Of a stretch of 64,000 nt of DNA, positions 1 to 64,000 are shown piece after piece. How positions within the stretch are numbered: position 1 is the stretch's first letter; each line of letters starts with the position of its first letter. Origin of the DNA: a virus. The notes under the pieces were generated by a model. That model was not told where the DNA came from, made no database searches, and saw nothing but the letters and a program-made list of their open reading frames with translations. The DNA lies in the IMG/VR virus record IMGVR_UViG_3300033148_002122, positions 32,001 to 96,000 of that record. One strand, written 5' to 3'. A program made the translations under genes and the position numbers.

Positions 1-2
1 TA

Positions 3-584
3 CATGATAGCACAGGCAGTTATTCTTCTAGCCTAATAGCTAAATACGATTCTACGGGTTCGTATTCGTTAGTACTTGAAGGAGGAGATGACTCTACTGG
101 TTCGTATAGTGTTAGTCTAAAGACTACCACAGATAGTACAGGTTCGTTATCTGTATTATTAACATATACTTATGACTCTACAGGGTCCATATCAGTTTCA
201 ATACTAAAATCTCAGGATAGTACGGCTTCAGTTTCTGTAGTAATTGGTGGAACTATAGATAGTACAGCAAGTTACTCTGCCTTAGTATCTGGTGAAGTAT
301 TCAATGTTGATAGTACTGCCAGTTACTCAGTGGCGCTGTATCTAAAGACTGATTCTACCTATAGTTATAGTGTGTTCTTGTCTCCAGATAGACCTTTGGC
401 GTATGTATACTACGATGGGTTGTCTGCGTATGTAGTAAAAGATGCCCCAGGAAATTCGCAAATTATTGAAAAAAACTACCTTGCAAGCGTGTCCGTAGCT
501 AAGTTTGATGCGTATACTATACGAGGCATCTATAGTTCGGTTGTTGAAATAATAGATATACACAAGAGAGGCTGTGGTCAATAG
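3..584 (+). CDS. 5'-truncated virion protein with 14-aa DST repeats (extends the listed ORF 330..584 to the window edge)
   Basis: Frame 3 is open from nt 3 to TAG at 582-584 and reads HDSTGSYSSSLIAKY DSTGSYSLVLEGGD DSTGSYSVSLKTTT DSTGSLSVLLTYTY..., in the same frame as 330..584. Confidence 0.85.
   Translation, partial: HDSTGSYSSSLIAKYDSTGSYSLVLEGGDDSTGSYSVSLKTTTDSTGSLSVLLTYTYDSTGSISVSILKSQDSTASVSVVIGGTIDSTASYSALVSGEVFNVDSTASYSVALYLKTDSTYSYSVFLSPDRPLAYVYYDGLSAYVVKDAPGNSQIIEKNYLASVSVAKFDAYTIRGIYSSVVEIIDIHKRGCGQ
6..392 (+). repeat. Nine tandem 14-aa protein repeats, consensus DST(G/A)SYSxxL
   Basis: Asp codons at 6, 48, 90, 132, 174, 216, 258, 309 and 351 (42-nt period, one 51-nt unit); synonymous codons differ between copies. 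Confidence 0.9.
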
Positions 585-934
585 TGGGCTATCGTACTTC
601 TAAAATAAGAGAAATTACTGATATATATCAGCATACTACTCCTCTCTTCAGATTTACTATAAATCATGATGGTACTAGTGTTGTGTTGGGTAATCTAATG
701 ACAGTGAGATTTATTGGGAAGCCACATATTGATTCAAATCATACGTTATGGGACGCCTCTTGTGCCATAGTTGACTCTACGAGGGGAATGTGTGAATGCC
801 GCCTGTCATTAACTGATACCACAGATTCTTATCACAATATGTACGGAGAGCTAAGGTTTGAAGACCACACAATACAAACAAGTGAAGTAGTTAATCAGTA
901 TAAATTTGACCTTCTAGAGTCTCTTGGTGGCTAG
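584..934 (+). CDS. BppU N-terminal-like Ig-fold virion protein
   Basis: Pattern YQHTTPLFRFTI...TVRFIGK...IVDSTRGMCECRLSLTDT...YGELRF resembles the baseplate upper protein N-domain; GTG start overlaps the upstream stop. Confidence 0.55.
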   Translation: MGYRTSKIREITDIYQHTTPLFRFTINHDGTSVVLGNLMTVRFIGKPHIDSNHTLWDASCAIVDSTRGMCECRLSLTDTTDSYHNMYGELRFEDHTIQTSEVVNQYKFDLLESLGG

Positions 935-1467
935 TGAAAAGTAGATACAAAGATCTGACTGGATGTAAGTTTGATAGATTAACAGTTCTCAAGTACGTAG
1001 GTAGAACTAAAGGTAGACATTCATTATGGCTCTGTAGATGCTCATGTGGTAATAGGGTCAAAATGCTTGATAATAATTTAAAGAGTGGGTCCACTAAATC
1101 ATGTGGGTGTCTCCGTTCAGAATTGGTTTCTGAAAGGCTTAAAGGCGAAAATAATCATAAGTGGGATCCAAATAGAACAGATGAAGAAAGAGAAATTGGT
1201 AGAAATTATCCTGATTATTACCAATTTCGTAAAAAAGTGTATGAAAAAGACAATTATACTTGTGTAGCTTGTGGCTATTCAAGCGGCGGTAATTTAGTAG
1301 CTCATCATTTAGAAAGCTACTCACGAAATCATAATTTAAGAACAAAGCCAAGCAATGGCGTTTGTCTTTGTTCGCCGTGTCACAAGTTCTTTCATGTAGA
1401 ATACGGATTTGGAAATAATACTACTGAACAGTTTCAGGAGTGGATAAGGAGGATAATGGATGAATAG
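934..1467 (+). CDS. HNH homing endonuclease
   Basis: N-terminal DLTGCKFDRLTV...WLCRCSCG...KSCGC domain plus CVACG...AHHL...NGVCLCSPCHKFFH HNH motif. Confidence 0.9.
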   Translation: MKSRYKDLTGCKFDRLTVLKYVGRTKGRHSLWLCRCSCGNRVKMLDNNLKSGSTKSCGCLRSELVSERLKGENNHKWDPNRTDEEREIGRNYPDYYQFRKKVYEKDNYTCVACGYSSGGNLVAHHLESYSRNHNLRTKPSNGVCLCSPCHKFFHVEYGFGNNTTEQFQEWIRRIMDE

Positions 1468-2521
1468 GAAAAAGGTTTTACACGTTGTAAACTGGATAGG
1501 ACTAAGGGGTTCGGAAAAGACTTGTTTAAATTTTGCAAAACATACTCCGCAGTATGATCATACGTTTATTGCCAGGACTATCACTAACGCTGAAGCCGAA
1601 AAAGAGTTTATAGGTGTTGGTGAAGTTAGAATAAGTATAAATTTTGGAACAGGTGGAATGTTTGATTATTCTGATATAACACCAGAGTTTATAAAAGAAA
1701 ATAACATTGATATAATTAATGTATACTTACCTGGGGATAACCTACCAAGCTACATAAAAGGATTGAAAGACTGTGGTGTAAAGATTGTTCTAAGTGTATT
1801 GTGTGCCAAGAAATGTCATTTTGGTCCAGAACATTTTGACTCTGTTGTGGTTCTTTCTGAATTTGCAGCATCGTTAAACCCACATTTAAATCCAGAGTGG
1901 GTATATCCAACAGTTGAAGTGCTTGAGTCACAGGCAACAAAAGATGACATACTACTTAGATACTTTGATTTCTATGAATTAGCCAAGAACCCAATACTAA
2001 TATCTAGGGTTGGGTCAATCGAGCAGGTTAAACATGTTGAAGATTTCTTAAAGTTAGCTAAAACTTTTGAATATCTTGACAACGTATATTTTTTGTACGC
2101 AGGTGTAGCTGAGACTAGTTACCTAAATAAACTAAAATCAAAGTATTACGGAATTAATATAGCATATGGTGGTGTATTAACAGAACAGGAAAAGAACGAT
2201 ATCAATGCTGTTAGTGATGTATGTTTGTATCCTACTGAGTTTGAGTCGTTTGGCTATTCACTAGCAGAACCTATGTCGCACGGTGTACCAGTTGTTACCT
2301 ACAATGAATCCGCTTCACCAGAAACAGTTGGTGACGGCGGTGTTGTTGTTGATTTTAATAATTTAGTTCAGTTGACTAAAGCTTTGGCAGAATTAATGTC
2401 TAGACCACTATTACGTAAGAAACTTGGGGATAAGGCTTTAGCAAGGTGGGAAACTAGTTTTGCGCCTGGAATTTATCAAGATAAAGTTGTTGCTATTTAC
2501 GAGGGGTTATTAAATGAGTAA
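1460..2521 (+). CDS. Glycosyltransferase, GT4 family (GT-B fold)
   Basis: KVLHVV...GSEK N-terminus, GSIEQVKHV, DVCLYPTEFESFGYSLAEPMSHGVPVV (E-x7-E motif), ETVGDGG; no TM segment. Confidence 0.9.
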   Translation: MNRKKVLHVVNWIGLRGSEKTCLNFAKHTPQYDHTFIARTITNAEAEKEFIGVGEVRISINFGTGGMFDYSDITPEFIKENNIDIINVYLPGDNLPSYIKGLKDCGVKIVLSVLCAKKCHFGPEHFDSVVVLSEFAASLNPHLNPEWVYPTVEVLESQATKDDILLRYFDFYELAKNPILISRVGSIEQVKHVEDFLKLAKTFEYLDNVYFLYAGVAETSYLNKLKSKYYGINIAYGGVLTEQEKNDINAVSDVCLYPTEFESFGYSLAEPMSHGVPVVTYNESASPETVGDGGVVVDFNNLVQLTKALAELMSRPLLRKKLGDKALARWETSFAPGIYQDKVVAIYEGLLNE

Positions 2522-4868
2522 TCTTTACACAGATAGGGTAGTAAGAAACATTACCCCATTAGATAACCTGGAGAAGTATGAGGCTTTATCTGATAGTCAG
2601 CGTAGTGACAGATACCTACAGCTTTTAGATCATCAGCTATCTAAAGCAACGTATTTGTCTAATAAAGTTAAAAAACCTAATACGTTTATAACAGATCAAC
2701 TTGCGGATATGGCAGATATTGCTGGATCATTGTATTCTACAGAGAGCCATGAAACTAAACAAAAAGAACTTTTATTATCAAGAAATATAGCAAGATTTGA
2801 ACCTTTCTGTGCCACGGCACTCAAAAGACTTGTATCATTTAGTGTTACACCAGGAACATTCGAAAGTGTGTATGATGAAGAACTTGAACAAGTTCTACGC
2901 TTTTGGTATGAAAATCTTACTGCAATGGATGCTGCTCCTGGGTTTGTAAAACAGATACCAGGGTTAAAGATTTTTGAAGAATCATTTGTTAGGGAGTTAC
3001 TAGTTGATGGTGACTTAGTTATTTCTGAAAGCTGGTCAAAGGTTTCTGTTCCTATATACAGGGTTACTCCAAAAGGTAAAAGAACTGTAAAATTTAAGAA
3101 TTTTTTGTTACCTACTCGTCTAGCCATTCATGATTTTAGTAGTTTAAAAGTAAAAGAAGTATCCTCTCTATATAACAGAGAGATTATTACTATGAAGGTT
3201 CCAGAAGATCTAAAAGAATTAGCTGGAAAATCTGAGTTAACTCATGATGAGAAACAAACACTAGATCAGCTACCTGATTATATAAAGAAACAGCTAAAGG
3301 GTGAAGGAAGTTCTGAGTATATTTCTCTTGTTGATCCCAAGGGAAAAGAATCGTTTGTAACACACATAAAATTACACGGAAACAGTTATGCTCTGTATGG
3401 TAAGAGCTTTTTTGCTTCAGCCTTTGAGCCTATATCTAGAAAGTATAGACTTAGAGAATTAGACGAAGCAACTATAACTGGTATTATAAATAGAGTTACG
3501 ATAATTAAGGCCGGATTAGTTTCTCTAGAAGGTCAAACAACCATAACTCCTAATCGTTTACAAATGCTTGAACAACTTCTGAGTGAGCCTAAAGTTAATG
3601 AATTAATTCTTTGGCCTGGAGATGACATATCTATAGAGGATATAGGACCACAGGGAAAAATTCTTGAATTTGATAAAAGATATGACCATGTTAACAGTGA
3701 TATCCTTGCAGCTATTGGTGTTCCAAGAGTTCTTATTGACGGAAAGTCTGAGATGTCTGGAGAACGGACTGTCTATGCGTCTTTCCTTGGACTTAAAGAG
3801 TTTTTGGAACAGGATATTCGAAATGATAGACTCATACCTTTTGTTGAGTCATTAGCTAGAGGCATAGCAACTAAGAATAATTTTAAGGCAGAGTATCCTA
3901 AGTATCAAAAAGGAAGGATTAACCTTCAAGATCCAGAGATGCTACTCAACAGAGCTAAGTTTGAGTATGATCGTGGTCTTATGTCAGAGCGTACAGCGAT
4001 TACTGATGGGGGTAGAACCTGGGAAATTGAGAGACAAAGAAGAGAATTTGAGTCTATTAATGGTATTGTCCATAACTTTGGTATTCCAGATCTAGCATTT
4101 AACGAACCTTCTGACAGGGGAGATAGTGGACCAAAGGAAGATACTGAGAAGATATCTGATCCTGATGAAGTAAGTGACACTGGTTCGAATGCTGCCTTTG
4201 CTGCGTCTACAAGGGACGCTAATTATGCAGAGGATCTTGATGATATATATCAGTCAAATACCTCAAAGATTTTAACTAGAATGGAAAATTCTGGCATTCC
4301 TAACTCTACAATTATTGGATCGTTAATTGTTATGTTTGGTCTTTTAAAGAAATCAAGCAGAGAGTATGTTAATGAATCATATAACAAGTTATTAGAAGAT
4401 GCCAATTACTATGATGTCGAACTATTAGATAATGTTATATCCTGGTCTGATCAACAATTTGATAACTGGTTAGACTCAATGACTGAGACTATAACTAGTA
4501 AAATAACTGATGAGTTGGACACAGATGACAAAGTTATACTACTTGCTGGTATATTTTCTGCTGCTATTAACACAAGGCTTTATAAATACGAAACTGCTAT
4601 ACCATCAAAGGTTGAACGAGCAGTTAGTATTTCAGCTAGTAAAGCTGGTGGAAATGAGTACGCTACATGGATTTCAGCATTAACTGAAAATACTTGTGCG
4701 TATTGCACCAGTCTTCATGGAAAGAGCATGTCAATTGATGCCGCGCTAGAGATGTATCCAGTACATCCTAGCTGTCAGTGTGACTACCTAGAACACAAGA
4801 CACTCCCTAAAAATGCAGATACTGATATACCAGAGAAAGATTCAGATAACTGGAGTAACCTAAAGTAG
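2514..4868 (+). CDS. Portal protein fused to a C-terminal MuF/SPP1 gp7-like minor head domain
   Basis: RELLVDGD, YGKSFF and ILAAIGVPRVL are portal-like; C-terminal WISALTENTCAYCTSLHGK...PVHPSCQC is the MuF signature; position upstream of protease and capsid genes. Confidence 0.75.
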   Translation: MSNLYTDRVVRNITPLDNLEKYEALSDSQRSDRYLQLLDHQLSKATYLSNKVKKPNTFITDQLADMADIAGSLYSTESHETKQKELLLSRNIARFEPFCATALKRLVSFSVTPGTFESVYDEELEQVLRFWYENLTAMDAAPGFVKQIPGLKIFEESFVRELLVDGDLVISESWSKVSVPIYRVTPKGKRTVKFKNFLLPTRLAIHDFSSLKVKEVSSLYNREIITMKVPEDLKELAGKSELTHDEKQTLDQLPDYIKKQLKGEGSSEYISLVDPKGKESFVTHIKLHGNSYALYGKSFFASAFEPISRKYRLRELDEATITGIINRVTIIKAGLVSLEGQTTITPNRLQMLEQLLSEPKVNELILWPGDDISIEDIGPQGKILEFDKRYDHVNSDILAAIGVPRVLIDGKSEMSGERTVYASFLGLKEFLEQDIRNDRLIPFVESLARGIATKNNFKAEYPKYQKGRINLQDPEMLLNRAKFEYDRGLMSERTAITDGGRTWEIERQRREFESINGIVHNFGIPDLAFNEPSDRGDSGPKEDTEKISDPDEVSDTGSNAAFAASTRDANYAEDLDDIYQSNTSKILTRMENSGIPNSTIIGSLIVMFGLLKKSSREYVNESYNKLLEDANYYDVELLDNVISWSDQQFDNWLDSMTETITSKITDELDTDDKVILLAGIFSAAINTRLYKYETAIPSKVERAVSISASKAGGNEYATWISALTENTCAYCTSLHGKSMSIDAALEMYPVHPSCQCDYLEHKTLPKNADTDIPEKDSDNWSNLK

Positions 4869-4932
4869 TTACATCTTCTAACTAGAAGAATAACATAAAC
4901 ACCCAACTTGTTTTGTTAGAAGGACGGAATTC

Positions 4933-5376
4933 ATGGCAGAAGTTAAAACTATTAGTGGCGGCATTCCAGATCCCATAAAAAATCAGTCCTCTTTTAGTGG
5001 ATTATTTATTATCCTAACTATTTTAGCAACTTTTATAGCTCTGGTTGGAAATTATATAAAACCTGTTCAACAAAATGTAGAACAATTAAGGGCAAGATTA
5101 GAGCAGGTTAATAACAGAGCGATACAATCTGATCATCTAGAAGAAATAACATCTTTAAGCGAACAACTAAAAAGCGTGTCTAAGGATATTCATACTATTG
5201 AGAGAGTTGAAAATCTTCATGATGAACGTAGTAAGGCTAGACTCTTTAAGCTAGAACAATGGAGACACGAAGATCTAGATAGGATATCAGAGCTAGAAAA
5301 AATAGTGTATGGATTAGAGATAGCACTTGAAAGGGACTATCACAGAAATCAAGATTACGAAGAAGGGGGACCATAG
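4933..5376 (+). CDS. Membrane-anchored coiled-coil protein
   Basis: Hydrophobic LFIILTILATFIALVG followed by a heptad-rich C-terminus; RBS-like AGGACGG upstream. Confidence 0.7.
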   Translation: MAEVKTISGGIPDPIKNQSSFSGLFIILTILATFIALVGNYIKPVQQNVEQLRARLEQVNNRAIQSDHLEEITSLSEQLKSVSKDIHTIERVENLHDERSKARLFKLEQWRHEDLDRISELEKIVYGLEIALERDYHRNQDYEEGGP

Positions 5377-5520
5377 ATGGAGGTTTTTCTTATTTTAATT
5401 CTTGGATCACTAGGGTGGGTTTCTATTAATCACCCAGATTGGTTGGTAAATCACTGGCCTCATATATTGTTGCCTAGAGATTGGGCTGACTCTTTTCAGC
5501 GTTGGGTACAAAGATTTTAA
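5377..5520 (+). CDS. 47-aa Trp-rich membrane protein (not in the ORF track)
   Basis: ATG directly after the previous stop, preceded by AAGGGGGA; MEVFLILILGSLGWVSINHPDWLVNHWPHILLPRDWADSFQRWVQRF fills the gap before the protease gene. Confidence 0.6.
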   Translation: MEVFLILILGSLGWVSINHPDWLVNHWPHILLPRDWADSFQRWVQRF

Positions 5521-5536
5521 TTGTTGGAGGACATAA

Positions 5537-7246
5537 ATGGGTAATTCCAAAAGCTACAAAACAAAATTTGTTGATGAGACTGTAGCAGAACTTCTAAAGT
5601 TTAGTGCTAGCAGTGATCCTGAATCTTTACGTCCAGAAGCTGTTAATATCTTTAATCAAGCTCATACTTTTTCTAATAAAAGAGGGTATTCTATAAAAGA
5701 TACTATTTTTGCGTCAAGTATACCTAATGCAGTAAAAATGCATCTTATTAAAAAGGGACTACAAAAGAGTCAGGAAATGCCATCTCTTGAAAGTATCTAC
5801 GGATTAAATAATATGACGAAGATAATGAGTAGTGTTAGCATAGCTGCAATAGAGATGAAGGATTTAGACTTATCTAACGATGAGATTCCTGAAGATCTAA
5901 AACAGTCTAATGCTTTTATGCACATGTTTAACAAACGTGATGACTTAATTTTACTAGATTTAATTCTTGTTGTTGAGGGAGTTAATTCTAATATGGACGA
6001 GTTTTCTGCTGCGGAATTGGCGGCTAACCATAGTACAATAGTTGGTATGCCACTAACACATGAACACATGCATGATGAAATACATGGAGTGTTTTATGAT
6101 TCTGAGTTAATTGATCTAGAAGTAATTGATCCAATCTCAGAACAGAAAAGTATTAAGAAAGCAGTACGAACTAAAGCAATTTTTTATAAACATCGTTTTC
6201 CAGATGAGGCCGATGTTATAATTGGTAGAGCTACACTTGGCACTCTTAGGTTCAGCATGGAGTGTTATTTTGAAAAAGCCAAATGTTCAGTGTGTGGCGA
6301 AGAGGCAACAAGTATTTGGGATTATTGTGACCACATGTGGGAACGCTTTGATCCAGATTCTAATGCTTCAAGAATTTTAATTGGCATTAAGTTTGTTGGA
6401 GGTTCTTACGTAAGAAATCCAGCAGAGAAAAATGCTGTTCTATTAGACTTTGAGGACTATAGTGATGAAAGTTTATTAGCAGCCGCTTCTGAAAATAATG
6501 TAAAGATCATGCACTATTCTAAAGATGGACAGCATATCACTTGGGCAGATGATTATATTAATGACAATGAATCTTCTGGTTTTGATAACAGAGAAGGAGA
6601 TGAATTTATGGACCGTGATACTTTGCTAAAGAATCCAGAAGTCAAAGCTATGATTGAAGATCTTGCTAAAGCTAAAGCAGAAGAAATGCTAGCTGACATG
6701 GAGCAGAGTTCAGAGAAGGAGTCCCTACAGCGTGAGGTTGATGAGCTTAGTGAGGCGAACGAAGGTTTAGCTTCAAAAGTCTTAGAGCTTGAAACCAAAA
6801 TTTCTGAAAGGGATGCTCTTGATCGTGCTAATGCTTATGTCAATGATCTAGAAAAATCTGGTGTTGACTTGGGTTCTGATAGTGATCGTGAGAAGCTATT
6901 AGCTCTCTTCCTTAAATCCTCAGATGAGGATGCTAAAACATTGGCAGAATTCTTAAACAAGAATAGTAAAGCTGATGAAGAAGAGAGTTCTGAAGAGGAC
7001 GAATCTGTTGAAGATGAGTCTGGAGCTTCTGATGAAACAGACGAAACAGATGAGTCTGAAGACGAAGAAAATGATGCTTCCGATGATGAGGATGAAGCTG
7101 CTGAAGCTAGTGGGGAACTTCCTGTTAAGGGAGGCCCAGCTTCAAGAGAAAAGGCTATTGCCACAGCTAATCGTAATCTAAGAGGTGTAGCAATAACTGG
7201 TCTTTCAGCACTAACCGACCTTTTTGAGACAAATAAAGAGGATTAA
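5537..7246 (+). CDS. Prohead protease with C-terminal scaffold domain
   Basis: NSNMDEF, GMPLTHEH, RFSMEC and GGSYVRNPA motifs of HK97/herpes-fold proteases; CSVC...CDH insert; coiled-coil plus acidic C-terminal half; position between portal and capsid genes. Confidence 0.75.
   Translation: MGNSKSYKTKFVDETVAELLKFSASSDPESLRPEAVNIFNQAHTFSNKRGYSIKDTIFASSIPNAVKMHLIKKGLQKSQEMPSLESIYGLNNMTKIMSSVSIAAIEMKDLDLSNDEIPEDLKQSNAFMHMFNKRDDLILLDLILVVEGVNSNMDEFSAAELAANHSTIVGMPLTHEHMHDEIHGVFYDSELIDLEVIDPISEQKSIKKAVRTKAIFYKHRFPDEADVIIGRATLGTLRFSMECYFEKAKCSVCGEEATSIWDYCDHMWERFDPDSNASRILIGIKFVGGSYVRNPAEKNAVLLDFEDYSDESLLAAASENNVKIMHYSKDGQHITWADDYINDNESSGFDNREGDEFMDRDTLLKNPEVKAMIEDLAKAKAEEMLADMEQSSEKESLQREVDELSEANEGLASKVLELETKISERDALDRANAYVNDLEKSGVDLGSDSDREKLLALFLKSSDEDAKTLAEFLNKNSKADEEESSEEDESVEDESGASDETDETDESEDEENDASDDEDEAAEASGELPVKGGPASREKAIATANRNLRGVAITGLSALTDLFETNKED
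6608..7246 (+). CDS. Probable nested in-frame scaffold protein
   Basis: AAGGAG at 6594-6599, then ATG at 6608 in the protease frame (MDRDTLL...), exactly where the coiled coil begins. Confidence 0.6.
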   Translation: MDRDTLLKNPEVKAMIEDLAKAKAEEMLADMEQSSEKESLQREVDELSEANEGLASKVLELETKISERDALDRANAYVNDLEKSGVDLGSDSDREKLLALFLKSSDEDAKTLAEFLNKNSKADEEESSEEDESVEDESGASDETDETDESEDEENDASDDEDEAAEASGELPVKGGPASREKAIATANRNLRGVAITGLSALTDLFETNKED

Positions 7247-7265
7247 TAAAAGGAGATTATAAAGT

Positions 7266-7832
7266 ATGAAAATTAGTTTTCTAAATGTTCCTGAGTGGGC
7301 ACATCTTGGAGAATATCGTTGCAATGGTGTGGTATGGCAGGGTCAGGTTGGTTTATTTGCTGACTCTACCACATTAGAGCTAGGATCTACTGATGCTACT
7401 TGGCATCTGTATGAAATGCGTAAGTTTGTAAAGGCTATTGATAGTACTGCTTACTTGGTTGCTGACTCTACTGGTGTTGTTGAATTCTTCATCATGTATA
7501 AGTGGCCGAATGAAGATGAGTATGAGTCTGCCGAACACGCTTATGGTCAAAAGATTCTAACGAGTACTCCAATTGTATGTGTTCCGTTGACTCCTGGCTT
7601 CCGTATTGAAGACTACGATACCCAGGATAACACATCTGGTCTTGACTCTGGTGTAACTTGGTCAACCGTAGCCAGGAGTGCCCCACTATATCTTAATGGT
7701 GATGGCCGCTGGACTACTGTATATGTTGAGTATTATACATCATTTGCAAGAGCCGTGTTTGAGCAGTATAAGAATGGTTATGTAACTTACCGTATTATTG
7801 AGCCTAGTAATATTTTAAGGGCAACAGTATAA
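7266..7832 (+). CDS. Probable head decoration protein
   Basis: Beta-rich 188-aa ORF between scaffold and major capsid genes; AAAGGAG RBS; three DST motifs. Confidence 0.55.
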   Translation: MKISFLNVPEWAHLGEYRCNGVVWQGQVGLFADSTTLELGSTDATWHLYEMRKFVKAIDSTAYLVADSTGVVEFFIMYKWPNEDEYESAEHAYGQKILTSTPIVCVPLTPGFRIEDYDTQDNTSGLDSGVTWSTVARSAPLYLNGDGRWTTVYVEYYTSFARAVFEQYKNGYVTYRIIEPSNILRATV

Positions 7833-7850
7833 GGTTAGGAGGATAGATTA

Positions 7851-8852
7851 ATGTCCACGTTGATACGTAATGGTAGTGGGGTATCTAAGCACAAGGATGA
7901 CGAACGACTACAGAAGTGGTTGGTCAGTCTTGCTGATAACTGGAAAGACCCCTCAATTAATGGTGAATTCCATGCACTTGCAAAGGAAATCACTCGACAG
8001 GTAATGGAAGAGTTTAGTTTTGTAGACCTGACTCCCCATATTCTTGAGTCATCTAACCTTGATCGTGATGTCCACAAGATTGTATTCAAAGAACTGGGTG
8101 GGTATACTGCAACTACAGTATCATCCGGTGGTCGTAGACAGCAGTTTAGGCTAGACAAGAGCCGTTCTGTAATCTGGATTCCAGATGAGTACGAGAATGC
8201 TACTGTGGAAGTTCTTGAAGATGATTTGCGCGAAGGTAACTATGGTACTATTGCTGATATTCGTGAGGGAATCCGTGATGCACTAGCTCATAAAAAGCTA
8301 GCCCGTGTTATGGAAGAACTGCACCGTATTTGTAACTATAGTGAAGACCAAGCTAACTGGGATGGCACTGATAGTGCCGCCGCTGGTAATAGTAACTTTA
8401 TTTACCAACCAGGAAGCACTATTCATCCTCACGCACTAAACTATGCGCTAAGAAAAGTTATCGGACGTACTGGTAGGGTTGTGTCTATTGTTGGGCACCC
8501 AGACTATGTACTTCAGATTGCTGACTTTGCTGGCTTCTTGGCTAATGAGGCAACTCCTGGTCAGAAAGAGCAGTTGCAGCAACGTGGTTGGATCGGTAAG
8601 TACCGTGGAGCCAATGTTATTGCAGTGAGTGAGTATGAGGACAAGAAGTATGGTAATCAAGTTTGGGATCCATACAACATCTACATCGTAGGTGCGGGTA
8701 TGGCCGAAATTGCTAATATTTATGGCGTAGAGGCTGTAACTGATTTTGAGGCAATGCGTTCCGTTCGTCTAATTGGTGGCGATCAGAAGTACGTTGTACT
8801 ATCTCAGGATCCTCAGTTGAAGCGTGGTTTCCGTATTCAAATGGATGCGTAA
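7851..8852 (+). CDS. Major capsid protein (HK97 fold)
   Basis: Synteny, 333 aa, AGGAGG RBS, GWIGKYRGANVIAV matches the typical G.l.G..v P-domain strand; followed by a GC hairpin. Confidence 0.8.
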   Translation: MSTLIRNGSGVSKHKDDERLQKWLVSLADNWKDPSINGEFHALAKEITRQVMEEFSFVDLTPHILESSNLDRDVHKIVFKELGGYTATTVSSGGRRQQFRLDKSRSVIWIPDEYENATVEVLEDDLREGNYGTIADIREGIRDALAHKKLARVMEELHRICNYSEDQANWDGTDSAAAGNSNFIYQPGSTIHPHALNYALRKVIGRTGRVVSIVGHPDYVLQIADFAGFLANEATPGQKEQLQQRGWIGKYRGANVIAVSEYEDKKYGNQVWDPYNIYIVGAGMAEIANIYGVEAVTDFEAMRSVRLIGGDQKYVVLSQDPQLKRGFRIQMDA

Positions 8853-8874
8853 GCTATTTTAGTATAGGTTGATT

Positions 8875-8899
8875 GGGGGTAGGCACAGGGTCTGCCCCC
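8875..8899 (+). other. GC-rich RNA hairpin after the major capsid gene
   Basis: GGGGGTAGGC-ACAGG-GTCTGCCCCC 10-bp stem (two G-U pairs), no U-tract. Confidence 0.6.
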
Positions 8900-8927
8900 G
8901 GCGACTTCCAAAATTGGAGGTAAAGGG

Positions 8928-9362
8928 ATGAAAAAACTTCAGTTAAAAAGTCCTGACGCTATTGTTCGTGTTAAGAACAATATGACGGGAGAAAACACTT
9001 GTTTTAGTTATGTAAACCCAGAAGGAAAACAGTATCAGATCGAAGGTGGAAGAACCGGAGAGATGAGTTGGAAAGACTGGGTAAATCTTCAGCAGTATGA
9101 ACAGGCTAGAAAGTATCTATCGTTAGATCCCTCTACGTTTATGTCTGAAGATGGTGAGCTACTTCTTTACGGAGAAGACGCTAGTGAGATGCTTCCTCTT
9201 GAAAGCATTCATCAGATTCTAGCACTTCCAGAACAGAGTACTCTTGAATACCTTGGTGAGATGAGTGTTGGTAATTTAAAGCGAGTTAGAGAAATTGCTC
9301 AAGAGTATAATCATAATGAATATGTAGAGTTTATTAATAATAGATTATCTGAGATGGAGTAA
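8928..9362 (+). CDS. Hypothetical head-region protein
   Basis: GGAGG RBS, 144 aa, position between capsid and connector genes. Confidence 0.7.
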   Translation: MKKLQLKSPDAIVRVKNNMTGENTCFSYVNPEGKQYQIEGGRTGEMSWKDWVNLQQYEQARKYLSLDPSTFMSEDGELLLYGEDASEMLPLESIHQILALPEQSTLEYLGEMSVGNLKRVREIAQEYNHNEYVEFINNRLSEME

Positions 9363-9365
9363 ACA

Positions 9366-9848
9366 ATGGCTACTCAGCTAGACACACTAATTGACAGAAT
9401 AAGGATTATGATCGGTGACGCTAGTGATGATGTTAACGAACATCGTCATAGTGATATCTATTTAAAAAAGGTATTACGAGTAGCCATCGAACAAGATCAG
9501 GGGTTAGAGTCTGCTGGTTTGAGTGCTACAGTTTCTTCTCAAGGTAATTCATATAGTGAGTATGCCTTAAGCGGCTTAACGGATGCTGCACTATCTCTAT
9601 ATTCACTGGCGGCTACGCTGCTAGTTTTTGACTCAGAGCTAAGACAGTATATTGCTGATGGTGGTGGTATTGCAACTGCTATCGGACCAAACTCAGTTGA
9701 TGAAAAAACAGTTTTAAAATCAATGGCAGATTTACTAAAAGACACTAAAAAAGATTATGCCAGGGTACTAAACGAATACAAACTCGGAGCTAGTAATCTC
9801 CTTGTACCCTATAGAATTGACCTATACGCTAGTGGAAGAGTAGCCTAA
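9366..9848 (+). CDS. Head-tail adaptor/connector
   Basis: LIDRIRIMIGD...SDIYL pattern typical of helical adaptor proteins; synteny. Confidence 0.6.
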   Translation: MATQLDTLIDRIRIMIGDASDDVNEHRHSDIYLKKVLRVAIEQDQGLESAGLSATVSSQGNSYSEYALSGLTDAALSLYSLAATLLVFDSELRQYIADGGGIATAIGPNSVDEKTVLKSMADLLKDTKKDYARVLNEYKLGASNLLVPYRIDLYASGRVA

Positions 9849-10342
9849 TGGCTAGTGCTTCTGATAAACTAAGTTATAGAGTCAACAAGGCTTTCGAAAG
9901 ACACTTCTACAGAAGTGCTAGAGAAGTATTAATTTTTGGTGATCCAAACAAAGTTGATTGTCCCGATTGTATTTTTGCTGGTCCTCTGGGTGGTTCTGTT
10001 AGTGAATGTCAAACATGTAATGGAGAGGGCTATATTATTAGTGACTCATCTGTATGCATGTTAGGTATTGTTGCTTCTGCTGAACCCAGAAATAGTATTA
10101 ACAAGGGTGTTATAGAGCGTGATGCTGCTGGCACCTTTCACCACGAAGCGTACTATGTTGTTTTTAGACTCAAAGATGCAATAACTGATCCGATTGCTAA
10201 TCCTAATCGGACAATTTTTGAGTTGACCGGAGAACCAAAACTTGGTTGGAGTGGTCATAGGTATGACATAAAGTCATACGCCAGGGATGGTTTAGGCAGC
10301 GAGGATAACTATGTGAAAGTTTTGGTTTATAGGTCTGAATAA
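9848..10342 (+). CDS. Head-closure protein with zinc ribbon
   Basis: CPDC...CQTCNGEGY insert; TAATG coupling; synteny. Confidence 0.55.
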   Translation: MASASDKLSYRVNKAFERHFYRSAREVLIFGDPNKVDCPDCIFAGPLGGSVSECQTCNGEGYIISDSSVCMLGIVASAEPRNSINKGVIERDAAGTFHHEAYYVVFRLKDAITDPIANPNRTIFELTGEPKLGWSGHRYDIKSYARDGLGSEDNYVKVLVYRSE

Positions 10343-10351
10343 GGAGGAAAG

Positions 10352-10618
10352 ATGGTAGAGGTAAATAAAGAAGGAAAGGCTGTTATGCGAAGGGAGCCTA
10401 ACACTGAACGTGGAGCAGTTCATTTTATTTTTCATGGAGATGCTAGAGATAGTATTACTAAAGAAAGCAAAAGAGTAATTAGAGCTATTTTGACTGTACT
10501 TGAGGAACATACAAACTTTGAAACACTAGATGAGTTCCCAAAGAAACTTGTTAGATCAACTATTTTAGATAGCGTGAATAACTTGAAAAGGATCTCGATG
10601 ATGTATTTTAAGGAGTAA
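10352..10618 (+). CDS. Hypothetical protein
   Basis: AAGGAGG RBS, 88 aa. Confidence 0.7.
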   Translation: MVEVNKEGKAVMRREPNTERGAVHFIFHGDARDSITKESKRVIRAILTVLEEHTNFETLDEFPKKLVRSTILDSVNNLKRISMMYFKE

Positions 10619-10620
10619 TA

Positions 10621-11313
10621 ATGGTATCCTTTACTGTTGATGCCTCTGCTGTTATTAAAAACCTGAAAGCACAAGTTGCTGACTATAATTCTCGCACTGG
10701 TATTCTTAGTGTATATATTGTTATCGGGATGAATAAAGTCTATGACAGAGTTACTGAAGGTTTCAAAAAAGGCTTTAACGGACGAATGTTTCTTAATGCA
10801 AATGCTAATTACTTACCGACCCCTGCCCCTAGTCATGTGATAAGAAATGAAATAGATGCCAGTCTAAACTACGAAAAAGGAATGATGTATAGCCTTGGTG
10901 TAGTTGGAGGTGTTTATAGCTTTGGACTAGGTAATATACCAGACTTAGATGCTGCGACAGACGAGAGTATAATGTCTAGTATTAAGGCAGTAATGGGTGA
11001 AACACCGGAAGCTAGGCGATCATACGGACCAAGAGAGACAATTTCTCTATGGCGTGTAATAGAATTTGGTGCAGCACCAAGAGTATTCGGCCCAGTAAAT
11101 AAACCATTTTTAGTTTTTTATGATAAGATGTCAGGCTCTGCTGCTACTGCTAAGTCAGTGAGTCATCCAGGTCAATCTGGAAAGCACATATTTTTAACTA
11201 AGGGCCATAAGATTCGCCAGCAGGATATTGGAGCTATAATTAGTGCTATAAAAGAAGGAATTCATCAATCAAACTTAGCGTTTCATGGTAGAGCAATCAG
11301 GAGGATACATTAA
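10621..11313 (+). CDS. HK97 gp10-like neck/tail-completion protein
   Basis: VIEFGAAPRVFGPVNKPFLVF...AKSVSHPGQSGKHIF matches the EFG...V.HPG pattern. Confidence 0.65.
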   Translation: MVSFTVDASAVIKNLKAQVADYNSRTGILSVYIVIGMNKVYDRVTEGFKKGFNGRMFLNANANYLPTPAPSHVIRNEIDASLNYEKGMMYSLGVVGGVYSFGLGNIPDLDAATDESIMSSIKAVMGETPEARRSYGPRETISLWRVIEFGAAPRVFGPVNKPFLVFYDKMSGSAATAKSVSHPGQSGKHIFLTKGHKIRQQDIGAIISAIKEGIHQSNLAFHGRAIRRIH

Positions 11314-11891
11314 TGTATGATGGAAGTTCAGCATATCTGGGCACTATCAATCTAGCACTTGCTTCTGTTTACTACCATTTATTAGAAAAATTAGTTGAGG
11401 CTGGATTTCAGATAATTTACAGAAACGATACTGGCGTATTAGCAGATGTTAGTAACGTAAAACTAGCCTGGACAAACAACGAGGATGTTATAGTTCTTAA
11501 ATCCGACTACAAAGATACTTCATTTGAAGTTCCGTTACCTATAATTACTGTTGCTGATAACGGAGGTAATGTTTCTGCCTTTGAACTAGGTAATCAACAC
11601 GGTGCAAAAGCCCGTTCATACGTTATTATGATTATGGCAGAATCAGCTACACAGAGAAATCGTTATACAGATTTTATTGAAAATGTTTTCTCTGAAAGAG
11701 AATTAATTATAAAGGACTACAATTCAGGTGTTCCTACTAATCTTGAAGATAACAGTAGCATACCTATTTTTGGTTATGGAACTACAAATGCAGCTTTCGT
11801 TAGCAACCACGATGATCCGTTCGATGAAAATATCATGGACAGACATGTAGGTGTTATTTCGTTTACGCTTGAGATACTTCAAGCAGTCTAA
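11313..11891 (+). CDS. Tail terminator protein
   Basis: VPLPIITV, FELG, IMIMAESATQRNR pattern; directly upstream of the tail tube gene. Confidence 0.6.
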   Translation: MYDGSSAYLGTINLALASVYYHLLEKLVEAGFQIIYRNDTGVLADVSNVKLAWTNNEDVIVLKSDYKDTSFEVPLPIITVADNGGNVSAFELGNQHGAKARSYVIMIMAESATQRNRYTDFIENVFSERELIIKDYNSGVPTNLEDNSSIPIFGYGTTNAAFVSNHDDPFDENIMDRHVGVISFTLEILQAV

Positions 11892-11925
11892 TAATAATTA
11901 GGTTTTAGAAAAAGGAGGGACTGCT

Positions 11926-13320
11926 TTGCCACTTACGAAACCTAAACAGATTCAGCATACTCAGTCTGCTTTGGTTATAGATGATTTTATTACTCCGAGA
12001 GTAACTAGTCTTGGTTACTCTGCGGATTTGAATTCAGAAGAAATTGAAGAACTGGGTAATGCGAATATTGTTGAAATTCTTGATGATACTCCAACCATCT
12101 CAATCACTGTAGATGTGAATGATCATGGTTCTCTGGAGACTATCGCTACCTTGTCAAATTTAATTAGAAAACCCTATGGCAATACTGACTATCAGGCAGA
12201 TAGTACATACTGGGAAATTGATGCTACCGATTTTGAGGAGTCTGCTATTGACCTTCTTAATCCTGTAAAAACAACTTCTTCCCAGCAGTATTCTGTATGG
12301 TTGAACAACTGTCAGATTCAAAGTTTAAGTTCTACGTACTCTGTTGATGGGTTTGCTACGGAATCTATTTCCCTAGAAAACTCTGCTCAGTATGTATTTA
12401 TTAATGGATGGAAATACGCAAGAGTTCTTGTTCCGTCATTCATTTATAAAACTGGATCGCATTATGATACAACTACGGCATTTACTACTCATGTTCTGGC
12501 TGCTGATAATGCTCCTGACGCAACATTCCACTTTAACGATCTTGGTGAAACATTCGTTGGTCAGGCAGATTCTACTGCACTGTACTTAACCAAGAACGGT
12601 GTTATTCAGTCTTCTGTGTGGTCATGGGATACAACTGTGCTTGTTTCTCACGATCCAAGCCAGTTAACCTGGGATCCAGAGAGTGATCGACTACGAGTTG
12701 TTGTTATGTCTGAGAGTATTCAAACATTCGCTGGACCTACTGCTACTGGTCGTGCAGGACTACGTAAGGGTAATTCACGAATGTATTTCTGGGACGCTGG
12801 GGATGACGCACCTGGAAGTGCGTTCTTCACAGGACGAGAACCATCAGTTGGAGACAGCAATTATTCTAAGAGAATACAGTCTATTTCTATTGATGTTACC
12901 TGGAATAGAGATGAGCTTGAGCAACTAGGTGAGCATGAACCGTATGATCGTGGTGTTGAATCTACTGAGATTACAGCTACAGTCAGCGCAATTGGAACAG
13001 ATGTTGAGCTATTCGCAATTGCATCTGGATATACCAAAGACGGTACAGGCTGGGTTGATGATGATAATAATGAAATGAAACTAACTGATTTCCAGAATGC
13101 TACGAACCTTGCTGTTCGTATTGATATCTTCAATACAACTGACATTACTCTACACACTGACGCCAACAGAGCGAAGTATATTCTTCTAACTGGTGGTAAG
13201 GTAACTTCGTATGGTAACTCTGTTGATGTACCTGGAAGACAGACTACAGACTTGACTATTACTTTTAACGCAATTAGATGGTACGGAGACAAGATTATCG
13301 CTAATCGTTCTGCTGTCTAA
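11926..13320 (+). CDS. Major tail tube protein
   Basis: TTG start with AAGGAGG RBS; two related beta-sandwich halves (RVTSLGYS..EEIEELG / RIQSISID..DELEQLG); precedes chaperone and tape measure; two DST and two DTT. Confidence 0.75.
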   Translation: MPLTKPKQIQHTQSALVIDDFITPRVTSLGYSADLNSEEIEELGNANIVEILDDTPTISITVDVNDHGSLETIATLSNLIRKPYGNTDYQADSTYWEIDATDFEESAIDLLNPVKTTSSQQYSVWLNNCQIQSLSSTYSVDGFATESISLENSAQYVFINGWKYARVLVPSFIYKTGSHYDTTTAFTTHVLAADNAPDATFHFNDLGETFVGQADSTALYLTKNGVIQSSVWSWDTTVLVSHDPSQLTWDPESDRLRVVVMSESIQTFAGPTATGRAGLRKGNSRMYFWDAGDDAPGSAFFTGREPSVGDSNYSKRIQSISIDVTWNRDELEQLGEHEPYDRGVESTEITATVSAIGTDVELFAIASGYTKDGTGWVDDDNNEMKLTDFQNATNLAVRIDIFNTTDITLHTDANRAKYILLTGGKVTSYGNSVDVPGRQTTDLTITFNAIRWYGDKIIANRSAV

Positions 13321-13360
13321 TTATTCCTAAAAGTAGGAATATACAAGGAATAATACTTTT

Positions 13361-13412
13361 GGGGGGATCCTTCGTTTTTGATTGTCAAGAACGTATGGAC
13401 CCCCCATTTTTT
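13361..13412 (+). terminator. Intrinsic terminator after the tail tube gene
   Basis: Long stem GGGGGGATCC..CGTTTTTGA-TTG-TCAAGAACG..GGACCCCCC followed by ATTTTTT; a separate 8-bp inverted repeat TATTCCTA/TAGGAATA lies at 13322-13341. Confidence 0.7.
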
Positions 13413-13434
13413 ATATTGGAAATGGAGGCTGGGA

Positions 13435-14142
13435 ATGAGTGAAGAAAAGAATAAGGAGCAACTTCTACAGGAAGAAAGAGAAGACCAGGAAACTCTAGTT
13501 AATCTTGCTGCTACCTATCATGAACTAGACGTTGAGTCTGGTATAAAAGGAAGGACTAGTACTAAGGTAAAAATATATCGTCCGACTATGGCACACAGAG
13601 CAGAAGCAGATAGATTTGCTAAGGCTCAGTTTATTAAGTGTATACAGGACGGAATACCTACTAGACATCAGGCAATGAAGGTTTCTAGAGAGGCTGGATT
13701 ATGGAATTCTGATATGGAAGAACGTATGACAACAATATCTACTGATATAGAGTCCTATGTTGCTGACCAGAATGATACAGAAAACAAGGCAAAGAAAGAA
13801 CGTCTTAGAACAAAGATAAGAAAACTTAAGGCTGAACAGCTTGAACTAGCTAGTGTATTTACTGAAATTACTAGGAATACAATTGAGCAGGTTCAGGACG
13901 ATGCACAGCAGAGTATTCTTATCATAAGGAACGTGTTTACTTTTGGAAAGAAGAACGAAGAAGTTCTTCTGTATGACACAATGGACAAGCTTAATAGCGA
14001 AACAGATATTAAATTCATTGAACGTCTTACCAATGCGTGTTCAGCATTTTGGTTAGGAGACTCAGTGTCGGATTTTTTCGCGTTAGGCGAGTTGCTAGAA
14101 GACCAGACATCAGAGCAAGATACAGAATCGCCAAAAAGTTAG
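13435..14142 (+). CDS. Tail assembly chaperone (gpG analogue); start revised to ATG 13435
   Basis: GGAGG RBS before MSEEK; the listed upstream start lies inside the terminator; position between tail tube and tape measure. Confidence 0.8.
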   Translation: MSEEKNKEQLLQEEREDQETLVNLAATYHELDVESGIKGRTSTKVKIYRPTMAHRAEADRFAKAQFIKCIQDGIPTRHQAMKVSREAGLWNSDMEERMTTISTDIESYVADQNDTENKAKKERLRTKIRKLKAEQLELASVFTEITRNTIEQVQDDAQQSILIIRNVFTFGKKNEEVLLYDTMDKLNSETDIKFIERLTNACSAFWLGDSVSDFFALGELLEDQTSEQDTESPKS

Positions 14143-14420
14143 GAATTCCATTTTTTCCAGGTGTTGAGTCTGCTCTGGATCTAACACCACTACAAGTTAG
14201 TTTGCTAGAGTTTGTATCTGTGTATGAGTCTATTGATGAGATGGATCCAAGAGATCGTCCTGCAAGAGATACGATTGAGGACGATGATAAGTTTGATAAC
14301 TGGGCTAAGGATTTTGCCAAGCGAAAAGAAATTGAGATTAGGTATGGTACTCAAAGTAGTGCAGCCGATCACAGTAATGTAACTGTCTATGATGGTTTTG
14401 AAGATGATACTGAGGAGTAA
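14037..14420 (+). CDS. Frameshift extension of the tail chaperone (gpGT analogue)
   Basis: Open in the -1 frame, no convincing start of its own, ends 2 nt before the tape measure ATG. Confidence 0.75.
   Translation: MFSILVRRLSVGFFRVRRVARRPDIRARYRIAKKLGIPFFPGVESALDLTPLQVSLLEFVSVYESIDEMDPRDRPARDTIEDDDKFDNWAKDFAKRKEIEIRYGTQSSAADHSNVTVYDGFEDDTEE
14073..14079 (+). promoter_or_regulatory. Programmed -1 frameshift slippery heptamer T TTT TTC
   Basis: GAT TTT TTC in the chaperone frame; a -1 slip enters the ORF that ends at 14420. Confidence 0.8.
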
Positions 14421-14422
14421 TT

Positions 14423-17400
14423 ATGTCTGAACAAGCTAGTAGTTTTGTTATTGGCGCAGTATTTGATGCAGAAAGAGCCTTAATAAAACTTAATGAGTTT
14501 ATTACTGCTGTTAAGACCAAGGCAGCAGAGGCGTCTGTTGCTATTACCACATCCCTTGCGGGTGGTGGTAAGGCTGGTGAATTTGTTGATGCAGACTTAG
14601 TTAGAAATAATCTTAATAGAGTTGAAGAACTAACTAAAAGGTCGTTAAGCAAAGTTGGTAAGGACTACGAAAAGTCTAGTAAAACAAGTGGAACAGCCAT
14701 GTCTAGTGCTACTAAGGAGATGGAGAAATACGGAACTCAGATTGGAACCGTAGCAGGTAGGTTTGAGGGTATGCTACAAGCTTTGGCTGCCTATGCTGGT
14801 GCCCATAAAATAGTTATGCAGGGGCTACAGACACAGGTTACTGCCTATGCTGATGCTCTGGATGCCGTTTCAACTAAGTTTAATGTTCCTATTAAGGACT
14901 TAGTTGATGCCATGAAAGGCATGGGTAAAGCAGGTAAACAGACTGAAAAGGATATGGAAAAAGCAGGAGAGGCTGCTCAAGGCGCAGCAGATGCTGGTCA
15001 GAATTCTGCTTCTCAGCAAGAGCTTGTTAACAAAGCAATTAAAGAAGGTGTTGGCTTTCTTAATAGTAGAATTTCTAGTATGCACGAAGAAGCTCAGTTA
15101 ATTGATAGTGTTATTGAGGGTCAAAAAGTAAGAGCAAGCCAGATCAAAGGAGAACTAAAGAGTCTTAAAAAAACTAGTGAGTTAACTGAGTTAGAAAAAG
15201 AAGGTGTTGAGGGTATAGCTGGTGGTCAGGAAAAACTGAATACACTAACTGCCAGGAGAGAAAATCTTCTTAAGATGCTTTCTAATACTAACAAAAATAT
15301 TGAGAGTTCTTATGAAAGACAGGGTAAACTAAGCGCCGATGTTCACAAGAGTACCACAGGAATAGCCAAACAGGCATTGTTTGCTGCTGCGAATTTCGCA
15401 ACAGTTATTAAACGTGTTTTACTGTGGTCAACGGCTATTGGATTTATATTTGGAACAATACAGAAAATAAATCAAGCGTTTACTGAAAGTATTGATCTAC
15501 AGAACAAGATGGTTCAGATTGCAAAGATTAAACCCTTTGATTTTGACGTAGTACCACTTAGCAAAGCAGCATTGGATACAGCAGTTAGGTATGGAATTTC
15601 TGTTGGGGAAATTGCAGAAACTATGAGAGTGTTCGCCCAGCAGGGTAAAGACGTTAACGAAATTCTTGCTCTTATAGATACCGCCGCGCAAGGTGTTGTT
15701 GCTACTAATTTGACAATGAATAATAGTGTTCAGTTACTTACTGCGGCTATGAATATTTTTGGTAAAACTACTGATGAAGTTGGAATAGTTCTTGATAAGA
15801 TTCAGGCTGTTCAGTCTAGGTTTGCCATTACTGCCGAAGACTTAGCAGATGCTATGAAGTTGCTTGGTCCTATTATCAAAGTACTTGGTTCTGACATGGA
15901 CTTCTTACTCGGATCAGTAACTGCCGTTGCTGAAGCTACTCGTCAATCTGGTAAGTTTGTAGGCAACGCACTCAAGACAATCTTTGCCCGACTTCCTAAG
16001 AAGGATTCTGTATTCTTAATCAATAGTCTTGGCGTTGAGTTGTATAATCTTGAGGGAAACTTAAGACCTTTGCAGAAGATTATTGGAGACTTGGCTGCTC
16101 AGTGGGATACTTTAACAGGTGCTGCAAAACTTAATATTGCTGTAACCTTGGGTGGTATTCGTAGATACAATGTATTCATGACACTAATGGATAATTATCA
16201 GACCGTTGTTGAAGCATCAGCAACTAGTATGTCATCTTTTGGTGAGGTACAAAATGCTGTTCAAAAGGAATCCGAATCTTTTTCAAGAAGACTTAGTAAA
16301 GTAAAAGAACAGTTTAGAGCCTTGGGTATCGAGGCTACTCAGAATCTACTGCCTATATTAGTTGGTGTGGCAGAGTCATTTACACTTTTGGCTAAGAAAG
16401 AAGTTATATTTACCATTGCAACAATTGCTGCCGCAGCGGCTATGACTAGACTTATAAAAAGTGTTGCTGGGTTGGCTTCATTTTCCAACTTGTTGGCAGC
16501 CACTCAAATAAATATAAAAGTATTTGGTAGTGCTGCCGCTGTAGCTAGTGGGAGACTAGTGGCTATGGCTGGAAAATCAGTAATTGCTGCTTCTTCCATG
16601 ATTTTTCTTGGTAGATCAATTCAGGGAGCTAAGGTGGCCTTAATTGCTTTTGGTCGCGCAGCCGCTGTTTCTGCACCAGTATTAATTCTTGTTGGGGCAG
16701 CACTTACCGCTGTAGTTCTTACAATAAAGAAAATATCTTCAACTATGAGAGAGAACAAGTTACTAACTGATCAGATGACAGAGGCATACAGAAAATTTAC
16801 TACAGTTGGTCTTGACTTTAGTAAACTTGGTAACATTGAGGGCGTAGCTCTTGCTGGGTCGATGGGTCTAGCGTCTTTGGTTGCAAACCTAAAGGCAGCA
16901 GGAGTTGAAACGCAGTCTACTGGTGCCCTGCTAAACAAGCTACAAGCAACACTCTTGTTCTATGTTAAGGGGTTTTCTACTAAAGAAACTGTAAAGGAAT
17001 TACAGAAAGCACAAAAAGCAGCCATAAATACACAGCAAGGGTTTGAAAAATTCTTTACTAGCTTATACAGATCTGATTCTGACATAGGTTTATCACTCGG
17101 GAAAGGGCTTGGTAGATCGTTTAAAAAAGTTGGCATTGGTGCTGAAGAATTGAAAGGTATACTCCAAACGTCTATTAGTAAGGCTATGAATGAAGTTGAT
17201 ACCGATGAGCCTACTAAAACTTTCTTGGCAGCACTGTCTAAATCTATATTTATACGCGGAAACGAATTTGGAATTTCTATTCCATACTTATCTAACGTTA
17301 CTAAAGAACTTGGGTCTAGTATAGACGAGACTGGAAAAGTAACTAGAGTTGTTTCTGAGGCTATGGACAAGTACTACCAAAAAATAGGAGAAAATATTGC

Positions 17401-20400
17401 CCTTCAGGGTGATGCTAATAAGTCTATTATAGCAGGAATAAGAGTTCAGTTTAAACAAAAAGATGCTCTAAATGAAATTATAAAATCAGCAATTAAACAC
17501 GCTGACATTAATAAGGCAACAGATAAAACATACATAGGAAGAGTTAAACTCTTACAGAAGTATATATCTAATTTAGAGAGATTGTCTGGTGAAGAAGAGA
17601 GACATATTCTTAACAACGAAGAACTACAAATTTCGTTGTTGGCTATGAACGAAGAATATCAGCAACTTGGGGATACTCTTGATGACATAAAAAACAAACA
17701 TAAAACACAGGTTGATCTTGCAAAGTCTGTTGGTCTTGGGTATGACGAAGCCAAAGGGGCACTTGGTACTTATACTAAGACGGCAGAAACCTATATTACA
17801 ACTCTTAATAGTCTTACACTTACAGAGAAGAAACACGCAAGAGCCTTGGCCTTTGCCAAGAGACAGGAAATACTATTGAGAGGAAAGGGTGATATCTACG
17901 GCACTGATTTCCAAACTGAGTTAAGAGATAGTGAGGGTGCGCTGAAGGGTATGAGTGAATCGTTTGATGCCGCAGATCAGGCAAATGCTAGACTATACGC
18001 TTCAGCCGATGACCTTCAGTTTAAACTAAATCAACTTAGACAGGCATACCCACAGATAACAGCAGATACACTTGCGTTTTTGAGTTCTGTTGATGACCTA
18101 GCAGATTCATTAGAAAAAGCAGGTCAGGTTACATTTAATTATACTAATCAGTTTGTAGATATTAATAAAGAACTCAATGAATATGATATAAAGCTCAGAA
18201 GTGCTGTTGCTGGTATGGGACTTACTGCTAAGGGCTTCAACTCCATGGAACAACGTGGAAAAGTACTTCAATCAGTTCTTGGTAATTTATCTGGTTTCTT
18301 TACAGGTGTTGCTGCCGCAGAGGCTTCTGCCACAAAAGAAACAGCACTTCTTGAAGATAAAATAGGAGAAATAGAGGCAAGCTTAAAGACATTTGAATCT
18401 CAGCGTATATCTCCATTAGCATTCACAGCAGAAGAAATAGCGGAGGTTGATAATTATATAACAAGCATATCAAAAGCAGGTGACGAACTATCTAGGATTG
18501 AGGCAGACGGTATACTTCGTGATGCACTAAAACAGAGAGCAAAAGAGAAGCTAATAAAACTTGAAAAAGAGTTTAATACCTGGATTAAAACCAGTGTTGA
18601 TAACGCTGGTGAACTCTTTGCTATTGATGCAAAGATGTTGTTACAGAGGGAAATTCAACTAGACAAAGAACTTACTATTAGGTCTAAGCTAAACCAACTC
18701 TATGTTTCAGACATAAAGCAAATTGAGCTTACTAACAAACTATATGATAGTAGAAGAGATTCTATACTTTCTACTGGGCTTGCCGAAGCTGATTCCCTAA
18801 GAATTAAGAATGACATATATGGAGTAGAAAATCAAAATGCTGAGTTGGCTGCCTTGGAAATAAGTGATGCCAAACAAAAGTTATTACTAGACAATGAACG
18901 AAGTAGACTAGCTGATCTAAGAAGACTGAAAGAACAGGCTATTGTTGAGGTTTATAAGCTACAGAGAAAAGAACTAGACCTAGTTATTAAAAACCAAGAG
19001 TCTTACTTTAGTAAAGTTGGCGACTTACTTACCTCTCCTATTGAGAGAGCTATTAGCTTGTCCAATGACTTAGGATTTAAAATAAGTAGAACTATCAAAT
19101 TATTTGATGTACAAAAGAGAACTAATGAGGAATTACTTAAAACTCAGATAGCATACCTTGAAAGTAAGAAAACTGAAGACGATATTAATAACTCTGGCCT
19201 AGACAGAGATATTAGGGAACTTCAGTTAAAGCACGATATAGCGGCTATTCAGGAACAAATTAACAAGAATGTATCTATAGAGAATCTAAAAGTAGAAGAC
19301 CTTATTAAAAGTCTTGAGAAAGCTAATGAAACATATAGCGAGATTCGTGCAACAATACTGGCAACGGCATCTGACTTTGATAAACTTATCGAAGACGCTC
19401 ATGTGTTTACTGACCTGTTTGACGAGATAGGCAGAATATTTTACCGCAAGGGTGTAGAGAACATTTTTGACACAATGTTTGAAGCTCCAAATAACAAGTT
19501 GGCAGAAGCTCTTGAATCAGGTAAACTGGATATAAAACTAACTAGTATTATTGATCCTAGCGTTCTTGCTGAACTTGAGAGAAAGATTGGTGAGGCAATT
19601 CAGATTGATCGTGCTGCTGCAATTAAGTTCCAAGATAGTGTAGCAAGTGCAATACATAGTACTGAAGAAACTCTTGTTCAAACTATGGAAACTATAGGTC
19701 AATCGTATGTAAGCATATTAAGTGATATGATTTCTTCTGTTGATACCCAAGCTCTTATAGAGGCTATGGTTGTTATCCGTCAGTTAAGGGGTGAGCTTGA
19801 GAGAATAAAGTCAGACTTTAATCAGAGAACAGGTACTGAGCAAGCTGCTTCTGACACTAAGACTACGAGGTTACTAAGTGAGTTAACTGGGTATGCCGGG
19901 GGAGTCAAGAACTATGCTAACGCAATGAGATATCAAAATAAAAATATAGAGAATTTAACTGATGAACTTGCAGGAGATAGATCACTATCTGATATTATTA
20001 GTAGTGGACCAATTGATGTTAGCATCGTTGGGGCTACACCAGCCGCAGCCGCGATATTGCTTGGAGGTTTACCAGATGAACCTACTGGTGGTGATGACCC
20101 AGGAGAACCAGATTTAGGTAGAGATCTTGGTAAATCAGTTTTACGCTTACAATCTGGTATTTCACTATTATCTGTAGCCATGGGGTCTATAGCTGGTGTT
20201 AATACAGGTAGGGGAATAGCCTCTGGCGCTGGTATAGGAGGCAGTATTGCTTCACTGTTAGAACTCGGAACTTCTGGAACTAACGCATTATTAGGAATTG
20301 GTGCTATTGCCGGAATGTTCTACGGTATACAGAGAGACAAGGATGCACGTAGAAAAGAAGAAGAAGCGGAGAGGCATAGAGCAGAAGAGAGAAGAAAAGA

Positions 20401-20692
20401 AGCTATTGAAGCCGCGAGAACCCGTGCGGCTATACTCGATGCCACAGAAAGAGTAGTTAACAACACCAACCCAATTAGTTCATCAGTATTATTTGCTCCA
20501 ACAGGATTCAGAATACCTTCCTACGCACTTCAGGGTGGAGCTATTCCTGGTGGGCAGACTAATCAGTTTAATATAACAGTACCGCTGGGTGCTGATGCCA
20601 GAAGAGTTGGCGAAGAGATAGCAAATAAAGTAAATGGAAACTATCAAGAAGAGTCGTTTAGACAATCTTCTAATTCAGATTCTTACTTGTAA
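14423..20692 (+). CDS. Tail tape measure protein
   Basis: 2089 aa, Ala-rich and helical; TP901-type core (FAQQG, AEDLADAM, SGKFVGNALKTIFARL); hydrophobic segments. Confidence 0.9.
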   Translation: MSEQASSFVIGAVFDAERALIKLNEFITAVKTKAAEASVAITTSLAGGGKAGEFVDADLVRNNLNRVEELTKRSLSKVGKDYEKSSKTSGTAMSSATKEMEKYGTQIGTVAGRFEGMLQALAAYAGAHKIVMQGLQTQVTAYADALDAVSTKFNVPIKDLVDAMKGMGKAGKQTEKDMEKAGEAAQGAADAGQNSASQQELVNKAIKEGVGFLNSRISSMHEEAQLIDSVIEGQKVRASQIKGELKSLKKTSELTELEKEGVEGIAGGQEKLNTLTARRENLLKMLSNTNKNIESSYERQGKLSADVHKSTTGIAKQALFAAANFATVIKRVLLWSTAIGFIFGTIQKINQAFTESIDLQNKMVQIAKIKPFDFDVVPLSKAALDTAVRYGISVGEIAETMRVFAQQGKDVNEILALIDTAAQGVVATNLTMNNSVQLLTAAMNIFGKTTDEVGIVLDKIQAVQSRFAITAEDLADAMKLLGPIIKVLGSDMDFLLGSVTAVAEATRQSGKFVGNALKTIFARLPKKDSVFLINSLGVELYNLEGNLRPLQKIIGDLAAQWDTLTGAAKLNIAVTLGGIRRYNVFMTLMDNYQTVVEASATSMSSFGEVQNAVQKESESFSRRLSKVKEQFRALGIEATQNLLPILVGVAESFTLLAKKEVIFTIATIAAAAAMTRLIKSVAGLASFSNLLAATQINIKVFGSAAAVASGRLVAMAGKSVIAASSMIFLGRSIQGAKVALIAFGRAAAVSAPVLILVGAALTAVVLTIKKISSTMRENKLLTDQMTEAYRKFTTVGLDFSKLGNIEGVALAGSMGLASLVANLKAAGVETQSTGALLNKLQATLLFYVKGFSTKETVKELQKAQKAAINTQQGFEKFFTSLYRSDSDIGLSLGKGLGRSFKKVGIGAEELKGILQTSISKAMNEVDTDEPTKTFLAALSKSIFIRGNEFGISIPYLSNVTKELGSSIDETGKVTRVVSEAMDKYYQKIGENIALQGDANKSIIAGIRVQFKQKDALNEIIKSAIKHADINKATDKTYIGRVKLLQKYISNLERLSGEEERHILNNEELQISLLAMNEEYQQLGDTLDDIKNKHKTQVDLAKSVGLGYDEAKGALGTYTKTAETYITTLNSLTLTEKKHARALAFAKRQEILLRGKGDIYGTDFQTELRDSEGALKGMSESFDAADQANARLYASADDLQFKLNQLRQAYPQITADTLAFLSSVDDLADSLEKAGQVTFNYTNQFVDINKELNEYDIKLRSAVAGMGLTAKGFNSMEQRGKVLQSVLGNLSGFFTGVAAAEASATKETALLEDKIGEIEASLKTFESQRISPLAFTAEEIAEVDNYITSISKAGDELSRIEADGILRDALKQRAKEKLIKLEKEFNTWIKTSVDNAGELFAIDAKMLLQREIQLDKELTIRSKLNQLYVSDIKQIELTNKLYDSRRDSILSTGLAEADSLRIKNDIYGVENQNAELAALEISDAKQKLLLDNERSRLADLRRLKEQAIVEVYKLQRKELDLVIKNQESYFSKVGDLLTSPIERAISLSNDLGFKISRTIKLFDVQKRTNEELLKTQIAYLESKKTEDDINNSGLDRDIRELQLKHDIAAIQEQINKNVSIENLKVEDLIKSLEKANETYSEIRATILATASDFDKLIEDAHVFTDLFDEIGRIFYRKGVENIFDTMFEAPNNKLAEALESGKLDIKLTSIIDPSVLAELERKIGEAIQIDRAAAIKFQDSVASAIHSTEETLVQTMETIGQSYVSILSDMISSVDTQALIEAMVVIRQLRGELERIKSDFNQRTGTEQAASDTKTTRLLSELTGYAGGVKNYANAMRYQNKNIENLTDELAGDRSLSDIISSGPIDVSIVGATPAAAAILLGGLPDEPTGGDDPGEPDLGRDLGKSVLRLQSGISLLSVAMGSIAGVNTGRGIASGAGIGGSIASLLELGTSGTNALLGIGAIAGMFYGIQRDKDARRKEEEAERHRAEERRKEAIEAARTRAAILDATERVVNNTNPISSSVLFAPTGFRIPSYALQGGAIPGGQTNQFNITVPLGADARRVGEEIANKVNGNYQEESFRQSSNSDSYL

Positions 20693-20703
20693 GGGAGTTA
20701 TAA

Positions 20704-23700
20704 ATGTCTGATACAAAGTATAGTCTAACTGATACCACTAATCCTTATGGTTTTAAGGGTGTTCTAGGAACGGGGGTTGGTAGGCACAGTGTATCTAGGT
20801 ATGATAAATTCTTGCCTAGTGATAGGAATTTTTTAGAAGAAGTTATTACTGAAATTCGTAGGGAATTATCTACTCAAATTAGTGACACTACTTCTCTTCA
20901 TCAACAAATAACCCAACAAGTATATGTTCCTAATACTAAGACATCTGCTGTTAACGTTAACTACTTGCCTGTAGATTTTAGAGCAGCGGGTGAGTATAAA
21001 CCTACTAATAGCCTTGATGGTCCTCTTGAGTTAAAATATGAAGGGTATATTAATAGAGTAATTGTACACCGTAATACACCTGGAATTGATGGCACAACAG
21101 CGATTAACGTTAAGATAGATGGAACAAGTATTTTGGATGGACTCATAACTATAGGATCTGATGAAACAGCAGCAACAGTAGTTACTGATTTTACATCAAC
21201 ATACTACGAAATTGATAGCAATCTAACGGTTGATATTATAGATGTTGAGGCAAATGCATCCGACCTAATGGTTACTGTTGAGCTAGCTTTTCCATTCCAG
21301 TCTAATGTATTTCTAGCTAATTTTTCACTAACAGGCAGAGGAAGTATAACTGAGAATCTAGATGGTTTCTTCATAGTACCATTCGAATCAGAGTGGAAAT
21401 ATTGGCAAGGAGTTACTGATTCTACTAGCTTAGGTCAGTACAGCATTACTGCCCATAGACTGGATACAACTACTAGTGCCGGTCCAACAACTTTTCCTGC
21501 TCCTGGTGAAGCTAGTGCTAGTTTGAATGAAAACAGGATACAACCTGGGGAACTATTTAGTGTGTCTGTTAACGAGGTTCCTTCTTCCGGTGAAGATATG
21601 AGGGCAACACTTACGTTTAATAGAAGAATACCAGAGTACTATGCTATAATGGATTTTCAGGCGATGGGTAATTACTATGTAACAGAGAATGCTGATATAG
21701 CTCGATATATTCCAGAAAATATAACAATTAAGGATGTATACCTAACTAGATCAACCGGAGGAACAGATAATACATCTGTTTTCACACTTAATGATGATGG
21801 TGTTGAGATAGCTAGGGTATACATTGACAGCAGTACGGCTATTTATGATAGTACAGGTTGTCATGTTTCACCAGAAGTTGAGGTGGCTGCTGGGTCTTAC
21901 CTAACGCTTGATATTATTGGTGTTGAGGATGGGGTGCCATCAGACGCAAGATGTATGGTTGTATATGATGTATCAATACCAACCACACCAATAGGTTTAG
22001 CCGATTCAACAGAAACGGCAGAACTTAGAAATAGCTTTATTTCACTGGACAGCAGTGTTGCAGACATATCGACTCATCTTGGTCTAGTTGATACTACAGC
22101 TTCAAACACACTGGCTAGTCTTAATAGTATTGATAGTACAGTAAGTGATATACTTAGTAGACTAACTTTACTAGATACTACAGCGTCCCAACTAACTGAT
22201 GAATACCTGGAGTTGGACGCTACTGTAGACTATATATTATATAATCAGTTGCTAAACAACAACTTATTGATTCAGTTTGGTAATGACCTAGATAGTTTTG
22301 ATAGTACTTTGGCTGAGATGTCTGTAGGTCTTGGTATTTTTGATAGTACTATATCAGAGATGTCAGATAAAATTATTGAAATAGATAGTACAGCTTCTGA
22401 GATATCTTCTAGAATAAATATAATAGATAGTACTACTGCTGAAATGTCTATAAAACTTATAGCACTAGATAGCACTGTATCTGAGTTATCTGCTGTAGTT
22501 GGTGACACACCTGAATATGATTATGTTGACCTAGACACATCGTATGGAAAACCTGTCCATCAACCTGGAAGGTTATTCTGGGATGACGATAATAAAACTG
22601 TTGCGATGTACACTGATAGTACTGAGGTTACACTACAGATAGGACAAGAGGATTGGACTCGGGTTAAAAACGAAACAGGGAATACTATTGTTAATGGCAG
22701 GGCAGTAAATGTTGTTGGAGTAAATGGTAACGGCATACCTCTAGTTGATTTCGCACACGCAGGTGATAGTACATACAATCATTGTCATGGCCTAATGACT
22801 CACAATCTTGAAACTGGTAACATAGGTTATATGGTATCTCGCGGTATTATCCATGATATTGATACTTCTTGGCTTTCTGCTGGTGATCCTCTTTATCTTT
22901 GTGATTCTACGGCTGGTCTGTACGGAACTACTATACCAACTGCTGCTGCGTCTGCTATACAGGAGATTGGTGTTGTTTTAGAATCAGGTGTTTCTGGATC
23001 TGCTCTAGTACATCCACACGCACCATCTAGAAATTCAGAACGAGCATTTGAAAGATCTTGGGCTATAACAAGTCTCAGTGGTGCGTCTGGAGACTACTAC
23101 TTTGGTGGATTTTACAAACACGGTGGTACTCACGATGATTTTAGTGGAGTAGTTAACTTTGGAAGTGCTAACGTATCGTATGCTGCACATTTCTTTGTTG
23201 TTCTTGGTGCCTCTACTGTTGATGAGTTAACAATACATGTCACTGGAACATCTATAAACGACAACGGTGACAGAGCTACTAGTGACACTGAAGATATTGT
23301 AATTCCAACACTAACTTCTGTTAATGCATATTTCGAGACTAGTAAGAAGTGGTTAGGTCAAATTTCTGTAACTGTTACAGGTGGAACAGCGAAAGATTGT
23401 AATTATGGGTTCTCCAAATATTGGGATAACAATAATAACGCATTCCAACTAATAGGTCTTGAAGTAACGGGGTTAGCTGGAGCGTCAGATACTGGTATAG
23501 AAATAAGATTGATTCATCACACTAGCTCTGGATGGACGTATAACGCAGGAAGTTCCGCTGTACCCGCAGTCTTGGCATCAATGTCTACTGACCACTCAAC
23601 AGAGAGTAGGGTAGCTTCGGGTGAGGAATTTGCATGGAAACGTTCTAACTTAGATACGTCTGTAGCTGGTGGAGATTCTGAAGGAACAATCTTTTTTATT

Positions 23701-23775
23701 ACTACCACGGTTAACGATGCCGTTGAAGTTGGAACAGCAATGATTAGAATTATTACGGATATTACTAGCCAATAA
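20704..23775 (+). CDS. Tail fibre/tip protein: three tandem beta domains, DST coiled-coil stalk, C-terminal domains
   Basis: Three ~110-aa repeats starting FRAAG/FSLTG/FQAMG, a 14-aa periodic coiled coil, then a GRLFWD...LQIGQE...GDPLYL fibre module; 12 DST + 5 DTT by eye. Confidence 0.7.
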   Translation: MSDTKYSLTDTTNPYGFKGVLGTGVGRHSVSRYDKFLPSDRNFLEEVITEIRRELSTQISDTTSLHQQITQQVYVPNTKTSAVNVNYLPVDFRAAGEYKPTNSLDGPLELKYEGYINRVIVHRNTPGIDGTTAINVKIDGTSILDGLITIGSDETAATVVTDFTSTYYEIDSNLTVDIIDVEANASDLMVTVELAFPFQSNVFLANFSLTGRGSITENLDGFFIVPFESEWKYWQGVTDSTSLGQYSITAHRLDTTTSAGPTTFPAPGEASASLNENRIQPGELFSVSVNEVPSSGEDMRATLTFNRRIPEYYAIMDFQAMGNYYVTENADIARYIPENITIKDVYLTRSTGGTDNTSVFTLNDDGVEIARVYIDSSTAIYDSTGCHVSPEVEVAAGSYLTLDIIGVEDGVPSDARCMVVYDVSIPTTPIGLADSTETAELRNSFISLDSSVADISTHLGLVDTTASNTLASLNSIDSTVSDILSRLTLLDTTASQLTDEYLELDATVDYILYNQLLNNNLLIQFGNDLDSFDSTLAEMSVGLGIFDSTISEMSDKIIEIDSTASEISSRINIIDSTTAEMSIKLIALDSTVSELSAVVGDTPEYDYVDLDTSYGKPVHQPGRLFWDDDNKTVAMYTDSTEVTLQIGQEDWTRVKNETGNTIVNGRAVNVVGVNGNGIPLVDFAHAGDSTYNHCHGLMTHNLETGNIGYMVSRGIIHDIDTSWLSAGDPLYLCDSTAGLYGTTIPTAAASAIQEIGVVLESGVSGSALVHPHAPSRNSERAFERSWAITSLSGASGDYYFGGFYKHGGTHDDFSGVVNFGSANVSYAAHFFVVLGASTVDELTIHVTGTSINDNGDRATSDTEDIVIPTLTSVNAYFETSKKWLGQISVTVTGGTAKDCNYGFSKYWDNNNNAFQLIGLEVTGLAGASDTGIEIRLIHHTSSGWTYNAGSSAVPAVLASMSTDHSTESRVASGEEFAWKRSNLDTSVAGGDSEGTIFFITTTVNDAVEVGTAMIRIITDITSQ
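22048..22509 (+). repeat. 14-aa (two-heptad) coiled-coil repeat carrying D-x-(S/T)
   Basis: Asp codons at 22048, 22090, 22132, 22174, 22216, 22300, 22342, 22384, 22426 and 22468 (exact 42-nt register, 22258 slot is Asn). Confidence 0.9.
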
Positions 23776-23784
23776 GGAGCTAAA

Positions 23785-24378
23785 ATGACAACTTTTTATA
23801 CGCTCGATTCTAGAGCTAAAATAATTCAAGTGCAGGACAGCACAGGAGGAGATCCTTGGGATTCGACTAGCTGGCCTGAAGAAGATTCTACCAGTACCCA
23901 AGAGTCAACTTTTACTATAGAGGGGCACAGGGATAACGTACCCTACGCTGCCGAACCGTTTGATTCTACGGCTGTTTGGGAGCAACTACCTTGTATCTTC
24001 CAGTGTCCATCAGGGCATGTTGCGTATATTACTTCAGCAACACTTCTCTATTGGGTAGCTGATGCCGATGGTCAAAATTATGGTTCTGGAGACAGTACTT
24101 TCGGGTGGAGGGGTTTTGCAAACTTTAGATTCTACACAACGGGTATGCCACTAGATACCACTTCATCAGTATGGGCACCAACAAACGTGTTCCTGCCTGT
24201 GGTATGCAGTCAGGACAATCCTTATGGAAGTAAAACATGGCATTTCACAGATGCAGCCCAGCCATTAAATAGACCATTACGTGCAGGAGAGTCACTTGAT
24301 TTGCGAGTTCGTCCACATGATGGTCCTATAAATCACTGTCAGGCAATTTTTACTGGATATTTAGTAGCGGAAGCGTAA
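23785..24378 (+). CDS. Small beta-rich virion protein, DST-dense
   Basis: AAGGAG RBS; five DST and one DTT in 197 aa; lies in the tail-tip cluster. Confidence 0.7.
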   Translation: MTTFYTLDSRAKIIQVQDSTGGDPWDSTSWPEEDSTSTQESTFTIEGHRDNVPYAAEPFDSTAVWEQLPCIFQCPSGHVAYITSATLLYWVADADGQNYGSGDSTFGWRGFANFRFYTTGMPLDTTSSVWAPTNVFLPVVCSQDNPYGSKTWHFTDAAQPLNRPLRAGESLDLRVRPHDGPINHCQAIFTGYLVAEA

Positions 24379-24395
24379 TATAAGGGGAGACTAAA

Positions 24396-27296
24396 ATGTA
24401 TAACAATTGGTATGGTGAGACTGATTCTACTGTTTTGCTAGGGAATATCAGAGATGAAAATCCAGCACTTGGTGTTTCAGGTACTGTAGCTAACACGGAC
24501 TTCTTTGCTACCTATATTGGTCAGCCACTTATTGATTTGGCTACGGTATTAGGTCCATCACCCTCACACGCCGCAAGCAATATTTATCGTGCTGGTGGCC
24601 GTGGTGGATTTCCACTAATACAGATTCCTTCTACATCTCCAGAAATTACTAATGATACTGATAACAGATACTGTCAGTACGAAGAGGATATTGAATCTCT
24701 ATTTACTACGGCAGATATTGGTAACGGAGATCAAATACTTGGGTCGTTTGCAGTAAGGTTTGAGGGCGTAGATTTCTTTGCAGAATGGAGTAATCTTACA
24801 GCGTATGAAACTGACAATGGTAAGTACGCAGTACATGTTGATAGAGAAAATCCAAATAGATCTTTTGGAACTATACCAAACTTCAATCTTACAGGATCTG
24901 ATTCATCTAATTTTGAAGTATACTTTGAAAGAGGAGCAAGTGGTGGTGGGTCAGGACTTGCTGGTAATACTATAGTATTTGGTCCTTCTGGATCAGGCGC
25001 AGATTATTCTGATTGGAATACCATGCTTGCTTCTATTGAAACAAGTCTTGACTCTACTAATCAGTATACTGTGTATGTGATGCCAGGGTTTTATGAAGTT
25101 TCAGATGCTACATGGAGTATTTTTGACATTAATGAGTATGATGGGTCAACATATAAACGAATGTTCTTTAAGAATCGTGTACCATCGTATCTTCATGTTG
25201 TAGGATTAAATAAAGATAGTGTTATATTTAATCTATCAACTAATTATTTTAATAATGCACATAAACATGGATCGCCAACTTTGGATTCAACTACAGGAGG
25301 AATTAATCCGTCTGTATTCTTTGCTTCTCAATTTAGTTCTGTATCAAATCTAACAATTAAGGTTAACAACGAATACGTTGCTCCTCCACCAGATTTTTTA
25401 CTTCCAGTTCCAATAGCTTTTTATCCTGATTCTTCTACTGCCTATGTTAGTTATTTTGAGGATTTTTTAGATATAGATTATGATAATTATATAGGAGCAA
25501 CAGAGAGAAGTCCAGCCAAACTATTAAACTTGTTCTTATTCAGAGGAGAGAACATAAACTTTGTTGTTAGTGGCTGGGGGAATTCAAACTCATGTGTATT
25601 TGCTGGTCATCACCGTTCAGCAGGATTAGTATCATCACAGGAAGCAGATTACCCAAAATCTATTTATGACATCTTTCTTCTAGAAGGTGTTGATGTTTGG
25701 AGTAACTCATTTTTCTATTTTAACAGATGTAGTGTTAAAGATTCTCAGCAAGGTAAAGTTGGATTTGGACTTAACTACCATGATACAAACGGAATTAGTT
25801 CTAATGGTGAGACATTTTCTGCAAGCTATTGTAATCTTATAGTTGATAGTCTGTACTACGAGTTTGATATGATATTACCGGAAACAGAACATGCTGATTC
25901 TACGCACGGATGGGTTGTACCAAGTGCAAAGAAATTTGTAGTCAAGGTTGGTAAAGGTAGTATACCCTACGTAAAGATATTTAATAATTCTGTATTTACA
26001 GCTCCTAATTGTTTTGTTCCTAGTTCTGATTCAACATATCATCTTGGAAACAAGTTTAGTTTTTCATATACGGCACATATCCTAGATGGTTGGGAAAGTA
26101 ATGAAGAAGTTTACCAACAGTATAGTGATTTTCCGTGTTTAGTATACGTTTCTAGCAACAATCAAATTGATCTATACTCTAATGACTTTAACAGAAAGTC
26201 TATACATTTTAATAACTGTGAGTTCAGAGTTACAGGACTAAATCACCCACAGCTTGGTAATGATAACCTTATTGATGGTGGAATAGGGGATATCCCCTAT
26301 GTTGATACAACCGACTATATTTCTGAATTTTGTGTTGGAGTTAGTAGTCTTGGAGATGTAGACCTTGTATTTAACGGATGTAGATTTGAAAATCATATTG
26401 ATTCTCCTTATTCTGGTTTGTTTGTAATAGGGTCAGACGCGAAGGTTTCCACTTCATTGGATTCACTACCTATGCTAAACGAAGTACACCTTAATAACTG
26501 TACTGGAGAATCTATTGGCTACGGATTATTTAGTGTTTGTACTGGAAAAATAGAATCTATTGAGAGCTTTTATTCTAGGATTAACATATCTGGTGGAAGT
26601 TATACCTCATATAAATCTCCTATTGTAAAAACTACACACAGAAATTGGGAGTACAACAGTTATAGCCCTGTAGACTATACAGGATTAAGAGTATACTCAA
26701 ATGGTACAATATTTAGATACGCACCAGGACCACTGATTACAGGAAGTCTACACACTAACGCAAGAAACGCTGCACCACTATGGCTTGATACAACTACTGT
26801 GGGTGGTGTATTTGAGTTTGACACTACTACTGATATGGCTGTATTTGAGAACTGTTCATTTGGAACACCAAGTCTTAAGAATTATGCTGATATTGGTTAC
26901 TTTGCGGCTCCAGGCGTATGGCTTGGTCTTGATAAAGACTTGGTTTCCGTGGATAAGAACTATCAATTCGGAAGCATATTTATGTTTTATCAGGATAGCA
27001 CATCCTGGTCTGAGGAGAGATTCCAGTTTAGTAACTGTACTTTCTCTAGCGGTATAATACCTCCGTTCAGATTAAACACAATATACTCCAAAGGAGATTT
27101 TGCTCCAGCACTTGTATCTGGATGTAGATTTTTTACTGATTCAACTATGAGCGATCTAATGTCAGAGAATTTATTAAACATAGATTCTGGTATAATAGGT
27201 ATAACGACATACGACACGACTGATTTGGAAGTTACTGTGGATTCTAACTCTTATAACCCCTTGTATATAAGGCATTATCCACGAATCTGGAGATAG
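24396..27296 (+). CDS. Tailspike-like right-handed beta-helix protein
   Basis: YTVYVMPGFYE, VVGLNKDSVI, SVSNLTI and repeated FNNCEF/FNGCRF/LNNCT/FENCSF/FSNCTF rungs typical of pectin-lyase folds. Confidence 0.7.
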   Translation: MYNNWYGETDSTVLLGNIRDENPALGVSGTVANTDFFATYIGQPLIDLATVLGPSPSHAASNIYRAGGRGGFPLIQIPSTSPEITNDTDNRYCQYEEDIESLFTTADIGNGDQILGSFAVRFEGVDFFAEWSNLTAYETDNGKYAVHVDRENPNRSFGTIPNFNLTGSDSSNFEVYFERGASGGGSGLAGNTIVFGPSGSGADYSDWNTMLASIETSLDSTNQYTVYVMPGFYEVSDATWSIFDINEYDGSTYKRMFFKNRVPSYLHVVGLNKDSVIFNLSTNYFNNAHKHGSPTLDSTTGGINPSVFFASQFSSVSNLTIKVNNEYVAPPPDFLLPVPIAFYPDSSTAYVSYFEDFLDIDYDNYIGATERSPAKLLNLFLFRGENINFVVSGWGNSNSCVFAGHHRSAGLVSSQEADYPKSIYDIFLLEGVDVWSNSFFYFNRCSVKDSQQGKVGFGLNYHDTNGISSNGETFSASYCNLIVDSLYYEFDMILPETEHADSTHGWVVPSAKKFVVKVGKGSIPYVKIFNNSVFTAPNCFVPSSDSTYHLGNKFSFSYTAHILDGWESNEEVYQQYSDFPCLVYVSSNNQIDLYSNDFNRKSIHFNNCEFRVTGLNHPQLGNDNLIDGGIGDIPYVDTTDYISEFCVGVSSLGDVDLVFNGCRFENHIDSPYSGLFVIGSDAKVSTSLDSLPMLNEVHLNNCTGESIGYGLFSVCTGKIESIESFYSRINISGGSYTSYKSPIVKTTHRNWEYNSYSPVDYTGLRVYSNGTIFRYAPGPLITGSLHTNARNAAPLWLDTTTVGGVFEFDTTTDMAVFENCSFGTPSLKNYADIGYFAAPGVWLGLDKDLVSVDKNYQFGSIFMFYQDSTSWSEERFQFSNCTFSSGIIPPFRLNTIYSKGDFAPALVSGCRFFTDSTMSDLMSENLLNIDSGIIGITTYDTTDLEVTVDSNSYNPLYIRHYPRIWR

Positions 27297-27299
27297 TAT

Positions 27300-30200
27300 A
27301 TGAATAAACTTTCCTTTAAGTTATCTAGAAGAATAGACATTAATAGAGATTCACAATTTATTAAGTGTGTTGAAACCCATAGTCTAGATAATACTATATA
27401 TTATGAATTTTCTTACACTGAATCTAGTAGTGAGTATAGTTGGGCGTATAGATACATAGAGGTAAAGGATAGTAACGTAGAAATTTCCATAAATAAATTA
27501 CTTGAATTTAGTCTTATAGAGAGTGCTTCAATAGTAAATACTAATGACGAAATGCTAGATATATCAGATAACGTTATAGCAGGGAGATGTCTCAGAACAT
27601 GCTCTGGTCTTGCTGGTCAATACTGGGATGCCGCAGATATCTGGGGTGCTGGGTATGCCCAGGCTGTAACAGATTCGTCTGCTATGTTTTGTTTTAATCT
27701 AGTTGCAGGCTGCGCTGGTACTTCTTCTTCCAGTTACATAACAGGGTTAGTAGACTCAACCGTAACATTTATTGCTGGGTTTAGGGATCCGTTCTATACC
27801 CCTGAACAATTAACTGATTCAACCCATTATTTAGAACGTGCGGTATACTTCCCAACTAGATCTGTTGCACCAAATCATTCACTACAAAGGTATAAGGTTA
27901 GTGGAGTTGAATCGAGGGTTGAAGCCAATATACTATATATAGCTGCTGAACTTACGGAGGATGATGATACTGTGTTGTCTTCTACTGACGCACTATATAA
28001 TCTTGGTATTAGATCAGGTATAGTATCAGATGGTATTCCAAATACAATATTTATAGCCGGAATTTGTCATCATCTACACTGGTCAGCAAATAGTATTGAT
28101 GGCTTGTGTATAGACGCTGATTACGAAAAGGGTGAGATGTTTATACCGGGAACTTCTGTTAGGTCTAACTCTCTGGGGTGGAATATTGATGGTGTACAGG
28201 GTAAATCTGTAGGTATAGGTCAGAGTGATTCTACCGTAAATGTTGGTTTTGAGTTTGATGGTCTTACGTCTTATCCAGTTGAGCGATCAAGAATGGTGTT
28301 TGGGTCACAAGAAGGGAGTGGAATAGGTTTATTCCATCCAGATCTTGGTGGTGATGGTGATTCCACTCATGGTGTCTATCTGTATAACTTAGGATTAAAT
28401 TCTGTTTTTGTTAATAATGCTAGAAAAATTCTTTACGGCGATGACTTACTAGGTTATACTGGACAGGGTTATAGCAGAGAACATGTGGAGGATTGGTCAA
28501 TAGACGCAGGTAGTTCTTTTCATGTTATGAAAGTGTTTGGCATTGTTGGTGGAAGATGGAACGATAGCGGAACCCTTGGTGTAGCTCCTGGTTGTCATAT
28601 GGACCCAGAATGTGTTAGAGGATATATCTTTGAATTAGTTGACTATGGCGTTGCTGACGTATATTCTTACTCACTAGAAAGTTCTTACCTATCAGACTAC
28701 GGCACATTAACCTTTTATGATGTTGTTGGAGACACTGGTGCATACCCTATAGGGTCTGTAGCTAACTCCCTAACCGCTGGATACGCTGCTTCTAATGATG
28801 CTTGGTATCTTGTACCAGCATTTGGTAATGGTGGACACTACATTAATTTTGATTCTGAAATAATAGGTATAAGTGCATTTTCTGTTTGGGACGGGACTAG
28901 TCCTGTGTATTCACACGGAGAGGCATTAACTTTTGTTTCTCCAGTACCTCAGTTAATTGCAGGTCCATACTATGATCCTAATGGTGCTACATTATTTGAT
29001 AGTCATAGTTATGGTGAGTACGCAGGGCAGAGTTGTGCAACTCCTGCCGCTGCTGGTGGTATGTTATTATTAAAAGAGGCTAGACCAGAGCTATCTTATT
29101 TTGAGGCAAAGAATGTGCTTGCTAGTTCTTGTAGAAAGTTTCCAGACATGACTGCCGAATCTGAGAATTGGCATCATCAGTTTGGTTATGGTAGACCGGA
29201 TATGCTAGCAGCGTTTAATACAGATACAACAGAAACACCTTGTGCCCCACCAAGGGGGTTAATTGTTGATGGTGTTGGGAGAGATACACTGCTTTTTAGG
29301 TGGACAAACCCACACTACAAGCATTTTGAAAAAGTAAAGATATTAAGAAAAGATGCTTTAGATCCAGGTACGTATGATACTTTTGCAAATTTACATAGTC
29401 TTTCTATCGAAGAACAGCCAGAAGGCATAGGCCAAGAAGAAAGTTTAGAATGGGTTGACACAATAACAACTTCCCCTCTTGGGTTGTCTGTTACCGATAG
29501 TACCTACTTTGGTAAAGTCCAACTGTATTTTGATTTTTGGGGCAGCAGCAGTTACATCAGTACGTTTAGTCACAATGGCATGGCCGAGTGGAATACCACG
29601 TACTATGATTTAATAAGCGCACCTGGAGATACTACGAGTAATGATTTCCCAACGGGTATGCCAGAAGTTTATTTCAATTATGGTGGAACCGCACATGCTG
29701 CTATGTATGTTATTGATTCTACTGGTGACTGGTTTGGCTACTTCATAGACCACATCCGCACAACCTGTGAGTACTTCTACGATCAAGGCAATCCCTTGTA
29801 TGGTATTTTCCTTGATGATTTTGCTAATGTTATTAGTTGGTCCTACATTGTTGGTCCTGAGAAGACAAAAACATATGATCGTAATGGCGCACAAAATGAT
29901 AGTTCTCATATATTCATAACTTGTCCCGAGTTATGGAGTTACTACATGGCTAGTGACTACTATCCGATATGGGGTGATGATAACTGGGAAGAAATGACCA
30001 AAACTGAACAGAAAGTTGTTACGATTCAGTGGTACTATGGTGTAATGAATGTCCAAATGGAGAGTCTAGAGCAGCAAGTGTGGGATATTATTAATAATTA
30101 TTGTATACCTGACGGAAAGATGATTGTTAACGGTATTGGTAGAAGGCTCGATGAGATAGGAGGGGGCCACCCCACGTATGGGAATTGGGTTCCAAGATAC

Positions 30201-32435
30201 GGAACAACTAGGTTGTTCGAAGCCGCTGCCGAATTTGGTTATTCAAATCTTGAGGACATGGTTGGGGATGATGGTACAGGGAGTGATTACTACAAATCTA
30301 GATATTGCCACCCAGGTGATCAACTTCTTGTTTATTGCTTAGGCCCATCAAGAACATGGGGTGACTGGTCAGATGACTCGTTTGGTGAAGGTGAACGCAA
30401 CTTACAACTTATTGCTGAGTTAGCAGAGAAAAGAAATGCATCGGTTGGTGTAGGGTATGCCGTAACCCCCTTTGATGGTGGAACAAGGCTTAGTGCTTTG
30501 TTTGATCCTAATGATGTAGATGACAGATGGCCTGGGTACATAAGTCCTAATACTTATATGACTAACCACACAGACGGGGATATAGTTTATGAGGGAAATG
30601 CTAGTTTAGCTACTGATTCTCCAGACACTGGTGACTACAGATATTATATTTTTTCAAAAGATGTATGGGAAAACTGGAGTAGTAGTGGTATTGAGTTCGC
30701 ATTTCCTTCAGCAAGAAAAGAAACAGAAGTAACATTCACTGTTTCTAGTTATTCTTTTTACTATGGAAGCATTATTATATACGGGACGTTATCACCAGAA
30801 ACGGACTTTGATATTGATCCTGCAAATGGTGAAACATTCTATAATGATTCAACAGCAGTTCCACCACTTAGCCCCGGAGGTTTACCACATGGTTCTGGGT
30901 GGTATCTTGAAGGAAGTAGAGCCAGAGAAATATACCCAATACGCTATATAAAAATGTATGGCGAAGGCGACACAGATAGAGGCAAAGTAGAATACGTATC
31001 AATAACAGATAACTACATAGATAGCGATACTCTGTATGAAGGATTGGTTCTTAACTTTAAATATTTATCATTAAATGTTGGAAATACTAATGCGCTTGAA
31101 CCTCATAAAGTAAGAACTATTGAGGATATTCCATATCCAAAACCAGATATTAATGTTGGTAAAAATACGTGGCATACTACCTTTGATCCCTATGTAGATG
31201 CTACCGCTGTTTATGATAGCATAGAAAAATCAATTCAATTTTATATTGGGAATATTAGAAACCCAATGGGTATCACAGATATTGAAATCTATAGGTATGA
31301 CGGAGAGAATCCAACAGATTCAGACTGGCCTGAAAGAGCTACCTATACACTTGGCACTGATTCTACATCCATACACACATTCAAAGAAGTTTCGAACTAC
31401 TTGCCTATAACTAGCTATAAAATTGTTCCTATTTCTGTCTATGGAGTTGAATCGTCTGAGCCTTTTTATCTTCTTAACATTACAACTAATCCGATTAACC
31501 CACCAAGTGTAGAAAGTGGTGGTGTATTCGCAAATTTTGCGTCACTAATTAATATGTCTCATGGATATGATAATGACATAATTTTTAACGTTAGAAAAAA
31601 TGGTACTAACTATGCTACTGGAGTATTATCATCCAATAAGATAACTACGTTCTATGATATTTTTTGGCAAGAGGGTGATACATACGATATAAGAGCATAC
31701 TACGATGGTTATTGGAGTGAGTACTCCGTAGTAATCGAACCTGTATGGGCAGGTATACAGACCGCTAATACTAACTTAGGTATTGAAGATGTGTATGATC
31801 ATGTAACGCTTGGTAATAGTACGTGGGATAATTATTTTGATGTTAACTTTAACCTACAGTTTACTGCCGCTACTAATAAGTTAGGAACATTTAAAATAGG
31901 CCAACCCGTGTGGTCTGGAACTGTTGGTGGATTCCAGTATAGAACAGTTGTTGTTCCTCTTTCCTACGGAGGTAAAACACAAGAATCTGCGTTAGCGGTT
32001 CCTCAGTTTGAGTTCTGGAATAGCCAAGCTGGCGGGGAGATGTTGTATAGGTTTGAGGTTAATCCTATAGAGTTTGAGTTTGAATTTGGTGTTCAGAGTA
32101 AGAGGATGTCAACACTAGATGGTCCAGATAAACTTCAGCTAAAATATCAGGATCATGTACTCCGTAGTATGGTATGGAGAAACATACCACTTCAAAGATA
32201 CGCCAAATTAGTGTCAATACTAAAAACATATATCAACGGTACTGTATGGCTCGATGCCAAGGACTTTACTATGCCAGTTAAAGGAGAATTTCCGTTTGTA
32301 TACGCTGGCGGGTATAGATATCAGATACAAGTTGTTGACGTTATTATCAAGCCCATTGATGGCAAGGGAGTTCAAAGGGGAGACGTTGAATTGAAGTATA
32401 AGCTTATAACCTCTTCTGATTCTGGAGTTATATAA
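27300..32435 (+). CDS. Multidomain tail protein: S8 subtilase, FN3 split by a glycoside hydrolase-like insert, C-terminal Dit-like domain
   Basis: VGIGQSDST (Asp), HVMKVFGIVGG (His), PAFGNGG (oxyanion Asn), GQSCATPAAAG (Ser), FGYGRPD; YGIFLDD TIM-barrel motif; C-terminal FEVNP...WRNI. Confidence 0.7.
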   Translation: MNKLSFKLSRRIDINRDSQFIKCVETHSLDNTIYYEFSYTESSSEYSWAYRYIEVKDSNVEISINKLLEFSLIESASIVNTNDEMLDISDNVIAGRCLRTCSGLAGQYWDAADIWGAGYAQAVTDSSAMFCFNLVAGCAGTSSSSYITGLVDSTVTFIAGFRDPFYTPEQLTDSTHYLERAVYFPTRSVAPNHSLQRYKVSGVESRVEANILYIAAELTEDDDTVLSSTDALYNLGIRSGIVSDGIPNTIFIAGICHHLHWSANSIDGLCIDADYEKGEMFIPGTSVRSNSLGWNIDGVQGKSVGIGQSDSTVNVGFEFDGLTSYPVERSRMVFGSQEGSGIGLFHPDLGGDGDSTHGVYLYNLGLNSVFVNNARKILYGDDLLGYTGQGYSREHVEDWSIDAGSSFHVMKVFGIVGGRWNDSGTLGVAPGCHMDPECVRGYIFELVDYGVADVYSYSLESSYLSDYGTLTFYDVVGDTGAYPIGSVANSLTAGYAASNDAWYLVPAFGNGGHYINFDSEIIGISAFSVWDGTSPVYSHGEALTFVSPVPQLIAGPYYDPNGATLFDSHSYGEYAGQSCATPAAAGGMLLLKEARPELSYFEAKNVLASSCRKFPDMTAESENWHHQFGYGRPDMLAAFNTDTTETPCAPPRGLIVDGVGRDTLLFRWTNPHYKHFEKVKILRKDALDPGTYDTFANLHSLSIEEQPEGIGQEESLEWVDTITTSPLGLSVTDSTYFGKVQLYFDFWGSSSYISTFSHNGMAEWNTTYYDLISAPGDTTSNDFPTGMPEVYFNYGGTAHAAMYVIDSTGDWFGYFIDHIRTTCEYFYDQGNPLYGIFLDDFANVISWSYIVGPEKTKTYDRNGAQNDSSHIFITCPELWSYYMASDYYPIWGDDNWEEMTKTEQKVVTIQWYYGVMNVQMESLEQQVWDIINNYCIPDGKMIVNGIGRRLDEIGGGHPTYGNWVPRYGTTRLFEAAAEFGYSNLEDMVGDDGTGSDYYKSRYCHPGDQLLVYCLGPSRTWGDWSDDSFGEGERNLQLIAELAEKRNASVGVGYAVTPFDGGTRLSALFDPNDVDDRWPGYISPNTYMTNHTDGDIVYEGNASLATDSPDTGDYRYYIFSKDVWENWSSSGIEFAFPSARKETEVTFTVSSYSFYYGSIIIYGTLSPETDFDIDPANGETFYNDSTAVPPLSPGGLPHGSGWYLEGSRAREIYPIRYIKMYGEGDTDRGKVEYVSITDNYIDSDTLYEGLVLNFKYLSLNVGNTNALEPHKVRTIEDIPYPKPDINVGKNTWHTTFDPYVDATAVYDSIEKSIQFYIGNIRNPMGITDIEIYRYDGENPTDSDWPERATYTLGTDSTSIHTFKEVSNYLPITSYKIVPISVYGVESSEPFYLLNITTNPINPPSVESGGVFANFASLINMSHGYDNDIIFNVRKNGTNYATGVLSSNKITTFYDIFWQEGDTYDIRAYYDGYWSEYSVVIEPVWAGIQTANTNLGIEDVYDHVTLGNSTWDNYFDVNFNLQFTAATNKLGTFKIGQPVWSGTVGGFQYRTVVVPLSYGGKTQESALAVPQFEFWNSQAGGEMLYRFEVNPIEFEFEFGVQSKRMSTLDGPDKLQLKYQDHVLRSMVWRNIPLQRYAKLVSILKTYINGTVWLDAKDFTMPVKGEFPFVYAGGYRYQIQVVDVIIKPIDGKGVQRGDVELKYKLITSSDSGVI

Positions 32436-32965
32436 TGTTTGTAAAGACTGTAGCACACAGATTCATACTATATGATAGCACTACTGATTTGCAGGGTAAT
32501 GATGCTCCACAGTGGGATTCTTTTATAAGGCTTTCTATTAATCCGTATTCATACAATGGATATACAGAAAGAGATTTAAATCAAGTTGATTCACTATTTG
32601 AGCCGCACGGCACACTAGTTGAAGAATCATATTTCAACTACAATCCTATAAAGTTGGAGTGGCGAAATATAGCTAAGTTTAAGTACTTTGATAAAGAACA
32701 TGGTGATGTTATAGAGGGTGGTACTTATCCACAGTTTTATGAGTTAGTGTCTATGATATACACGAATAGTGAAAAATATTATTTTCTAGATGATAGAGGG
32801 TATACTACTAGTCCAGATTTTACAGATTTAAAACATCCAAAGCAAGTGTTTATAAAGGTAAGAGTAGACACTGTTGATATTAAGGGGTTTGCAACTGTTC
32901 CAGCACCTTATTTTCATGCCGTAGAGGTTATTCTTACACCTCTAGCAATTTATACGAAGAATTAG
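32435..32965 (+). CDS. Distal-tail (Dit)-like protein
   Basis: LSINPYSY...LEWRNI resembles the C-terminal domain of the upstream ORF; position before the hub protein. Confidence 0.5.
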   Translation: MFVKTVAHRFILYDSTTDLQGNDAPQWDSFIRLSINPYSYNGYTERDLNQVDSLFEPHGTLVEESYFNYNPIKLEWRNIAKFKYFDKEHGDVIEGGTYPQFYELVSMIYTNSEKYYFLDDRGYTTSPDFTDLKHPKQVFIKVRVDTVDIKGFATVPAPYFHAVEVILTPLAIYTKN

Positions 32966-32975
32966 GAGAAGGTAA

Positions 32976-35900
32976 ATGATTCCTGAAACAAATGAAACTA
33001 GACGGGACAAAGTATTTAGTCCTCATAGTATACCTATTGGTAGGGTAAAAATATACGACACTAAGTTTACTGTACCAAGTAATGGAATTGTTTATAGAAT
33101 TTATGACCTAGGTTCTTCGCCTGGGTCAGATCCTACTTTGTACGATCCGTACTATCCTGATAATAGTTATACCTTTATACCACTTTTAAATGCAAGTGTT
33201 GATACTGGTGGCAGGATTCATGTAATATTTGATGACTGGGAAACGGGTGTCGCACCAGCAGTATCAAGTGATTATTTTGCAACAGTTTACGAAGGTTACT
33301 TTTACGCCAGGGAAACTGGGACATACAATTTAAGGCTTGACTACCTTGGTGGAGTTGAGTTATACTTTGACACCGATACAGCACATGGTTTCAAATCAGA
33401 GGGATCAAGATCAGCGCATGACATAGAAACACTCACCCCACTTTATTCTGATTGGAACAAAGAGTTAGAGACTTTTAATCCTATAGATCAGAGTCCACCA
33501 CCTTATGAAGTTAGCCTAACTGCTGGTGAGTTCTATAAGTTTAGGCTTAAATACTGGAATAGAAGAAAGGAACTAAACGCTGTAGTACTTTCTTACTGTG
33601 ACCCCAACGGGGACGGCACAACATACATACCATTCAGTGCAGGAAATTGTTCTGACTATCATTATAAAGCTACTGAGAATGAATACTTTTTAGAACCAAC
33701 AACAGTGTTGTCAGTAATACAAATGAACGGCAATAGAACTGAAACAGATGCCGCTGCATACTCATTTACTGCCAGAGCTTCTGACACAGACTCACAGAAT
33801 GCCTATAATGCTTCTCTAGATTCTTTTGGTAATATAAAGAAGGATATGCTAGTTAAGTTCCAGATAGGATACTCAACAAATAGTTACGGAGTAATAGCTT
33901 CTGAGGGTGATTTTATAACTAGATTTGTTGGTTTTGTGACTAGTGACATAAACATTCACAGAGATAAGTATGGTGCTAACATTGTTTTTTCGTGTAATGA
34001 CTTTAAGACAAGACTTATAACTTCACCTAATTTAAATTATCCAAATACTGCGTGTTATTTATACAATCAATTCTTTAACTTAGACAAGGACGGAGAACCA
34101 GACGGGTATACAAGGGTTAGGTTCTTTGACAGATGGCCTCTTGACAAGACAGTTAGAAGTTTATTAATACTTGGTGGTATTGACCCTGAATTAATATTTA
34201 AGAAGTATAGGTCTATCACAGTTGATAACACAGTTGAAGACACAATACTTAATACCATTCATGTACAAGATATAGATCTTGATTCAAGAGATAGTTATGG
34301 TAGAATAGGTTATAATTTTTCTTGGCCGTTTGATTACGAGCCATTATGGTCGTTTAAGTTTGCTACAGATACAGTTAATGATATAATTAACGAGTTGTCA
34401 AAAAATTATGGGTTTAGGTTTACATTCTCAGTTGATGGCATACCAAACATTACTTCTGTAGACTACTATAACTTTAATCCGTTACCTGAGTCTTATGTTG
34501 AAGAGAATTTTGTGTATAGTCAAGGTGCCTCTAACTTTCAATACTATGAGATAGCTCCAGGCTCATCAGCAAGCTATCAGTTCTATGGTAAACGCGCAGA
34601 CATAGTGTTTAAGAGGTCTTCAATTGCAGGTGGATTTAGAGTGTGGATTAGGAGTTATGTTAACAGCGTGTGGACTGGCTATACACTGGCTAAGACATTG
34701 TTTATTAACGGAGAGAAAACATATAGAGAAGACGGATTGTTTAATGCTGTATTTCCTATAACATGGAACGTCAGGGACGGTGTTTATTCGTTATATGGTA
34801 GTAACCCCTGTGTTGCCAAGATATTACACGGATTAGACTACGGACTACATGAATACAAGATTGAAGCAGTTGGTGAAGAATTCTATTTCGATGGAATAAG
34901 AAGTTATGTAATAGACAGCCACACACCTGTTAGGCAGTACTCTACAATAAATCATATTCGTGATCTTAGTATTATTGATAATGTTAAGGATATGATAAAT
35001 GAAGTGATTGTTGTTGGTGATAGATCTGGTCCAGACATAGGTGATTCTCAAGATATCGCCAGTCACATACCTTCCAAGCATGTATTCTGGAGATCAATTG
35101 ATATTCGTTCTCAGCTTGATCCGTCTTATAAATACTATCGTGGACGCAAGGTTCCAGTAATTATACATGAATCTAAGATAACTCAGAAGGACAGAGCCAG
35201 ATGGTTAGCTGAGTACACTCTGGAAAGATACAGAACTGTTGCGTTGTTAGCCACTTTTAGCGGTGCTGGCGATCCATATCTTGAAGTGTATGATCCTATT
35301 ACGCTACAGGATATTAAGACTCAGTTTATTACACCAGATAAAACCTTGTGGGTAACGGGGTTTTCTGAAAGTTTGCGTAAGGGTGAGTACATAGTTAGTG
35401 ATGTTCAAACTACTCCACGACCACCAATACCTAGTTTTATAAAGCAGGATACGATATCTTCGATTATAGAAGATAATTATCCAGACAAGTTTATTGCTTT
35501 TGAAGAGATTGTATACACAGGTTCTTACAGTAGGTCTGGAACTACCACACTTGGTGAATACGGTGTGGATGAATATGGCGAGACATACTATGGAGGTAGA
35601 ACACAAGAAACTTCTGGTATTGATTTTCAGAATAGAATACATTTTGATCCCTATGCTGCTAGAGAAAATAGGGACAGTCTAACCTTTAAGTGGTCCCTCA
35701 TGAAAAGGGGTTATCAATATCTAGAGGTATGGGATAGCAGAATATCAGATTCATTCTCAGATCCATATGCTTCTTACGCTAGTGATGGAATAAATATTAA
35801 TGCTGAAGCTGTTGATTTTCAGGACACAGAGCCTGGAAAACTTTTATCTGTAGTATACCTAAATAAAGAAGCTACTATGGATGAGCCAGGAGTGTACTCT

Positions 35901-38072
35901 GTTACCTGGGATACTATACATGAATCAACGGTTAAGAGTGATGCTAAGTGGGTTAAGCAAGGAAGATACAAACAGCCTTTAGACGAAGGTGAAACAGAAA
36001 ATTCTGATACACACGGAACGGGTCCGTTGTTTGGTCCTAATGGTGGTAACTTCTTTAGTATGCCATCCCATGATGCTACAGGAGGAGAGACAGACGGTTA
36101 TAACTGGCCTCACAGGTCTAGATCTTTACTATCATACTACCCGCTAAGAGTTAAGCACGTTTATATATCACCAGAAGGTGTTCTGAGTGAGTATTGGTGG
36201 GGTACACAGAGACTTAATCCAATGTATTCTGATTTTACTAATTCATTTCAGTACTATATTCATACTCTACAAATTCCAAAAAGATTTAACATGAATTTTG
36301 ATTTTGTTAGGATTAAGCAGGTAGATGATAGGTATGAGACACTACCTGACTTGTACGTTGATGGCTATTACAGTGAGGATCTAGTTAATGATAAAGATGA
36401 TATAAATGATGCAGATGGTGCTTCATGTAATTCAAGTGATTTTCCAGGTGGAAGACAGCTGTATGTTACTGAACCAAACTACTACAAGAATTCAAAATTT
36501 GTAAATGTTACGTCTGATGAAGATCACAAGTTTGGTGTATACCTAACGTGCGAAAGACCTAATCAGCTAATAAATGTTACACACGCTTTCCTTGGGTATC
36601 TAAGTAAATTTATTGGAAGAATGCGTGTTACCAAGAGAGATATCGGTGGACTTGAAATTGGTGGGTTAGTCAGTAACATGACATTTAGTACAGGGTCTAC
36701 CCCACATGAGGATTCTTGGATTGTGTCGGTAGAACACAGTGGATCCTTGTGGGATGCTGCAACCCTATTAGATGGTGAGGGTTCCGAAAATGAGTTTAAC
36801 CTAAAAAGAATACATAATTTACAGGATCAGTACGGTCCTTTTAATGGTGACTACGGTTGGAGAAGATTTGATTCTACAGTTAATCTTACTAGTTCCGTGA
36901 GTGACCTAGGTAACGTACTTGTACTTGATCTTGATTACGAGTCTAGTACCTACAGCCCACTATTCAACGGGTTAAAGAGGTTCGGACATCACCCACTAGA
37001 CAGTAGATATATGTTTCACCCAGCATGGATAGAAGGTAGATCCGAAACAGCTTGGATTGATAAACTAATGTTATCTCATCAAGCTAGCGGAATAGGTAGT
37101 GACTACGTAGCTTCTTTTTACAATGGGATGAAAACGTATACGGATGCAAAACAAGACCATGGTAACTACGTAGTTCCTAAATCGTTGCATGAAATGTTTT
37201 ATAACCTATGTACTAAGCCAAGAGAAGTTCTTAGTGGTAGTATAGCTAATGCTTCTACATACGGTGACGTAAATGCCTACGTAGACTTGTCTACTAAATT
37301 CCGTGATTATCTAGGGCAAGGAAATAATCCTGTTATTGAATACACAGGTAGTTTATACACTTGCTTTAGCGATCCAGATTATTGTAAAATGTATCAGGGT
37401 CTAAAACTTGTGCTATACATGCAGGTACTAGACGAAGGTGGTAGAGTCTATAGGGTTATTTCTGATGATGGGTTAGATCTAGATGATCCGTATCATCAGG
37501 CTACACTAGAGCATTCGTATACAGATGTTCTTGACCATATCCCTGATGAGTATGGTCTGTTAGCCCTAAATCCAGACAGCCAGTATATTACTGATAACTT
37601 TTACGACAGATTTCCAACAGCTATTATAGGCAGAGCTAGTCTAAGTGGTCCGGGTGATGACACCTACTGTAAATTCTTTGACGATATTTCGTCTATTGAT
37701 GAAGATAAAAGAGCTTTCTTTTGTTTCAGAGGAGACATAGAAAACTTTAATGTTGGGTGGCATTCTAACTACTTACATGCATTTAACAACGAGATAATTG
37801 ATTTTAGTGTAGCTTTCAATATCTACTATAATTATATCCCAGGAGCAGAAGAGGCAGAAGCAGACGAATTTTGTGTGTCGAAGCAATTAAGTAGGTATAG
37901 GTATAACGTAATGACAAAGGAAGATCTTTATGACGAAAATCTTCATACTGGGTATTATAATACGATGCATAAAGGTTTTTGTTCAGATAGATTTTTTGCA
38001 CTACATGACAGTGCAGTAGGTGTGGACGTAGCAGATTCTGGTGCTAACTTTACAGCTTATAGGGGTAACTAA
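32976..38072 (+). CDS. Tail hub/Tal-like central protein with N-terminal PA14 domain
   Basis: DYFATVYEGYFYARETGTYNL...LTAGEFYKFRLKYWN is PA14-like; INEVIVVG and GDPYLEVYDPITL are hub motifs. Confidence 0.7.
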   Translation: MIPETNETRRDKVFSPHSIPIGRVKIYDTKFTVPSNGIVYRIYDLGSSPGSDPTLYDPYYPDNSYTFIPLLNASVDTGGRIHVIFDDWETGVAPAVSSDYFATVYEGYFYARETGTYNLRLDYLGGVELYFDTDTAHGFKSEGSRSAHDIETLTPLYSDWNKELETFNPIDQSPPPYEVSLTAGEFYKFRLKYWNRRKELNAVVLSYCDPNGDGTTYIPFSAGNCSDYHYKATENEYFLEPTTVLSVIQMNGNRTETDAAAYSFTARASDTDSQNAYNASLDSFGNIKKDMLVKFQIGYSTNSYGVIASEGDFITRFVGFVTSDINIHRDKYGANIVFSCNDFKTRLITSPNLNYPNTACYLYNQFFNLDKDGEPDGYTRVRFFDRWPLDKTVRSLLILGGIDPELIFKKYRSITVDNTVEDTILNTIHVQDIDLDSRDSYGRIGYNFSWPFDYEPLWSFKFATDTVNDIINELSKNYGFRFTFSVDGIPNITSVDYYNFNPLPESYVEENFVYSQGASNFQYYEIAPGSSASYQFYGKRADIVFKRSSIAGGFRVWIRSYVNSVWTGYTLAKTLFINGEKTYREDGLFNAVFPITWNVRDGVYSLYGSNPCVAKILHGLDYGLHEYKIEAVGEEFYFDGIRSYVIDSHTPVRQYSTINHIRDLSIIDNVKDMINEVIVVGDRSGPDIGDSQDIASHIPSKHVFWRSIDIRSQLDPSYKYYRGRKVPVIIHESKITQKDRARWLAEYTLERYRTVALLATFSGAGDPYLEVYDPITLQDIKTQFITPDKTLWVTGFSESLRKGEYIVSDVQTTPRPPIPSFIKQDTISSIIEDNYPDKFIAFEEIVYTGSYSRSGTTTLGEYGVDEYGETYYGGRTQETSGIDFQNRIHFDPYAARENRDSLTFKWSLMKRGYQYLEVWDSRISDSFSDPYASYASDGININAEAVDFQDTEPGKLLSVVYLNKEATMDEPGVYSVTWDTIHESTVKSDAKWVKQGRYKQPLDEGETENSDTHGTGPLFGPNGGNFFSMPSHDATGGETDGYNWPHRSRSLLSYYPLRVKHVYISPEGVLSEYWWGTQRLNPMYSDFTNSFQYYIHTLQIPKRFNMNFDFVRIKQVDDRYETLPDLYVDGYYSEDLVNDKDDINDADGASCNSSDFPGGRQLYVTEPNYYKNSKFVNVTSDEDHKFGVYLTCERPNQLINVTHAFLGYLSKFIGRMRVTKRDIGGLEIGGLVSNMTFSTGSTPHEDSWIVSVEHSGSLWDAATLLDGEGSENEFNLKRIHNLQDQYGPFNGDYGWRRFDSTVNLTSSVSDLGNVLVLDLDYESSTYSPLFNGLKRFGHHPLDSRYMFHPAWIEGRSETAWIDKLMLSHQASGIGSDYVASFYNGMKTYTDAKQDHGNYVVPKSLHEMFYNLCTKPREVLSGSIANASTYGDVNAYVDLSTKFRDYLGQGNNPVIEYTGSLYTCFSDPDYCKMYQGLKLVLYMQVLDEGGRVYRVISDDGLDLDDPYHQATLEHSYTDVLDHIPDEYGLLALNPDSQYITDNFYDRFPTAIIGRASLSGPGDDTYCKFFDDISSIDEDKRAFFCFRGDIENFNVGWHSNYLHAFNNEIIDFSVAFNIYYNYIPGAEEAEADEFCVSKQLSRYRYNVMTKEDLYDENLHTGYYNTMHKGFCSDRFFALHDSAVGVDVADSGANFTAYRGN

Positions 38073-41000
38073 TGGCTAAAGACGAAATTATTAGAAGTCA
38101 AAGAAAACAAGTTAACAAGCAAATAAAAGAACATCTAGGATCAGGCAATCTAGTTGACTTCTCTGACAGGAAAAATACTTCTGCAATAATTTATAGTGAA
38201 AATATACCTGATGTTCCAGTTCAGCATGTAGACAAGCTGTTATGGAGAGGGTATTGGTTTATCTATGAGCAACCTGGAGTCTACGTACCAAGCCCAAGCA
38301 GCATAGAAACATACGTTGAAGTGTCAGTGAATGACCCTACTAACTCGCAGTCTAGTATGATTTCGCAAGAGCCAGATGGTGGTAAATTCTTCTATGAATT
38401 TATTTATTCTGGTAGCGATTACAATGAATACAGGTATGTTAACCTAGGTGTGTACACAACATTTATACCCGCTGTAACTGGTGCTATTCCAATTACTTTT
38501 GCTGCTTCTGTTGGAGACAGAGTTGCGTTATATCAAGATGGTATACTCCTAACTAACGGCTACTCACAGAATGGTGGTCGTGTTACAGCTAGTATTAATT
38601 TAAGAAAAAATACAAGAACTACGCTGTCCCTACAGTTTTATTCACCAAGTTATAAGGATGAGGACTCTCCTCTGTCTAGATTTGCTAGAATATATACTAA
38701 TATTGCGAACTACGTACTAGCCTACGGTGATGCCAAACCTGATACGCCAACAAACTTGACTGCAATTGCTAGCGACGAGGGCAATAGAGTTACATGGAAT
38801 ATATCATCATCTACCGCACAGTATGTTGCAGGCACAGAGGTGTATCATCAACGTGAGGATGACAACAGCTTTCATCTATCGGGGATAGTCGAAGGCTTAG
38901 AAACTGAGTTTATTCATAATAAGGATATATATGATCATTTTCCCAACGGAGATCTTGAGTATTCACCAATCCAGATTCATATAGGTGGAGGAAGTTGGGA
39001 ATACGAAAGTATATTTATTGAAGGATACGGAAACGTACACTCACTACATCTTTCTCACACTGATAATGGTTGGGAAAACTATGCCTACTCTGCTGACCAA
39101 AATGAATTCTTTAGGTGGAGATTTGGTTCTGATGATGATATTCCTCTTCAAGCCGACTGTGGTATTTATCTATATCACGTAGATAACAGAGGTGATAGCA
39201 TAGGAGAGCTAAGAAGTCATGCATCTGACTATGCTCTTGAATTTCCTACCGATACATTTTTAGACGATAGATCACTAGAGGGAATACTAGATGATGTACT
39301 AGATTGTCCAAATTCTAGTGGTTTTTGGTGTTTGGCCTTAAACCCAAATGAAGTTAGTGCCGGAAGTGAATCAGATAGACATTTTGCACTCGGTATTGAT
39401 GACATAATTATAAATGGTAACTATGACTACAGACTTACTTTCCAGTCAAGACTTGCCTTAACGGGTAAGTATGATCCTGTGAATGGTTTTGAAGATTATA
39501 GTGAGGATGATGCATACGCAGAAGCTAGCCCAACAGTCTATTATAAGGTTAAGGCAGTTGTTGATAACTCATATATAGTAGAGGACGATTCCTGGGTTGC
39601 TCTAGGAACTGTTTTACCATCACTTAACGGGTGGGGATTTAACTCTATGGTTGCAACGGCAGAGGACATGACTGCCGCTATTGTTGAGCTAATACCAGAG
39701 GGTAGTGTGTTTGTTGTTTCAGCCATACAGTTTAAGTTCTCGTTATTAGACGATGAACTAGACTATGATTCTGTTAATGACAACATGTACTATAAGATGT
39801 GGCTACTCGGAGGTGTTGACTTATTCCCTGTTCAGGGAGCAACCCTTGAGTCAGGGGTGGAATATACTTACAAAGTTAGACACTTTACTAACGGCCATAT
39901 ACTAAGTGAATACTCAGACACTGTGTCTGTTGTTGCTGTTATGCCACAGGCACCTACATCTGTTGACGTTAACATGATTGACGTAGAGGCAGATACTAAA
40001 TGGAATAATATTACACCGCTTGAGGTTGTAGTTAGTTCCTTGTCTGAGTTACAGACAATACCAAGACTTGAAATGAAGCATACTGGTTCTTCAAATATTT
40101 ATGGAGCGTCCTATATTGAACCCGCTGGTCCTGATGGCTGGGTTTCTGTTCCTGTAGGTGCTATTACTGAGGGGATGTCAGATCCAGACCACCTACACAC
40201 TAAGTGGACAATTCAGGCACAGCACATGAAGGACATGGGGTTCTGGGCAGAGTGGTTATACTATACCGGACTTGACTTTCCATCAGAAATTACAGACTAT
40301 TATAGTCACCAGTTCACCCAGCACGATAGGTATGAGTTTAGAGTAGTTGCTTCCCCCGTTGGGGAAGAAGTAATAGACATAGAACATCTATTCTATGCTG
40401 TGTATGACACAGAACCACCTTCTTGCTATGTTGAGGTAACAGATCTGTATAGTAGACTGAGTAGTAGCATAGATGGCTATGTACTACACGGTGGTAAGTC
40501 TCTGTTAGAGAGTCCCAGTAGTAATAGTTCAGAGATTACAGTAAGATTTATGCTTAAAATTCCAGAAACAACCACTATAACTGGTCTGAGTGCTGAGTAT
40601 GACTGGAGAGCAGATGGATCTAAATTTAGATACCTAATAGTTAAGAACATAGGAGTAGATTTACACAAACCTATTTCACTCCTTGAGTACGAGTGGGATC
40701 CACTTACTACGTATATTTACGGAGGTTTTGGATCTAGTACTGTGCAAGAATACTATGAAGATAACTTTGTTGACTACTACGGTAATACGGTATCAAGCTA
40801 TGATCATGATTATGTTTATGGTCTAAAACTTAATGAAGATTATGATGAGTGGCACGAATACAATCGTGACACTGTGCATGAGGTTTCATTTACTCTTGAA
40901 GCCGATGACGTACTAATAGGTGTTGATATCTATATTGAAGTTGAAAATTCAATAGGAGAAAGATTCGAATATGGTTTATACGCTATTGATCTATCTAGTA

Positions 41001-44000
41001 TTTATGAAAATTATTTGTACAAAACTACTTCATATATTTCGTCGCTAACTGGCTACAAGTTTATTGAAGATATTATTAAGCCTCATAATCCAATACAGTC
41101 TCCAGCTAGTGGTGGAGTTATTAACAAGTGGTCAACGTATGAAAAGGCTAGAATTAGTTCAGTAAATCCTATAACACTTCCCGAAGAAACTGCATGGAAT
41201 GGTGATACCATAGCCATAACGGGTACTGGACTTGACTATTATACTTACCCATTCTCACCCATACTGTACCACACAGAAGGGGATTCTGCTTGGGATAATT
41301 ATTCAGCACAAGCCTATAACCTATTTCCAAATCCTATACGTGCTATTACAGTAAACAAGGCAACAGAAACTATTTATTTTGGTGGTCCGATAAAACTAGA
41401 TAATGAATATCCAGAAGAGTGGGCAATACTGGGTAGTAAGCAACCAGGAGTAGGAAATAGTGTTTCCTATTTTTCGCTATCTGGTTATGAGAGCGGAACG
41501 CTATACTCACTAGAGTATTACAACGACAACATACACATTTTTGGTGACATAGTAGCGTCTGGGTTTGGTGCCCTAGGAGATAATGTAGGGTGGAGACTTG
41601 ATAACAACGGTTTTTTGTCTGGTGCGGCAGCCACTCCAACAGGTTGGGAACCAAAAGCTAGAGGATCTTTCGTACATAGTGATACTATTTATGTATGTGG
41701 TGGGGAAACTGAAGGGTGGGTTGGTACATTAATTCCCGATTACGTAACTGGCGGTGATTACATTAGTGTATTACACAGTCATGGCGAGATACCATATCCA
41801 GTAAATGACGTTATTACCGTGGGCAACATGATAATAATAGCTGTTGGTAACACAGATGGAGGAAATACTTACGGAAATATAATGATAAGTATTGACGGAG
41901 GTTTTACCTTTGAGTATGTGTATTCAGGTAGTTTCAACGGATCGGTTCAAAAACTACAAGAAGGTGGTGTTGGAGAGTATGTTTACATCGGTGGGTTATT
42001 CGACACACATACTATTCTAGGTTCTAACTATGGAGGAGCCGCAAGATTACAAGTAATTAACGAAGTACAATTATCCTCACCAGAAACAATGGGTACAGGC
42101 CCAGGGGCAACTCCAGAAGTATTTGGTTGTAAGTTACACACTAATGAGTACGATAAATATATTTATTATTTTGGTAGAAGGATATTAAAAAGATGGAATG
42201 TACAGACAGAATTATGGGAGGACCACCCAGTTAGCGTAGCTGGTTTTAATGCGTTTTCTTATGTACATGATATGCATACGTATGACTACAACTTACAGGG
42301 TGCTTTGCTTCCACCAGATTTTAGAAGAGTTTATGAAGAACTAAACGGTTCACCTCCAGATTGGCCTGCTTGCCAGGGTCCATTTTTATGTATGTTCATA
42401 GGTGAGTTACCTAGTTTGTATTCAGATCCTGTTGAGTATCCATTCTTAAACCAAGCATTTATATCTAGTAGAACTGCCAGTACTGCTGGTATTGTCGGGA
42501 ATGCTATTGATGGATTTGTTTTTAGATTAGCAAATCCAGCCATAACAGATAGTTATCTAAGATACTTAGGAGACTCCCAGTACGGACCACCATATTCAGA
42601 TCCTTCTGAATGGAGGTATATAGATAACGGGTATGAATATGCCAAGCGTGTTAGTACCTATGTAGTCAGGCATTTTAATCCGAGTAGCGTATTAACGTCT
42701 GTTGAATTTTTAGATGATTACGTAAGAGCAGCCGTATCACCAGTGTCACCTGATAGTGATATATGGAATAACTGTAGAAGACCCGGATATGGTTCTGAGC
42801 TTCCGGCTACTACGCATGTGGCTACACCTGGAAGTAATTCAGTGTATGATATCTTTAATGCTGCTGGAATATTAGTAACACCAAAGATTTCTCCAGTTAG
42901 TAATCTATTTGCGTTTATGCTAGACTGTCCCCCAGGAGTTGATGTTAATGACTGGGAAGCCGAAGGTGGTAGTACAGTTACAATGCTGTGTTTCCCAATG
43001 AGTGACACAACTGGGGCACAGTATAATGATCCAGATGGCTTAATGTCACTTGGAGAACTAAACCCAGGTAGACTGGCTGTTATTGGTGGTATAGAATTAC
43101 AAGAAACTATTACACCTACAACTGACTACCTGCATATATCATCCAGAAAAAATACAAAAGTTAAAGAATTATCAGGATATCTTGGTTCACTAAATGATAG
43201 ACAGGCTAGTGTGTATACACCTATTCCTGGGTTTATTCCGACCTACTCTCTAAAGCATATGACTAATCAAAGTTCTATACTTGAGAATGCTACTGTGGTA
43301 TACTCATCGTTGTTTAACTCCGGTTTAATCGTGGACACAAACCTAGATAGTACTAGCGGTTCTTATTCGTTTGGCCCAAGAGTTGCTACTGATGAAGAAA
43401 ACCAAAGAATTGAAAATCATACACTCATAGTAACTGACCTGGGTGAGTCCTATATTAAAAGCGAATTTGGTGCAAAGAGCTATGACTTTAATCCCTTTGA
43501 TGACGTTGTTGATCCTGCTACTGGTGACGCAGCACACATTAACAGGTGGTGGGGAGGATCTCAGTATAACATGGCTTCTAATGAAGATATACTGGATTCA
43601 AGGATGACTATCATGCATGGTAGTCACCAGTTACACTTATTCTCTTGTATTAAACGGGATTCCGCTGGGTCTACCATCTCACTACAAGGGTATCGTGAGT
43701 TTGATTACATAAATAATCCAACAGGAAGGTTGACACCAAGTGGAAATGCTGTTATACTAGACCCACCTGGAACATTCCAGGCAGTGTACTACGATGTTCT
43801 CCCAAAAGTTTCTGGGGATGGTTTCTACCTAGTAACCTGTCGTGGTCCTAGTCCCTATGACTCTGTTTCTAATAGTAGTGGTGGTGTTGAAGAGGATAAC
43901 TGGAGTTTCTATTTCCACGACTATAGTTTTAACACTGGTGGTGGGATAACACATCTGTCATCAACCAAGTTTAACTTTACCCTAGATGGTCAAACAGCTA

Positions 44001-44794
44001 GAGAGAGTTGGGGTGTGTATGGATTCAGAGAGCCATCTCTAGCCTGGGTTGGGTATGACTCTAACCATGTACCAATAATCGCAATGTCTTTTGTAATAGA
44101 CTATGGGTATCACAGTGATACGTATGACGATTCGTTAGTATACGAGTCTAGAATTTCGTTAACACTAGTAAAAGCAACAGATTGGACATTCAAGACAACA
44201 AGAGGATACAGTCCTTATACTGGGGTTCCTGTAGTTTATATAGTAAGGATAGTTTCACCATCATCATTTCCTCCTGAATGGGAAGAGACAGGATATGCAA
44301 GATTTGCTGGGTATGGCCGACACTATTCTCCACAGATATGGACAAACTGTATTATTAAGAACGGTGATATAAGTGCTACTGCTACAACTATTCATGTTCC
44401 CTATATTATAAACAATATAGATCTAGATTCTGACTACGAGGGTCAGCAACATAGGTGGAACTCAGGAAAGACTAGACAAATTGATGCCTTTGGTCATGTT
44501 CATTACTGTGTCCGTAAGTTTGACTCAGTTGGTGAAGAAGATGATTTTGAAAACTTAGTTCCTTATGGTGAACAATTTAGGTCTATGGGTATTAACGGAG
44601 GCCAATTTGTGTGTGACCAGGATAACTGGGGTAATGTTGTAGTTGGATACACTACAAAACCGGATGCTGACAAAATGAACGAATACAACTATGACAAGCT
44701 ATATCCACAGTATAGAATACTAAAGATTGAGAGAGTAATTAATAATATGATAGACATAGATATGGCTATTCCTATTATCCCAGATAGAATGTAA
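38072..44794 (+). CDS. Very large tail-tip adhesin/receptor-binding protein (PA14-like, split FN3, propeller-like repeats)
   Basis: 2240 aa; PDTPTNLTA...VTW and LESGVEYTYKVR FN3 halves; IYFGG/IYVCG/VYIGG blades; last structural gene. Confidence 0.6.
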   Translation: MAKDEIIRSQRKQVNKQIKEHLGSGNLVDFSDRKNTSAIIYSENIPDVPVQHVDKLLWRGYWFIYEQPGVYVPSPSSIETYVEVSVNDPTNSQSSMISQEPDGGKFFYEFIYSGSDYNEYRYVNLGVYTTFIPAVTGAIPITFAASVGDRVALYQDGILLTNGYSQNGGRVTASINLRKNTRTTLSLQFYSPSYKDEDSPLSRFARIYTNIANYVLAYGDAKPDTPTNLTAIASDEGNRVTWNISSSTAQYVAGTEVYHQREDDNSFHLSGIVEGLETEFIHNKDIYDHFPNGDLEYSPIQIHIGGGSWEYESIFIEGYGNVHSLHLSHTDNGWENYAYSADQNEFFRWRFGSDDDIPLQADCGIYLYHVDNRGDSIGELRSHASDYALEFPTDTFLDDRSLEGILDDVLDCPNSSGFWCLALNPNEVSAGSESDRHFALGIDDIIINGNYDYRLTFQSRLALTGKYDPVNGFEDYSEDDAYAEASPTVYYKVKAVVDNSYIVEDDSWVALGTVLPSLNGWGFNSMVATAEDMTAAIVELIPEGSVFVVSAIQFKFSLLDDELDYDSVNDNMYYKMWLLGGVDLFPVQGATLESGVEYTYKVRHFTNGHILSEYSDTVSVVAVMPQAPTSVDVNMIDVEADTKWNNITPLEVVVSSLSELQTIPRLEMKHTGSSNIYGASYIEPAGPDGWVSVPVGAITEGMSDPDHLHTKWTIQAQHMKDMGFWAEWLYYTGLDFPSEITDYYSHQFTQHDRYEFRVVASPVGEEVIDIEHLFYAVYDTEPPSCYVEVTDLYSRLSSSIDGYVLHGGKSLLESPSSNSSEITVRFMLKIPETTTITGLSAEYDWRADGSKFRYLIVKNIGVDLHKPISLLEYEWDPLTTYIYGGFGSSTVQEYYEDNFVDYYGNTVSSYDHDYVYGLKLNEDYDEWHEYNRDTVHEVSFTLEADDVLIGVDIYIEVENSIGERFEYGLYAIDLSSIYENYLYKTTSYISSLTGYKFIEDIIKPHNPIQSPASGGVINKWSTYEKARISSVNPITLPEETAWNGDTIAITGTGLDYYTYPFSPILYHTEGDSAWDNYSAQAYNLFPNPIRAITVNKATETIYFGGPIKLDNEYPEEWAILGSKQPGVGNSVSYFSLSGYESGTLYSLEYYNDNIHIFGDIVASGFGALGDNVGWRLDNNGFLSGAAATPTGWEPKARGSFVHSDTIYVCGGETEGWVGTLIPDYVTGGDYISVLHSHGEIPYPVNDVITVGNMIIIAVGNTDGGNTYGNIMISIDGGFTFEYVYSGSFNGSVQKLQEGGVGEYVYIGGLFDTHTILGSNYGGAARLQVINEVQLSSPETMGTGPGATPEVFGCKLHTNEYDKYIYYFGRRILKRWNVQTELWEDHPVSVAGFNAFSYVHDMHTYDYNLQGALLPPDFRRVYEELNGSPPDWPACQGPFLCMFIGELPSLYSDPVEYPFLNQAFISSRTASTAGIVGNAIDGFVFRLANPAITDSYLRYLGDSQYGPPYSDPSEWRYIDNGYEYAKRVSTYVVRHFNPSSVLTSVEFLDDYVRAAVSPVSPDSDIWNNCRRPGYGSELPATTHVATPGSNSVYDIFNAAGILVTPKISPVSNLFAFMLDCPPGVDVNDWEAEGGSTVTMLCFPMSDTTGAQYNDPDGLMSLGELNPGRLAVIGGIELQETITPTTDYLHISSRKNTKVKELSGYLGSLNDRQASVYTPIPGFIPTYSLKHMTNQSSILENATVVYSSLFNSGLIVDTNLDSTSGSYSFGPRVATDEENQRIENHTLIVTDLGESYIKSEFGAKSYDFNPFDDVVDPATGDAAHINRWWGGSQYNMASNEDILDSRMTIMHGSHQLHLFSCIKRDSAGSTISLQGYREFDYINNPTGRLTPSGNAVILDPPGTFQAVYYDVLPKVSGDGFYLVTCRGPSPYDSVSNSSGGVEEDNWSFYFHDYSFNTGGGITHLSSTKFNFTLDGQTARESWGVYGFREPSLAWVGYDSNHVPIIAMSFVIDYGYHSDTYDDSLVYESRISLTLVKATDWTFKTTRGYSPYTGVPVVYIVRIVSPSSFPPEWEETGYARFAGYGRHYSPQIWTNCIIKNGDISATATTIHVPYIINNIDLDSDYEGQQHRWNSGKTRQIDAFGHVHYCVRKFDSVGEEDDFENLVPYGEQFRSMGINGGQFVCDQDNWGNVVVGYTTKPDADKMNEYNYDKLYPQYRILKIERVINNMIDIDMAIPIIPDRM

Positions 44795-44804
44795 AGGAAG
44801 TGGT

Positions 44805-45446
44805 ATGAAAATTTCTGTGTTACTGCCTATGCGTGATTCAGATAGTGATTCTGTGGATGGGCTAAGGACTTTGATAGAGAATAGAACAGGCGATAATGAA
44901 CTTGAGATACTGTTTGGTGTAGATAGAGATGATGACTCATGGAAACAGGTTACGGCTATGCTGGATGAGGAGTTTCCTGAAATTGAGTACGTTGTATGCG
45001 TTACCAAGCAATTTGGATACACTAGCCTGTATGAGTACATGAACCGATTGGCAGCGTTGTCAACAGGTGATTGGCTTATGATGTGGAATAATGATGTCTA
45101 CATGATAGGAAAAACATGGGACTTAGGTATAAATAAAGACTTATTTAAGTTGTATTACCTACAGTCTGATAATCAGTGTGAATTTCCTGTGTTTCCGAGA
45201 AAATGGTTTGAACTTACAGGAAGAATCTCTTTGTCTAGGCATTGTGATTCGTGGATGTTATACATAGGAAGAGAAATTCTTACAAAGGAGGGTGCCGTGC
45301 TATCTGAGTTACCAAACTCTAGGGTTAATCACCTGAAAAAAGTAAAACAAGTGTATGATAATAAACATTTTAAGGACTTAGCCAGTGAGAGAAATATTGA
45401 TAAGAACAGGATTGTGGACTACTTAAAAAGTGAGGGACTAATATGA
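44805..45446 (+). CDS. Glycosyltransferase, GT2-like (GT-A fold)
   Basis: MKISVLLPMR, EILFGVDRDD, NRLAALSTGDWLMMWNND (DxD-equivalent). Confidence 0.85.
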   Translation: MKISVLLPMRDSDSDSVDGLRTLIENRTGDNELEILFGVDRDDDSWKQVTAMLDEEFPEIEYVVCVTKQFGYTSLYEYMNRLAALSTGDWLMMWNNDVYMIGKTWDLGINKDLFKLYYLQSDNQCEFPVFPRKWFELTGRISLSRHCDSWMLYIGREILTKEGAVLSELPNSRVNHLKKVKQVYDNKHFKDLASERNIDKNRIVDYLKSEGLI

Positions 45447-46693
45447 ATATAGGTTTTGTAGGGCTTGGTAAACTAGGACTACCGTGTGCGCTAGCTATTG
45501 AGGGCAAGGGTCATACTATTTACGGTACTGATACTAACCAGGATGTCATTAAGAATATAGTATTTAAGCAAATTCCGTATAAAGAAGAGGGTGCCCAAAA
45601 AGCTTTGACTAATGCAGAACATCTTTATCTTTCTGAATTACCAGCTATTGTTGAGAAGTCAGATATAATTTTTGTTCCTATTCAGACTCCACATCAACCT
45701 GAGTACGAAGGTTGTGTTCGTATTCCAGATGACAGAATAGACTTCGACTATACTTGGTTAAAGGCAGGCGTTAAAGAACTATCTGATGAGATAGGCAAGC
45801 AGGGTGTAGACAAGATTGTTGTAATTATTTCCACAGTACTTCCGGGTACTATTGAGAGAGAGATTAAACCATTACTTTCTGATCATGTAAAGCTATGTTA
45901 TAATCCATTCTTTATTGCAATGGGAACGTGTATGCAGGATTTTCTTCATCCTGAGTTCATACTTATGGGTGTAGACGATGAGTATGCTGCACAAAAAACA
46001 ACTGAATTCTATGCCACGATTACTGATGCTCCTGTTCAGCAAATGAGTATTGCTAGTGCAGAGTTGGCGAAAGTTGCATACAATACATACATTGGTCAAA
46101 AGATTGTCTTTATTAATGCCATGATGGAAATATGTCACAAGACTGGTGCCAATGTTGATGACATTACCAGGGCAATCAGATCGGCCAATAAGCGAATCAT
46201 TAGCCCAGCATATCTAGAGGGTGGAATGGGGGACGGTGGCGGCTGTCACCCAAGAGACAATATTGCACTTTCTTGGCTGGCTCGTAAGCTCAATCTTAGC
46301 TATGATTTATTTGAGTCTGTTATGGAATGCCGTGAGAAACAGACAGAGTGGATAGCTAGTATGGCCTTTGATGAGGCATCAGCTAGAGAATTACCGATAG
46401 TTATTCTTGGTAAATCGTTTAAGCCTGAAAGTAATATTGAGACAGGAAGTCCAGCACATCTTCTTCGCAATATAATTACTGAGATAGACCCAAACCAGCC
46501 TAAGATGTGGGATCCACATATTGATGGTCTTGAGTTATCAAGAGAAATAATGTTTACACCCGCAGTGTTCGTTATTGCCACGAAGCATAAATACTTTGGC
46601 AGCCTAGGCTTTCCTACAGGGTCTGTTGTCATTGATCCATGGCGTTACATACAGGATCAGGATGGGGTAGATGTAATTAGATTAGGAGAATAG
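45443..46693 (+). CDS. ugd: UDP-glucose/GDP-mannose dehydrogenase family
   Basis: GFVGLGKLGLP Rossmann motif, STVLPGT, SAELAKVAYN, catalytic GGGCHPRD, LGKSFKP. Confidence 0.92.
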   Translation: MNIGFVGLGKLGLPCALAIEGKGHTIYGTDTNQDVIKNIVFKQIPYKEEGAQKALTNAEHLYLSELPAIVEKSDIIFVPIQTPHQPEYEGCVRIPDDRIDFDYTWLKAGVKELSDEIGKQGVDKIVVIISTVLPGTIEREIKPLLSDHVKLCYNPFFIAMGTCMQDFLHPEFILMGVDDEYAAQKTTEFYATITDAPVQQMSIASAELAKVAYNTYIGQKIVFINAMMEICHKTGANVDDITRAIRSANKRIISPAYLEGGMGDGGGCHPRDNIALSWLARKLNLSYDLFESVMECREKQTEWIASMAFDEASARELPIVILGKSFKPESNIETGSPAHLLRNIITEIDPNQPKMWDPHIDGLELSREIMFTPAVFVIATKHKYFGSLGFPTGSVVIDPWRYIQDQDGVDVIRLGE

Positions 46694-46694
46694 A

Positions 46695-48098
46695 ATGGGA
46701 TTAAAGGAAAAGATGCTAGAGAGTAAGGTAGTTCTTATTTCTTTGCCAGTTCCTTTTGCGGATGAGCCAGCAATGAACCCACCACTTGGGCTTTGTTATA
46801 TAATGAGCTATCTAAAGGAAAAAGGAATTAAAAATGTTGAAATAGTAGACTATGCGTTATCAAATGACTATGATTTCTTTGACTCAAAAGAATACCTAAA
46901 ACTTTTACCGTCAGATGCTGACTACTATGGTGTTTATTGTACTACCTCACAGTTTCACTGGCTTCATGAAGTAAGTGATTATCTTACAAAGAAAACACAA
47001 GGGGTTATAGTTGCTGGTGGTCCTCACCCAACTACTATGGCGCAGCAGACAATGCTTGACACAGAAGTTACGTTTGTTGTAAAGGGTGATGGTGAGGAAC
47101 CAATGTATAGGCTTATAAGAGGAGATGACTATGAGGATATTCCTGGTTTATGCTACTGGAGTTCCAGGGGTGTTACTGAGAATGCTCATAACGTTCATAG
47201 TAAATTAGATTCATTGCCTTTCCCAGAGAGATACAAACTAGAAGAGTATAAACGTAGGATAGAGGGTGAAAAGGCAGCACACATTGTTACGCTTAGAGGG
47301 TGTCCGTATAACTGTGCTTTCTGCGATAGGCTTTCTGTTGGGCGAAAGATGAGATACAGAAGTATTGATAACGTACTTCAGGAAATGGATTATATTATAG
47401 ATAACTACGGTATTAAAGCCTTTGTTATTTATGACGATATCTTTACTCTTAAGAAGGACAGAACACTTGAATTCTGCGAAGCGTTTAGGCAACGTGATAT
47501 AAAATGGAGATGTTGGGCTAGGGCTGACCTAGTTGATCGTGACATACTTCAGTCAATGAAAGACTCAGGAATGGTAAGTATTACATTTGGTATAGAGTCT
47601 GGAGATGACCATGTACTTAAGAGTATGCGTAAGGGTACAACGGTAGAAAAAAATAGGAATGCGTTACTCCTGTGCAAAGAGCTTGGCATTCCTGTTAGGT
47701 GTAGTCTTATGTATGGCAACCCTGGTGAATCCAGGGAATCAATCGAGAATACTATTAAGATGATAGAAGAAACTCAGCCTGACGAATGGAACTTGGCTGT
47801 GCTACAGCCTATCCCTGGATCAGATATCTGGTATCATCCAGAACAGTTTGGTATCAAGTTTGATAAGCAGAGAGTAATTGACCAGCAGTTTCAGATGACT
47901 AATCGTTTTGCAGATAGTGGGATTGGTGATATATGGATTGCACTAGAGGGAACGTCTGACGAAGAGTTCTCATGCAATCTAAAGTATTTTGTTGAAGAGT
48001 TGGAAAGGGTGTGTCCAAGGACTAAGATTCAGGACACCATTCAAACAATAGATGTTTGTAAGGTAAAGGAGAAAGATGAACACTCAATACAGGATTGA
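46695..48098 (+). CDS. B12-binding radical SAM enzyme (class B methyltransferase-like)
   Basis: PPLGLCYI, VAGGPHPT, GDGEE cobalamin domain; RGCPYNCAFC; DDIFT; FGIESG. Confidence 0.92.
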   Translation: MGLKEKMLESKVVLISLPVPFADEPAMNPPLGLCYIMSYLKEKGIKNVEIVDYALSNDYDFFDSKEYLKLLPSDADYYGVYCTTSQFHWLHEVSDYLTKKTQGVIVAGGPHPTTMAQQTMLDTEVTFVVKGDGEEPMYRLIRGDDYEDIPGLCYWSSRGVTENAHNVHSKLDSLPFPERYKLEEYKRRIEGEKAAHIVTLRGCPYNCAFCDRLSVGRKMRYRSIDNVLQEMDYIIDNYGIKAFVIYDDIFTLKKDRTLEFCEAFRQRDIKWRCWARADLVDRDILQSMKDSGMVSITFGIESGDDHVLKSMRKGTTVEKNRNALLLCKELGIPVRCSLMYGNPGESRESIENTIKMIEETQPDEWNLAVLQPIPGSDIWYHPEQFGIKFDKQRVIDQQFQMTNRFADSGIGDIWIALEGTSDEEFSCNLKYFVEELERVCPRTKIQDTIQTIDVCKVKEKDEHSIQD

Positions 48099-48873
48099 CA
48101 AGATAACTGACTGGTTACTAGATTATTATCACCAGACAGGAAGAGACTTTGTGGTTGGTGTTTCTGGTGGTGTGGATTCTGCCGTTGTGAGTACACTGTG
48201 TGCAATGACTAGCGTAAGAACATGGGCAGTTAGTATGTCATTTAATGGAAGCATACCAAAGCTGGCTGAAACACATATTACTAGTCTTCAGAAAGAATAT
48301 GATAATGTTATTCCAGATTATATTTATTTAGACGATATATATAAAAAGTTCAATGAGAAATTTGGATCCCTAAGTGGTATATCAGGAGTAAATTTAAAGT
48401 CAAGGTTAATGATGTGTGCTTTATATACATTATCGTCTGAGGTTGGTGGCTTAGTTGTTGGAACTGGTAACAAAGTTGAAGACCTAGGTATTGGTTTCTT
48501 TACCAAGTACGGTGATGGCGGTGTGGATCTGTCTCCTATTGGAGATTTAATGAAAAGCAGTGTGTACGATATGGCTGCATACCTAAATATTTCAGACAAT
48601 ATAATTAAAGCCCCCCCAACAGACGGACTATGGGGGGACAGCAGAACAGATGAGGATCAGATTGGCACTAGTTATTTCCAACTTGAGTGGGCAATGCGAG
48701 AACCAGTGTCTACCGAATCCAACGAACGTGGAGAACCCAGATATATTAGAAACGGTGCTGACTGTACAGTTCACTATACTAATGAACAGAAAAAAGCCCT
48801 GCGTATTTACGCAGAGCTAAGACAAAAAAATATGCATAAGATGAGTAGTATTCCGGTATGTAAATTTACTTAA
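48076..48873 (+). CDS. nadE: NH3-dependent NAD+ synthetase family
   Basis: VVGVSGGVDSAV PP-loop, GTGNKVED, FFTKYGDGGVD, PPTDGL, TDEDQIG. Confidence 0.9.
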   Translation: MNTQYRIDKITDWLLDYYHQTGRDFVVGVSGGVDSAVVSTLCAMTSVRTWAVSMSFNGSIPKLAETHITSLQKEYDNVIPDYIYLDDIYKKFNEKFGSLSGISGVNLKSRLMMCALYTLSSEVGGLVVGTGNKVEDLGIGFFTKYGDGGVDLSPIGDLMKSSVYDMAAYLNISDNIIKAPPTDGLWGDSRTDEDQIGTSYFQLEWAMREPVSTESNERGEPRYIRNGADCTVHYTNEQKKALRIYAELRQKNMHKMSSIPVCKFT

Positions 48874-49765
48874 GATATTCCCAAAATTCCTGAATTGAAT
48901 CTTTATAATTGTCGGGGTTGCCTAGTTCGAAATCGAATGAGGCTGCTCCGACATTTTCATTTATAGCCAAGTTGCATCCACACAGAGCGGCTTCCATAAC
49001 GATCCTACCCATTGGTTCAATCCAGTTTGGTAGGTGGACTAGGCACTTTGTGTTGTTGTAAATACCAGGAAGCTCACTGTAGTCCACACTCTCTTTCCAC
49101 TTCATACCGTAGTCTTCAACACCAATATCCATAGGGTTTTTACCGATGAAAAGCACATTAGAAGGCTCTGCATTCACATCTTCTAGGAACTTCAGTGTGT
49201 TGAGTATACCCTTGGCAGGTAGCAGAGGAGCTACATACAGGTAGTCAATTTTTCTGTCAGCAAACTCTTTGTTATTAAACAACTTAGTGTTTATTGTAGG
49301 ACGAATAACGTGTGATTTGTTTGCCATATCTACATAGGGTAGTAGTGAAAGCACTGTCTTGGCATGGAGAGGAGACAGGAAGAACAGTCGTTCTGCCTTC
49401 TGATACAACTCCGCAGATTCTGGGTGACAGTGCTGTTCGCACTCGGCGTTACACGGCAGATAATCCTTTTTGCACACATCTACGTATGCGTTATCAAACT
49501 TGAAATACTTCTTATGCCTAAGCTTTTCACTCAGCCATTCCTTACTAAATCCTGGCTGTCCAGGTAAGTTAAAAACATCACAAAAAATATTAAAATCTGC
49601 ATCATTATTATAATCGTATGTATTATCAGGTGTTATAATTTTAAGATTTTCCACGGGTCCGAAGGGTCCGGTTCCCCACGTAAGAAGTTCTCTCATTATG
49701 GCCTCACCACCACCTGATGCAGTAGGTGAGTACGGGTCAATCCTAGCCAAGTAATTAATCTTCAT
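48866..49765 (-). CDS. Glycosyltransferase, GT4-like, with Cys-rich insert
   Basis: SGGGE N-terminal motif, KGI, HLPNWIEPMGRIVMEAALCGC (E-x7-E); CKKDYLPCNAECEQHC insert. Confidence 0.85.
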   Translation of the reverse strand: MKINYLARIDPYSPTASGGGEAIMRELLTWGTGPFGPVENLKIITPDNTYDYNNDADFNIFCDVFNLPGQPGFSKEWLSEKLRHKKYFKFDNAYVDVCKKDYLPCNAECEQHCHPESAELYQKAERLFFLSPLHAKTVLSLLPYVDMANKSHVIRPTINTKLFNNKEFADRKIDYLYVAPLLPAKGILNTLKFLEDVNAEPSNVLFIGKNPMDIGVEDYGMKWKESVDYSELPGIYNNTKCLVHLPNWIEPMGRIVMEAALCGCNLAINENVGAASFDFELGNPDNYKDSIQEFWEYLK

Positions 49766-49985
49766 TAGCTACAAGTCCTTTCTCATATCCTTCGTCATAC
49801 CCTTCTGATTTTCCTTGTTCGAAACCTTCTCTGTATCCCTCATTTATTTGTTCTTTTAAACACTTTACACACATATCTACGTCCACAAAAAGATCTTTAT
49901 CGTTATCGAGGCTTACTCTAAAATCCAGATCACTCATGCAGTCCGTGCATAAAACACTATATACTACTGGCATGTTATACCTCAC
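49755..49985 (-). CDS. Small protein with CxxC pairs and GYxxG repeat
   Basis: CTDC, CVKC, EGYREGFEQGKSEGYDEGYEKG. Confidence 0.65.
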   Translation of the reverse strand: MRYNMPVVYSVLCTDCMSDLDFRVSLDNDKDLFVDVDMCVKCLKEQINEGYREGFEQGKSEGYDEGYEKGLVANED

Positions 49986-50166
49986 TCTCTAGCTTTTCAT
50001 TAATTTCTAGTGCCTGTTGAATACCACAGTGTACCGCATCCTCTATAACTGATTGTAATTCATAGTAGTATCCTGTATGTGGTAGGATGAATCCTGTTGT
50101 GTCATTCCAGTTATCAAAGATATTCAGTGCCCTACGTACTGCGTTATCAACTTTACCTTGTTTCAT
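49975..50166 (-). CDS. Hypothetical protein (start revised to MKQGK)
   Basis: ATG at 50166 lies 1 nt after the stop of ORF 50168..50335. Confidence 0.6.
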   Translation of the reverse strand: MKQGKVDNAVRRALNIFDNWNDTTGFILPHTGYYYELQSVIEDAVHCGIQQALEINEKLESEV

Positions 50167-50167
50167 T

Positions 50168-50335
50168 CTATATTTTTCTTGAAGTAATTTGATGTTGTCC
50201 AACGTTAATCAATGACTCCAGAATTTCTGCAATAGATTTCCCAGAAATACTTATGTTTGGAATATCTCTAGTCATTGTAACTGTTGTTCCCTGTGATATA
50301 ATTTTTATTGATAATTGTGTATCCGCAGAAGACAT
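50168..50335 (-). CDS. 55-aa hypothetical protein (not in the ORF track)
   Basis: TAATG coupling to the upstream gene and GAGGAG RBS; MSSADTQLSIKIISQG...TSRKI. Confidence 0.55.
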   Translation of the reverse strand: MSSADTQLSIKIISQGTTVTMTRDIPNISISGKSIAEILESLINVGQHQITSRKI

Positions 50336-50820
50336 TATTCCTCCTCTATTGAAACCGTGGCATTACATTTGGTCTGGTGTACATAGTGCCTTACGCTCAT
50401 GCCTTGGGCCTCAACCTTTGGCATTCTTCTCAGCAGGGATACCAATACTGATATTTCACCCTCAATTCTTCTGGAATCAAATGGTTTTGCCTCACGCACA
50501 CACCTGACTCCACCTCTGGGACCAACCCTAATGATTCCCCAAAACTCTGGAACCTCACTGTCCTTAAACGCAGACTCTGGACCAAAGTAATATCTATACA
50601 TACCCATTCCAAGCCCAGGCCATTCTCTGAAAGGTTTTTTAGAATCTGATAGAAAGTCAGATCGGTTTGCCTTGCACTCAACTATAGCAGATATTCCCCA
50701 CGGGGAGAACCCTATTGCGTCTGGTTGTTCAAACGCTGACGTAACAATCTCAGTCGCTACGACTGGGTATTTTTTCTTGAGGAATATCGCTGCCTTTTCT
50801 ACTAGTTCATCGTGTGTCAT
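50335..50820 (-). CDS. PD-(D/E)XK nuclease-like protein (MmcB-like)
   Basis: EQPDAIGF...VECKANRSDFLSD...GMGMYRYY. Confidence 0.75.
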   Translation of the reverse strand: MTHDELVEKAAIFLKKKYPVVATEIVTSAFEQPDAIGFSPWGISAIVECKANRSDFLSDSKKPFREWPGLGMGMYRYYFGPESAFKDSEVPEFWGIIRVGPRGGVRCVREAKPFDSRRIEGEISVLVSLLRRMPKVEAQGMSVRHYVHQTKCNATVSIEEE

Positions 50821-51647
50821 CAGAAAGTATCGTCATCATGGGTATCCTCTAGGGCATCCATCATTAACTGCTGGTCCTTAAGTGTATAGCACACCTTTTT
50901 AAGATCACAGTATCCACATTCCCAATTATCATAGGGAAGTACTGGAGGAAGCATTTCTTTCCAGTCATCGTCTTCTGCCTCAAGAGCGGGTTTAACGGCT
51001 TTGATATATCTTTCAATTTCTTGTTCAACCTCTGCCATATCCATTAGCTTGGCCTTGCCAATCTTCCAGCCGTCCATACTCAGGTAGAATATCTTTATGT
51101 TCTGGATGTCAATAACAGTGTCTCCAACTTTCTTACCCTTGGTAAGCCAGCGATAGATATTACCCTGAACCTTGTGCTTAATGTATGCGTACTGGAATGC
51201 CGGGAGCTTTCCAACAGACTTGTAGTCGTATAGTGTCTGAGTATTTAGGTCTATGAAATCAAATCTTCCTGTAATTTTTACTCCAGCAAATTCTTTTTCA
51301 AATCTGATCTCAGCCGTTTCGTTCTTTGTGCTGTCTACATACTTCTCAAACATATCGTGGAACATAGTTCCTCTAATGGCAGGAATGGTACTGATTGGGT
51401 CGGCTCCCCATTCATACTTTTGTTCAAGCACTGTTTTTCTAGGGCAACTACCAACCTTGGAGGCTGAGTATGGACTACGTTCTTTGCTATCCCGCCATGT
51501 CTGGTGGATTAATCTTATCAATGGTGCAGTAAGTTGACACGGATTTTCTCCAGTCTCTACGCACTCAAGACATTTCTCCATTGTCATAACCTCAAAAGAA
51601 CCCTTTCCTCTAGGTCTGCTACTACAATGTATTTTAGTTACTGGCAT
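50820..51647 (-). CDS. Cas4/RecB-like PD-(D/E)XK exonuclease
   Basis: SCPRK, RGTMFH, ITGRFD...LYDYKS, QGNIY and C-terminal CGYC...C (Fe-S cysteines). Confidence 0.85.
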   Translation of the reverse strand: MPVTKIHCSSRPRGKGSFEVMTMEKCLECVETGENPCQLTAPLIRLIHQTWRDSKERSPYSASKVGSCPRKTVLEQKYEWGADPISTIPAIRGTMFHDMFEKYVDSTKNETAEIRFEKEFAGVKITGRFDFIDLNTQTLYDYKSVGKLPAFQYAYIKHKVQGNIYRWLTKGKKVGDTVIDIQNIKIFYLSMDGWKIGKAKLMDMAEVEQEIERYIKAVKPALEAEDDDWKEMLPPVLPYDNWECGYCDLKKVCYTLKDQQLMMDALEDTHDDDTF

Positions 51648-52275
51648 TATTCAACCTCATTATTTGATTAAGTCTTTCCATTATTTTTATTGTCATGAGT
51701 ACATCAACGTCTGATGCGTGGGCACCCTCTTCCCAAACATCTAGGTGCATAGCCATAGTTTCTAGCTTAAAGTTTGGAGGCTCGGTTATAAAGCCAAGAA
51801 CGTGCGCCCACTGAGCAAGCTGTAATACATCAAGGTAACGATAACTGAATCCGTGTGTCCAGCGTCCAACGTGTTTGTTTCTCTCAAACAAGAAGTGCAA
51901 GAATCTTTTGTCAAATACTACGTTGTAGCCACACAGAAGTCGGTAGCCGTCACCAGTAGTGCTGCGTATCCAGTTAACTAAATTCTGTAGTGCTTGGTCC
52001 TCTGGTATACCCCGCCATGACTTATCTAGAGTGATACCTGTAATTTCTAATGCTTCTTTTTCAATCCTTGCCCACGGTTGCCTAGCTATTTTCGTTTCAA
52101 AGTTGTTGGGTTCAATCTCAAACGTATACGCAGGCTTGCCTCCATCCTCATTCTCAGATACACGTTTTCTGTTGACTACAGAGGCACTGATAGTTAGTAT
52201 TTGATTCTTGGATGGACTTGTTTTTCCACTTGTTTCTACATCTAGGACAACCATTGTGTTCCAGTTTTCAGCCAT
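51634..52275 (-). CDS. DEDDh 3'-5' exonuclease (DnaQ-like)
   Basis: VLDVETSG, GYNVVFDKRFL, LDVL, AHASDVDV. Confidence 0.9.
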   Translation of the reverse strand: MAENWNTMVVLDVETSGKTSPSKNQILTISASVVNRKRVSENEDGGKPAYTFEIEPNNFETKIARQPWARIEKEALEITGITLDKSWRGIPEDQALQNLVNWIRSTTGDGYRLLCGYNVVFDKRFLHFLFERNKHVGRWTHGFSYRYLDVLQLAQWAHVLGFITEPPNFKLETMAMHLDVWEEGAHASDVDVLMTIKIMERLNQIMRLNNASN

Positions 52276-52289
52276 TATATTAACCTCTT

Positions 52290-52517
52290 TTATTTTTTCT
52301 CAAACCATATATAGGGTAGGTAGTCCCTAAGTGTCTTGATTGTACTGGGCTTCAGCTTGGCCGCGATGAAGTGCATTTGCATTTCTCTAGCGTAGTGGGT
52401 ATCATACGCAGCAAGCTCGGAGGCAAATCCAGTAAAGAAAGCAGCCTGTTCTTCGTCTGACAACACAGCAAGTTTGGCACCCAGAAGATCCCATTTAATG
52501 CTGATTACTTCCATCAC
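52290..52517 (-). CDS. Hypothetical protein
   Basis: AGGAGG RBS, 75 aa. Confidence 0.65.
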   Translation of the reverse strand: MMEVISIKWDLLGAKLAVLSDEEQAAFFTGFASELAAYDTHYAREMQMHFIAAKLKPSTIKTLRDYLPYIWFEKK

Positions 52518-52557
52518 TAACCTCCTATAGTATACACAATGATTGCGTCTACAACCG

Positions 52558-52746
52558 TTATAGACTGATTCGTGTGTTCCAGGCTTTTGGATATTCTTTT
52601 CCAGATACCCCTGTTTTTTCTAGCCAAACAATAAGCCCTTGTGCTGGGCACTGACCGTCTCCGTATGGATGTTCCATAAAGTTGAACCCTAGAGATTTTT
52701 CAAGTTCTAACCCACAGAATGGACACGGCTTTAGCTTCTCGTTCAT
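52558..52746 (-). CDS. Lar-family restriction alleviation-like protein (start revised)
   Basis: MNEKLKPCPFCG...AWNTR signature; ATGA overlap with the upstream stop. Confidence 0.7.
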   Translation of the reverse strand: MNEKLKPCPFCGLELEKSLGFNFMEHPYGDGQCPAQGLIVWLEKTGVSGKEYPKAWNTRISL

Positions 52747-53258
52747 GGGGCATCCTTTAAAAAGGCACGGGTGCGGCAGTGCCAGCACACCCTCGACGGA
52801 CAGTCGGCAGGGTCGGTACATTCGCAGTACTCATCAACGGCCTCCTCCTCCAACAACTCCATCGCCCTGTCCAGCTTGGCGCTGAAGTAGCTGGCCTTCT
52901 CGCGGAGAGTTTCGGTGATGTTGTGCGTCTCGGACATAAGGCTGTCGTACCTGTTGTGCCAGAGGTGTGCCGTCTCTTGTGCGGTGTCCAGCTTGGACTG
53001 GAGGGTGATGATCTCTCGCCGGAGCGGCTTGGTTGCTTTTATTCGCTGTAGCCTCTCCACCTCTGCCTGGAGGGTGTCACGCTCCTTGGCATACTCATCG
53101 TTGTAGTCATCTATCATCCCGTAGAGGCTACCCACTTCAGCCTGGAGGGCTTCGAGCATGGCGGCGGCGGCGTAGCCGGAAGCAAAATGTCCCTTATCAT
53201 CGGAAGTTCTGCATTTTGTCGCCATCTCCTGCACCTCATCAGGTGGGTAGTGCTTCAT
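52743..53258 (-). CDS. Coiled-coil protein with C-terminal Cys cluster (start revised to MKHYPP); paralog of 54552..55004
   Basis: GGAGGAG RBS and ATGA overlap at 53255-53258; shares YPPDEVQ, AAAMLEALQAEV and LREKASYFSAKLDRAME blocks. Confidence 0.7.
   Translation of the reverse strand: MKHYPPDEVQEMATKCRTSDDKGHFASGYAAAAMLEALQAEVGSLYGMIDDYNDEYAKERDTLQAEVERLQRIKATKPLRREIITLQSKLDTAQETAHLWHNRYDSLMSETHNITETLREKASYFSAKLDRAMELLEEEAVDEYCECTDPADCPSRVCWHCRTRAFLKDAP
52864..52908. repeat. 45-bp exact direct repeat, copy 1 (copy 2 at 54691-54735)
   Basis: gccctgtccagcttggcgctgaagtagctggccttctcgcggaga at both sites. Confidence 0.9.
53132..53168. repeat. 37-bp exact direct repeat, copy 1 (copy 2 at 54857-54893)
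   Basis: ccacttcagcctggagggcttcgagcatggcggcggc at both sites; a third 23-bp block at 53228-53250 and 54974-54996 has one mismatch. Confidence 0.9.
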
Positions 53259-53440
53259 GGCTTCTCCTCCTCTGCCCTGTCTTTTCTGGCAAGCATCCCG
53301 CGCACTCGCCGCCATGTTATTGTGAAGTGCCTACTATCTCCATGAGGACCGGCGTAGATTTCTATGCCTTTTGTGTCTTCGTAATACCAACAGTCATGGC
53401 ATGGATCATATGGGCTCCGCTTCAGGTGCTTATTGCTCAT
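53255..53440 (-). CDS. Hypothetical protein
   Basis: 61 aa, coupled to the next gene. Confidence 0.55.
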   Translation of the reverse strand: MSNKHLKRSPYDPCHDCWYYEDTKGIEIYAGPHGDSRHFTITWRRVRGMLARKDRAEEEKP

Positions 53441-53468
53441 GCTCTCTCCGCTGGTAACTCATATCCCA

Positions 53469-53996
53469 TCACTTCTCCTCGGGGTTAGGGTGTAGGGTGG
53501 CACGGGCGTGAGCCTTGAGAGCAGGGATTCCTGTCGGCCTTCCGCACTTACATCTGTTCGTATCCCCGCAAGCGCCAGCAATCCAGTCCAGTGCCTCCAT
53601 GGCTCGGTCTAGCTTCCCGTCCGACTTGCCACGCCGAGCGCCCTCTGCCACAAGCTCCTTGGCCGCCATGTCACGCTCGGCCTTGGCGTCAGCTACAGAG
53701 TTGCGTTCTTCCTGCACCTCCATGGTCAAGTCGTTGCAGTTCTCCACCGCCTCTCTCGCTAGGGCAATGGCTTCGTGGATAGCAACGATGAGTTCGCGGT
53801 CTGGAGTCGTGGCGTCGATGTTGGGCTGGCCGTCCGCGTCATTCCCCGGCATCAGCACATGCCGCCCCTGGCCCTGCTCACCCTTCGGGGCCAGCCTCCA
53901 CCAGCTACAGCCATTTAGCCACTCCCACGGCCCCGGTGTCGCCGCATCTCTCAGTGCCTCCAGCTTCTCCAGGCGTTCGGTGAGGTTAGGCATCAT
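53469..53996 (-). CDS. Ead/Ea22-like protein
   Basis: LEALRDAATPGPWEW...DRELIVA motif, then a coiled coil ending KLDRAME. Confidence 0.65.
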   Translation of the reverse strand: MMPNLTERLEKLEALRDAATPGPWEWLNGCSWWRLAPKGEQGQGRHVLMPGNDADGQPNIDATTPDRELIVAIHEAIALAREAVENCNDLTMEVQEERNSVADAKAERDMAAKELVAEGARRGKSDGKLDRAMEALDWIAGACGDTNRCKCGRPTGIPALKAHARATLHPNPEEK

Positions 53997-54153
53997 CGGC
54001 CTCCTCAATTTCCCTGACCATCTGCGCCATGAGCTTTTTCTGCGCTAGCGTCAGTCGCTCGTAGAACCTGACGGCTCCCAAGGCTTGATAGGCGTACTCG
54101 GCATGGTAGAAGTACATGGCGGCGACTTCTACTTTGCTCGGGGCTTCACGCAT
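53986..54153 (-). CDS. 55-aa hypothetical protein (start revised to MREAPS)
   Basis: GAGGAG RBS and overlap with the upstream stop; the longer listed ORF overlaps a better gene. Confidence 0.55.
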   Translation of the reverse strand: MREAPSKVEVAAMYFYHAEYAYQALGAVRFYERLTLAQKKLMAQMVREIEEADDA

Positions 54154-54565
54154 CTCTCTCCTCCTCTGTGGGCTGGCAGGCAGGGCAGGGAACTTGTCTC
54201 TTGATATCTCCAAGGCGAGGCGGTTCGCCAGGTAAATGGATGACATGGTACTCGGGGACGACCTTGCTTCCCCCGCACTCGCTGCATGGCTGGCAGGCGG
54301 GGCAGGCAGCCATGAGCCCAGTGAATGGTTCGCGGTGCTGCTTAGCACCGTTGCACAGGCTACACGGCTCCCCGTCTTTGGTGTCGATCTTCTCAAGGAT
54401 CGCTTGCTTGAGGTACACGCAAAGGTCCAAGGCTTCCTCGTAGGCGTCCTGAAGGGCGTCTCTGCCGTTGTGCGTGGTCAAGGGCTCCCCGTACTCGGTG
54501 GCACCTTTGGCAATACGAGCAGCGAGGTCAGCTTGCACTAACGGCAGCACTTCAATCCTTTCCAT
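54146..54565 (-). CDS. MazG-like all-alpha NTP pyrophosphohydrolase-like domain fused to a zinc finger
   Basis: KGATEYGEPL..HNGRDALQDAYEEALDLCVYL followed by CSLCNG, CPAC, CSECGG, CPAC. Confidence 0.55.
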   Translation of the reverse strand: MERIEVLPLVQADLAARIAKGATEYGEPLTTHNGRDALQDAYEEALDLCVYLKQAILEKIDTKDGEPCSLCNGAKQHREPFTGLMAACPACQPCSECGGSKVVPEYHVIHLPGEPPRLGDIKRQVPCPACQPTEEERDA

Positions 54566-55004
54566 TTCTACCCTCCTTGGCGTCAGGCGCTTCGCTGTCG
54601 AGGCGGGAGAGGGCAGCGTTCAGATTAAACCAGAACAAACTATTCCCTGGTGCTGAACTCAGCGTTATCGCCGCCTCCACCACCTCCATAGCCCTGTCCA
54701 GCTTGGCGCTGAAGTAGCTGGCCTTCTCGCGGAGAATCTGTTCCTGTTCGCAGTGTGTGGCGTTTTCTTCGCCCAGCTTGGCCTGGAGGGTGTCAGCATG
54801 GCGCGTGATGGCGTCGCATTCATCTCGGCGCTCCCTGAACTTCCCGCTCAGCCTCTCCACTTCAGCCTGGAGGGCTTCGAGCATGGCGGCGGCAGCGACC
54901 AGTCCCTCGCAAGTAGCCTCGTCGAACATGGGCTGTAATTCTATCGCCAGTGCGCGGAGTGCCCTTGTGGTTACCTGCACCTCATCAGGCGGGTAGCTAG
55001 GCAT
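54552..55004 (-). CDS. Coiled-coil protein; paralog of 52743..53258
   Basis: Same conserved blocks with different spacers and C-terminus; TAATG coupling at 55004. Confidence 0.7.
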   Translation of the reverse strand: MPSYPPDEVQVTTRALRALAIELQPMFDEATCEGLVAAAAMLEALQAEVERLSGKFRERRDECDAITRHADTLQAKLGEENATHCEQEQILREKASYFSAKLDRAMEVVEAAITLSSAPGNSLFWFNLNAALSRLDSEAPDAKEGRNGKD

Positions 55005-55471
55005 TATGCCTCTCCTTTTTTATTTGTTGGTTTAAACACTAGGGCTTCCCTGGCAATAACTGTTGCGGTTGAGACTGGGGATTTTCCTAGTCCAACAATA
55101 ATTTCGTAGTGCTTAATGATGGCCTCCAGTGCTTCACGATAGTGCAGAGTCTCTATAGAAAAATCAATCTCACGCAGATTTGCTGCGTGTAGTAAACTCC
55201 GCAACTGACTAATTTCTTTCTGGTTCGCTTCTGCTACGTCTTTCCAGTACCAATGTGTTAAACCCTTGCCACCAACGGCAAGTACACGCAGCTTTCTAAC
55301 TTCTTTCGCAAGTACGTGCAGGGCATCTGCCATGCTGGAAGCATATTCATATAAATTACTATGGCCTTTGCGTGAGGATTCGGCGTGATCTTGGGCACGA
55401 CTTGCTACTGTAAGAGCTTCGTTCACTTCCATTGGTTGATTAGTCATCGGGATCTTCTTTCTTTTTCCCAC
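55004..55471 (-). CDS. Hypothetical coiled-coil protein
   Basis: 155-aa ORF in the coupled gene string. Confidence 0.6.
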   Translation of the reverse strand: MGKRKKIPMTNQPMEVNEALTVASRAQDHAESSRKGHSNLYEYASSMADALHVLAKEVRKLRVLAVGGKGLTHWYWKDVAEANQKEISQLRSLLHAANLREIDFSIETLHYREALEAIIKHYEIIVGLGKSPVSTATVIAREALVFKPTNKKGEA

Positions 55472-55751
55472 GATTCATCTTGGTAGCGTTTTGTTTTCTT
55501 GCGTATAGTATACGCTGGGATTCATTTTTATTGGCTTTCCCACTGTCTGATCCAAGTCTAAAGGGATATAGTGTACACGTTTTTGACGGACAATCCTTAA
55601 CGTCTTTGGTTGATCCACCCGCACATTCGAAACAGAATGCATGAATAGCAAGTTTACGTGTGTGACCACGGTTTTTGTACCACGTAAGTCTTCTCTCAAA
55701 TTTTTCTAATTCTTCATCTGCTTTTTTATCTTTTCGTTTTTTAACAGGCAT
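55440..55751 (-). CDS. Small Cys4 phage protein
   Basis: AIHAFCFECAGG...VKDCPSKTCTLYPFRLG motif common in phage hypothetical proteins. Confidence 0.7.
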   Translation of the reverse strand: MPVKKRKDKKADEELEKFERRLTWYKNRGHTRKLAIHAFCFECAGGSTKDVKDCPSKTCTLYPFRLGSDSGKANKNESQRILYARKQNATKMNRGKKKEDPDD

Positions 55752-55760
55752 ATTTCCCCT

Positions 55761-55796
55761 AAAAGCAACCGCCCCCCAGAGGGGGGACGGTCTTTT
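55761..55796 (-). terminator. Intrinsic terminator, possibly bidirectional
   Basis: AAAAG..ACCGCCCCCC-AGA-GGGGGGACGGT-CTTTT with A and T tracts on either side. Confidence 0.7.
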
Positions 55797-55799
55797 GGT

Positions 55800-56123
55800 T
55801 TACCAGCGAGGCCAGCGAACTCCGTTGTAGGCATGACTAACCTGAATAAAGTTACGCTTCTGTGGACGTTCCGTAACCTTAAATACTACCTCAGTACCAC
55901 GCATTCCACTCATATTAGCAGCCACGTAGTTACTCTCACGAAGTCTACGTGCGGCTCGTTCATACGTTTTACCCAATCGGGTAATACCCTTCTTGTTCCA
56001 GTACTCTGCACACTTTGTGCGTACCTGACTGTTAGTGTATGACTTCTTATTAGTAGCTCTAAGCCACTCGTTAACAAGAGTCTCGCTGTTGGTTTTGTTT
56101 GTGAAAGTCTTTCGTCTAGCCAT
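55800..56123 (-). CDS. Basic hypothetical protein, possibly DNA-binding (start revised to MARRK)
   Basis: AGGAG RBS before ATG 56123; K/R-rich; followed by a terminator. Confidence 0.65.
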   Translation of the reverse strand: MARRKTFTNKTNSETLVNEWLRATNKKSYTNSQVRTKCAEYWNKKGITRLGKTYERAARRLRESNYVAANMSGMRGTEVVFKVTERPQKRNFIQVSHAYNGVRWPRW

Positions 56124-56191
56124 AGTTTCTCCTAATCCTAGTTTATAAACTGTAATCCCCATCCTGTTATACCGGTGGCACTGGGGTGATG

Positions 56192-56803
56192 CTACCAGAA
56201 TTCTCTACCGACTCCAATCGTATAGCCTCTGTGATCTGCTGCTAAGTATACCATGTTCCTCCAGATATGTCCAGTAAAAACTGCACCGTAGTGGAAGTTT
56301 TCTTCATCCCATGTTCGTCCTAGGCCAATACCTAGCGAGAACCTAACGATCTTGGGGTCAGCAAATCTAAGTTCTCCACCAAAGACTTGGCTACAACGTA
56401 CCTCAAGCGGCACGGGCTTCCAGCTAAAGTCAAAGTACTGGGGTCCAGTGTAGTACGCGAGATTCAACTCACCGTCTTCAAGTAGTGTATCAAGTCTTGC
56501 AACGTTTGTCAACAACAAAGTTTCAACCACAGTGTGTGTGAAGCTATCTACGTAGGTGTGTACAACACTCACGGTTTCAATCCTAGCTGGTAGCCATCTC
56601 TCTACAGTGTGTTCAACCTGAAGTGTATCGACTATAGTAACTACACTATCTGCATAGATATAAACTACCTCAAGTTCTTTACCCGACTCTATTCCAGACA
56701 GAAATGCCAAAGCTAGGCCAATCACAAAGAATATTGTCCATGCGCCTTTGGTTTTATTTAACTTATTTTGCAAGAAGTTCAGCATGGGCAAACCTTTCCT
56801 CAC
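56192..56803 (-). CDS. Membrane-anchored protein with C-terminal amphipathic beta strands (spanin-like candidate)
   Basis: TM WTIFFVIGLALAFLSGI; ends FSLGIGLG...YGAVF...GYTIGVGREFW with a terminal aromatic residue. Confidence 0.55.
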   Translation of the reverse strand: MRKGLPMLNFLQNKLNKTKGAWTIFFVIGLALAFLSGIESGKELEVVYIYADSVVTIVDTLQVEHTVERWLPARIETVSVVHTYVDSFTHTVVETLLLTNVARLDTLLEDGELNLAYYTGPQYFDFSWKPVPLEVRCSQVFGGELRFADPKIVRFSLGIGLGRTWDEENFHYGAVFTGHIWRNMVYLAADHRGYTIGVGREFW

Positions 56804-57056
56804 ATTTTATTATTCCGTAGGTTGAATACCTAGGAAATTCTTTAAATGGTTGTGACTCCCATACTTGGTTCATAGTACAAAATATACGCTTAAGGAATAT
56901 TAGGGCATCTTCTACGCTATGAAATATATCTGTGTTGTACGTTCCGTTATTGCCTCTAAATTCAGCTACCCATTTATTATCTTTTTCATGTGGTTTTTCC
57001 CATATAATGTAGGTATCTCCATCAGGAAATACTTTTATCCATGCCCCAAGTTTCAC
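56763..57056 (-). CDS. Hypothetical protein
   Basis: 97 aa, GTGA overlap with the heptose kinase stop. Confidence 0.55.
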   Translation of the reverse strand: MKLGAWIKVFPDGDTYIIWEKPHEKDNKWVAEFRGNNGTYNTDIFHSVEDALIFLKRIFCTMNQVWESQPFKEFPRYSTYGIIKCEERFAHAELLAK

Positions 57057-58006
57057 AGCTTCTCCATTACTTCATCTAGTTCTACTGGATTAACTCCAAA
57101 TTTAGTTACTGAGATCTCAGCTATTTTTTGTACAAGACCAAGTTTACTCTCTCTGTCTTCCTGTGGTTCATACGGAGTAAGTAACAGGGCAGCAGCGGCA
57201 GTCACTGTGTCACCAGCACCACACGCATCCTGTACGTGAACCTTATCGGCTGGTATGGTTGCTAGATAGTTGAAGTGCTTGTCAATATACCACATACCTT
57301 TATCACCTAGTGTAACAAGTGTATTACACGTAGCTTCTTTATACATCTGTATGTATGCTTCCCACTCATAAGTATTAGGTGTGTACACTACTTCAAGATT
57401 GTCACTTCCTGCCTCTAGCCTATACCTCTGTTTTGAATCAATTATAAAAAACATCTTTTTTCTTGTGCTATGTTTTGATAGCAATCTATACAACGAGTTA
57501 ATAAAATCTTGATTTGTCCCAGACTTACCATAGTCTGATAGGATTACCGAATCTGGTCTATTCTGATCCAGGTAGTAGTCTATCTTATACATAATATTCA
57601 TTACTTCAGCCTGAGTCATCTCGCCATACTTGTGTTCTTCATCTAGTCGGCAAACGTGGTGTCCGTTGCACACTATTCTTGTTTTTACTGGGGGTCTAAC
57701 GTCATGCACATTTATAGCTACAAAAGGAAAATCAAATATAGACGTTGTATGCCCAGTCAACGAACACATGACAGGCTTACCACCAAGTGCATGGATTGTC
57801 TTTGCTACGTTGGTGGCACCGCCATCGGCTTCCCACTTTTTTATAGTACCTCCAATTACAGGCACTGGTGCCTCTGGGGATAACTTTGACTCCGTGCCTT
57901 CAATGTATTTGTCAATGATGTGATCACCAATTACAAGTATATTCTTATTACTTGAATCACTGAGATACTTACTGGTTTTCTCGTAGCCTTCCTTACTAAA
58001 ACTCAA
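57053..58006 (-). CDS. RfaE/HldE-type heptose-7-phosphate kinase domain (PfkB family)
   Basis: ILVIGDHIIDKY...SPEAPVPV, GGATNVA, KTRI..RLDEE, ILSDYGK, TPN, VTLGDKGM, DACGAGDTVTA. Confidence 0.88.
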   Translation of the reverse strand: MSFSKEGYEKTSKYLSDSSNKNILVIGDHIIDKYIEGTESKLSPEAPVPVIGGTIKKWEADGGATNVAKTIHALGGKPVMCSLTGHTTSIFDFPFVAINVHDVRPPVKTRIVCNGHHVCRLDEEHKYGEMTQAEVMNIMYKIDYYLDQNRPDSVILSDYGKSGTNQDFINSLYRLLSKHSTRKKMFFIIDSKQRYRLEAGSDNLEVVYTPNTYEWEAYIQMYKEATCNTLVTLGDKGMWYIDKHFNYLATIPADKVHVQDACGAGDTVTAAAALLLTPYEPQEDRESKLGLVQKIAEISVTKFGVNPVELDEVMEKL

Positions 58007-59249
58007 AATATTTCTCCCTCTCTCTGAATAGCTTATCCCTGTCCTGCCAAGTTTCTGTACCCCATTGTTCTTCTATTTTAGCTATTGAGTCCATAACTTC
58101 TTGCAATGAAATAGAATCCATCATTCTACAGACTTTTAATTCTGAATCACCACAGTGTGACTGTGTTGGCAGAATATTGTTTGGTCCTGACTGAGTATGT
58201 TGTAGGCACCCATTAGGGAATGGCTCACACGTTCCTGGGTGTTCTAGCGTTATGTTTCTGGGATAGTACTTGGTCCTAATCTTACCTGGGAATGGCCCAT
58301 ACAGACTAACACTAGGAGTGAAGGTAGCGGCTGCAACATGAACTATTGCTGAATCAATTGTTACAACAAACTTTGCCTTAGCTACTAGAGCAGATGCGTA
58401 CAAGAATCTCATCTGTTTCTGTCTAGCCTCTGACCACATTTCAGTCACAGACCTAACTTTTGGGTGAACCTTACGTCCAACCTTGTCTTCAAAGTTGATA
58501 ATCGCTGACTCAATCTCTGGGTGGTAGAATCCGTTGCCAAGGAATAACGTATAGATGTCATACTTTTCTGAGATGGCATCAGCTAGCTCAATCATTCTAA
58601 TGTAATCCCAATCCCTAACAATAGACGATGATTTAAATTGAATACAGGCGTACTCCATAGGCTTTAAACCTATATTCATTCCTTTATTAACAACGTTTCT
58701 TGCTGTTTTAAAATATTCCATAGCCCCTGGATAATACGGAAGTCGTTCCAGTCCTACCAAGTCAATGCCTGCCAGTTGAGAAAATCTGTCAACAGCAGGA
58801 AGCTGATCTGGATCTGTATCGGCCTCAATTGTTCCCTCAAACTTAAGGTGATAATCATGTGACATGATCGTATTCATACTAAGGGGTAAAACCATTGGGC
58901 TAGTTAGCCTACCAATATCTTCGTTGTCTTTCCATATGTCATGAAATCTTTCTGACGTAGCAACATTTATTGTAGCCTGTGGGTACTTCTGCTTAAGTTT
59001 ATGTACTAGGCTACTAACAAATAGTAAGTCACCAAATCCACCAGTTCTCCAGACTATTAGTTTCTTTCCATTTAAGTCCTCACCCTTGTAGGGCTTATAA
59101 TAGTCATCAAATTTATCAAACCTTGTTATAGCAGCACGGTTAGAATCACTAATCATTTTAGCCAAAGCGTCTGCGATTACATACGGGACACCCCGGCGCA
59201 TACGGATTTCACCGTAGTGTGCGTCACGATTTAGCTCTAAAATTATCAT
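57996..59249 (-). CDS. GT9 family heptosyltransferase-like protein (start revised to MIILEL)
   Basis: WRTGGFGDLL, LKQKYPQATI, VVTIDSAIVHVAAA...VSLYGP, four C-terminal Cys; AAGGAG RBS. Confidence 0.85.
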   Translation of the reverse strand: MIILELNRDAHYGEIRMRRGVPYVIADALAKMISDSNRAAITRFDKFDDYYKPYKGEDLNGKKLIVWRTGGFGDLLFVSSLVHKLKQKYPQATINVATSERFHDIWKDNEDIGRLTSPMVLPLSMNTIMSHDYHLKFEGTIEADTDPDQLPAVDRFSQLAGIDLVGLERLPYYPGAMEYFKTARNVVNKGMNIGLKPMEYACIQFKSSSIVRDWDYIRMIELADAISEKYDIYTLFLGNGFYHPEIESAIINFEDKVGRKVHPKVRSVTEMWSEARQKQMRFLYASALVAKAKFVVTIDSAIVHVAAATFTPSVSLYGPFPGKIRTKYYPRNITLEHPGTCEPFPNGCLQHTQSGPNNILPTQSHCGDSELKVCRMMDSISLQEVMDSIAKIEEQWGTETWQDRDKLFREREKYFEF

Positions 59250-59364
59250 TAAAAAACTCCTTAATCCGTTCCCAAACACAATAACCTAGTGTTCCCATAC
59301 CAGCTACAACACTAGCATCTGCACACAAGTCTGAATTTAAAATATAGTATAGTATGTCATGCAT
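59224..59364 (-). CDS. Possible 46-aa small membrane-associated protein (not in the ORF track)
   Basis: ATG 2 nt after the upstream stop; MHDILYYILNSDLCADASVVAGMGTLGYCVWERIKEFFNDNFRAKS fills the gap. Confidence 0.45.
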   Translation of the reverse strand: MHDILYYILNSDLCADASVVAGMGTLGYCVWERIKEFFNDNFRAKS

Positions 59365-59366
59365 AT

Positions 59367-59870
59367 CTACTCCAGATGGTCTTTAAATATTATAGATACT
59401 TCTTTTTCTTGTACTCCGTGTATAAGCGCAGCCTGTCTGTCATTCATTCTCAAGTCGATATGAAGTTCTGCCGATCTACGCATAGATATTCCTGTGTCAT
59501 CCGCTTCATACGGAGAGCCATCAATAATAACTATGGATCCATACGGTATTCTGTTAGGGTCTACCGCTACTCCAGGTAGTGTAGCATCCTTGCCCGTTGC
59601 TGTCAAGCCATCATCAAAGGGATAGCAGCTAATACTGTCAGGTGTGTACGCAGTGATCAGGGCGTTTACCTTGGCTACAGGGTTAATAATTAGGGTATCA
59701 ATACCACACGCCTTTAGTGAATCAACAGCATTTTCTAACACATTTAATTCTGTTTCTATGTTATTAAACTGTGTTCTATATTTATTGTCTGTCATAGTTT
59801 TTCCCATACCAATTCCAGCCAAGAACCAAGCACACGAAATTAAAACAATTTTTGTCATAGACATTACCAC
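59367..59870 (-). CDS. 3D-domain (MltA-like) peptidoglycan hydrolase with N-terminal signal/TM
   Basis: ITAYT, TATG, VAVDPNRIPYGS, ADDTG, HIDL, GVQ motifs. Confidence 0.85.
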   Translation of the reverse strand: MVMSMTKIVLISCAWFLAGIGMGKTMTDNKYRTQFNNIETELNVLENAVDSLKACGIDTLIINPVAKVNALITAYTPDSISCYPFDDGLTATGKDATLPGVAVDPNRIPYGSIVIIDGSPYEADDTGISMRRSAELHIDLRMNDRQAALIHGVQEKEVSIIFKDHLE

Positions 59871-60778
59871 ACCCCGGCATCTTTAAGCATCTTTTTTACC
59901 ACGGCAGAACAAGTATACAGTTCGTGTATTTCTTTATAACCCTGCATAACAATGTCTTCCCATTGCTTTGCAGTAATGTCTGCAATCTTATCCTCAATCA
60001 TTTTGTGATCGCCATTGAATGTAATACAGTTTTCGCCATCCCGCCACATACTAATAAAATGTAGGGGAGCATCGTCAGCTACCTCAATTATAGGCACAGA
60101 CCTACCAAGTATTTCATAGTGTCGTTGGCAATCCCAACCAGCACCCTTCGGTGATAGTACGTACTGAGAGTTACTTAGGGCACCAAAATAATCTATTCTA
60201 TTACTATACTTTTTCACTGGATAATGTCTCGCCAGTTCCGATCTGTTAACACCGTGTTCAATTGTGAATGACGAATGAATACGATTTTCTCTCGCATCAC
60301 GATTAACAGTATTCGCTCCTCCTGGCATCAGTGGAATTAGATGATCAGGAAGTCCAAAAGTAATTGGATAAACGTGTGGGATCTTTTCTCTGGGAACCAC
60401 AGGTGTAAGTTCTCTCTTAAACATAGGCGGGGCACCGTAGTGCAGCGCAAGAACATCATCGTCCTCACCATCCACATAGATATCTGCATTCTTTCTAATA
60501 CGTCTGCAACTTAGGTTAACAACTAGATCAAAGTTTTCTGGCAGCATATTCTGTGACCTATCTATAGGATCCGTAATAAAGTATCTGGCATTCATTGCAT
60601 ACTCAGGTCTTGGATGAACCTGACCATCAAAGTCCTGATACAGTATAGCTTTTCGTGGATAATCAACTGCTTGTTCATTAAACAGAATTCTAAATCCATA
60701 GAGTAGATCATCCTGTAGATAATCTTGACCACCAGAAGTAAGTAGTAATATTTTAGATTTATCTGTCAACTTTTTCAT
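59864..60778 (-). CDS. Glycosyltransferase, GT-B fold, exostosin/GT47-like C-terminus
   Basis: DYLQDDLLYG, YVDGED, FKRE, YFGALSNSQYVLSPKGAGWDCQRHYE. Confidence 0.7.
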   Translation of the reverse strand: MKKLTDKSKILLLTSGGQDYLQDDLLYGFRILFNEQAVDYPRKAILYQDFDGQVHPRPEYAMNARYFITDPIDRSQNMLPENFDLVVNLSCRRIRKNADIYVDGEDDDVLALHYGAPPMFKRELTPVVPREKIPHVYPITFGLPDHLIPLMPGGANTVNRDARENRIHSSFTIEHGVNRSELARHYPVKKYSNRIDYFGALSNSQYVLSPKGAGWDCQRHYEILGRSVPIIEVADDAPLHFISMWRDGENCITFNGDHKMIEDKIADITAKQWEDIVMQGYKEIHELYTCSAVVKKMLKDAGVW

Positions 60779-61866
60779 TGTATCTCCAGTATAAAAGGTA
60801 AAACCTGTGTGTTAAAATCCCAGTCTGTATATTTCTTTCTTACCAAATCAATTGTATCCCCGTGTGCGTGACATCCAAAACAAAAGAAAGAGTTAGTATC
60901 TGTGTATATATGAAAAGAAGCACGGGCATCATCGTGAAAAGGACACTGTGTTTTATATCCCCTTGGAAACTCATAAATTATTTTGTTACCAAAGATTGAC
61001 TTAAACACAGATACTATGTTTTTGTCCTTAGCAGACTTAACTTTCTCAGTCATCTGATTGGTATTGTCGTTGACTTTTTTCTTTTTTGAGTCCATCTCAT
61101 ACCATTTCTTACCCGCCTTGGTTTCTGAAAATTTGTAGAGATTCTGTCTAACATATTTTCCAAATCCTTCGTGATAAGACGAATTAATATCAGCATTATC
61201 AGGCAACCGAAGAATAGAAATGCGCTTATAAAGTCCATGTTTTGATAGCCTTCCTGCAAGTTTTACAGCCGCCTTCTGTCCCGATCTGTTTGCATCGTTG
61301 TCGAAGGCTATAATAATTTTCTTGTCAATGAAATAATCTAGGTAATGACTATTCCAGTTAGTAACTCCTAGCAAACCAATAGCCTTGTACCCATTCTGTA
61401 GCAGGGTTAGGGTATCAATTGCACCCTCACAAATAAATATGTAAGAATCTTGTAAGTCGTTATCTGGATAAGAGATACCTATAGGATAGGCCAGAGGTAT
61501 TCTTAGTGTCCAGTGAGGAGAGGCACCCTTAGCTACTAGTTCAGACCAAGGAAATAGTCTAACAGAATAACTAAATAACTGGCCGTCATTGGTGTACACA
61601 GGAAAGAAAATACCATCCAAAAGCATATGCTCTGACCTAGTAATGAATCCAATTTCTACTGCCGCTTCTTTCTTTTCATTATCAAATAACGAATTGAATA
61701 ATTCCTTGTCTTTATTTGTTAGGTATCCACATCCTGCTCTAACTAAGTAGTTAGTATCTAGTCCTCTGTCTTCTCTTATATACCTAAGAACATCAGGATC
61801 TGACTCAATATTTCTCATGTTAGACTGAGCAACTGTACTGATTAGTTTAAGTACTTCATTTTTCAT
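60775..61866 (-). CDS. DnaG-type primase with TOPRIM domain first and CHC2 zinc finger last
   Basis: YIREDRGL, ICEGAIDTL, AFDNDANRSGQKA, DINS; C-terminal CPFHDD..ASF...FFCFGC..GDTID. Confidence 0.85.
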   Translation of the reverse strand: MKNEVLKLISTVAQSNMRNIESDPDVLRYIREDRGLDTNYLVRAGCGYLTNKDKELFNSLFDNEKKEAAVEIGFITRSEHMLLDGIFFPVYTNDGQLFSYSVRLFPWSELVAKGASPHWTLRIPLAYPIGISYPDNDLQDSYIFICEGAIDTLTLLQNGYKAIGLLGVTNWNSHYLDYFIDKKIIIAFDNDANRSGQKAAVKLAGRLSKHGLYKRISILRLPDNADINSSYHEGFGKYVRQNLYKFSETKAGKKWYEMDSKKKKVNDNTNQMTEKVKSAKDKNIVSVFKSIFGNKIIYEFPRGYKTQCPFHDDARASFHIYTDTNSFFCFGCHAHGDTIDLVRKKYTDWDFNTQVLPFILEIQ

Positions 61867-62527
61867 TATGTGTTAGTACCTTCAGTGCCTTGTCACCAAA
61901 TTCACTAAATAGTATTCCTCTTTCAAATGTATTAATGGAGCCATAGACCATAGCCGCAAGTTCACGAATTTCCCACATGGCTCCCGCAGCTAGTCTAAGT
62001 TCAAAGAAGTTACGTAAACTCCTAGCGTTTATCGTCCACACGCATTCAAATTTTAGTGACTCAGGCATCTTGTGCTTAAACTTATCAGGTGGAATTCCAT
62101 CTAGCCTTGCCTTGGTAATAATCTTCCATACATAATCTTTTTCTATTTCATCTAGTTCTGGGTGGGTTTTTACAAGATGATCCATCAATTCGATACAACT
62201 TAATTTCATCATTTTCTTTAGTGTAAACCGTGTTGACCTAACAGAAAAAGATGATATCCTGTGACGCTCTAGCTCTAACAGTACAGCACGGGAGAAGCCT
62301 TGAATCTCAAACGTATACACCTTGTGTTCTAGTACACTCTCATGCTTACTATCTATGATCCTTTTAAGAAGGGCACGGTCTTTGGGACCAATAACATAAC
62401 CAGATGAGGGTTTCATTCCGCAGTCATCGTATGAGTCACTATTACCCATTGAATCATAGCAGGTACGTGCTGCTATTACGCAGTTGTATAGGCTAGTTTC
62501 TCCCAAGATTTTTACCTGTTGTTCCAT
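61856..62527 (-). CDS. thyX: Flavin-dependent thymidylate synthase
   Basis: AARTCY, HESVLEH, SRAV..ELERHRISSFSVRSTR, NARSLRNFFELR..AMWEIR. Confidence 0.92.
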   Translation of the reverse strand: MEQQVKILGETSLYNCVIAARTCYDSMGNSDSYDDCGMKPSSGYVIGPKDRALLKRIIDSKHESVLEHKVYTFEIQGFSRAVLLELERHRISSFSVRSTRFTLKKMMKLSCIELMDHLVKTHPELDEIEKDYVWKIITKARLDGIPPDKFKHKMPESLKFECVWTINARSLRNFFELRLAAGAMWEIRELAAMVYGSINTFERGILFSEFGDKALKVLTHNEK

Positions 62528-62528
62528 G

Positions 62529-63524
62529 CTATTCCAATCCGAAATGATTCTTTAGCTTATCATAGATTGATGTTCTAAGTATAAGGTTTTCTTTAAGGTT
62601 CTTTCTTGCTTTTTCAATTCCTTGCCCAACGTGTTCGCCTTCGAAAGAGAACCATGCACCCTTCTTCTCTAGTAACCCAGCTTTCTGGGCACACGCAAGT
62701 ATATCGGCTTCGAAGTCTATGCCCTCACCGAAATAAATAGGGAACTCAACAACTTTGAAGGGTGTTGCTACCTTATTCTTAACAACTTTAACCTTGGTCA
62801 TTGAGCCTATAATTTCATCGCCACTCTTAATAGGGGTAATTCTTCTTATGTCAAGTCTAATACTAGAGTAGAACTTGAGTGCGTTACCTCCAGGCTGTGT
62901 TTCTGGATTGCCGTACATGACACCAATTTTCATGCGAATCTGATTAGTAAATATGAGACAGGTGTTACTCCCGTGTACTATCCCAGCGAGTTTACGCATA
63001 GCCTGACTCATAAGCCTAGCCTGTAGTCCCATGTGTGAGTCACCCATCTGACCCTCAATCTCTGCCGCTGGGACCAGGGCAGCCACAGAATCAACTACTA
63101 CTACATCAACACCACCAGACCTAATCAGAGCCTCTACAATTTGTAAAGCCTGTTCACCATTATTTGGTTGGCTAATTATTAGTTCATCAGATTCAACACC
63201 AAGTTTGGCCGCATATGCAGGATCAAGTGAATGCTCTGTGTCTACAAATGCACAGATATCATCGTTTTTTTGTGCGTTAGATAGAATAGAAAGACAGAGA
63301 GTAGTCTTACCACTACCCTCTGGACCATAGATTTCTGTAATTCTTCCCTTGGGAATTCCACCAATACCAAGTGCCCGATCTAGTGAGAAACTTCCAGTAG
63401 GTATAGTATCTATGTCTTTTCTAAAGTTATCATCACCCAACTTCATTACTGAGTTGGCACCATACTCTTTGTTTATTTGTTTCATAGCCAATTCCAGGGC
63501 ACTAATCTTATCTTCTTTTTTCAC
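62529..63524 (-). CDS. recA: Recombinase RecA
   Basis: [55 protein letters not shown]. Confidence 0.97.
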
Positions 63525-63817
63525 CTAGTCTCCCATTTTTCGTCTAGTCTTGTCCACTCTTCTGGTGCGTCACCAACGAACATCTCTTTTACTCTCCAGT
63601 TTAATCCATTTATGTTTCTTTTACTGATGTTACCTATCACGATGTGTTCACCAGCATAGTGTGAGAGAAGACATATATTTAGTTCTCCGTGTGATTTTCC
63701 ATCTGATGCCGATGAATAGGTAGCGTTGTTGGCATGAACAGCCACAGGTAAGTCGGGTAGCTCAAGCAAAAGTCTAGCTAGTTCGTGAGAGCTTAGTCCG
63801 TATTTATTCTGTTCCAT
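63521..63817 (-). CDS. Hypothetical protein
   Basis: GGAGG RBS right after the tRNA; GTGA overlap with recA. Confidence 0.7.
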
Positions 63818-63831
63818 TTATACCTCCAAGG

Positions 63832-63904
63832 TTGACGGGGCAGGAGTTGAACCTGCAACATTCAGGACCAAAACCTGACGCTCTGCCAATTGAACTACCC
63901 ATCA
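63832..63904 (-). tRNA. tRNA-Gln (anticodon TTG), CCA not encoded
   Basis: TGATGGG acceptor / CCCGTCA, D arm GTTC AATTGGCA GAGC, anticodon arm TCAGG TTTTGGT CCTGA, T arm GCAGG TTCAACT CCTGC; U1-A72 typical of Gln; followed by CCT. Confidence 0.92.
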
Positions 63905-64000
63905 ATAATCCTCAAACATAATCTTATGCGTTTCTTCGGCAAGGAAATCTCCTTCACAAGTTCTTCTTACTACACCCTCAGTTCCAATAAGTTTCTTTCT
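63902..64000 (-). CDS. 3' end of a truncated ORF entering the window
   Basis: Open frame RKKLIGTEGVVRRTCEGDFLAEETHKIMFEDY, with TGA at 63904-63902. Confidence 0.45.
   Translation of the reverse strand, partial: RKKLIGTEGVVRRTCEGDFLAEETHKIMFEDY

What the first reader, a model, noticed from the sequence alone, without database searches (positions are those of the whole stretch)
3..60778. Candidate sequon-directed virion O-glycosylation system: D-S-T stamped on exterior structural proteins plus five glycosyltransferases
Seen (manual DST/DTT counts): 3..584 9/0; 584..934 1/1; decoration 3/0; tail tube 2/2; 20704 fibre 12/5; 23785 5/1; 24396 spike 7/4; 27300 8/2; 32435 1/0; 32976 1/0; 38072 1/1. 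That is about 50 DST + 16 DTT. Portal, protease/scaffold and tape measure (3442 aa, internal or buried) have none, and neither does the capsid protein. Ser uses both TCN and AGY codons, so selection acts on the protein. The motif recurs across unrelated folds (beta repeat, coiled coil, beta helix, tail tube). The phage also encodes GT4 (1460), GT2 (44805), GT4-like (48866), GT9 (57996), GT47-like (59864), Ugd, a heptose kinase and a B12 radical SAM enzyme, all without TM segments. Known: D-(S/T)-(A/I/L/V/M/T) is the Bacteroidota general O-glycosylation sequon, used on extracytoplasmic proteins, and some mycobacteriophages glycosylate capsid and tail tube with their own glycosyltransferases. 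Inference: this phage builds a dense glycan coat in the cytoplasm on a strict D-S/T-T sequon. I do not know of such a virion-wide sequon being described.
Basis: partly seen in the sequence, partly recalled or inferred. Interest (0 to 1): 0.93.

Follow-up and report, generated by a model that had tools for sequence, protein, structure and literature searches.

The report
Asp-Ser-Thr tag on phage tail proteins
An uncultured 117-kb phage and its closest relatives carry the exact tripeptide Asp-Ser-Thr about ten times too often on their fibre, tail and head-accessory proteins, and they also encode many sugar-handling enzymes, so the tripeptide is probably where the phage attaches its own sugars, though no chemistry shows this yet.

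Summary
In the window's ORFs DST occurs 51 times against 7.8 expected, the most enriched of all 8000 tripeptides. DTT occurs 16 times against 6.5. In the whole 116,752-bp phage record DST is 123 against 14.3.

- **Level of selection:** the excess is on the protein, with 57 in-frame hits against 2-13 in the other frames.
- **Specificity:** it is strictly D-[S>T]-T. Turn-like equivalents and the other Bacteroidota sequon variants sit at expectation.
- **Independence:** the tagged proteins show almost no paralogy.
- **Conservation:** about 45% of sites are kept in a relative, against 9.9% of all tripeptides.
- **Lineage:** only the closest relative G001 shares the excess. It also shares the portal-adjacent GT4 and a GT2. 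Four more distant records lack the excess and the GT4.

Best reading (about 0.5): a phage-encoded cytoplasmic O-glycosylation sequon. The main rival is a structural turn motif.

The Bacteroidota link is analogy only, because the genes use strong Shine-Dalgarno sites.

This scan has noted comparable tripeptide tags in other phages, and some D-S-T-like ones were judged structural.

The parts
3..584 (+). Last 193 aa of a 1426-aa protein that begins 3.7 kb upstream of the window (genome 28304..32584). It consists of about 62 tandem 14-aa units DST[G/A]SYSxxLxxxx plus a 170-aa insert. It has 66 DST in all, 9 of them in the window.
584..934 (+). 116-aa protein with 1 DST and 1 DTT. The DTT is kept in the G001 ortholog.
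1460..2521 (+). GT4-family glycosyltransferase directly upstream of the portal gene. It is the best candidate for the enzyme that reads the tag. Its clade has 11 members at 40% identity or more.
   Evidence: Pfam Glycos_transf_1, 61.6 bits against a cut-off of 26.4. E262-x7-E270 is invariant. An ortholog is present only in G001 among five relatives. The clade is listed. It is fused in an operon with a GT2 in L112.
7266..7832 (+). 188-aa protein between the protease/scaffold-like and capsid-like genes. It has 3 DST, kept in 7/7, 6/7 and 7/7 of the closest clade members (the query included) while the flanks vary.
11926..13320 (+). 464-aa protein just before the chaperone pair and the tape measure, so tail-tube-like by position. 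It has 2 DST and 2 DTT. A further 136 homologs from other phages show no excess.
20704..23775 (+). 1023-aa fibre protein with 12 DST and 5 DTT. It includes a 14-residue-periodic heptad region (aa 449-602) where the S/T falls at the f position.
23785..24378 (+). 197-aa protein with 5 DST and 1 DTT (expected 0.32). Four of the six sites are kept in G001.
24396..27296 (+). 966-aa tail protein with 7 DST and 4 DTT (expected 0.83).
27300..32435 (+). 1711-aa tail protein with 8 DST and 2 DTT (expected 1.36).
32435..44794 (+). Three further tail genes (176, 1698 and 2240 aa) whose D[ST]T counts sit at expectation (1, 1 and 2). The G001 ortholog of the 1698-aa protein has 9 sites.
44805..48873 (+). 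Late-strand sugar-tailoring genes: a 213-aa protein with a weak HpnI-like N-terminus, a UDP-sugar dehydrogenase, a B12 radical SAM enzyme (best match HpnJ) and a NadE-like PP-loop enzyme.
48866..49765 (-). Marginal GT4-like protein (Glycos_transf_1, 28 bits against a cut-off of 26.4).
57053..59279 (-). A PfkB/RfaE-domain-I-like sugar kinase and a GT9-like glycosyltransferase. The GT9-like gene also has orthologs in DST-free relatives, next to the primase gene.

Best explanation
D-S-T, and less often D-T-T, is a short linear recognition tag (sequon) on the fibre, tail and head-accessory proteins of this phage clade. A soluble phage-encoded glycosyltransferase reads it in the cytoplasm and O-glycosylates the central Ser/Thr. 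The best candidate is the portal-adjacent GT4 (1460..2521), working with the GT2 at genome 11447..12289. The other phage sugar genes would build or tailor the donor sugars: Ugd, a B12 radical SAM enzyme, a NadE-like enzyme, a Gmd-like enzyme, an epimerase, a methyltransferase and a PfkB kinase.

Shown here: the tag itself, its strictness, its conservation, its restriction to one lineage, and its co-inheritance with GT4 and GT2. Inferred: that the tag is modified, that the modification is a sugar, and which enzyme adds it.
For: 1. **Size of the excess.** DST is 51 against 7.8 in the window and 123 against 14.3 in the genome, the top of 8000 tripeptides in both. In the 12 tagged proteins outside the giant repeat protein it is 51 against 4.7, and DTT is 19 against 4.3.
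2. **Strict specificity, which argues for a reader.** All of the following are at expectation: DSS 6/5.5, DSD 4/4.5, DSN 6/3.3, DSG 4/4.8, NST 1/3.4, DGT 6/4.0, DPT 2/2.1. In the window, D-x-T with x other than S or T is 64 against about 77.
3. **Protein-level selection.** Both Ser codon families are used, and the DNA pattern is in frame 57 times against 2-13 in other frames.
4. **Independent proteins.** Only one 23%-identity shared domain and a few marginal hits link the tagged proteins.
5. **Purifying selection on the tripeptide.** Of 66 sites, 29 stay D[ST]T in G001. With S=T equivalence that is 30/66 (45%), against 1028/10387 (9.9%) for all tripeptides and 5/39 for D[ST][AILVM]. Per-position conservation at sites is 0.70/0.63/0.64, against a background of 0.41/0.41/0.31, with flanks at 0.26-0.34. 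DST and DTT interchange at seven aligned sites.
6. **Conservation across the clade.** In the 188-aa protein the three DST are kept in 7/7, 6/7 and 7/7 close members while neighbouring residues vary.
7. **Non-turn context.** In the fibre's heptad region the S/T sits at position f. The G001 ortholog keeps D and T but often has Ala there.
8. **Lineage link.** G001 has DST 58 against 8.7, again the top tripeptide. G002, G003, G004 and G005 have 7/9.3, 5/3.3, 12/7.5 and 6/4.4. GT4@1460 and the GT2 at genome 11447 have orthologs only in G001. In the separate metagenome locus L112 the GT4 ortholog overlaps by 4 nt a homolog of that GT2. The 136 other homologs of the 464-aa protein have D[ST]T 60 against 77.7.
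9. **Cytoplasmic enzymes.** None of the sugar enzymes has a TM-like segment.
10. **Precedent.** Mycobacteriophages glycosylate capsid and tail tube with their own glycosyltransferases (passages of PMC12363180 citing Freeman 2023).
Against: - Exposure of the sites is therefore untested.
- The link between glycosyltransferases and the tag rests on effectively one evolutionary event: the G000+G001 clade against three or four outgroup lineages, all of them fragments at 17-71% completeness.
- The GT9-like gene is shared with DST-free relatives. G004 and G005 carry two GT2 each without a DST excess.
- The two largest tail proteins show no excess.
- The zero in portal, capsid and tape measure is not significant (0 against 2.5, P=0.08). 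There is no depletion of the motif in non-virion proteins (8 against 7.8), which a promiscuous cytoplasmic enzyme might have caused.
- The context fits a beta-turn: hydrophobic residues at -1, -2 and -4, small residues at +3, and K/R avoided.
- Outgroups often have D-x-T at the same columns, such as DNT, DVT, DFT and DGT.
- The invariant DST[G/A] of the 14-aa repeat could be purely structural.
- Earlier follow-ups in this scan judged D-S-T-like motifs of some jumbo phages to be structural hairpins. Those are unchecked AI notes.
Confidence: 0.5

Rival explanations
1. DST is a purely structural motif, such as an Asx/ST-type beta-turn or a strand cap, favoured by the fibre and tail folds of this clade and not modified.
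For: - Hydrophobic residues precede the motif and small residues follow it.
- D and T persist as D-x-T in outgroups and in the G001 coiled coil.
- DST[G/A] opens every 14-aa unit of the repeat protein.
- Other follow-ups of this scan reached this verdict for D-(G)-S-T motifs in jumbo phages (unchecked notes).
Against: - Equally turn-prone tripeptides (DSD, DSN, DSS, DSG, NST, DPT, DGT) are not enriched, and neither is D-x-T without a hydroxyl.
- The motif also sits at the f position of a heptad repeat.
- 136 homologs of the 464-aa protein and four related phage records, which share the orthologous head and tail-tube proteins, lack the excess.
- The tagged proteins are not paralogous.
Confidence: 0.22
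2. DST is a tag read by something other than a glycosyltransferase. It could be another modification (phosphate, acyl, ADP-ribose) or a docking or ion-binding site for a partner protein or host ligand.
For: The same evidence for strictness, conservation and lineage restriction applies. That evidence shows that something reads the tag but not what. K/R avoidance around the sites would suit many kinds of reader.
Against: - No protein kinase or other protein-modifying enzyme turned up in the ORFs scanned.
- The genes that travel with the tag are glycosyltransferases.
- Eleven or more sugar-pathway genes would be left without a stated target.
Confidence: 0.15
3. The sugar genes act on DNA or on the host envelope, through base hypermodification, LPS or capsule alteration or precursor diversion. 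Their presence beside the tag would then be coincidence.
For: - The GT9-like gene lies beside the primase gene and is conserved in DST-free relatives.
- The kinase resembles the LPS-heptose kinase domain of RfaE, and the GT9-like protein resembles LPS heptosyltransferases.
- GT2 genes occur in DST-free relatives.
Against: - GT4@1460 sits inside the virion gene block, next to the most heavily tagged proteins, in both G000 and G001.
- None of the enzymes has a membrane segment.
- This reading leaves the tag itself unexplained.
Confidence: 0.1

Closest known systems
Virion glycosylation of mycobacteriophages (Che8, Corndog, Myrna) by phage-encoded glycosyltransferases. Source: Freeman et al. 2023, seen only as cited in passages of PMC12363180. 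The paper itself is not held.
   Same: The phage's own soluble glycosyltransferases are proposed to decorate virion proteins, tail tube included, before or during cytoplasmic assembly.
   Different: - I saw no defined tripeptide sequon described for those phages.
- Here the capsid-like protein has no site, and the tag is spread over fibres, tail proteins and head-accessory proteins.
- Homology between GT4@1460 and Che8 gp110 or Corndog gp38 was not tested.
- Glycosylation is not demonstrated here.
General O-glycosylation of Bacteroidota, with sequon D-(S/T)-(A/I/L/V/M/T), widened to include S/C/G/F in Tannerella forsythia (PMC8550257, abstract and passages).
   Same: A three-residue motif that starts with Asp and has the acceptor Ser/Thr in second place. 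Thr is allowed in third place.
   Different: - That system needs export to the periplasm. Here none of the tagged proteins or enzymes has a hydrophobic leader or TM segment.
- Only Thr is enriched at the third place.
- The phage uses strong Shine-Dalgarno sites and shows no excess of Bacteroidota promoter motifs, so the host is probably not a Bacteroidota.
Cytoplasmic GT4 enzymes that O-glycosylate Ser in repeat adhesins (SdgA/SdgB of staphylococcal Ser-Asp repeats; NCBIfam NF047881 and NF047880).
   Same: GT4 fold, cytoplasmic action, and Ser next to Asp as acceptor in long tandem repeats. This resembles the 1426-aa DST-repeat protein.
   Different: The match is generic: SdgB 24 bits against a cut-off of 800. 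The best NCBIfam hit is BshA at 42 bits against 274. The best PDB hits are BshA and MshA-type enzymes. It is not a member of this family.
Asx-turn / ST-turn loop motifs
   Same: Asp at the start of a turn followed by hydroxyl residues, with a hydrophobic strand before and a small residue after.
   Different: A generic turn preference would also raise DSD, DSN, DSS, NST and DGT, which it does not. It would also not be confined to one phage clade.

Membership tests
Bacteroidota general O-glycosylation sequon | The third position accepts A/I/L/V/M/T, so all these variants should mark substrates. | tested here: not met
   DSA 4/3.3, DSV 4/4.0, DSL 3/3.9, DSI 2/3.8, DSM 1/0.8, DTA 1/2.9, DTV 4/3.4, DTL 2/3.3 and DTI 5/3.3, against DST 51/4.7.
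Bacteroidota general O-glycosylation sequon | Substrates are exported; glycosylation needs a signal peptide and the periplasm (PMC8550257 passages). | tested here: not met
   By a Kyte-Doolittle 19-residue scan, no tagged protein has a TM-like or leader-like segment, apart from an internal 1.63 peak in 38072..44794. This is a crude method.
Bacteroidota general O-glycosylation sequon | The host belongs to Bacteroidota. | tested here: inconclusive
   GGAG/GAGG/AGGA lies upstream of 73 of 119 ORFs (61%), against 11% of random 17-mers. TTTG-N17-21-TANNTTTG occurs 2 times against 1.5 expected. RecA is about 60% identical to many phyla. That Bacteroidota rarely use Shine-Dalgarno sites is recalled knowledge.
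Phage-encoded virion glycosylation (mycobacteriophage type) | The phage encodes glycosyltransferases. | tested here: met
   GT4 at 61.6 bits, GT9 at 38.4 bits and GT4-like at 28 bits, all over the Pfam cut-offs. GT2 at 71 bits outside the window.
Phage-encoded virion glycosylation (mycobacteriophage type) | Glycans demonstrated on virion proteins. | not testable with these tools
   This needs mass spectrometry or glycan staining of virions.
Phage-encoded virion glycosylation (mycobacteriophage type) | The glycosyltransferase is homologous to Che8 gp110 or Corndog gp38. | not tested
   Those sequences were not fetched.
GT4 retaining glycosyltransferases (Pfam PF00534), for ORF 1460..2521 | Profile match over the curated cut-off, and the E-x7-E motif in the C-terminal domain (motif recalled). 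| tested here: met
   61.6 bits against 26.4. E262 and E270 are invariant in 11 clade members.
SdgA/SdgB Ser-Asp-repeat O-glycosyltransferases | NCBIfam NF047881/NF047880 match over the cut-off. | tested here: not met
   24.2 and 17.8 bits against a cut-off of 800.
Structural Asx/ST turn motif | Turn-equivalent tripeptides share the excess, and homologs with the same folds in other lineages share it too. | tested here: not met
   Equivalent tripeptides are at expectation. The 136 homologs have 60 against 77.7. G002 to G005 show no excess. Actual turn geometry could not be tested, because no models could be made.
LPS/autotransporter heptosyltransferase (GT9), for ORF 57996..59279, as the enzyme of the tag | Its presence tracks the DST excess. 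| tested here: not met
   Orthologs at 34-35% identity are present in G002 and G004, which have no DST excess.

The most novel reading that the evidence does not exclude
A clade of uncultured siphovirus-like phages runs its own cytoplasmic, sequon-directed O-glycosylation system. A strict D-(S/T)-T tag, written about 140 times into fibres, tail proteins, a head-proximal protein and a roughly 62-unit repeat fibre, is read by a clade-specific GT4/GT2 pair and coated with a phage-made, possibly methylated or amidated uronic-acid-containing glycan. This would be the first defined protein-glycosylation sequon of a bacterial virus, and one of several lineage-specific 'virion tags' that this scan keeps finding.
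Probability: 0.45. Interest if true: 0.85.

Novelty: new variant of a known kind. Interest (0 to 1): 0.76.

Why it matters
Phage-encoded virion glycosylation is known from a few mycobacteriophages, where it shields particles from antibodies. In six literature searches I found no description of a sequence rule that says where a phage puts its sugars. Only listings, abstracts and a few passages were read, and supplements were closed.

A strict three-residue tag would make such a rule directly testable with two small proteins and two enzymes. It would also allow glycosylated virion surfaces to be predicted from metagenomic sequence, and would offer a portable cytoplasmic glyco-tag for engineering. 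If the tag proves structural instead, it is still an unusually sharp, lineage-specific sequence signature that needs explaining.

Tried and rejected
- **Close cultured relatives.** Megablast of window 1-25000 against phage records found nothing. tblastn of the capsid-like protein found only 24-26% matches in Bacillus Basilisk-like phages. A single-sequence scan of IMG/VR with that protein found no relative.
- **Host from RecA.** The best 80 of 595 relatives are about 57-63% identical and come from Alphaproteobacteria, Lentisphaerota, Clostridia and others.
- **More clade members.** The portal profile found 7 IMG/VR loci. The GT4 profile found only G001 in IMG/VR. In JGI metagenomes it found 11 loci, of which 3 are true orthologs (L111, L112, L113) and none includes structural genes. 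A degenerate two-unit DNA pattern for the 14-aa repeat found only G001.
- **Fold or family names.**
  - For the 188-aa protein: nothing from PHROGs, Pfam, a PDB profile search or the Atlas.
  - For the 464-aa protein: nothing from PHROGs, Pfam or a PDB profile search. Only 3 of 40 homologs match PHROG 985, 'virion structural protein'.
  - ORFs 44805 and 59864 have no PDB match.
- **Complex prediction.** GT4 (alignment A3) with the 188-aa protein (alignment A6) gave no verdict, with scores of 0.01 and 0.00 against a mark of 0.32. This is not evidence either way.
- **Depletion of the motif in non-target proteins.** Not seen.
- **Bacteroidota promoter motif.** Not enriched.
- **Rfam on the GC-rich island.** No family matched.
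- **Rejected idea, a DNA-level motif.** Refuted by the frame analysis.
- **Rejected idea, an excess caused by shared domains.** Refuted by the all-against-all BLAST.
- **Not seen.** Supplements of PMC8550257, which hold per-motif site counts, and the Freeman 2023 paper itself.

Full report
**What the window is.** The window is bases 32001-96000 of a single 116,752-bp virus record with 39% G+C. It carries a long rightward block of virion genes. Assignments by weak profile hits:
- portal, 2514..4868
- protease/scaffold-like, 5537..7246
- capsid-like, 7851..8852

Assignments by size and order:
- a 464-aa protein followed by an overlapping chaperone pair
- a 2089-aa tape measure
- seven tail genes running to 44794

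A leftward replication block follows, with primase, ThyX, RecA and nucleases. No cultured phage is close. Most virion proteins match no Pfam or PHROG family.

**The observation.**
- Over 46 ORFs, D[ST]T occurs 67 times against 14.0 expected from shuffles of each ORF.
- DST alone is 51 against 7.8, the most enriched of all 8000 tripeptides (Poisson 8e-25). DTT is 16 against 6.5.
- ORF 3..584 is the tail of a 1426-aa protein with 66 DST. It consists of about 62 units of 14 residues, DST[G/A]SYSxxLxxxx, plus a 170-aa insert.
- Genome-wide, DST is 123 against 14.3.
- Leaving that protein out, the other 12 proteins with two or more sites (8132 aa) have DST 51 against 4.7 and DTT 19 against 4.3.
- The signal is in the protein. 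Ser codons at sites are 33 TCN and 24 AGY. The DNA pattern is in frame 57 times, against 2-3 in the other sense frames and 3-13 in the antisense frames.
- The tagged proteins are not paralogs. Only one 23%-identity domain and a few marginal hits link them.

**How strict the motif is.** Only T is enriched at the third place, and only S (then T) at the second.
- DSS, DSD, DSN, DSG, NST, DPT, DGT, DGS and DAT are at expectation.
- So are all other variants of the Bacteroidota sequon: DSA, DSV, DSL, DSI, DSM, DTA, DTV, DTL and DTI.
- D-x-T with any other middle residue is 64 against about 77 in the window.
- Around 133 scattered sites of G000 and G001, hydrophobic residues are raised at -1, -2 and -4 (74-75 against 54).
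- Small residues are raised at +3. K/R are nearly absent at -1 (0 against 10) and at +5 (1 against 10).

**Evolution.** A portal profile found seven related IMG/VR loci, and I read five whole records.
- G001 has 47% portal identity and is a 59-kb fragment. It has DST 58 against 8.7, again the top tripeptide.
- G002, G003, G004 and G005 (32-33% portal identity) have 7/9.3, 5/3.3, 12/7.5 and 6/4.4.
- In 15 ortholog pairs between G000 and G001, 29 of 66 sites remain D[ST]T. With S=T equivalence this is 45%, against 9.9% for all tripeptides and 13% for D[ST][AILVM].
- Each position of the motif is conserved at 0.63-0.70, against 0.31-0.41 for the same residue types elsewhere. Flanks are conserved at 0.26-0.34.
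- DST and DTT interchange at seven aligned sites. Sites are also gained and lost. For example, the 1698-aa protein has 1 site in G000 and 9 in G001.
- Nine clade members of the 188-aa protein exist. The three DST are kept in 7/7, 6/7 and 7/7 of the closest members, while the residues beside them change. The outgroup has DFT, DVT, DTT or DGT at those columns.
- A 68%-identical homolog of the 464-aa protein keeps 2 of 4 sites and gains one at a D-G-T.
- Its 136 other homologs in the 1.8-billion-protein library show no excess, 60 against 77.7.

**Sugar genes.** Confirmed in the window:
- GT4, 1460..2521
- a marginal GT4-like protein, 48866..49765
- GT9-like, 57996..59279
- a PfkB kinase resembling RfaE domain I
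- Ugd
- a B12 radical SAM enzyme (best match HpnJ)
- a NadE-like enzyme

Two calls are not confirmed. 'GT2' at 44805 has only a 23-bit HpnI N-terminal hit. 'GT47-like' at 59864 is sub-threshold.

Outside the window lie a Gmd-like enzyme, an epimerase, two GT2 and a methyltransferase. A 135-aa protein with 4 DST sits directly before the stronger GT2. None of these enzymes has a TM-like segment.

**Which enzyme goes with the tag.**
- GT4@1460 lies just upstream of the portal in both G000 and G001. It sits beside a clade-specific block of tagged proteins (190, 479, 1426 and 116 aa). It is absent from the same position in G002 to G005.
- Its family is a small clade of 11 proteins at 40% identity or more, with nothing else down to E=1e-10. 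E-x7-E is invariant.
- The GT2 at genome 11447 is also shared only with G001.
- In the metagenome locus L112 a homolog of that GT2 overlaps the GT4 ortholog by 4 nt. This suggests one pathway.
- By contrast, the GT9-like gene has orthologs next to the primase in DST-free G002 and G004.
- G004 and G005 carry two GT2 each.
- None of the five relatives has Ugd or an epimerase in the sequence available.

**Against a simple turn motif.** In the fibre 20704..23775 a run of 14-residue units has hydrophobic residues at -1, +3, +6/7, +10 and +13. This places D, S/T and T at heptad positions e, f and g. The G001 ortholog keeps L-D-x-T but has Ala or Ile at f in four of six units. D and T may therefore be structural there, while the hydroxyl residue at the most exposed position is the clade- and phage-specific part.

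**For a turn motif.** The flanking context, the D-x-T ancestry and the repeat protein all fit a turn. Earlier follow-ups of this scan also judged D-(G)-S-T motifs of some jumbo phages to be structural (unchecked notes).

**Host and the Bacteroidota analogy.** The known sequon is D-(S/T)-(A/I/L/V/M/T), carries the glycan on residue 2, and requires export to the periplasm (PMC8550257). Here the third place is strict and there are no leader peptides. In addition, 61% of ORFs have a Shine-Dalgarno word upstream, against 11% of random 17-mers. The Bacteroidota promoter pattern is not enriched, and RecA is uninformative. The resemblance is one of logic, not of membership.

**Verdict.** The tag is real, strict, conserved and specific to one lineage. 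It travels with a GT4/GT2 pair inside a phage rich in soluble sugar enzymes. I put phage-encoded O-glycosylation at D-S/T-T at about 0.5, an unmodified structural motif at about 0.22, another kind of reader or modification at about 0.15, and unrelated roles for the sugar genes at about 0.1.

Weak points:
- There is no chemistry and there are no models.
- The comparison amounts to one evolutionary event.
- The two large tail proteins have no excess.
- The 'absence' from inner proteins is not significant.
- The motif is not depleted elsewhere.

In six literature searches I found no defined sequon for a phage. Phage virion glycosylation itself is known. This scan has noted other lineage-specific tripeptide tags in other phages. 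These are leads, not support.

Noticed in passing
window 52600-55000: A 2.4-kb island of 54-62% G+C in a 39% genome, with ambiguous ORFs on both strands. It has no Rfam family, and no Pfam family for the two ORFs tested (52743..53315 and 54552..55004). It may be recently acquired foreign DNA.
   Followed up: partly
window 44805-48098: The 213-aa ORF weakly resembles the N-terminus of HpnI, and the best match of the B12 radical SAM enzyme is HpnJ. These two are neighbours in hopanoid-sugar pathways. A Ugd lies between them and a NadE-like PP-loop enzyme follows, which hints at an unusual tailored uronic sugar.
   Followed up: partly
window 1460-2521 (alignment A3): The N-terminal (acceptor) half of the GT4 clade has invariant H8, H34, C115, K117 and C119, and H120 in most members. 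This could be a metal site and is not typical of GT4 profiles.
   Followed up: no
window 57996-61866; G002 and G004 records: A GT9-like gene sits next to the primase gene in three phage lineages, with or without the DST tag. Its target is unknown (DNA, host LPS or something else).
   Followed up: partly
genome 11025-11432 (upstream of the window; L027): A 135-aa protein with 4 DST (expected 0.28) is encoded in the early region directly before the GT2 gene, away from the virion block.
   Followed up: no
window 934-1467: An HNH endonuclease gene is inserted between the tagged 116-aa gene and the GT4 gene. It is absent at this place in G001.
   Followed up: partly
window 12460-12570 (aa 180-215 of ORF 11926..13320): The 464-aa protein has an insertion of about 30 residues, absent from G002 and G004, that is bracketed by a DTT and a DST.
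   Followed up: partly
G004/G005 records: These DST-free relatives show a mild DTT excess (16 against 6.8 and 10 against 4.3) and carry two GT2 genes each.
   Followed up: no

What the first reader, a model, noticed from the sequence alone, without database searches (positions are those of the whole stretch)
22048..22509. Coiled-coil stalk places the DST serine at the fully exposed heptad f position every 14 residues
Seen: exact 42-nt register DSS, DTT, DST, DTT, DAT, (NNL), then DST five times. In IDSTVSDILSRLTLLDTTA the hydrophobic residues fall at offsets 0, 4, 7, 11 and 14, giving d=I, e=D, f=S/T, g=T, a=V. Known: f points away from the core and is normally unconstrained, and D/S/T are poor helix formers. 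Inference: conservation here is best explained by an external reader such as a transferase acting on the middle residue, which is the residue modified in the Bacteroidota sequon. The same 14-aa spacing as the unrelated beta repeat at 6..392 suggests a shared glycan or enzyme footprint.
Basis: partly seen in the sequence, partly recalled or inferred. Interest (0 to 1): 0.75.

Follow-up and report, generated by a model that had tools for sequence, protein, structure and literature searches.

The report
Tail-fibre coiled coil studded with Asp-Ser-Thr
A phage tail-fibre stalk is a three-stranded helical rope that shows the tripeptide Asp-Ser-Thr on its outside every second turn of the repeat, the same tripeptide that this phage lineage has added to its other outer virion proteins, probably as an attachment signal for sugars made by the phage's own enzymes.

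Summary
Residues 449-602 of the 1023-aa protein after the tape measure (20704..23775) form 11 units in exact 14-aa/42-nt register: DSS, DTT, DST, DTT, DAT, NNL, then DST five times. Hydrophobicity has period 3.50. An AF2 monomer is helical through every DST. A trimer model is parallel and in register: D (e) and T (g) touch neighbouring chains, and the middle S/T (f) is never listed as touching.

- e-f-g is the only place where three consecutive polar residues avoid the a/d core, so "S at f" is forced by geometry and is not independent evidence.
- In 33 units from four homologues, D (30/33) and T (29/33) are better kept than S (22; A 6, T 3).
- The genome-wide motif is D-[S>T]-T, not the Bacteroidota sequon, and no Bacteroidota host is indicated.
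- The link to the 14-aa beta repeat is unsupported.
- No DST-free or glycosyltransferase (GT)-free outgroup stalk was found.

The coil does show that the motif is independent of structural context, which favours a linear sequon read by a phage GT. This scan has noted sequon-like motif excesses in other phages, and in one of them Asp-Ser proved to be structural.

The parts
20704..23775 (+). Tail-fibre-like gene (1023 aa) directly after the 2089-aa tape-measure gene. Layout: N-terminal domain, coiled-coil stalk, two C-terminal beta domains.
   Evidence: ORF list. Two full-length homologues, P0004 and P0005, at 48% and 44% identity. No Pfam or PHROG family.
20704..21999 (+). N-terminal domain (aa 1-432), found only in the four lineage homologues.
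22000..22509 (+). Coiled-coil stalk, aa 433-602. About 24 uninterrupted heptads, roughly 250 A long if the rise is about 1.48 A per residue (rise recalled).
   Evidence: Period 3.50 and hydrophobic a/d. AF2 helices at aa 435-524 and 529-600. Trimer model ipSAE 0.57 against best control 0.00, with in-register contacts.
22048..22509 (+). Eleven 14-aa units with D-S/T-T at e-f-g: DSS, DTT, DST, DTT, DAT, NNL, DST x5.
22246..22257 (+). Polar core layer Q515 (a) and N518 (d) in the degenerate middle of the stalk. P0004 has Q and N at the same heptad positions; P0153 does not.
   Evidence: Register; sequences. The link between N at d and trimers is recalled, not tested.
22276..22287 (+). FGND (aa 525-528), the only helix break in the monomer model. 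The trimer model carries interface contacts across it.
22510..23772 (+). Two C-terminal beta domains of a very widespread tail-fibre family. The three DSTs here (aa 638, 688, 734) lie in loops and are specific to this lineage.
   Evidence: 7196 library hits at E<=1e-3 for the whole protein, most listed hits matching aa ~600-1018. AF2 mean pLDDT 91.3 with DSSP loops at the DST sites. DST present at these columns in 2/38, 3/39 and 4/42 homologues.
1460..2521 (+). GT4-type glycosyltransferase gene inside the head module, just upstream of the portal gene. Candidate reader of the motif.
   Evidence: Pfam Glycos_transf_1, 8.7e-17. PHROG glycosyltransferase. The orthologue at the same place in relative G001 is 44% identical.
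3..584 (+). C-terminal end of the 1426-aa DST(G/A)SYS beta-repeat fibre (66 DST in the whole protein), the other 14-aa DST array.
45443..48873 (+). Sugar-tailoring genes: UDP-glucose/GDP-mannose dehydrogenase, B12-binding radical SAM, NAD-synthase-like.
   Evidence: Pfam.
48866..49765 (-). Second Glycos_transf_1 glycosyltransferase.
   Evidence: Pfam, 1.8e-6.
57053..59279 (-). PfkB-family sugar kinase and GT9 (heptosyltransferase-like) glycosyltransferase.
   Evidence: Pfam. PDB sequence hits to LPS heptosyltransferases.

Best explanation
Residues 433-602 form the stalk of a tail fibre, a parallel, in-register, three-stranded heptad coiled coil about 250 A long. Every second heptad begins, right after the d-position Ile/Leu, with Asp(e)-Ser/Thr(f)-Thr(g). 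This is the same D-[S>T]-T tripeptide that this phage lineage has placed on loops and beta repeats of its other outer virion proteins.

I read it as a linear recognition motif (sequon) for a phage-encoded cytoplasmic glycosyltransferase. The best candidate is the GT4 gene in the head module, with the other GTs and sugar-nucleotide enzymes building the glycan. The enzyme would act on the chain before or during trimerisation. A polar triplet fits a heptad only at e-f-g, so the motif is tolerated there, and the Ser points outward. That would give up to about 9 rings of three modified sites spaced about 21 A apart.

Shown: the register, the helix, the conservation pattern, the enrichment of the motif and its restriction to this lineage, and the presence of GT genes. 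Inferred: that anything is attached, which residue carries it, which enzyme reads it, and when.
For: - Register and helix: period 3.50 with hydrophobic a/d. The AF2 helix runs through all DSTs.
- Trimer model: ipSAE 0.57/0.57/0.55 against best control 0.00; partner pLDDT at least 79; runs agree in at least 94% of contacts. The mark was reached by 21 of 30 solved pairs and 0 of 23 single chains, and the calibration used two copies, not three. Contacts such as 483-483 and 480-480 show a parallel, in-register arrangement. In the copy that touches both neighbours, D and T of all 11 lattice sites are listed as interface residues. The middle residue is listed in 0 of 11 sites in any copy.
- Conservation above the core: 3.88/2.86/3.61 bits at e/f/g against 1.76-2.29 at a/d.
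- No consistent partner explains D or T. The g' position that pairs with D(e) is basic in 8/33 units and acidic in 8/33. The e' position that pairs with T(g) is mixed: S9, L7, A7.
- Independence of structural context: outside the stalk and the giant fibre, DST occurs 36 times against 2.6 expected, and DTT 11 against 2.3. DAT, DSS, DSA, DSV, DSL and DSI are at expectation.
- The motif is encoded by many codons.
- The tape measure, portal and the probable major capsid protein (7851..8852) have 0 DST.
- Lineage-specific placement on loops: 2/38, 3/39 and 4/42 homologues carry it at the three C-terminal-domain columns, which are loops by DSSP.
- The three C-terminal-domain DSTs and DST at aa 382 and 434 are identical in all three full-length homologues, where 30.5% of all residues are invariant.
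- The syntenic relative G001 shows the same DST-rich protein set and the same GT4 next to its portal gene.
- GT and sugar genes are present.
Against: - There is no chemical evidence that anything is attached.
- In the coil, D and T are kept better than the presumed acceptor. S is replaced by A in 6/33 units, and DAT is conserved at one lattice site in three homologues. So D(e) and T(g), which contact neighbouring chains in the model, may have a structural role of their own.
- e-f-g placement is forced by geometry, so exposure of S adds no independent weight.
- Whether a GT can read the motif in a helix-forming segment is unknown.
- No outgroup stalk exists for comparison.
- G001 is only about 30% complete, and its fragment has no GT9 match.
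- The trimer model may reflect the predictor's memory of coiled coils, and unlisted residues are 'uncertain', not shown to be free.
Confidence: 0.5

Rival explanations
1. Structural coiled-coil signature. Asp at e and Thr at g are kept because they flank the core of this trimer (inter-chain hydrogen bonds, helix capping or solubility). Ser at f is a tolerated small polar filler, and nothing is attached.
For: D (30/33) and T (29/33) are better conserved than the f residue, and DAT and DIT units occur. D and T are interface residues at all 11 sites in the trimer model. In P0005, D-x-T also heads the two 11-residue units. An earlier follow-up in this scan (e1-5378836) found Asp-Ser to be a structural stalk-repeat signature in another phage. 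Viral trimeric stalks are generally rich in S, T and D: there are weak sequence matches to a coronavirus S2 construct (E 4.3e-4) and to reovirus sigma-1 (E 0.7).
Against: The partner positions of D and T are not conserved. The same exact tripeptide is enriched 14-fold in loops and beta repeats of unrelated proteins, where coiled-coil reasons cannot apply, while DAT is not enriched there. The f position still carries 2.86 bits, against 1.21 at the other f. No other long stalk among the 153 stored proteins was available to show such a signature.
Confidence: 0.2
2. The triplet is a linear recognition motif, but not for glycosylation. It could be a site for another modification (phosphorylation, acylation), a docking site for a decoration or assembly protein, or a cation-binding site.
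For: The evidence for a context-independent, lineage-specific motif on outer proteins does not itself specify a sugar. Only gene content points to glycans.
Against: The genome carries at least four Pfam-supported GT genes plus a nucleotide-sugar dehydrogenase and a sugar kinase, one GT lies inside the structural module, and that GT is conserved in the relative. No protein kinase or acyltransferase was seen among the 30 window ORFs put through Pfam in three calls. This is not the whole gene set; one search also scanned one G001 ORF.
Confidence: 0.15
3. Repeat history only. A 14-aa unit that happened to contain DST was amplified in tandem, and the periodic DST is inherited rather than selected.
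For: Tandem Repeats Finder sees a 42-nt array (2.8 copies, 68% matches) in the last units. Within the window's stalk, Ser is always encoded by AGY.
Against: Units are only 21-69% identical at DNA level, yet they keep D and T. Orthologues at 44-48% identity keep the lattice, with other codons. The triplet is more conserved than the core.
Confidence: 0.08

Closest known systems
Parallel trimeric alpha-helical coiled-coil stalks of viral fibres (reovirus sigma-1 tail, coronavirus S2 heptad repeats, phage fibritin-type stalks)
   Same: Canonical heptads with an S/T/D-rich surface. Weak sequence matches to 8x5o (spike S2 construct, E 4.3e-4) and 6gaj (sigma-1, E 0.7). A trimer model is supported.
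   Different: None of these is known to me (recall) to carry one fixed tripeptide at e-f-g of every second heptad that is better conserved than the core. The matches are compositional and do not show homology.
General protein O-glycosylation of Bacteroidota, motif D-S/T-(A/I/L/V/M/T)
   Same: A three-residue motif starting with Asp, with Ser preferred over Thr in the middle, and Thr allowed in third place (PMC8550257, abstract; PMC12871550, passages).
   Different: That system modifies non-cytoplasmic proteins in the periplasm with a lipid-linked glycan. Its third residue is most often L, I or V. Here only Thr is enriched in third place, the protein has no visible signal peptide, and the 80 kept genome relatives of the phage RecA include no record titled as Bacteroidota.
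Virion glycosylation by phage-encoded glycosyltransferases in mycobacteriophages (Che8, Rita)
   Same: Phage-encoded GTs and glycans on virion proteins forming a shield (passage in PMC11256854 citing Freeman et al. 2023; the primary paper is not held).
   Different: In that passage the glycans are reported on major capsid proteins. I saw no description of a short sequon. Here the candidate sites are a defined tripeptide on fibres, a probable head-decoration protein and large tail proteins, and glycosylation is unproven.
Alpha/beta coiled coils with beta-layers (Hartmann et al. 2016, eLife, PMC4786415)
   Same: Trimeric fibre stalks with a conserved polar motif at a fixed place in the repeat.
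   Different: [quoted passage not shown] Here the period is exactly 2 x 7 and the helix is continuous.
Cytoplasmic GT4-type protein O-glycosyltransferases that act on Asp-Ser repeats (staphylococcal SdgA/SdgB) and GT9-like autotransporter heptosyltransferases (TibC/AAH). Both assignments are recalled, not tested.
   Same: Soluble GT-B enzymes that modify Ser in repetitive surface proteins before export or assembly. The window's GT4 gives weak PDB sequence hits to 'group 1 family' GTs, including 7ec1/7vfk. Its GT9 hits LPS heptosyltransferases.
   Different: The hits are weak (E 6e-4 and 8e-6) and cover only the nucleotide-sugar half of the proteins. No specific relation to protein-modifying members was shown.

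Membership tests
Canonical parallel trimeric heptad coiled coil | 3.5-residue hydrophobic periodicity with an uninterrupted a/d core | tested here: met
   Spectrum peak at 3.50. Positions a and d have mean KD 2.79 and 2.98 over 24 heptads, with no stutter between aa 435 and 602.
Canonical parallel trimeric heptad coiled coil | Continuous alpha-helix | tested here: met
   AF2 monomer: helices at aa 435-524 and 529-600, mean pLDDT 77.1.
Canonical parallel trimeric heptad coiled coil | Three chains, parallel and in register | tested here: met
   Model only: ipSAE 0.57 against best control 0.00, same-residue contacts, and the interface consists of a, d, e and g positions. The oligomer number was imposed by me; dimer and tetramer were not tried.
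Alpha/beta coiled coil (beta-layer) | Insertion of 2 or 6 residues into the heptad, with short beta strands | tested here: not met
   The unit is 14 = 2 x 7 residues, and no strand appears in either model. Definition taken from the PMC4786415 abstract.
Substrate of the Bacteroidota general O-glycosylation system | Motif D-S/T-(A/I/L/V/M/T), with hydrophobic third residues also used | tested here: not met
   Only DST (36 against 2.6 expected) and DTT (11 against 2.3) are enriched. DSA 0/1.8, DSV 1/2.2, DSL 2/1.9, DSI 1/1.9.
Substrate of the Bacteroidota general O-glycosylation system | Non-cytoplasmic protein (signal peptide or membrane anchor) | tested here: not met
   By inspection only: the first 35 residues have no hydrophobic stretch. 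No signal-peptide predictor was available.
Substrate of the Bacteroidota general O-glycosylation system | Host belongs to Bacteroidota | tested here: inconclusive
   The host is unknown. The 80 kept genome relatives of the phage RecA (57-63% identity) are mostly Alphaproteobacteria, and none is titled as Bacteroidota. The portal protein has no match in the phage collection.
Phage-encoded virion glycosylation | Phage encodes glycosyltransferases | tested here: met
   Glycos_transf_1 at 1460..2521 and at 48866..49765, and Glyco_transf_9 at 57996..59279.
Phage-encoded virion glycosylation | Glycan covalently attached to virion proteins | not testable with these tools
   Needs mass spectrometry or glycan staining of virions or recombinant protein.
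Widespread tail-fibre C-terminal domain family (no Pfam name) | Sequence homology over aa ~600-1018 | tested here: met
   Most of the 150 listed hits match this region. Annotated tail-fibre proteins of Roseobacter phage CRP-6, Nitrincola phage 1M3-16 and others match aa 582-771. Foldseek found no convincing PDB fold (TM at most 0.21).

The most novel reading that the evidence does not exclude
D-S/T-T is a true linear O-glycosylation sequon of a phage-encoded, cytoplasmic, sequon-directed virion glycosylation system. It is read in any structural context, including a helix-forming heptad repeat. The stalk would then be a glycan 'bottle-brush' with rings of three sugars about every 21 A. The rule that the sequon fits a coiled coil only at e-f-g would make the motif a portable tag for glycosylating designed coiled coils.
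Probability: 0.4. Interest if true: 0.8.

Novelty: new variant of a known kind. Interest (0 to 1): 0.55.

Why it matters
Outside Bacteroidota, bacterial O-glycosylation is said to lack a sequence motif (PMC12871550). Virion glycosylation in tailed phages is so far documented for mycobacteriophage capsids (PMC11256854 passage).

A short, portable sequon read by a soluble phage enzyme would be new biology and a useful tool for glycoengineering. The coiled-coil stalk is the clearest natural control in this genome. It shows the tripeptide kept in a helix, where turn-forming or loop-forming explanations fail. It also offers a small (about 180 aa), soluble, trimeric test substrate with about nine sites per chain.

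Tried and rejected
- **Beta-layer or alpha/beta coiled coil.** Rejected: the period is 2 x 7 and the helix is continuous.
- **DNA-level motif** (for example a restriction or methylation site in GATAGTACT). Rejected: genome-wide, DST uses both TCN and AGY serine codons, GAT and GAC, and all ACN codons, and it is frame-specific (23 and 30 hits in two + frames against 2-7 in the other frames).
- **Recent tandem duplication.** Rejected.
- **Minus-strand ORF 22272..22508** (78 aa). Taken to be a shadow of the repeat; not studied further.
- **Outgroup stalks.**
  - The word-index search of aa 425-625 found only the query itself.
  - The whole-protein word-index search added only P0153.
  - The full HMMER search gave two full-length homologues.
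  - IMG/VR scans gave one relative contig.
  - The JGI metagenome scan gave none.
  - A crude heptad scan of all 153 stored proteins found long stalks only in the four lineage members.
  - The 'fibritin' of Synechococcus phage S-CRES1 shares only the domain after the stalk and has no long coil.
- **Host.** Portal tblastn against the phage collection gave no match. RecA relatives gave no clear host.
- **Fold of the C-terminal domains.** Foldseek against the PDB gave nothing convincing.
- **Literature.** Three searches listed no title or abstract on a D-S-T motif or a sequon on phage virions. I read only the listings, so this is no proof that none is in print. Supplements (for example Fig. S1 of PMC12871550, on third-residue preferences) were not seen.
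Full report
**What is there.** The window is bases 32001-96000 of a 116,752-bp single-contig virus record with 39% G+C. The finding lies in ORF 20704..23775 (1023 aa), which directly follows the 2089-aa tape-measure gene. Neither Pfam nor PHROGs names this protein.

Translation in rows of 14 from aa 449 gives DSS, DTT, DST, DTT, DAT, NNL and then DST five times. One more DST lies 15 residues upstream, at aa 434.

**Is it a coiled coil, and where does the triplet sit?**
- The hydrophobicity spectrum of aa 435-602 peaks at 3.50 residues.
- With D449 set to e, positions a and d are hydrophobic (mean KD 2.79 and 2.98) through 24 heptads without a stutter, including the degenerate NNL unit.
- An AF2 monomer of aa 425-625 (single sequence, mean pLDDT 77.1) is helical from 435 to 524 and from 529 to 600. 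It breaks only at FGND 525-528 and never at a DST.
- A three-copy ESMFold2 model of aa 430-612 scored ipSAE 0.57/0.57/0.55 against 0.00 for the best of three controls. Partner pLDDT was at least 79, and the runs agreed in at least 94% of contacts. The mark was reached by 21 of 30 solved pairs and 0 of 23 single chains in a calibration that used two copies, not three.
- The model's lowest-error contacts are same-residue pairs (483-483, 480-480, 476-476), so the trimer is parallel and in register.
- In the copy that touches both neighbours, the interface consists of the d,e and g,a pairs of every heptad. D and T of all 11 lattice sites are listed. The middle residue is listed at 0 of 11 sites in any copy.
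- The tool warns that unlisted residues are uncertain and that coiled coils may score from memory. Even so, the pattern is systematic and agrees with the sequence analysis.

**What the register does and does not tell.** In a heptad, e-f-g is the only run of three consecutive positions that contains neither a nor d. Any polar tripeptide placed in a coiled coil must sit there, with its middle residue at f. Exposure of the Ser is therefore a consequence of the fold. It is not independent evidence that the Ser is the modified residue.

**Conservation.** Only three other proteins share the stalk: P0004 (1131 aa), P0005 (1005 aa) and P0153 (703 aa). P0005 is identical to the fibre of IMG/VR contig G001.

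I pooled 33 units from the four proteins.
- Position 1 is D in 30.
- Position 2 is S in 22, A in 6 and T in 3.
- Position 3 is T in 29.
- Information content at e/f/g is 3.88/2.86/3.61 bits. That is above the core (1.76-2.29 bits) and far above e/f/g of the alternate heptad (1.48/1.21/0.95 bits).
- The positions that would pair with D(e) and T(g) across chains are not conserved. The g' position is basic in 8 and acidic in 8 of 33 units, and e' is S9/L7/A7.

Ordinary coiled-coil pairing therefore does not explain the triplet. On the other hand, D and T are better kept than S. DAT occupies the fifth lattice site in P0001, P0004 and P0153. P0005 has DAT three times and DIT once, and it has two 11-residue spacings. 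This leaves room for a structural role of D and T in the coil.

The units are old. They are 21-69% identical at DNA level, and the G001 orthologue uses different codons for its DSTs.

**The wider motif.** DST occurs 124 times in the genome, concentrated in about eight proteins. Outside the stalk and the 1426-aa repeat fibre, the counts in the DST-rich proteins are as follows.

| Tripeptide | Observed | Expected |
|---|---|---|
| DST | 36 | 2.6 |
| DTT | 11 | 2.3 |
| DAT | 3 | 1.6 |
| DSS | 5 | 2.9 |
| DSA | 0 | 1.8 |
| DSV | 1 | 2.2 |
| DSL | 2 | 1.9 |
| DSI | 1 | 1.9 |

All three positions therefore matter, and the motif is D-[S>T]-T. It is encoded by many codon combinations and is frame-specific. 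The tape measure, the portal and the probable major capsid protein (7851..8852) have none.

In the well-modelled C-terminal domains (pLDDT 91.3), the three DSTs lie in loops. Homologues from other phage lineages carry D[ST]T at those columns in only 2 of 38, 3 of 39 and 4 of 42 cases, and the lineage members P0004 and P0005 are among those few each time. These three DSTs, together with DST at aa 382 and 434, are identical in all three full-length homologues, where 30.5% of all residues are invariant.

The syntenic relative G001 (59 kb, about 30% complete) has the same DST-rich set of proteins.

The tripeptide is thus a lineage-specific addition to outer virion proteins in loops, beta repeats and a helix. 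The stalk matters because a turn-forming explanation for DST cannot hold in a continuous helix.

**Enzymes.**
- The window encodes a Glycos_transf_1 (GT4-type) enzyme at 1460..2521, inside the head module just before the portal gene. G001 keeps an orthologue at the same place, 44% identical.
- It also encodes a second Glycos_transf_1, a GT9 and a PfkB kinase.
- Further genes encode a UDP-glucose/GDP-mannose dehydrogenase, a B12 radical SAM enzyme and a NAD-synthase-like protein.
- The protein has no signal-peptide-like N-terminus by eye, so any modification would take place in the cytoplasm.

**Comparison with the Bacteroidota sequon.** That system uses D-S/T-(A/I/L/V/M/T) (PMC8550257 abstract). 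It modifies non-cytoplasmic proteins after the glycan is flipped to the periplasm, and its third residue is most often L, I or V (PMC12871550 passages). Here only Thr is enriched at the third position. Nothing points to a Bacteroidota host: the 80 kept genome relatives of the phage RecA are mostly Alphaproteobacteria, and the portal has no match among isolated phages. The resemblance is an analogy, not membership.

**The 14-aa coincidence.** The beta-repeat fibre has 57 of 65 spacings equal to 14, and its G001 counterpart also repeats mostly at 14. In the coil, however, 14 is simply two heptads. The first interval is 15 in P0001, P0004 and P0153 (12 in P0005), and P0005 also uses 11. Fourteen residues span about 21 A in a helix but a quite different distance in a beta repeat. 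I see no support for a shared footprint.

**Verdict.** I put about 0.5 on the sequon (glycosylation) reading of the stalk. I put about 0.2 on a purely structural D-x-T signature, about 0.15 on another kind of reader and under 0.1 on repeat history.

Other notes of this scan describe the system-level DST pattern on this same genome and sequon-like excesses in other phages. In one of those, Asp-Ser proved to be structural. I tested that alternative here and it does not fit.

Noticed in passing
window 1460..2521 (+); G001 38171..39211 (L013:18171-19211, -): A GT4-type glycosyltransferase gene sits inside the head-morphogenesis module, directly upstream of the portal gene. The only relative with DNA keeps it at the same place, 44% identical. 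This is an unusual location for a GT and makes it the prime candidate for a virion-protein transferase.
   Followed up: partly
window 22246..22257 (aa 515-518): Gln at a and Asn at d form a polar core layer in the degenerate middle of the stalk. P0004 has Q and N at the same heptad positions; P0153 does not. It lies next to the conserved DAT unit and the FGND helix break, so it may be an ion-binding layer or a hinge.
   Followed up: no
P0004 aa ~590-700; P0153 aa ~600-703: After the shared stalk, the homologues differ. P0004 has an extra domain of about 110 aa before the common C-terminal domains. P0153 ends in a different, short C-terminal domain. The stalk therefore acts as a joint for swapping distal domains.
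   Followed up: no
window 22510..23772 (aa 603-1023): The C-terminal beta domains belong to a very large tail-fibre family. The whole protein has 7196 library hits at E<=1e-3, and most listed hits match aa 600-1018. The family has no Pfam model and no convincing PDB fold match by Foldseek.
   Followed up: partly
window 62529..63524 (-): A full-length RecA (Pfam 4.6e-129), 57-63% identical to RecA of mostly alphaproteobacterial genomes. It lies beside ThyX (61856..62527) and a primase.
   Followed up: partly
window 57053..59279 (-): A PfkB-family kinase gene overlaps the start of a GT9 (heptosyltransferase-like) gene. The pairing is reminiscent of ADP-heptose supply plus a heptosyltransferase. 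Whether the GT9 acts on protein, as the autotransporter heptosyltransferases do (recalled), is untested.
   Followed up: no
window 22272..22508 (-): A 78-aa open frame runs on the opposite strand across the repeat array. It is probably a shadow of the periodic codon pattern rather than a gene.
   Followed up: no
window 934..1467 (+): A small HNH-endonuclease-like ORF lies between the repeat-fibre region and the GT4 gene.
   Followed up: no
window 63830..63904 (-): A single tRNA-Gln (anticodon TTG).
   Followed up: no
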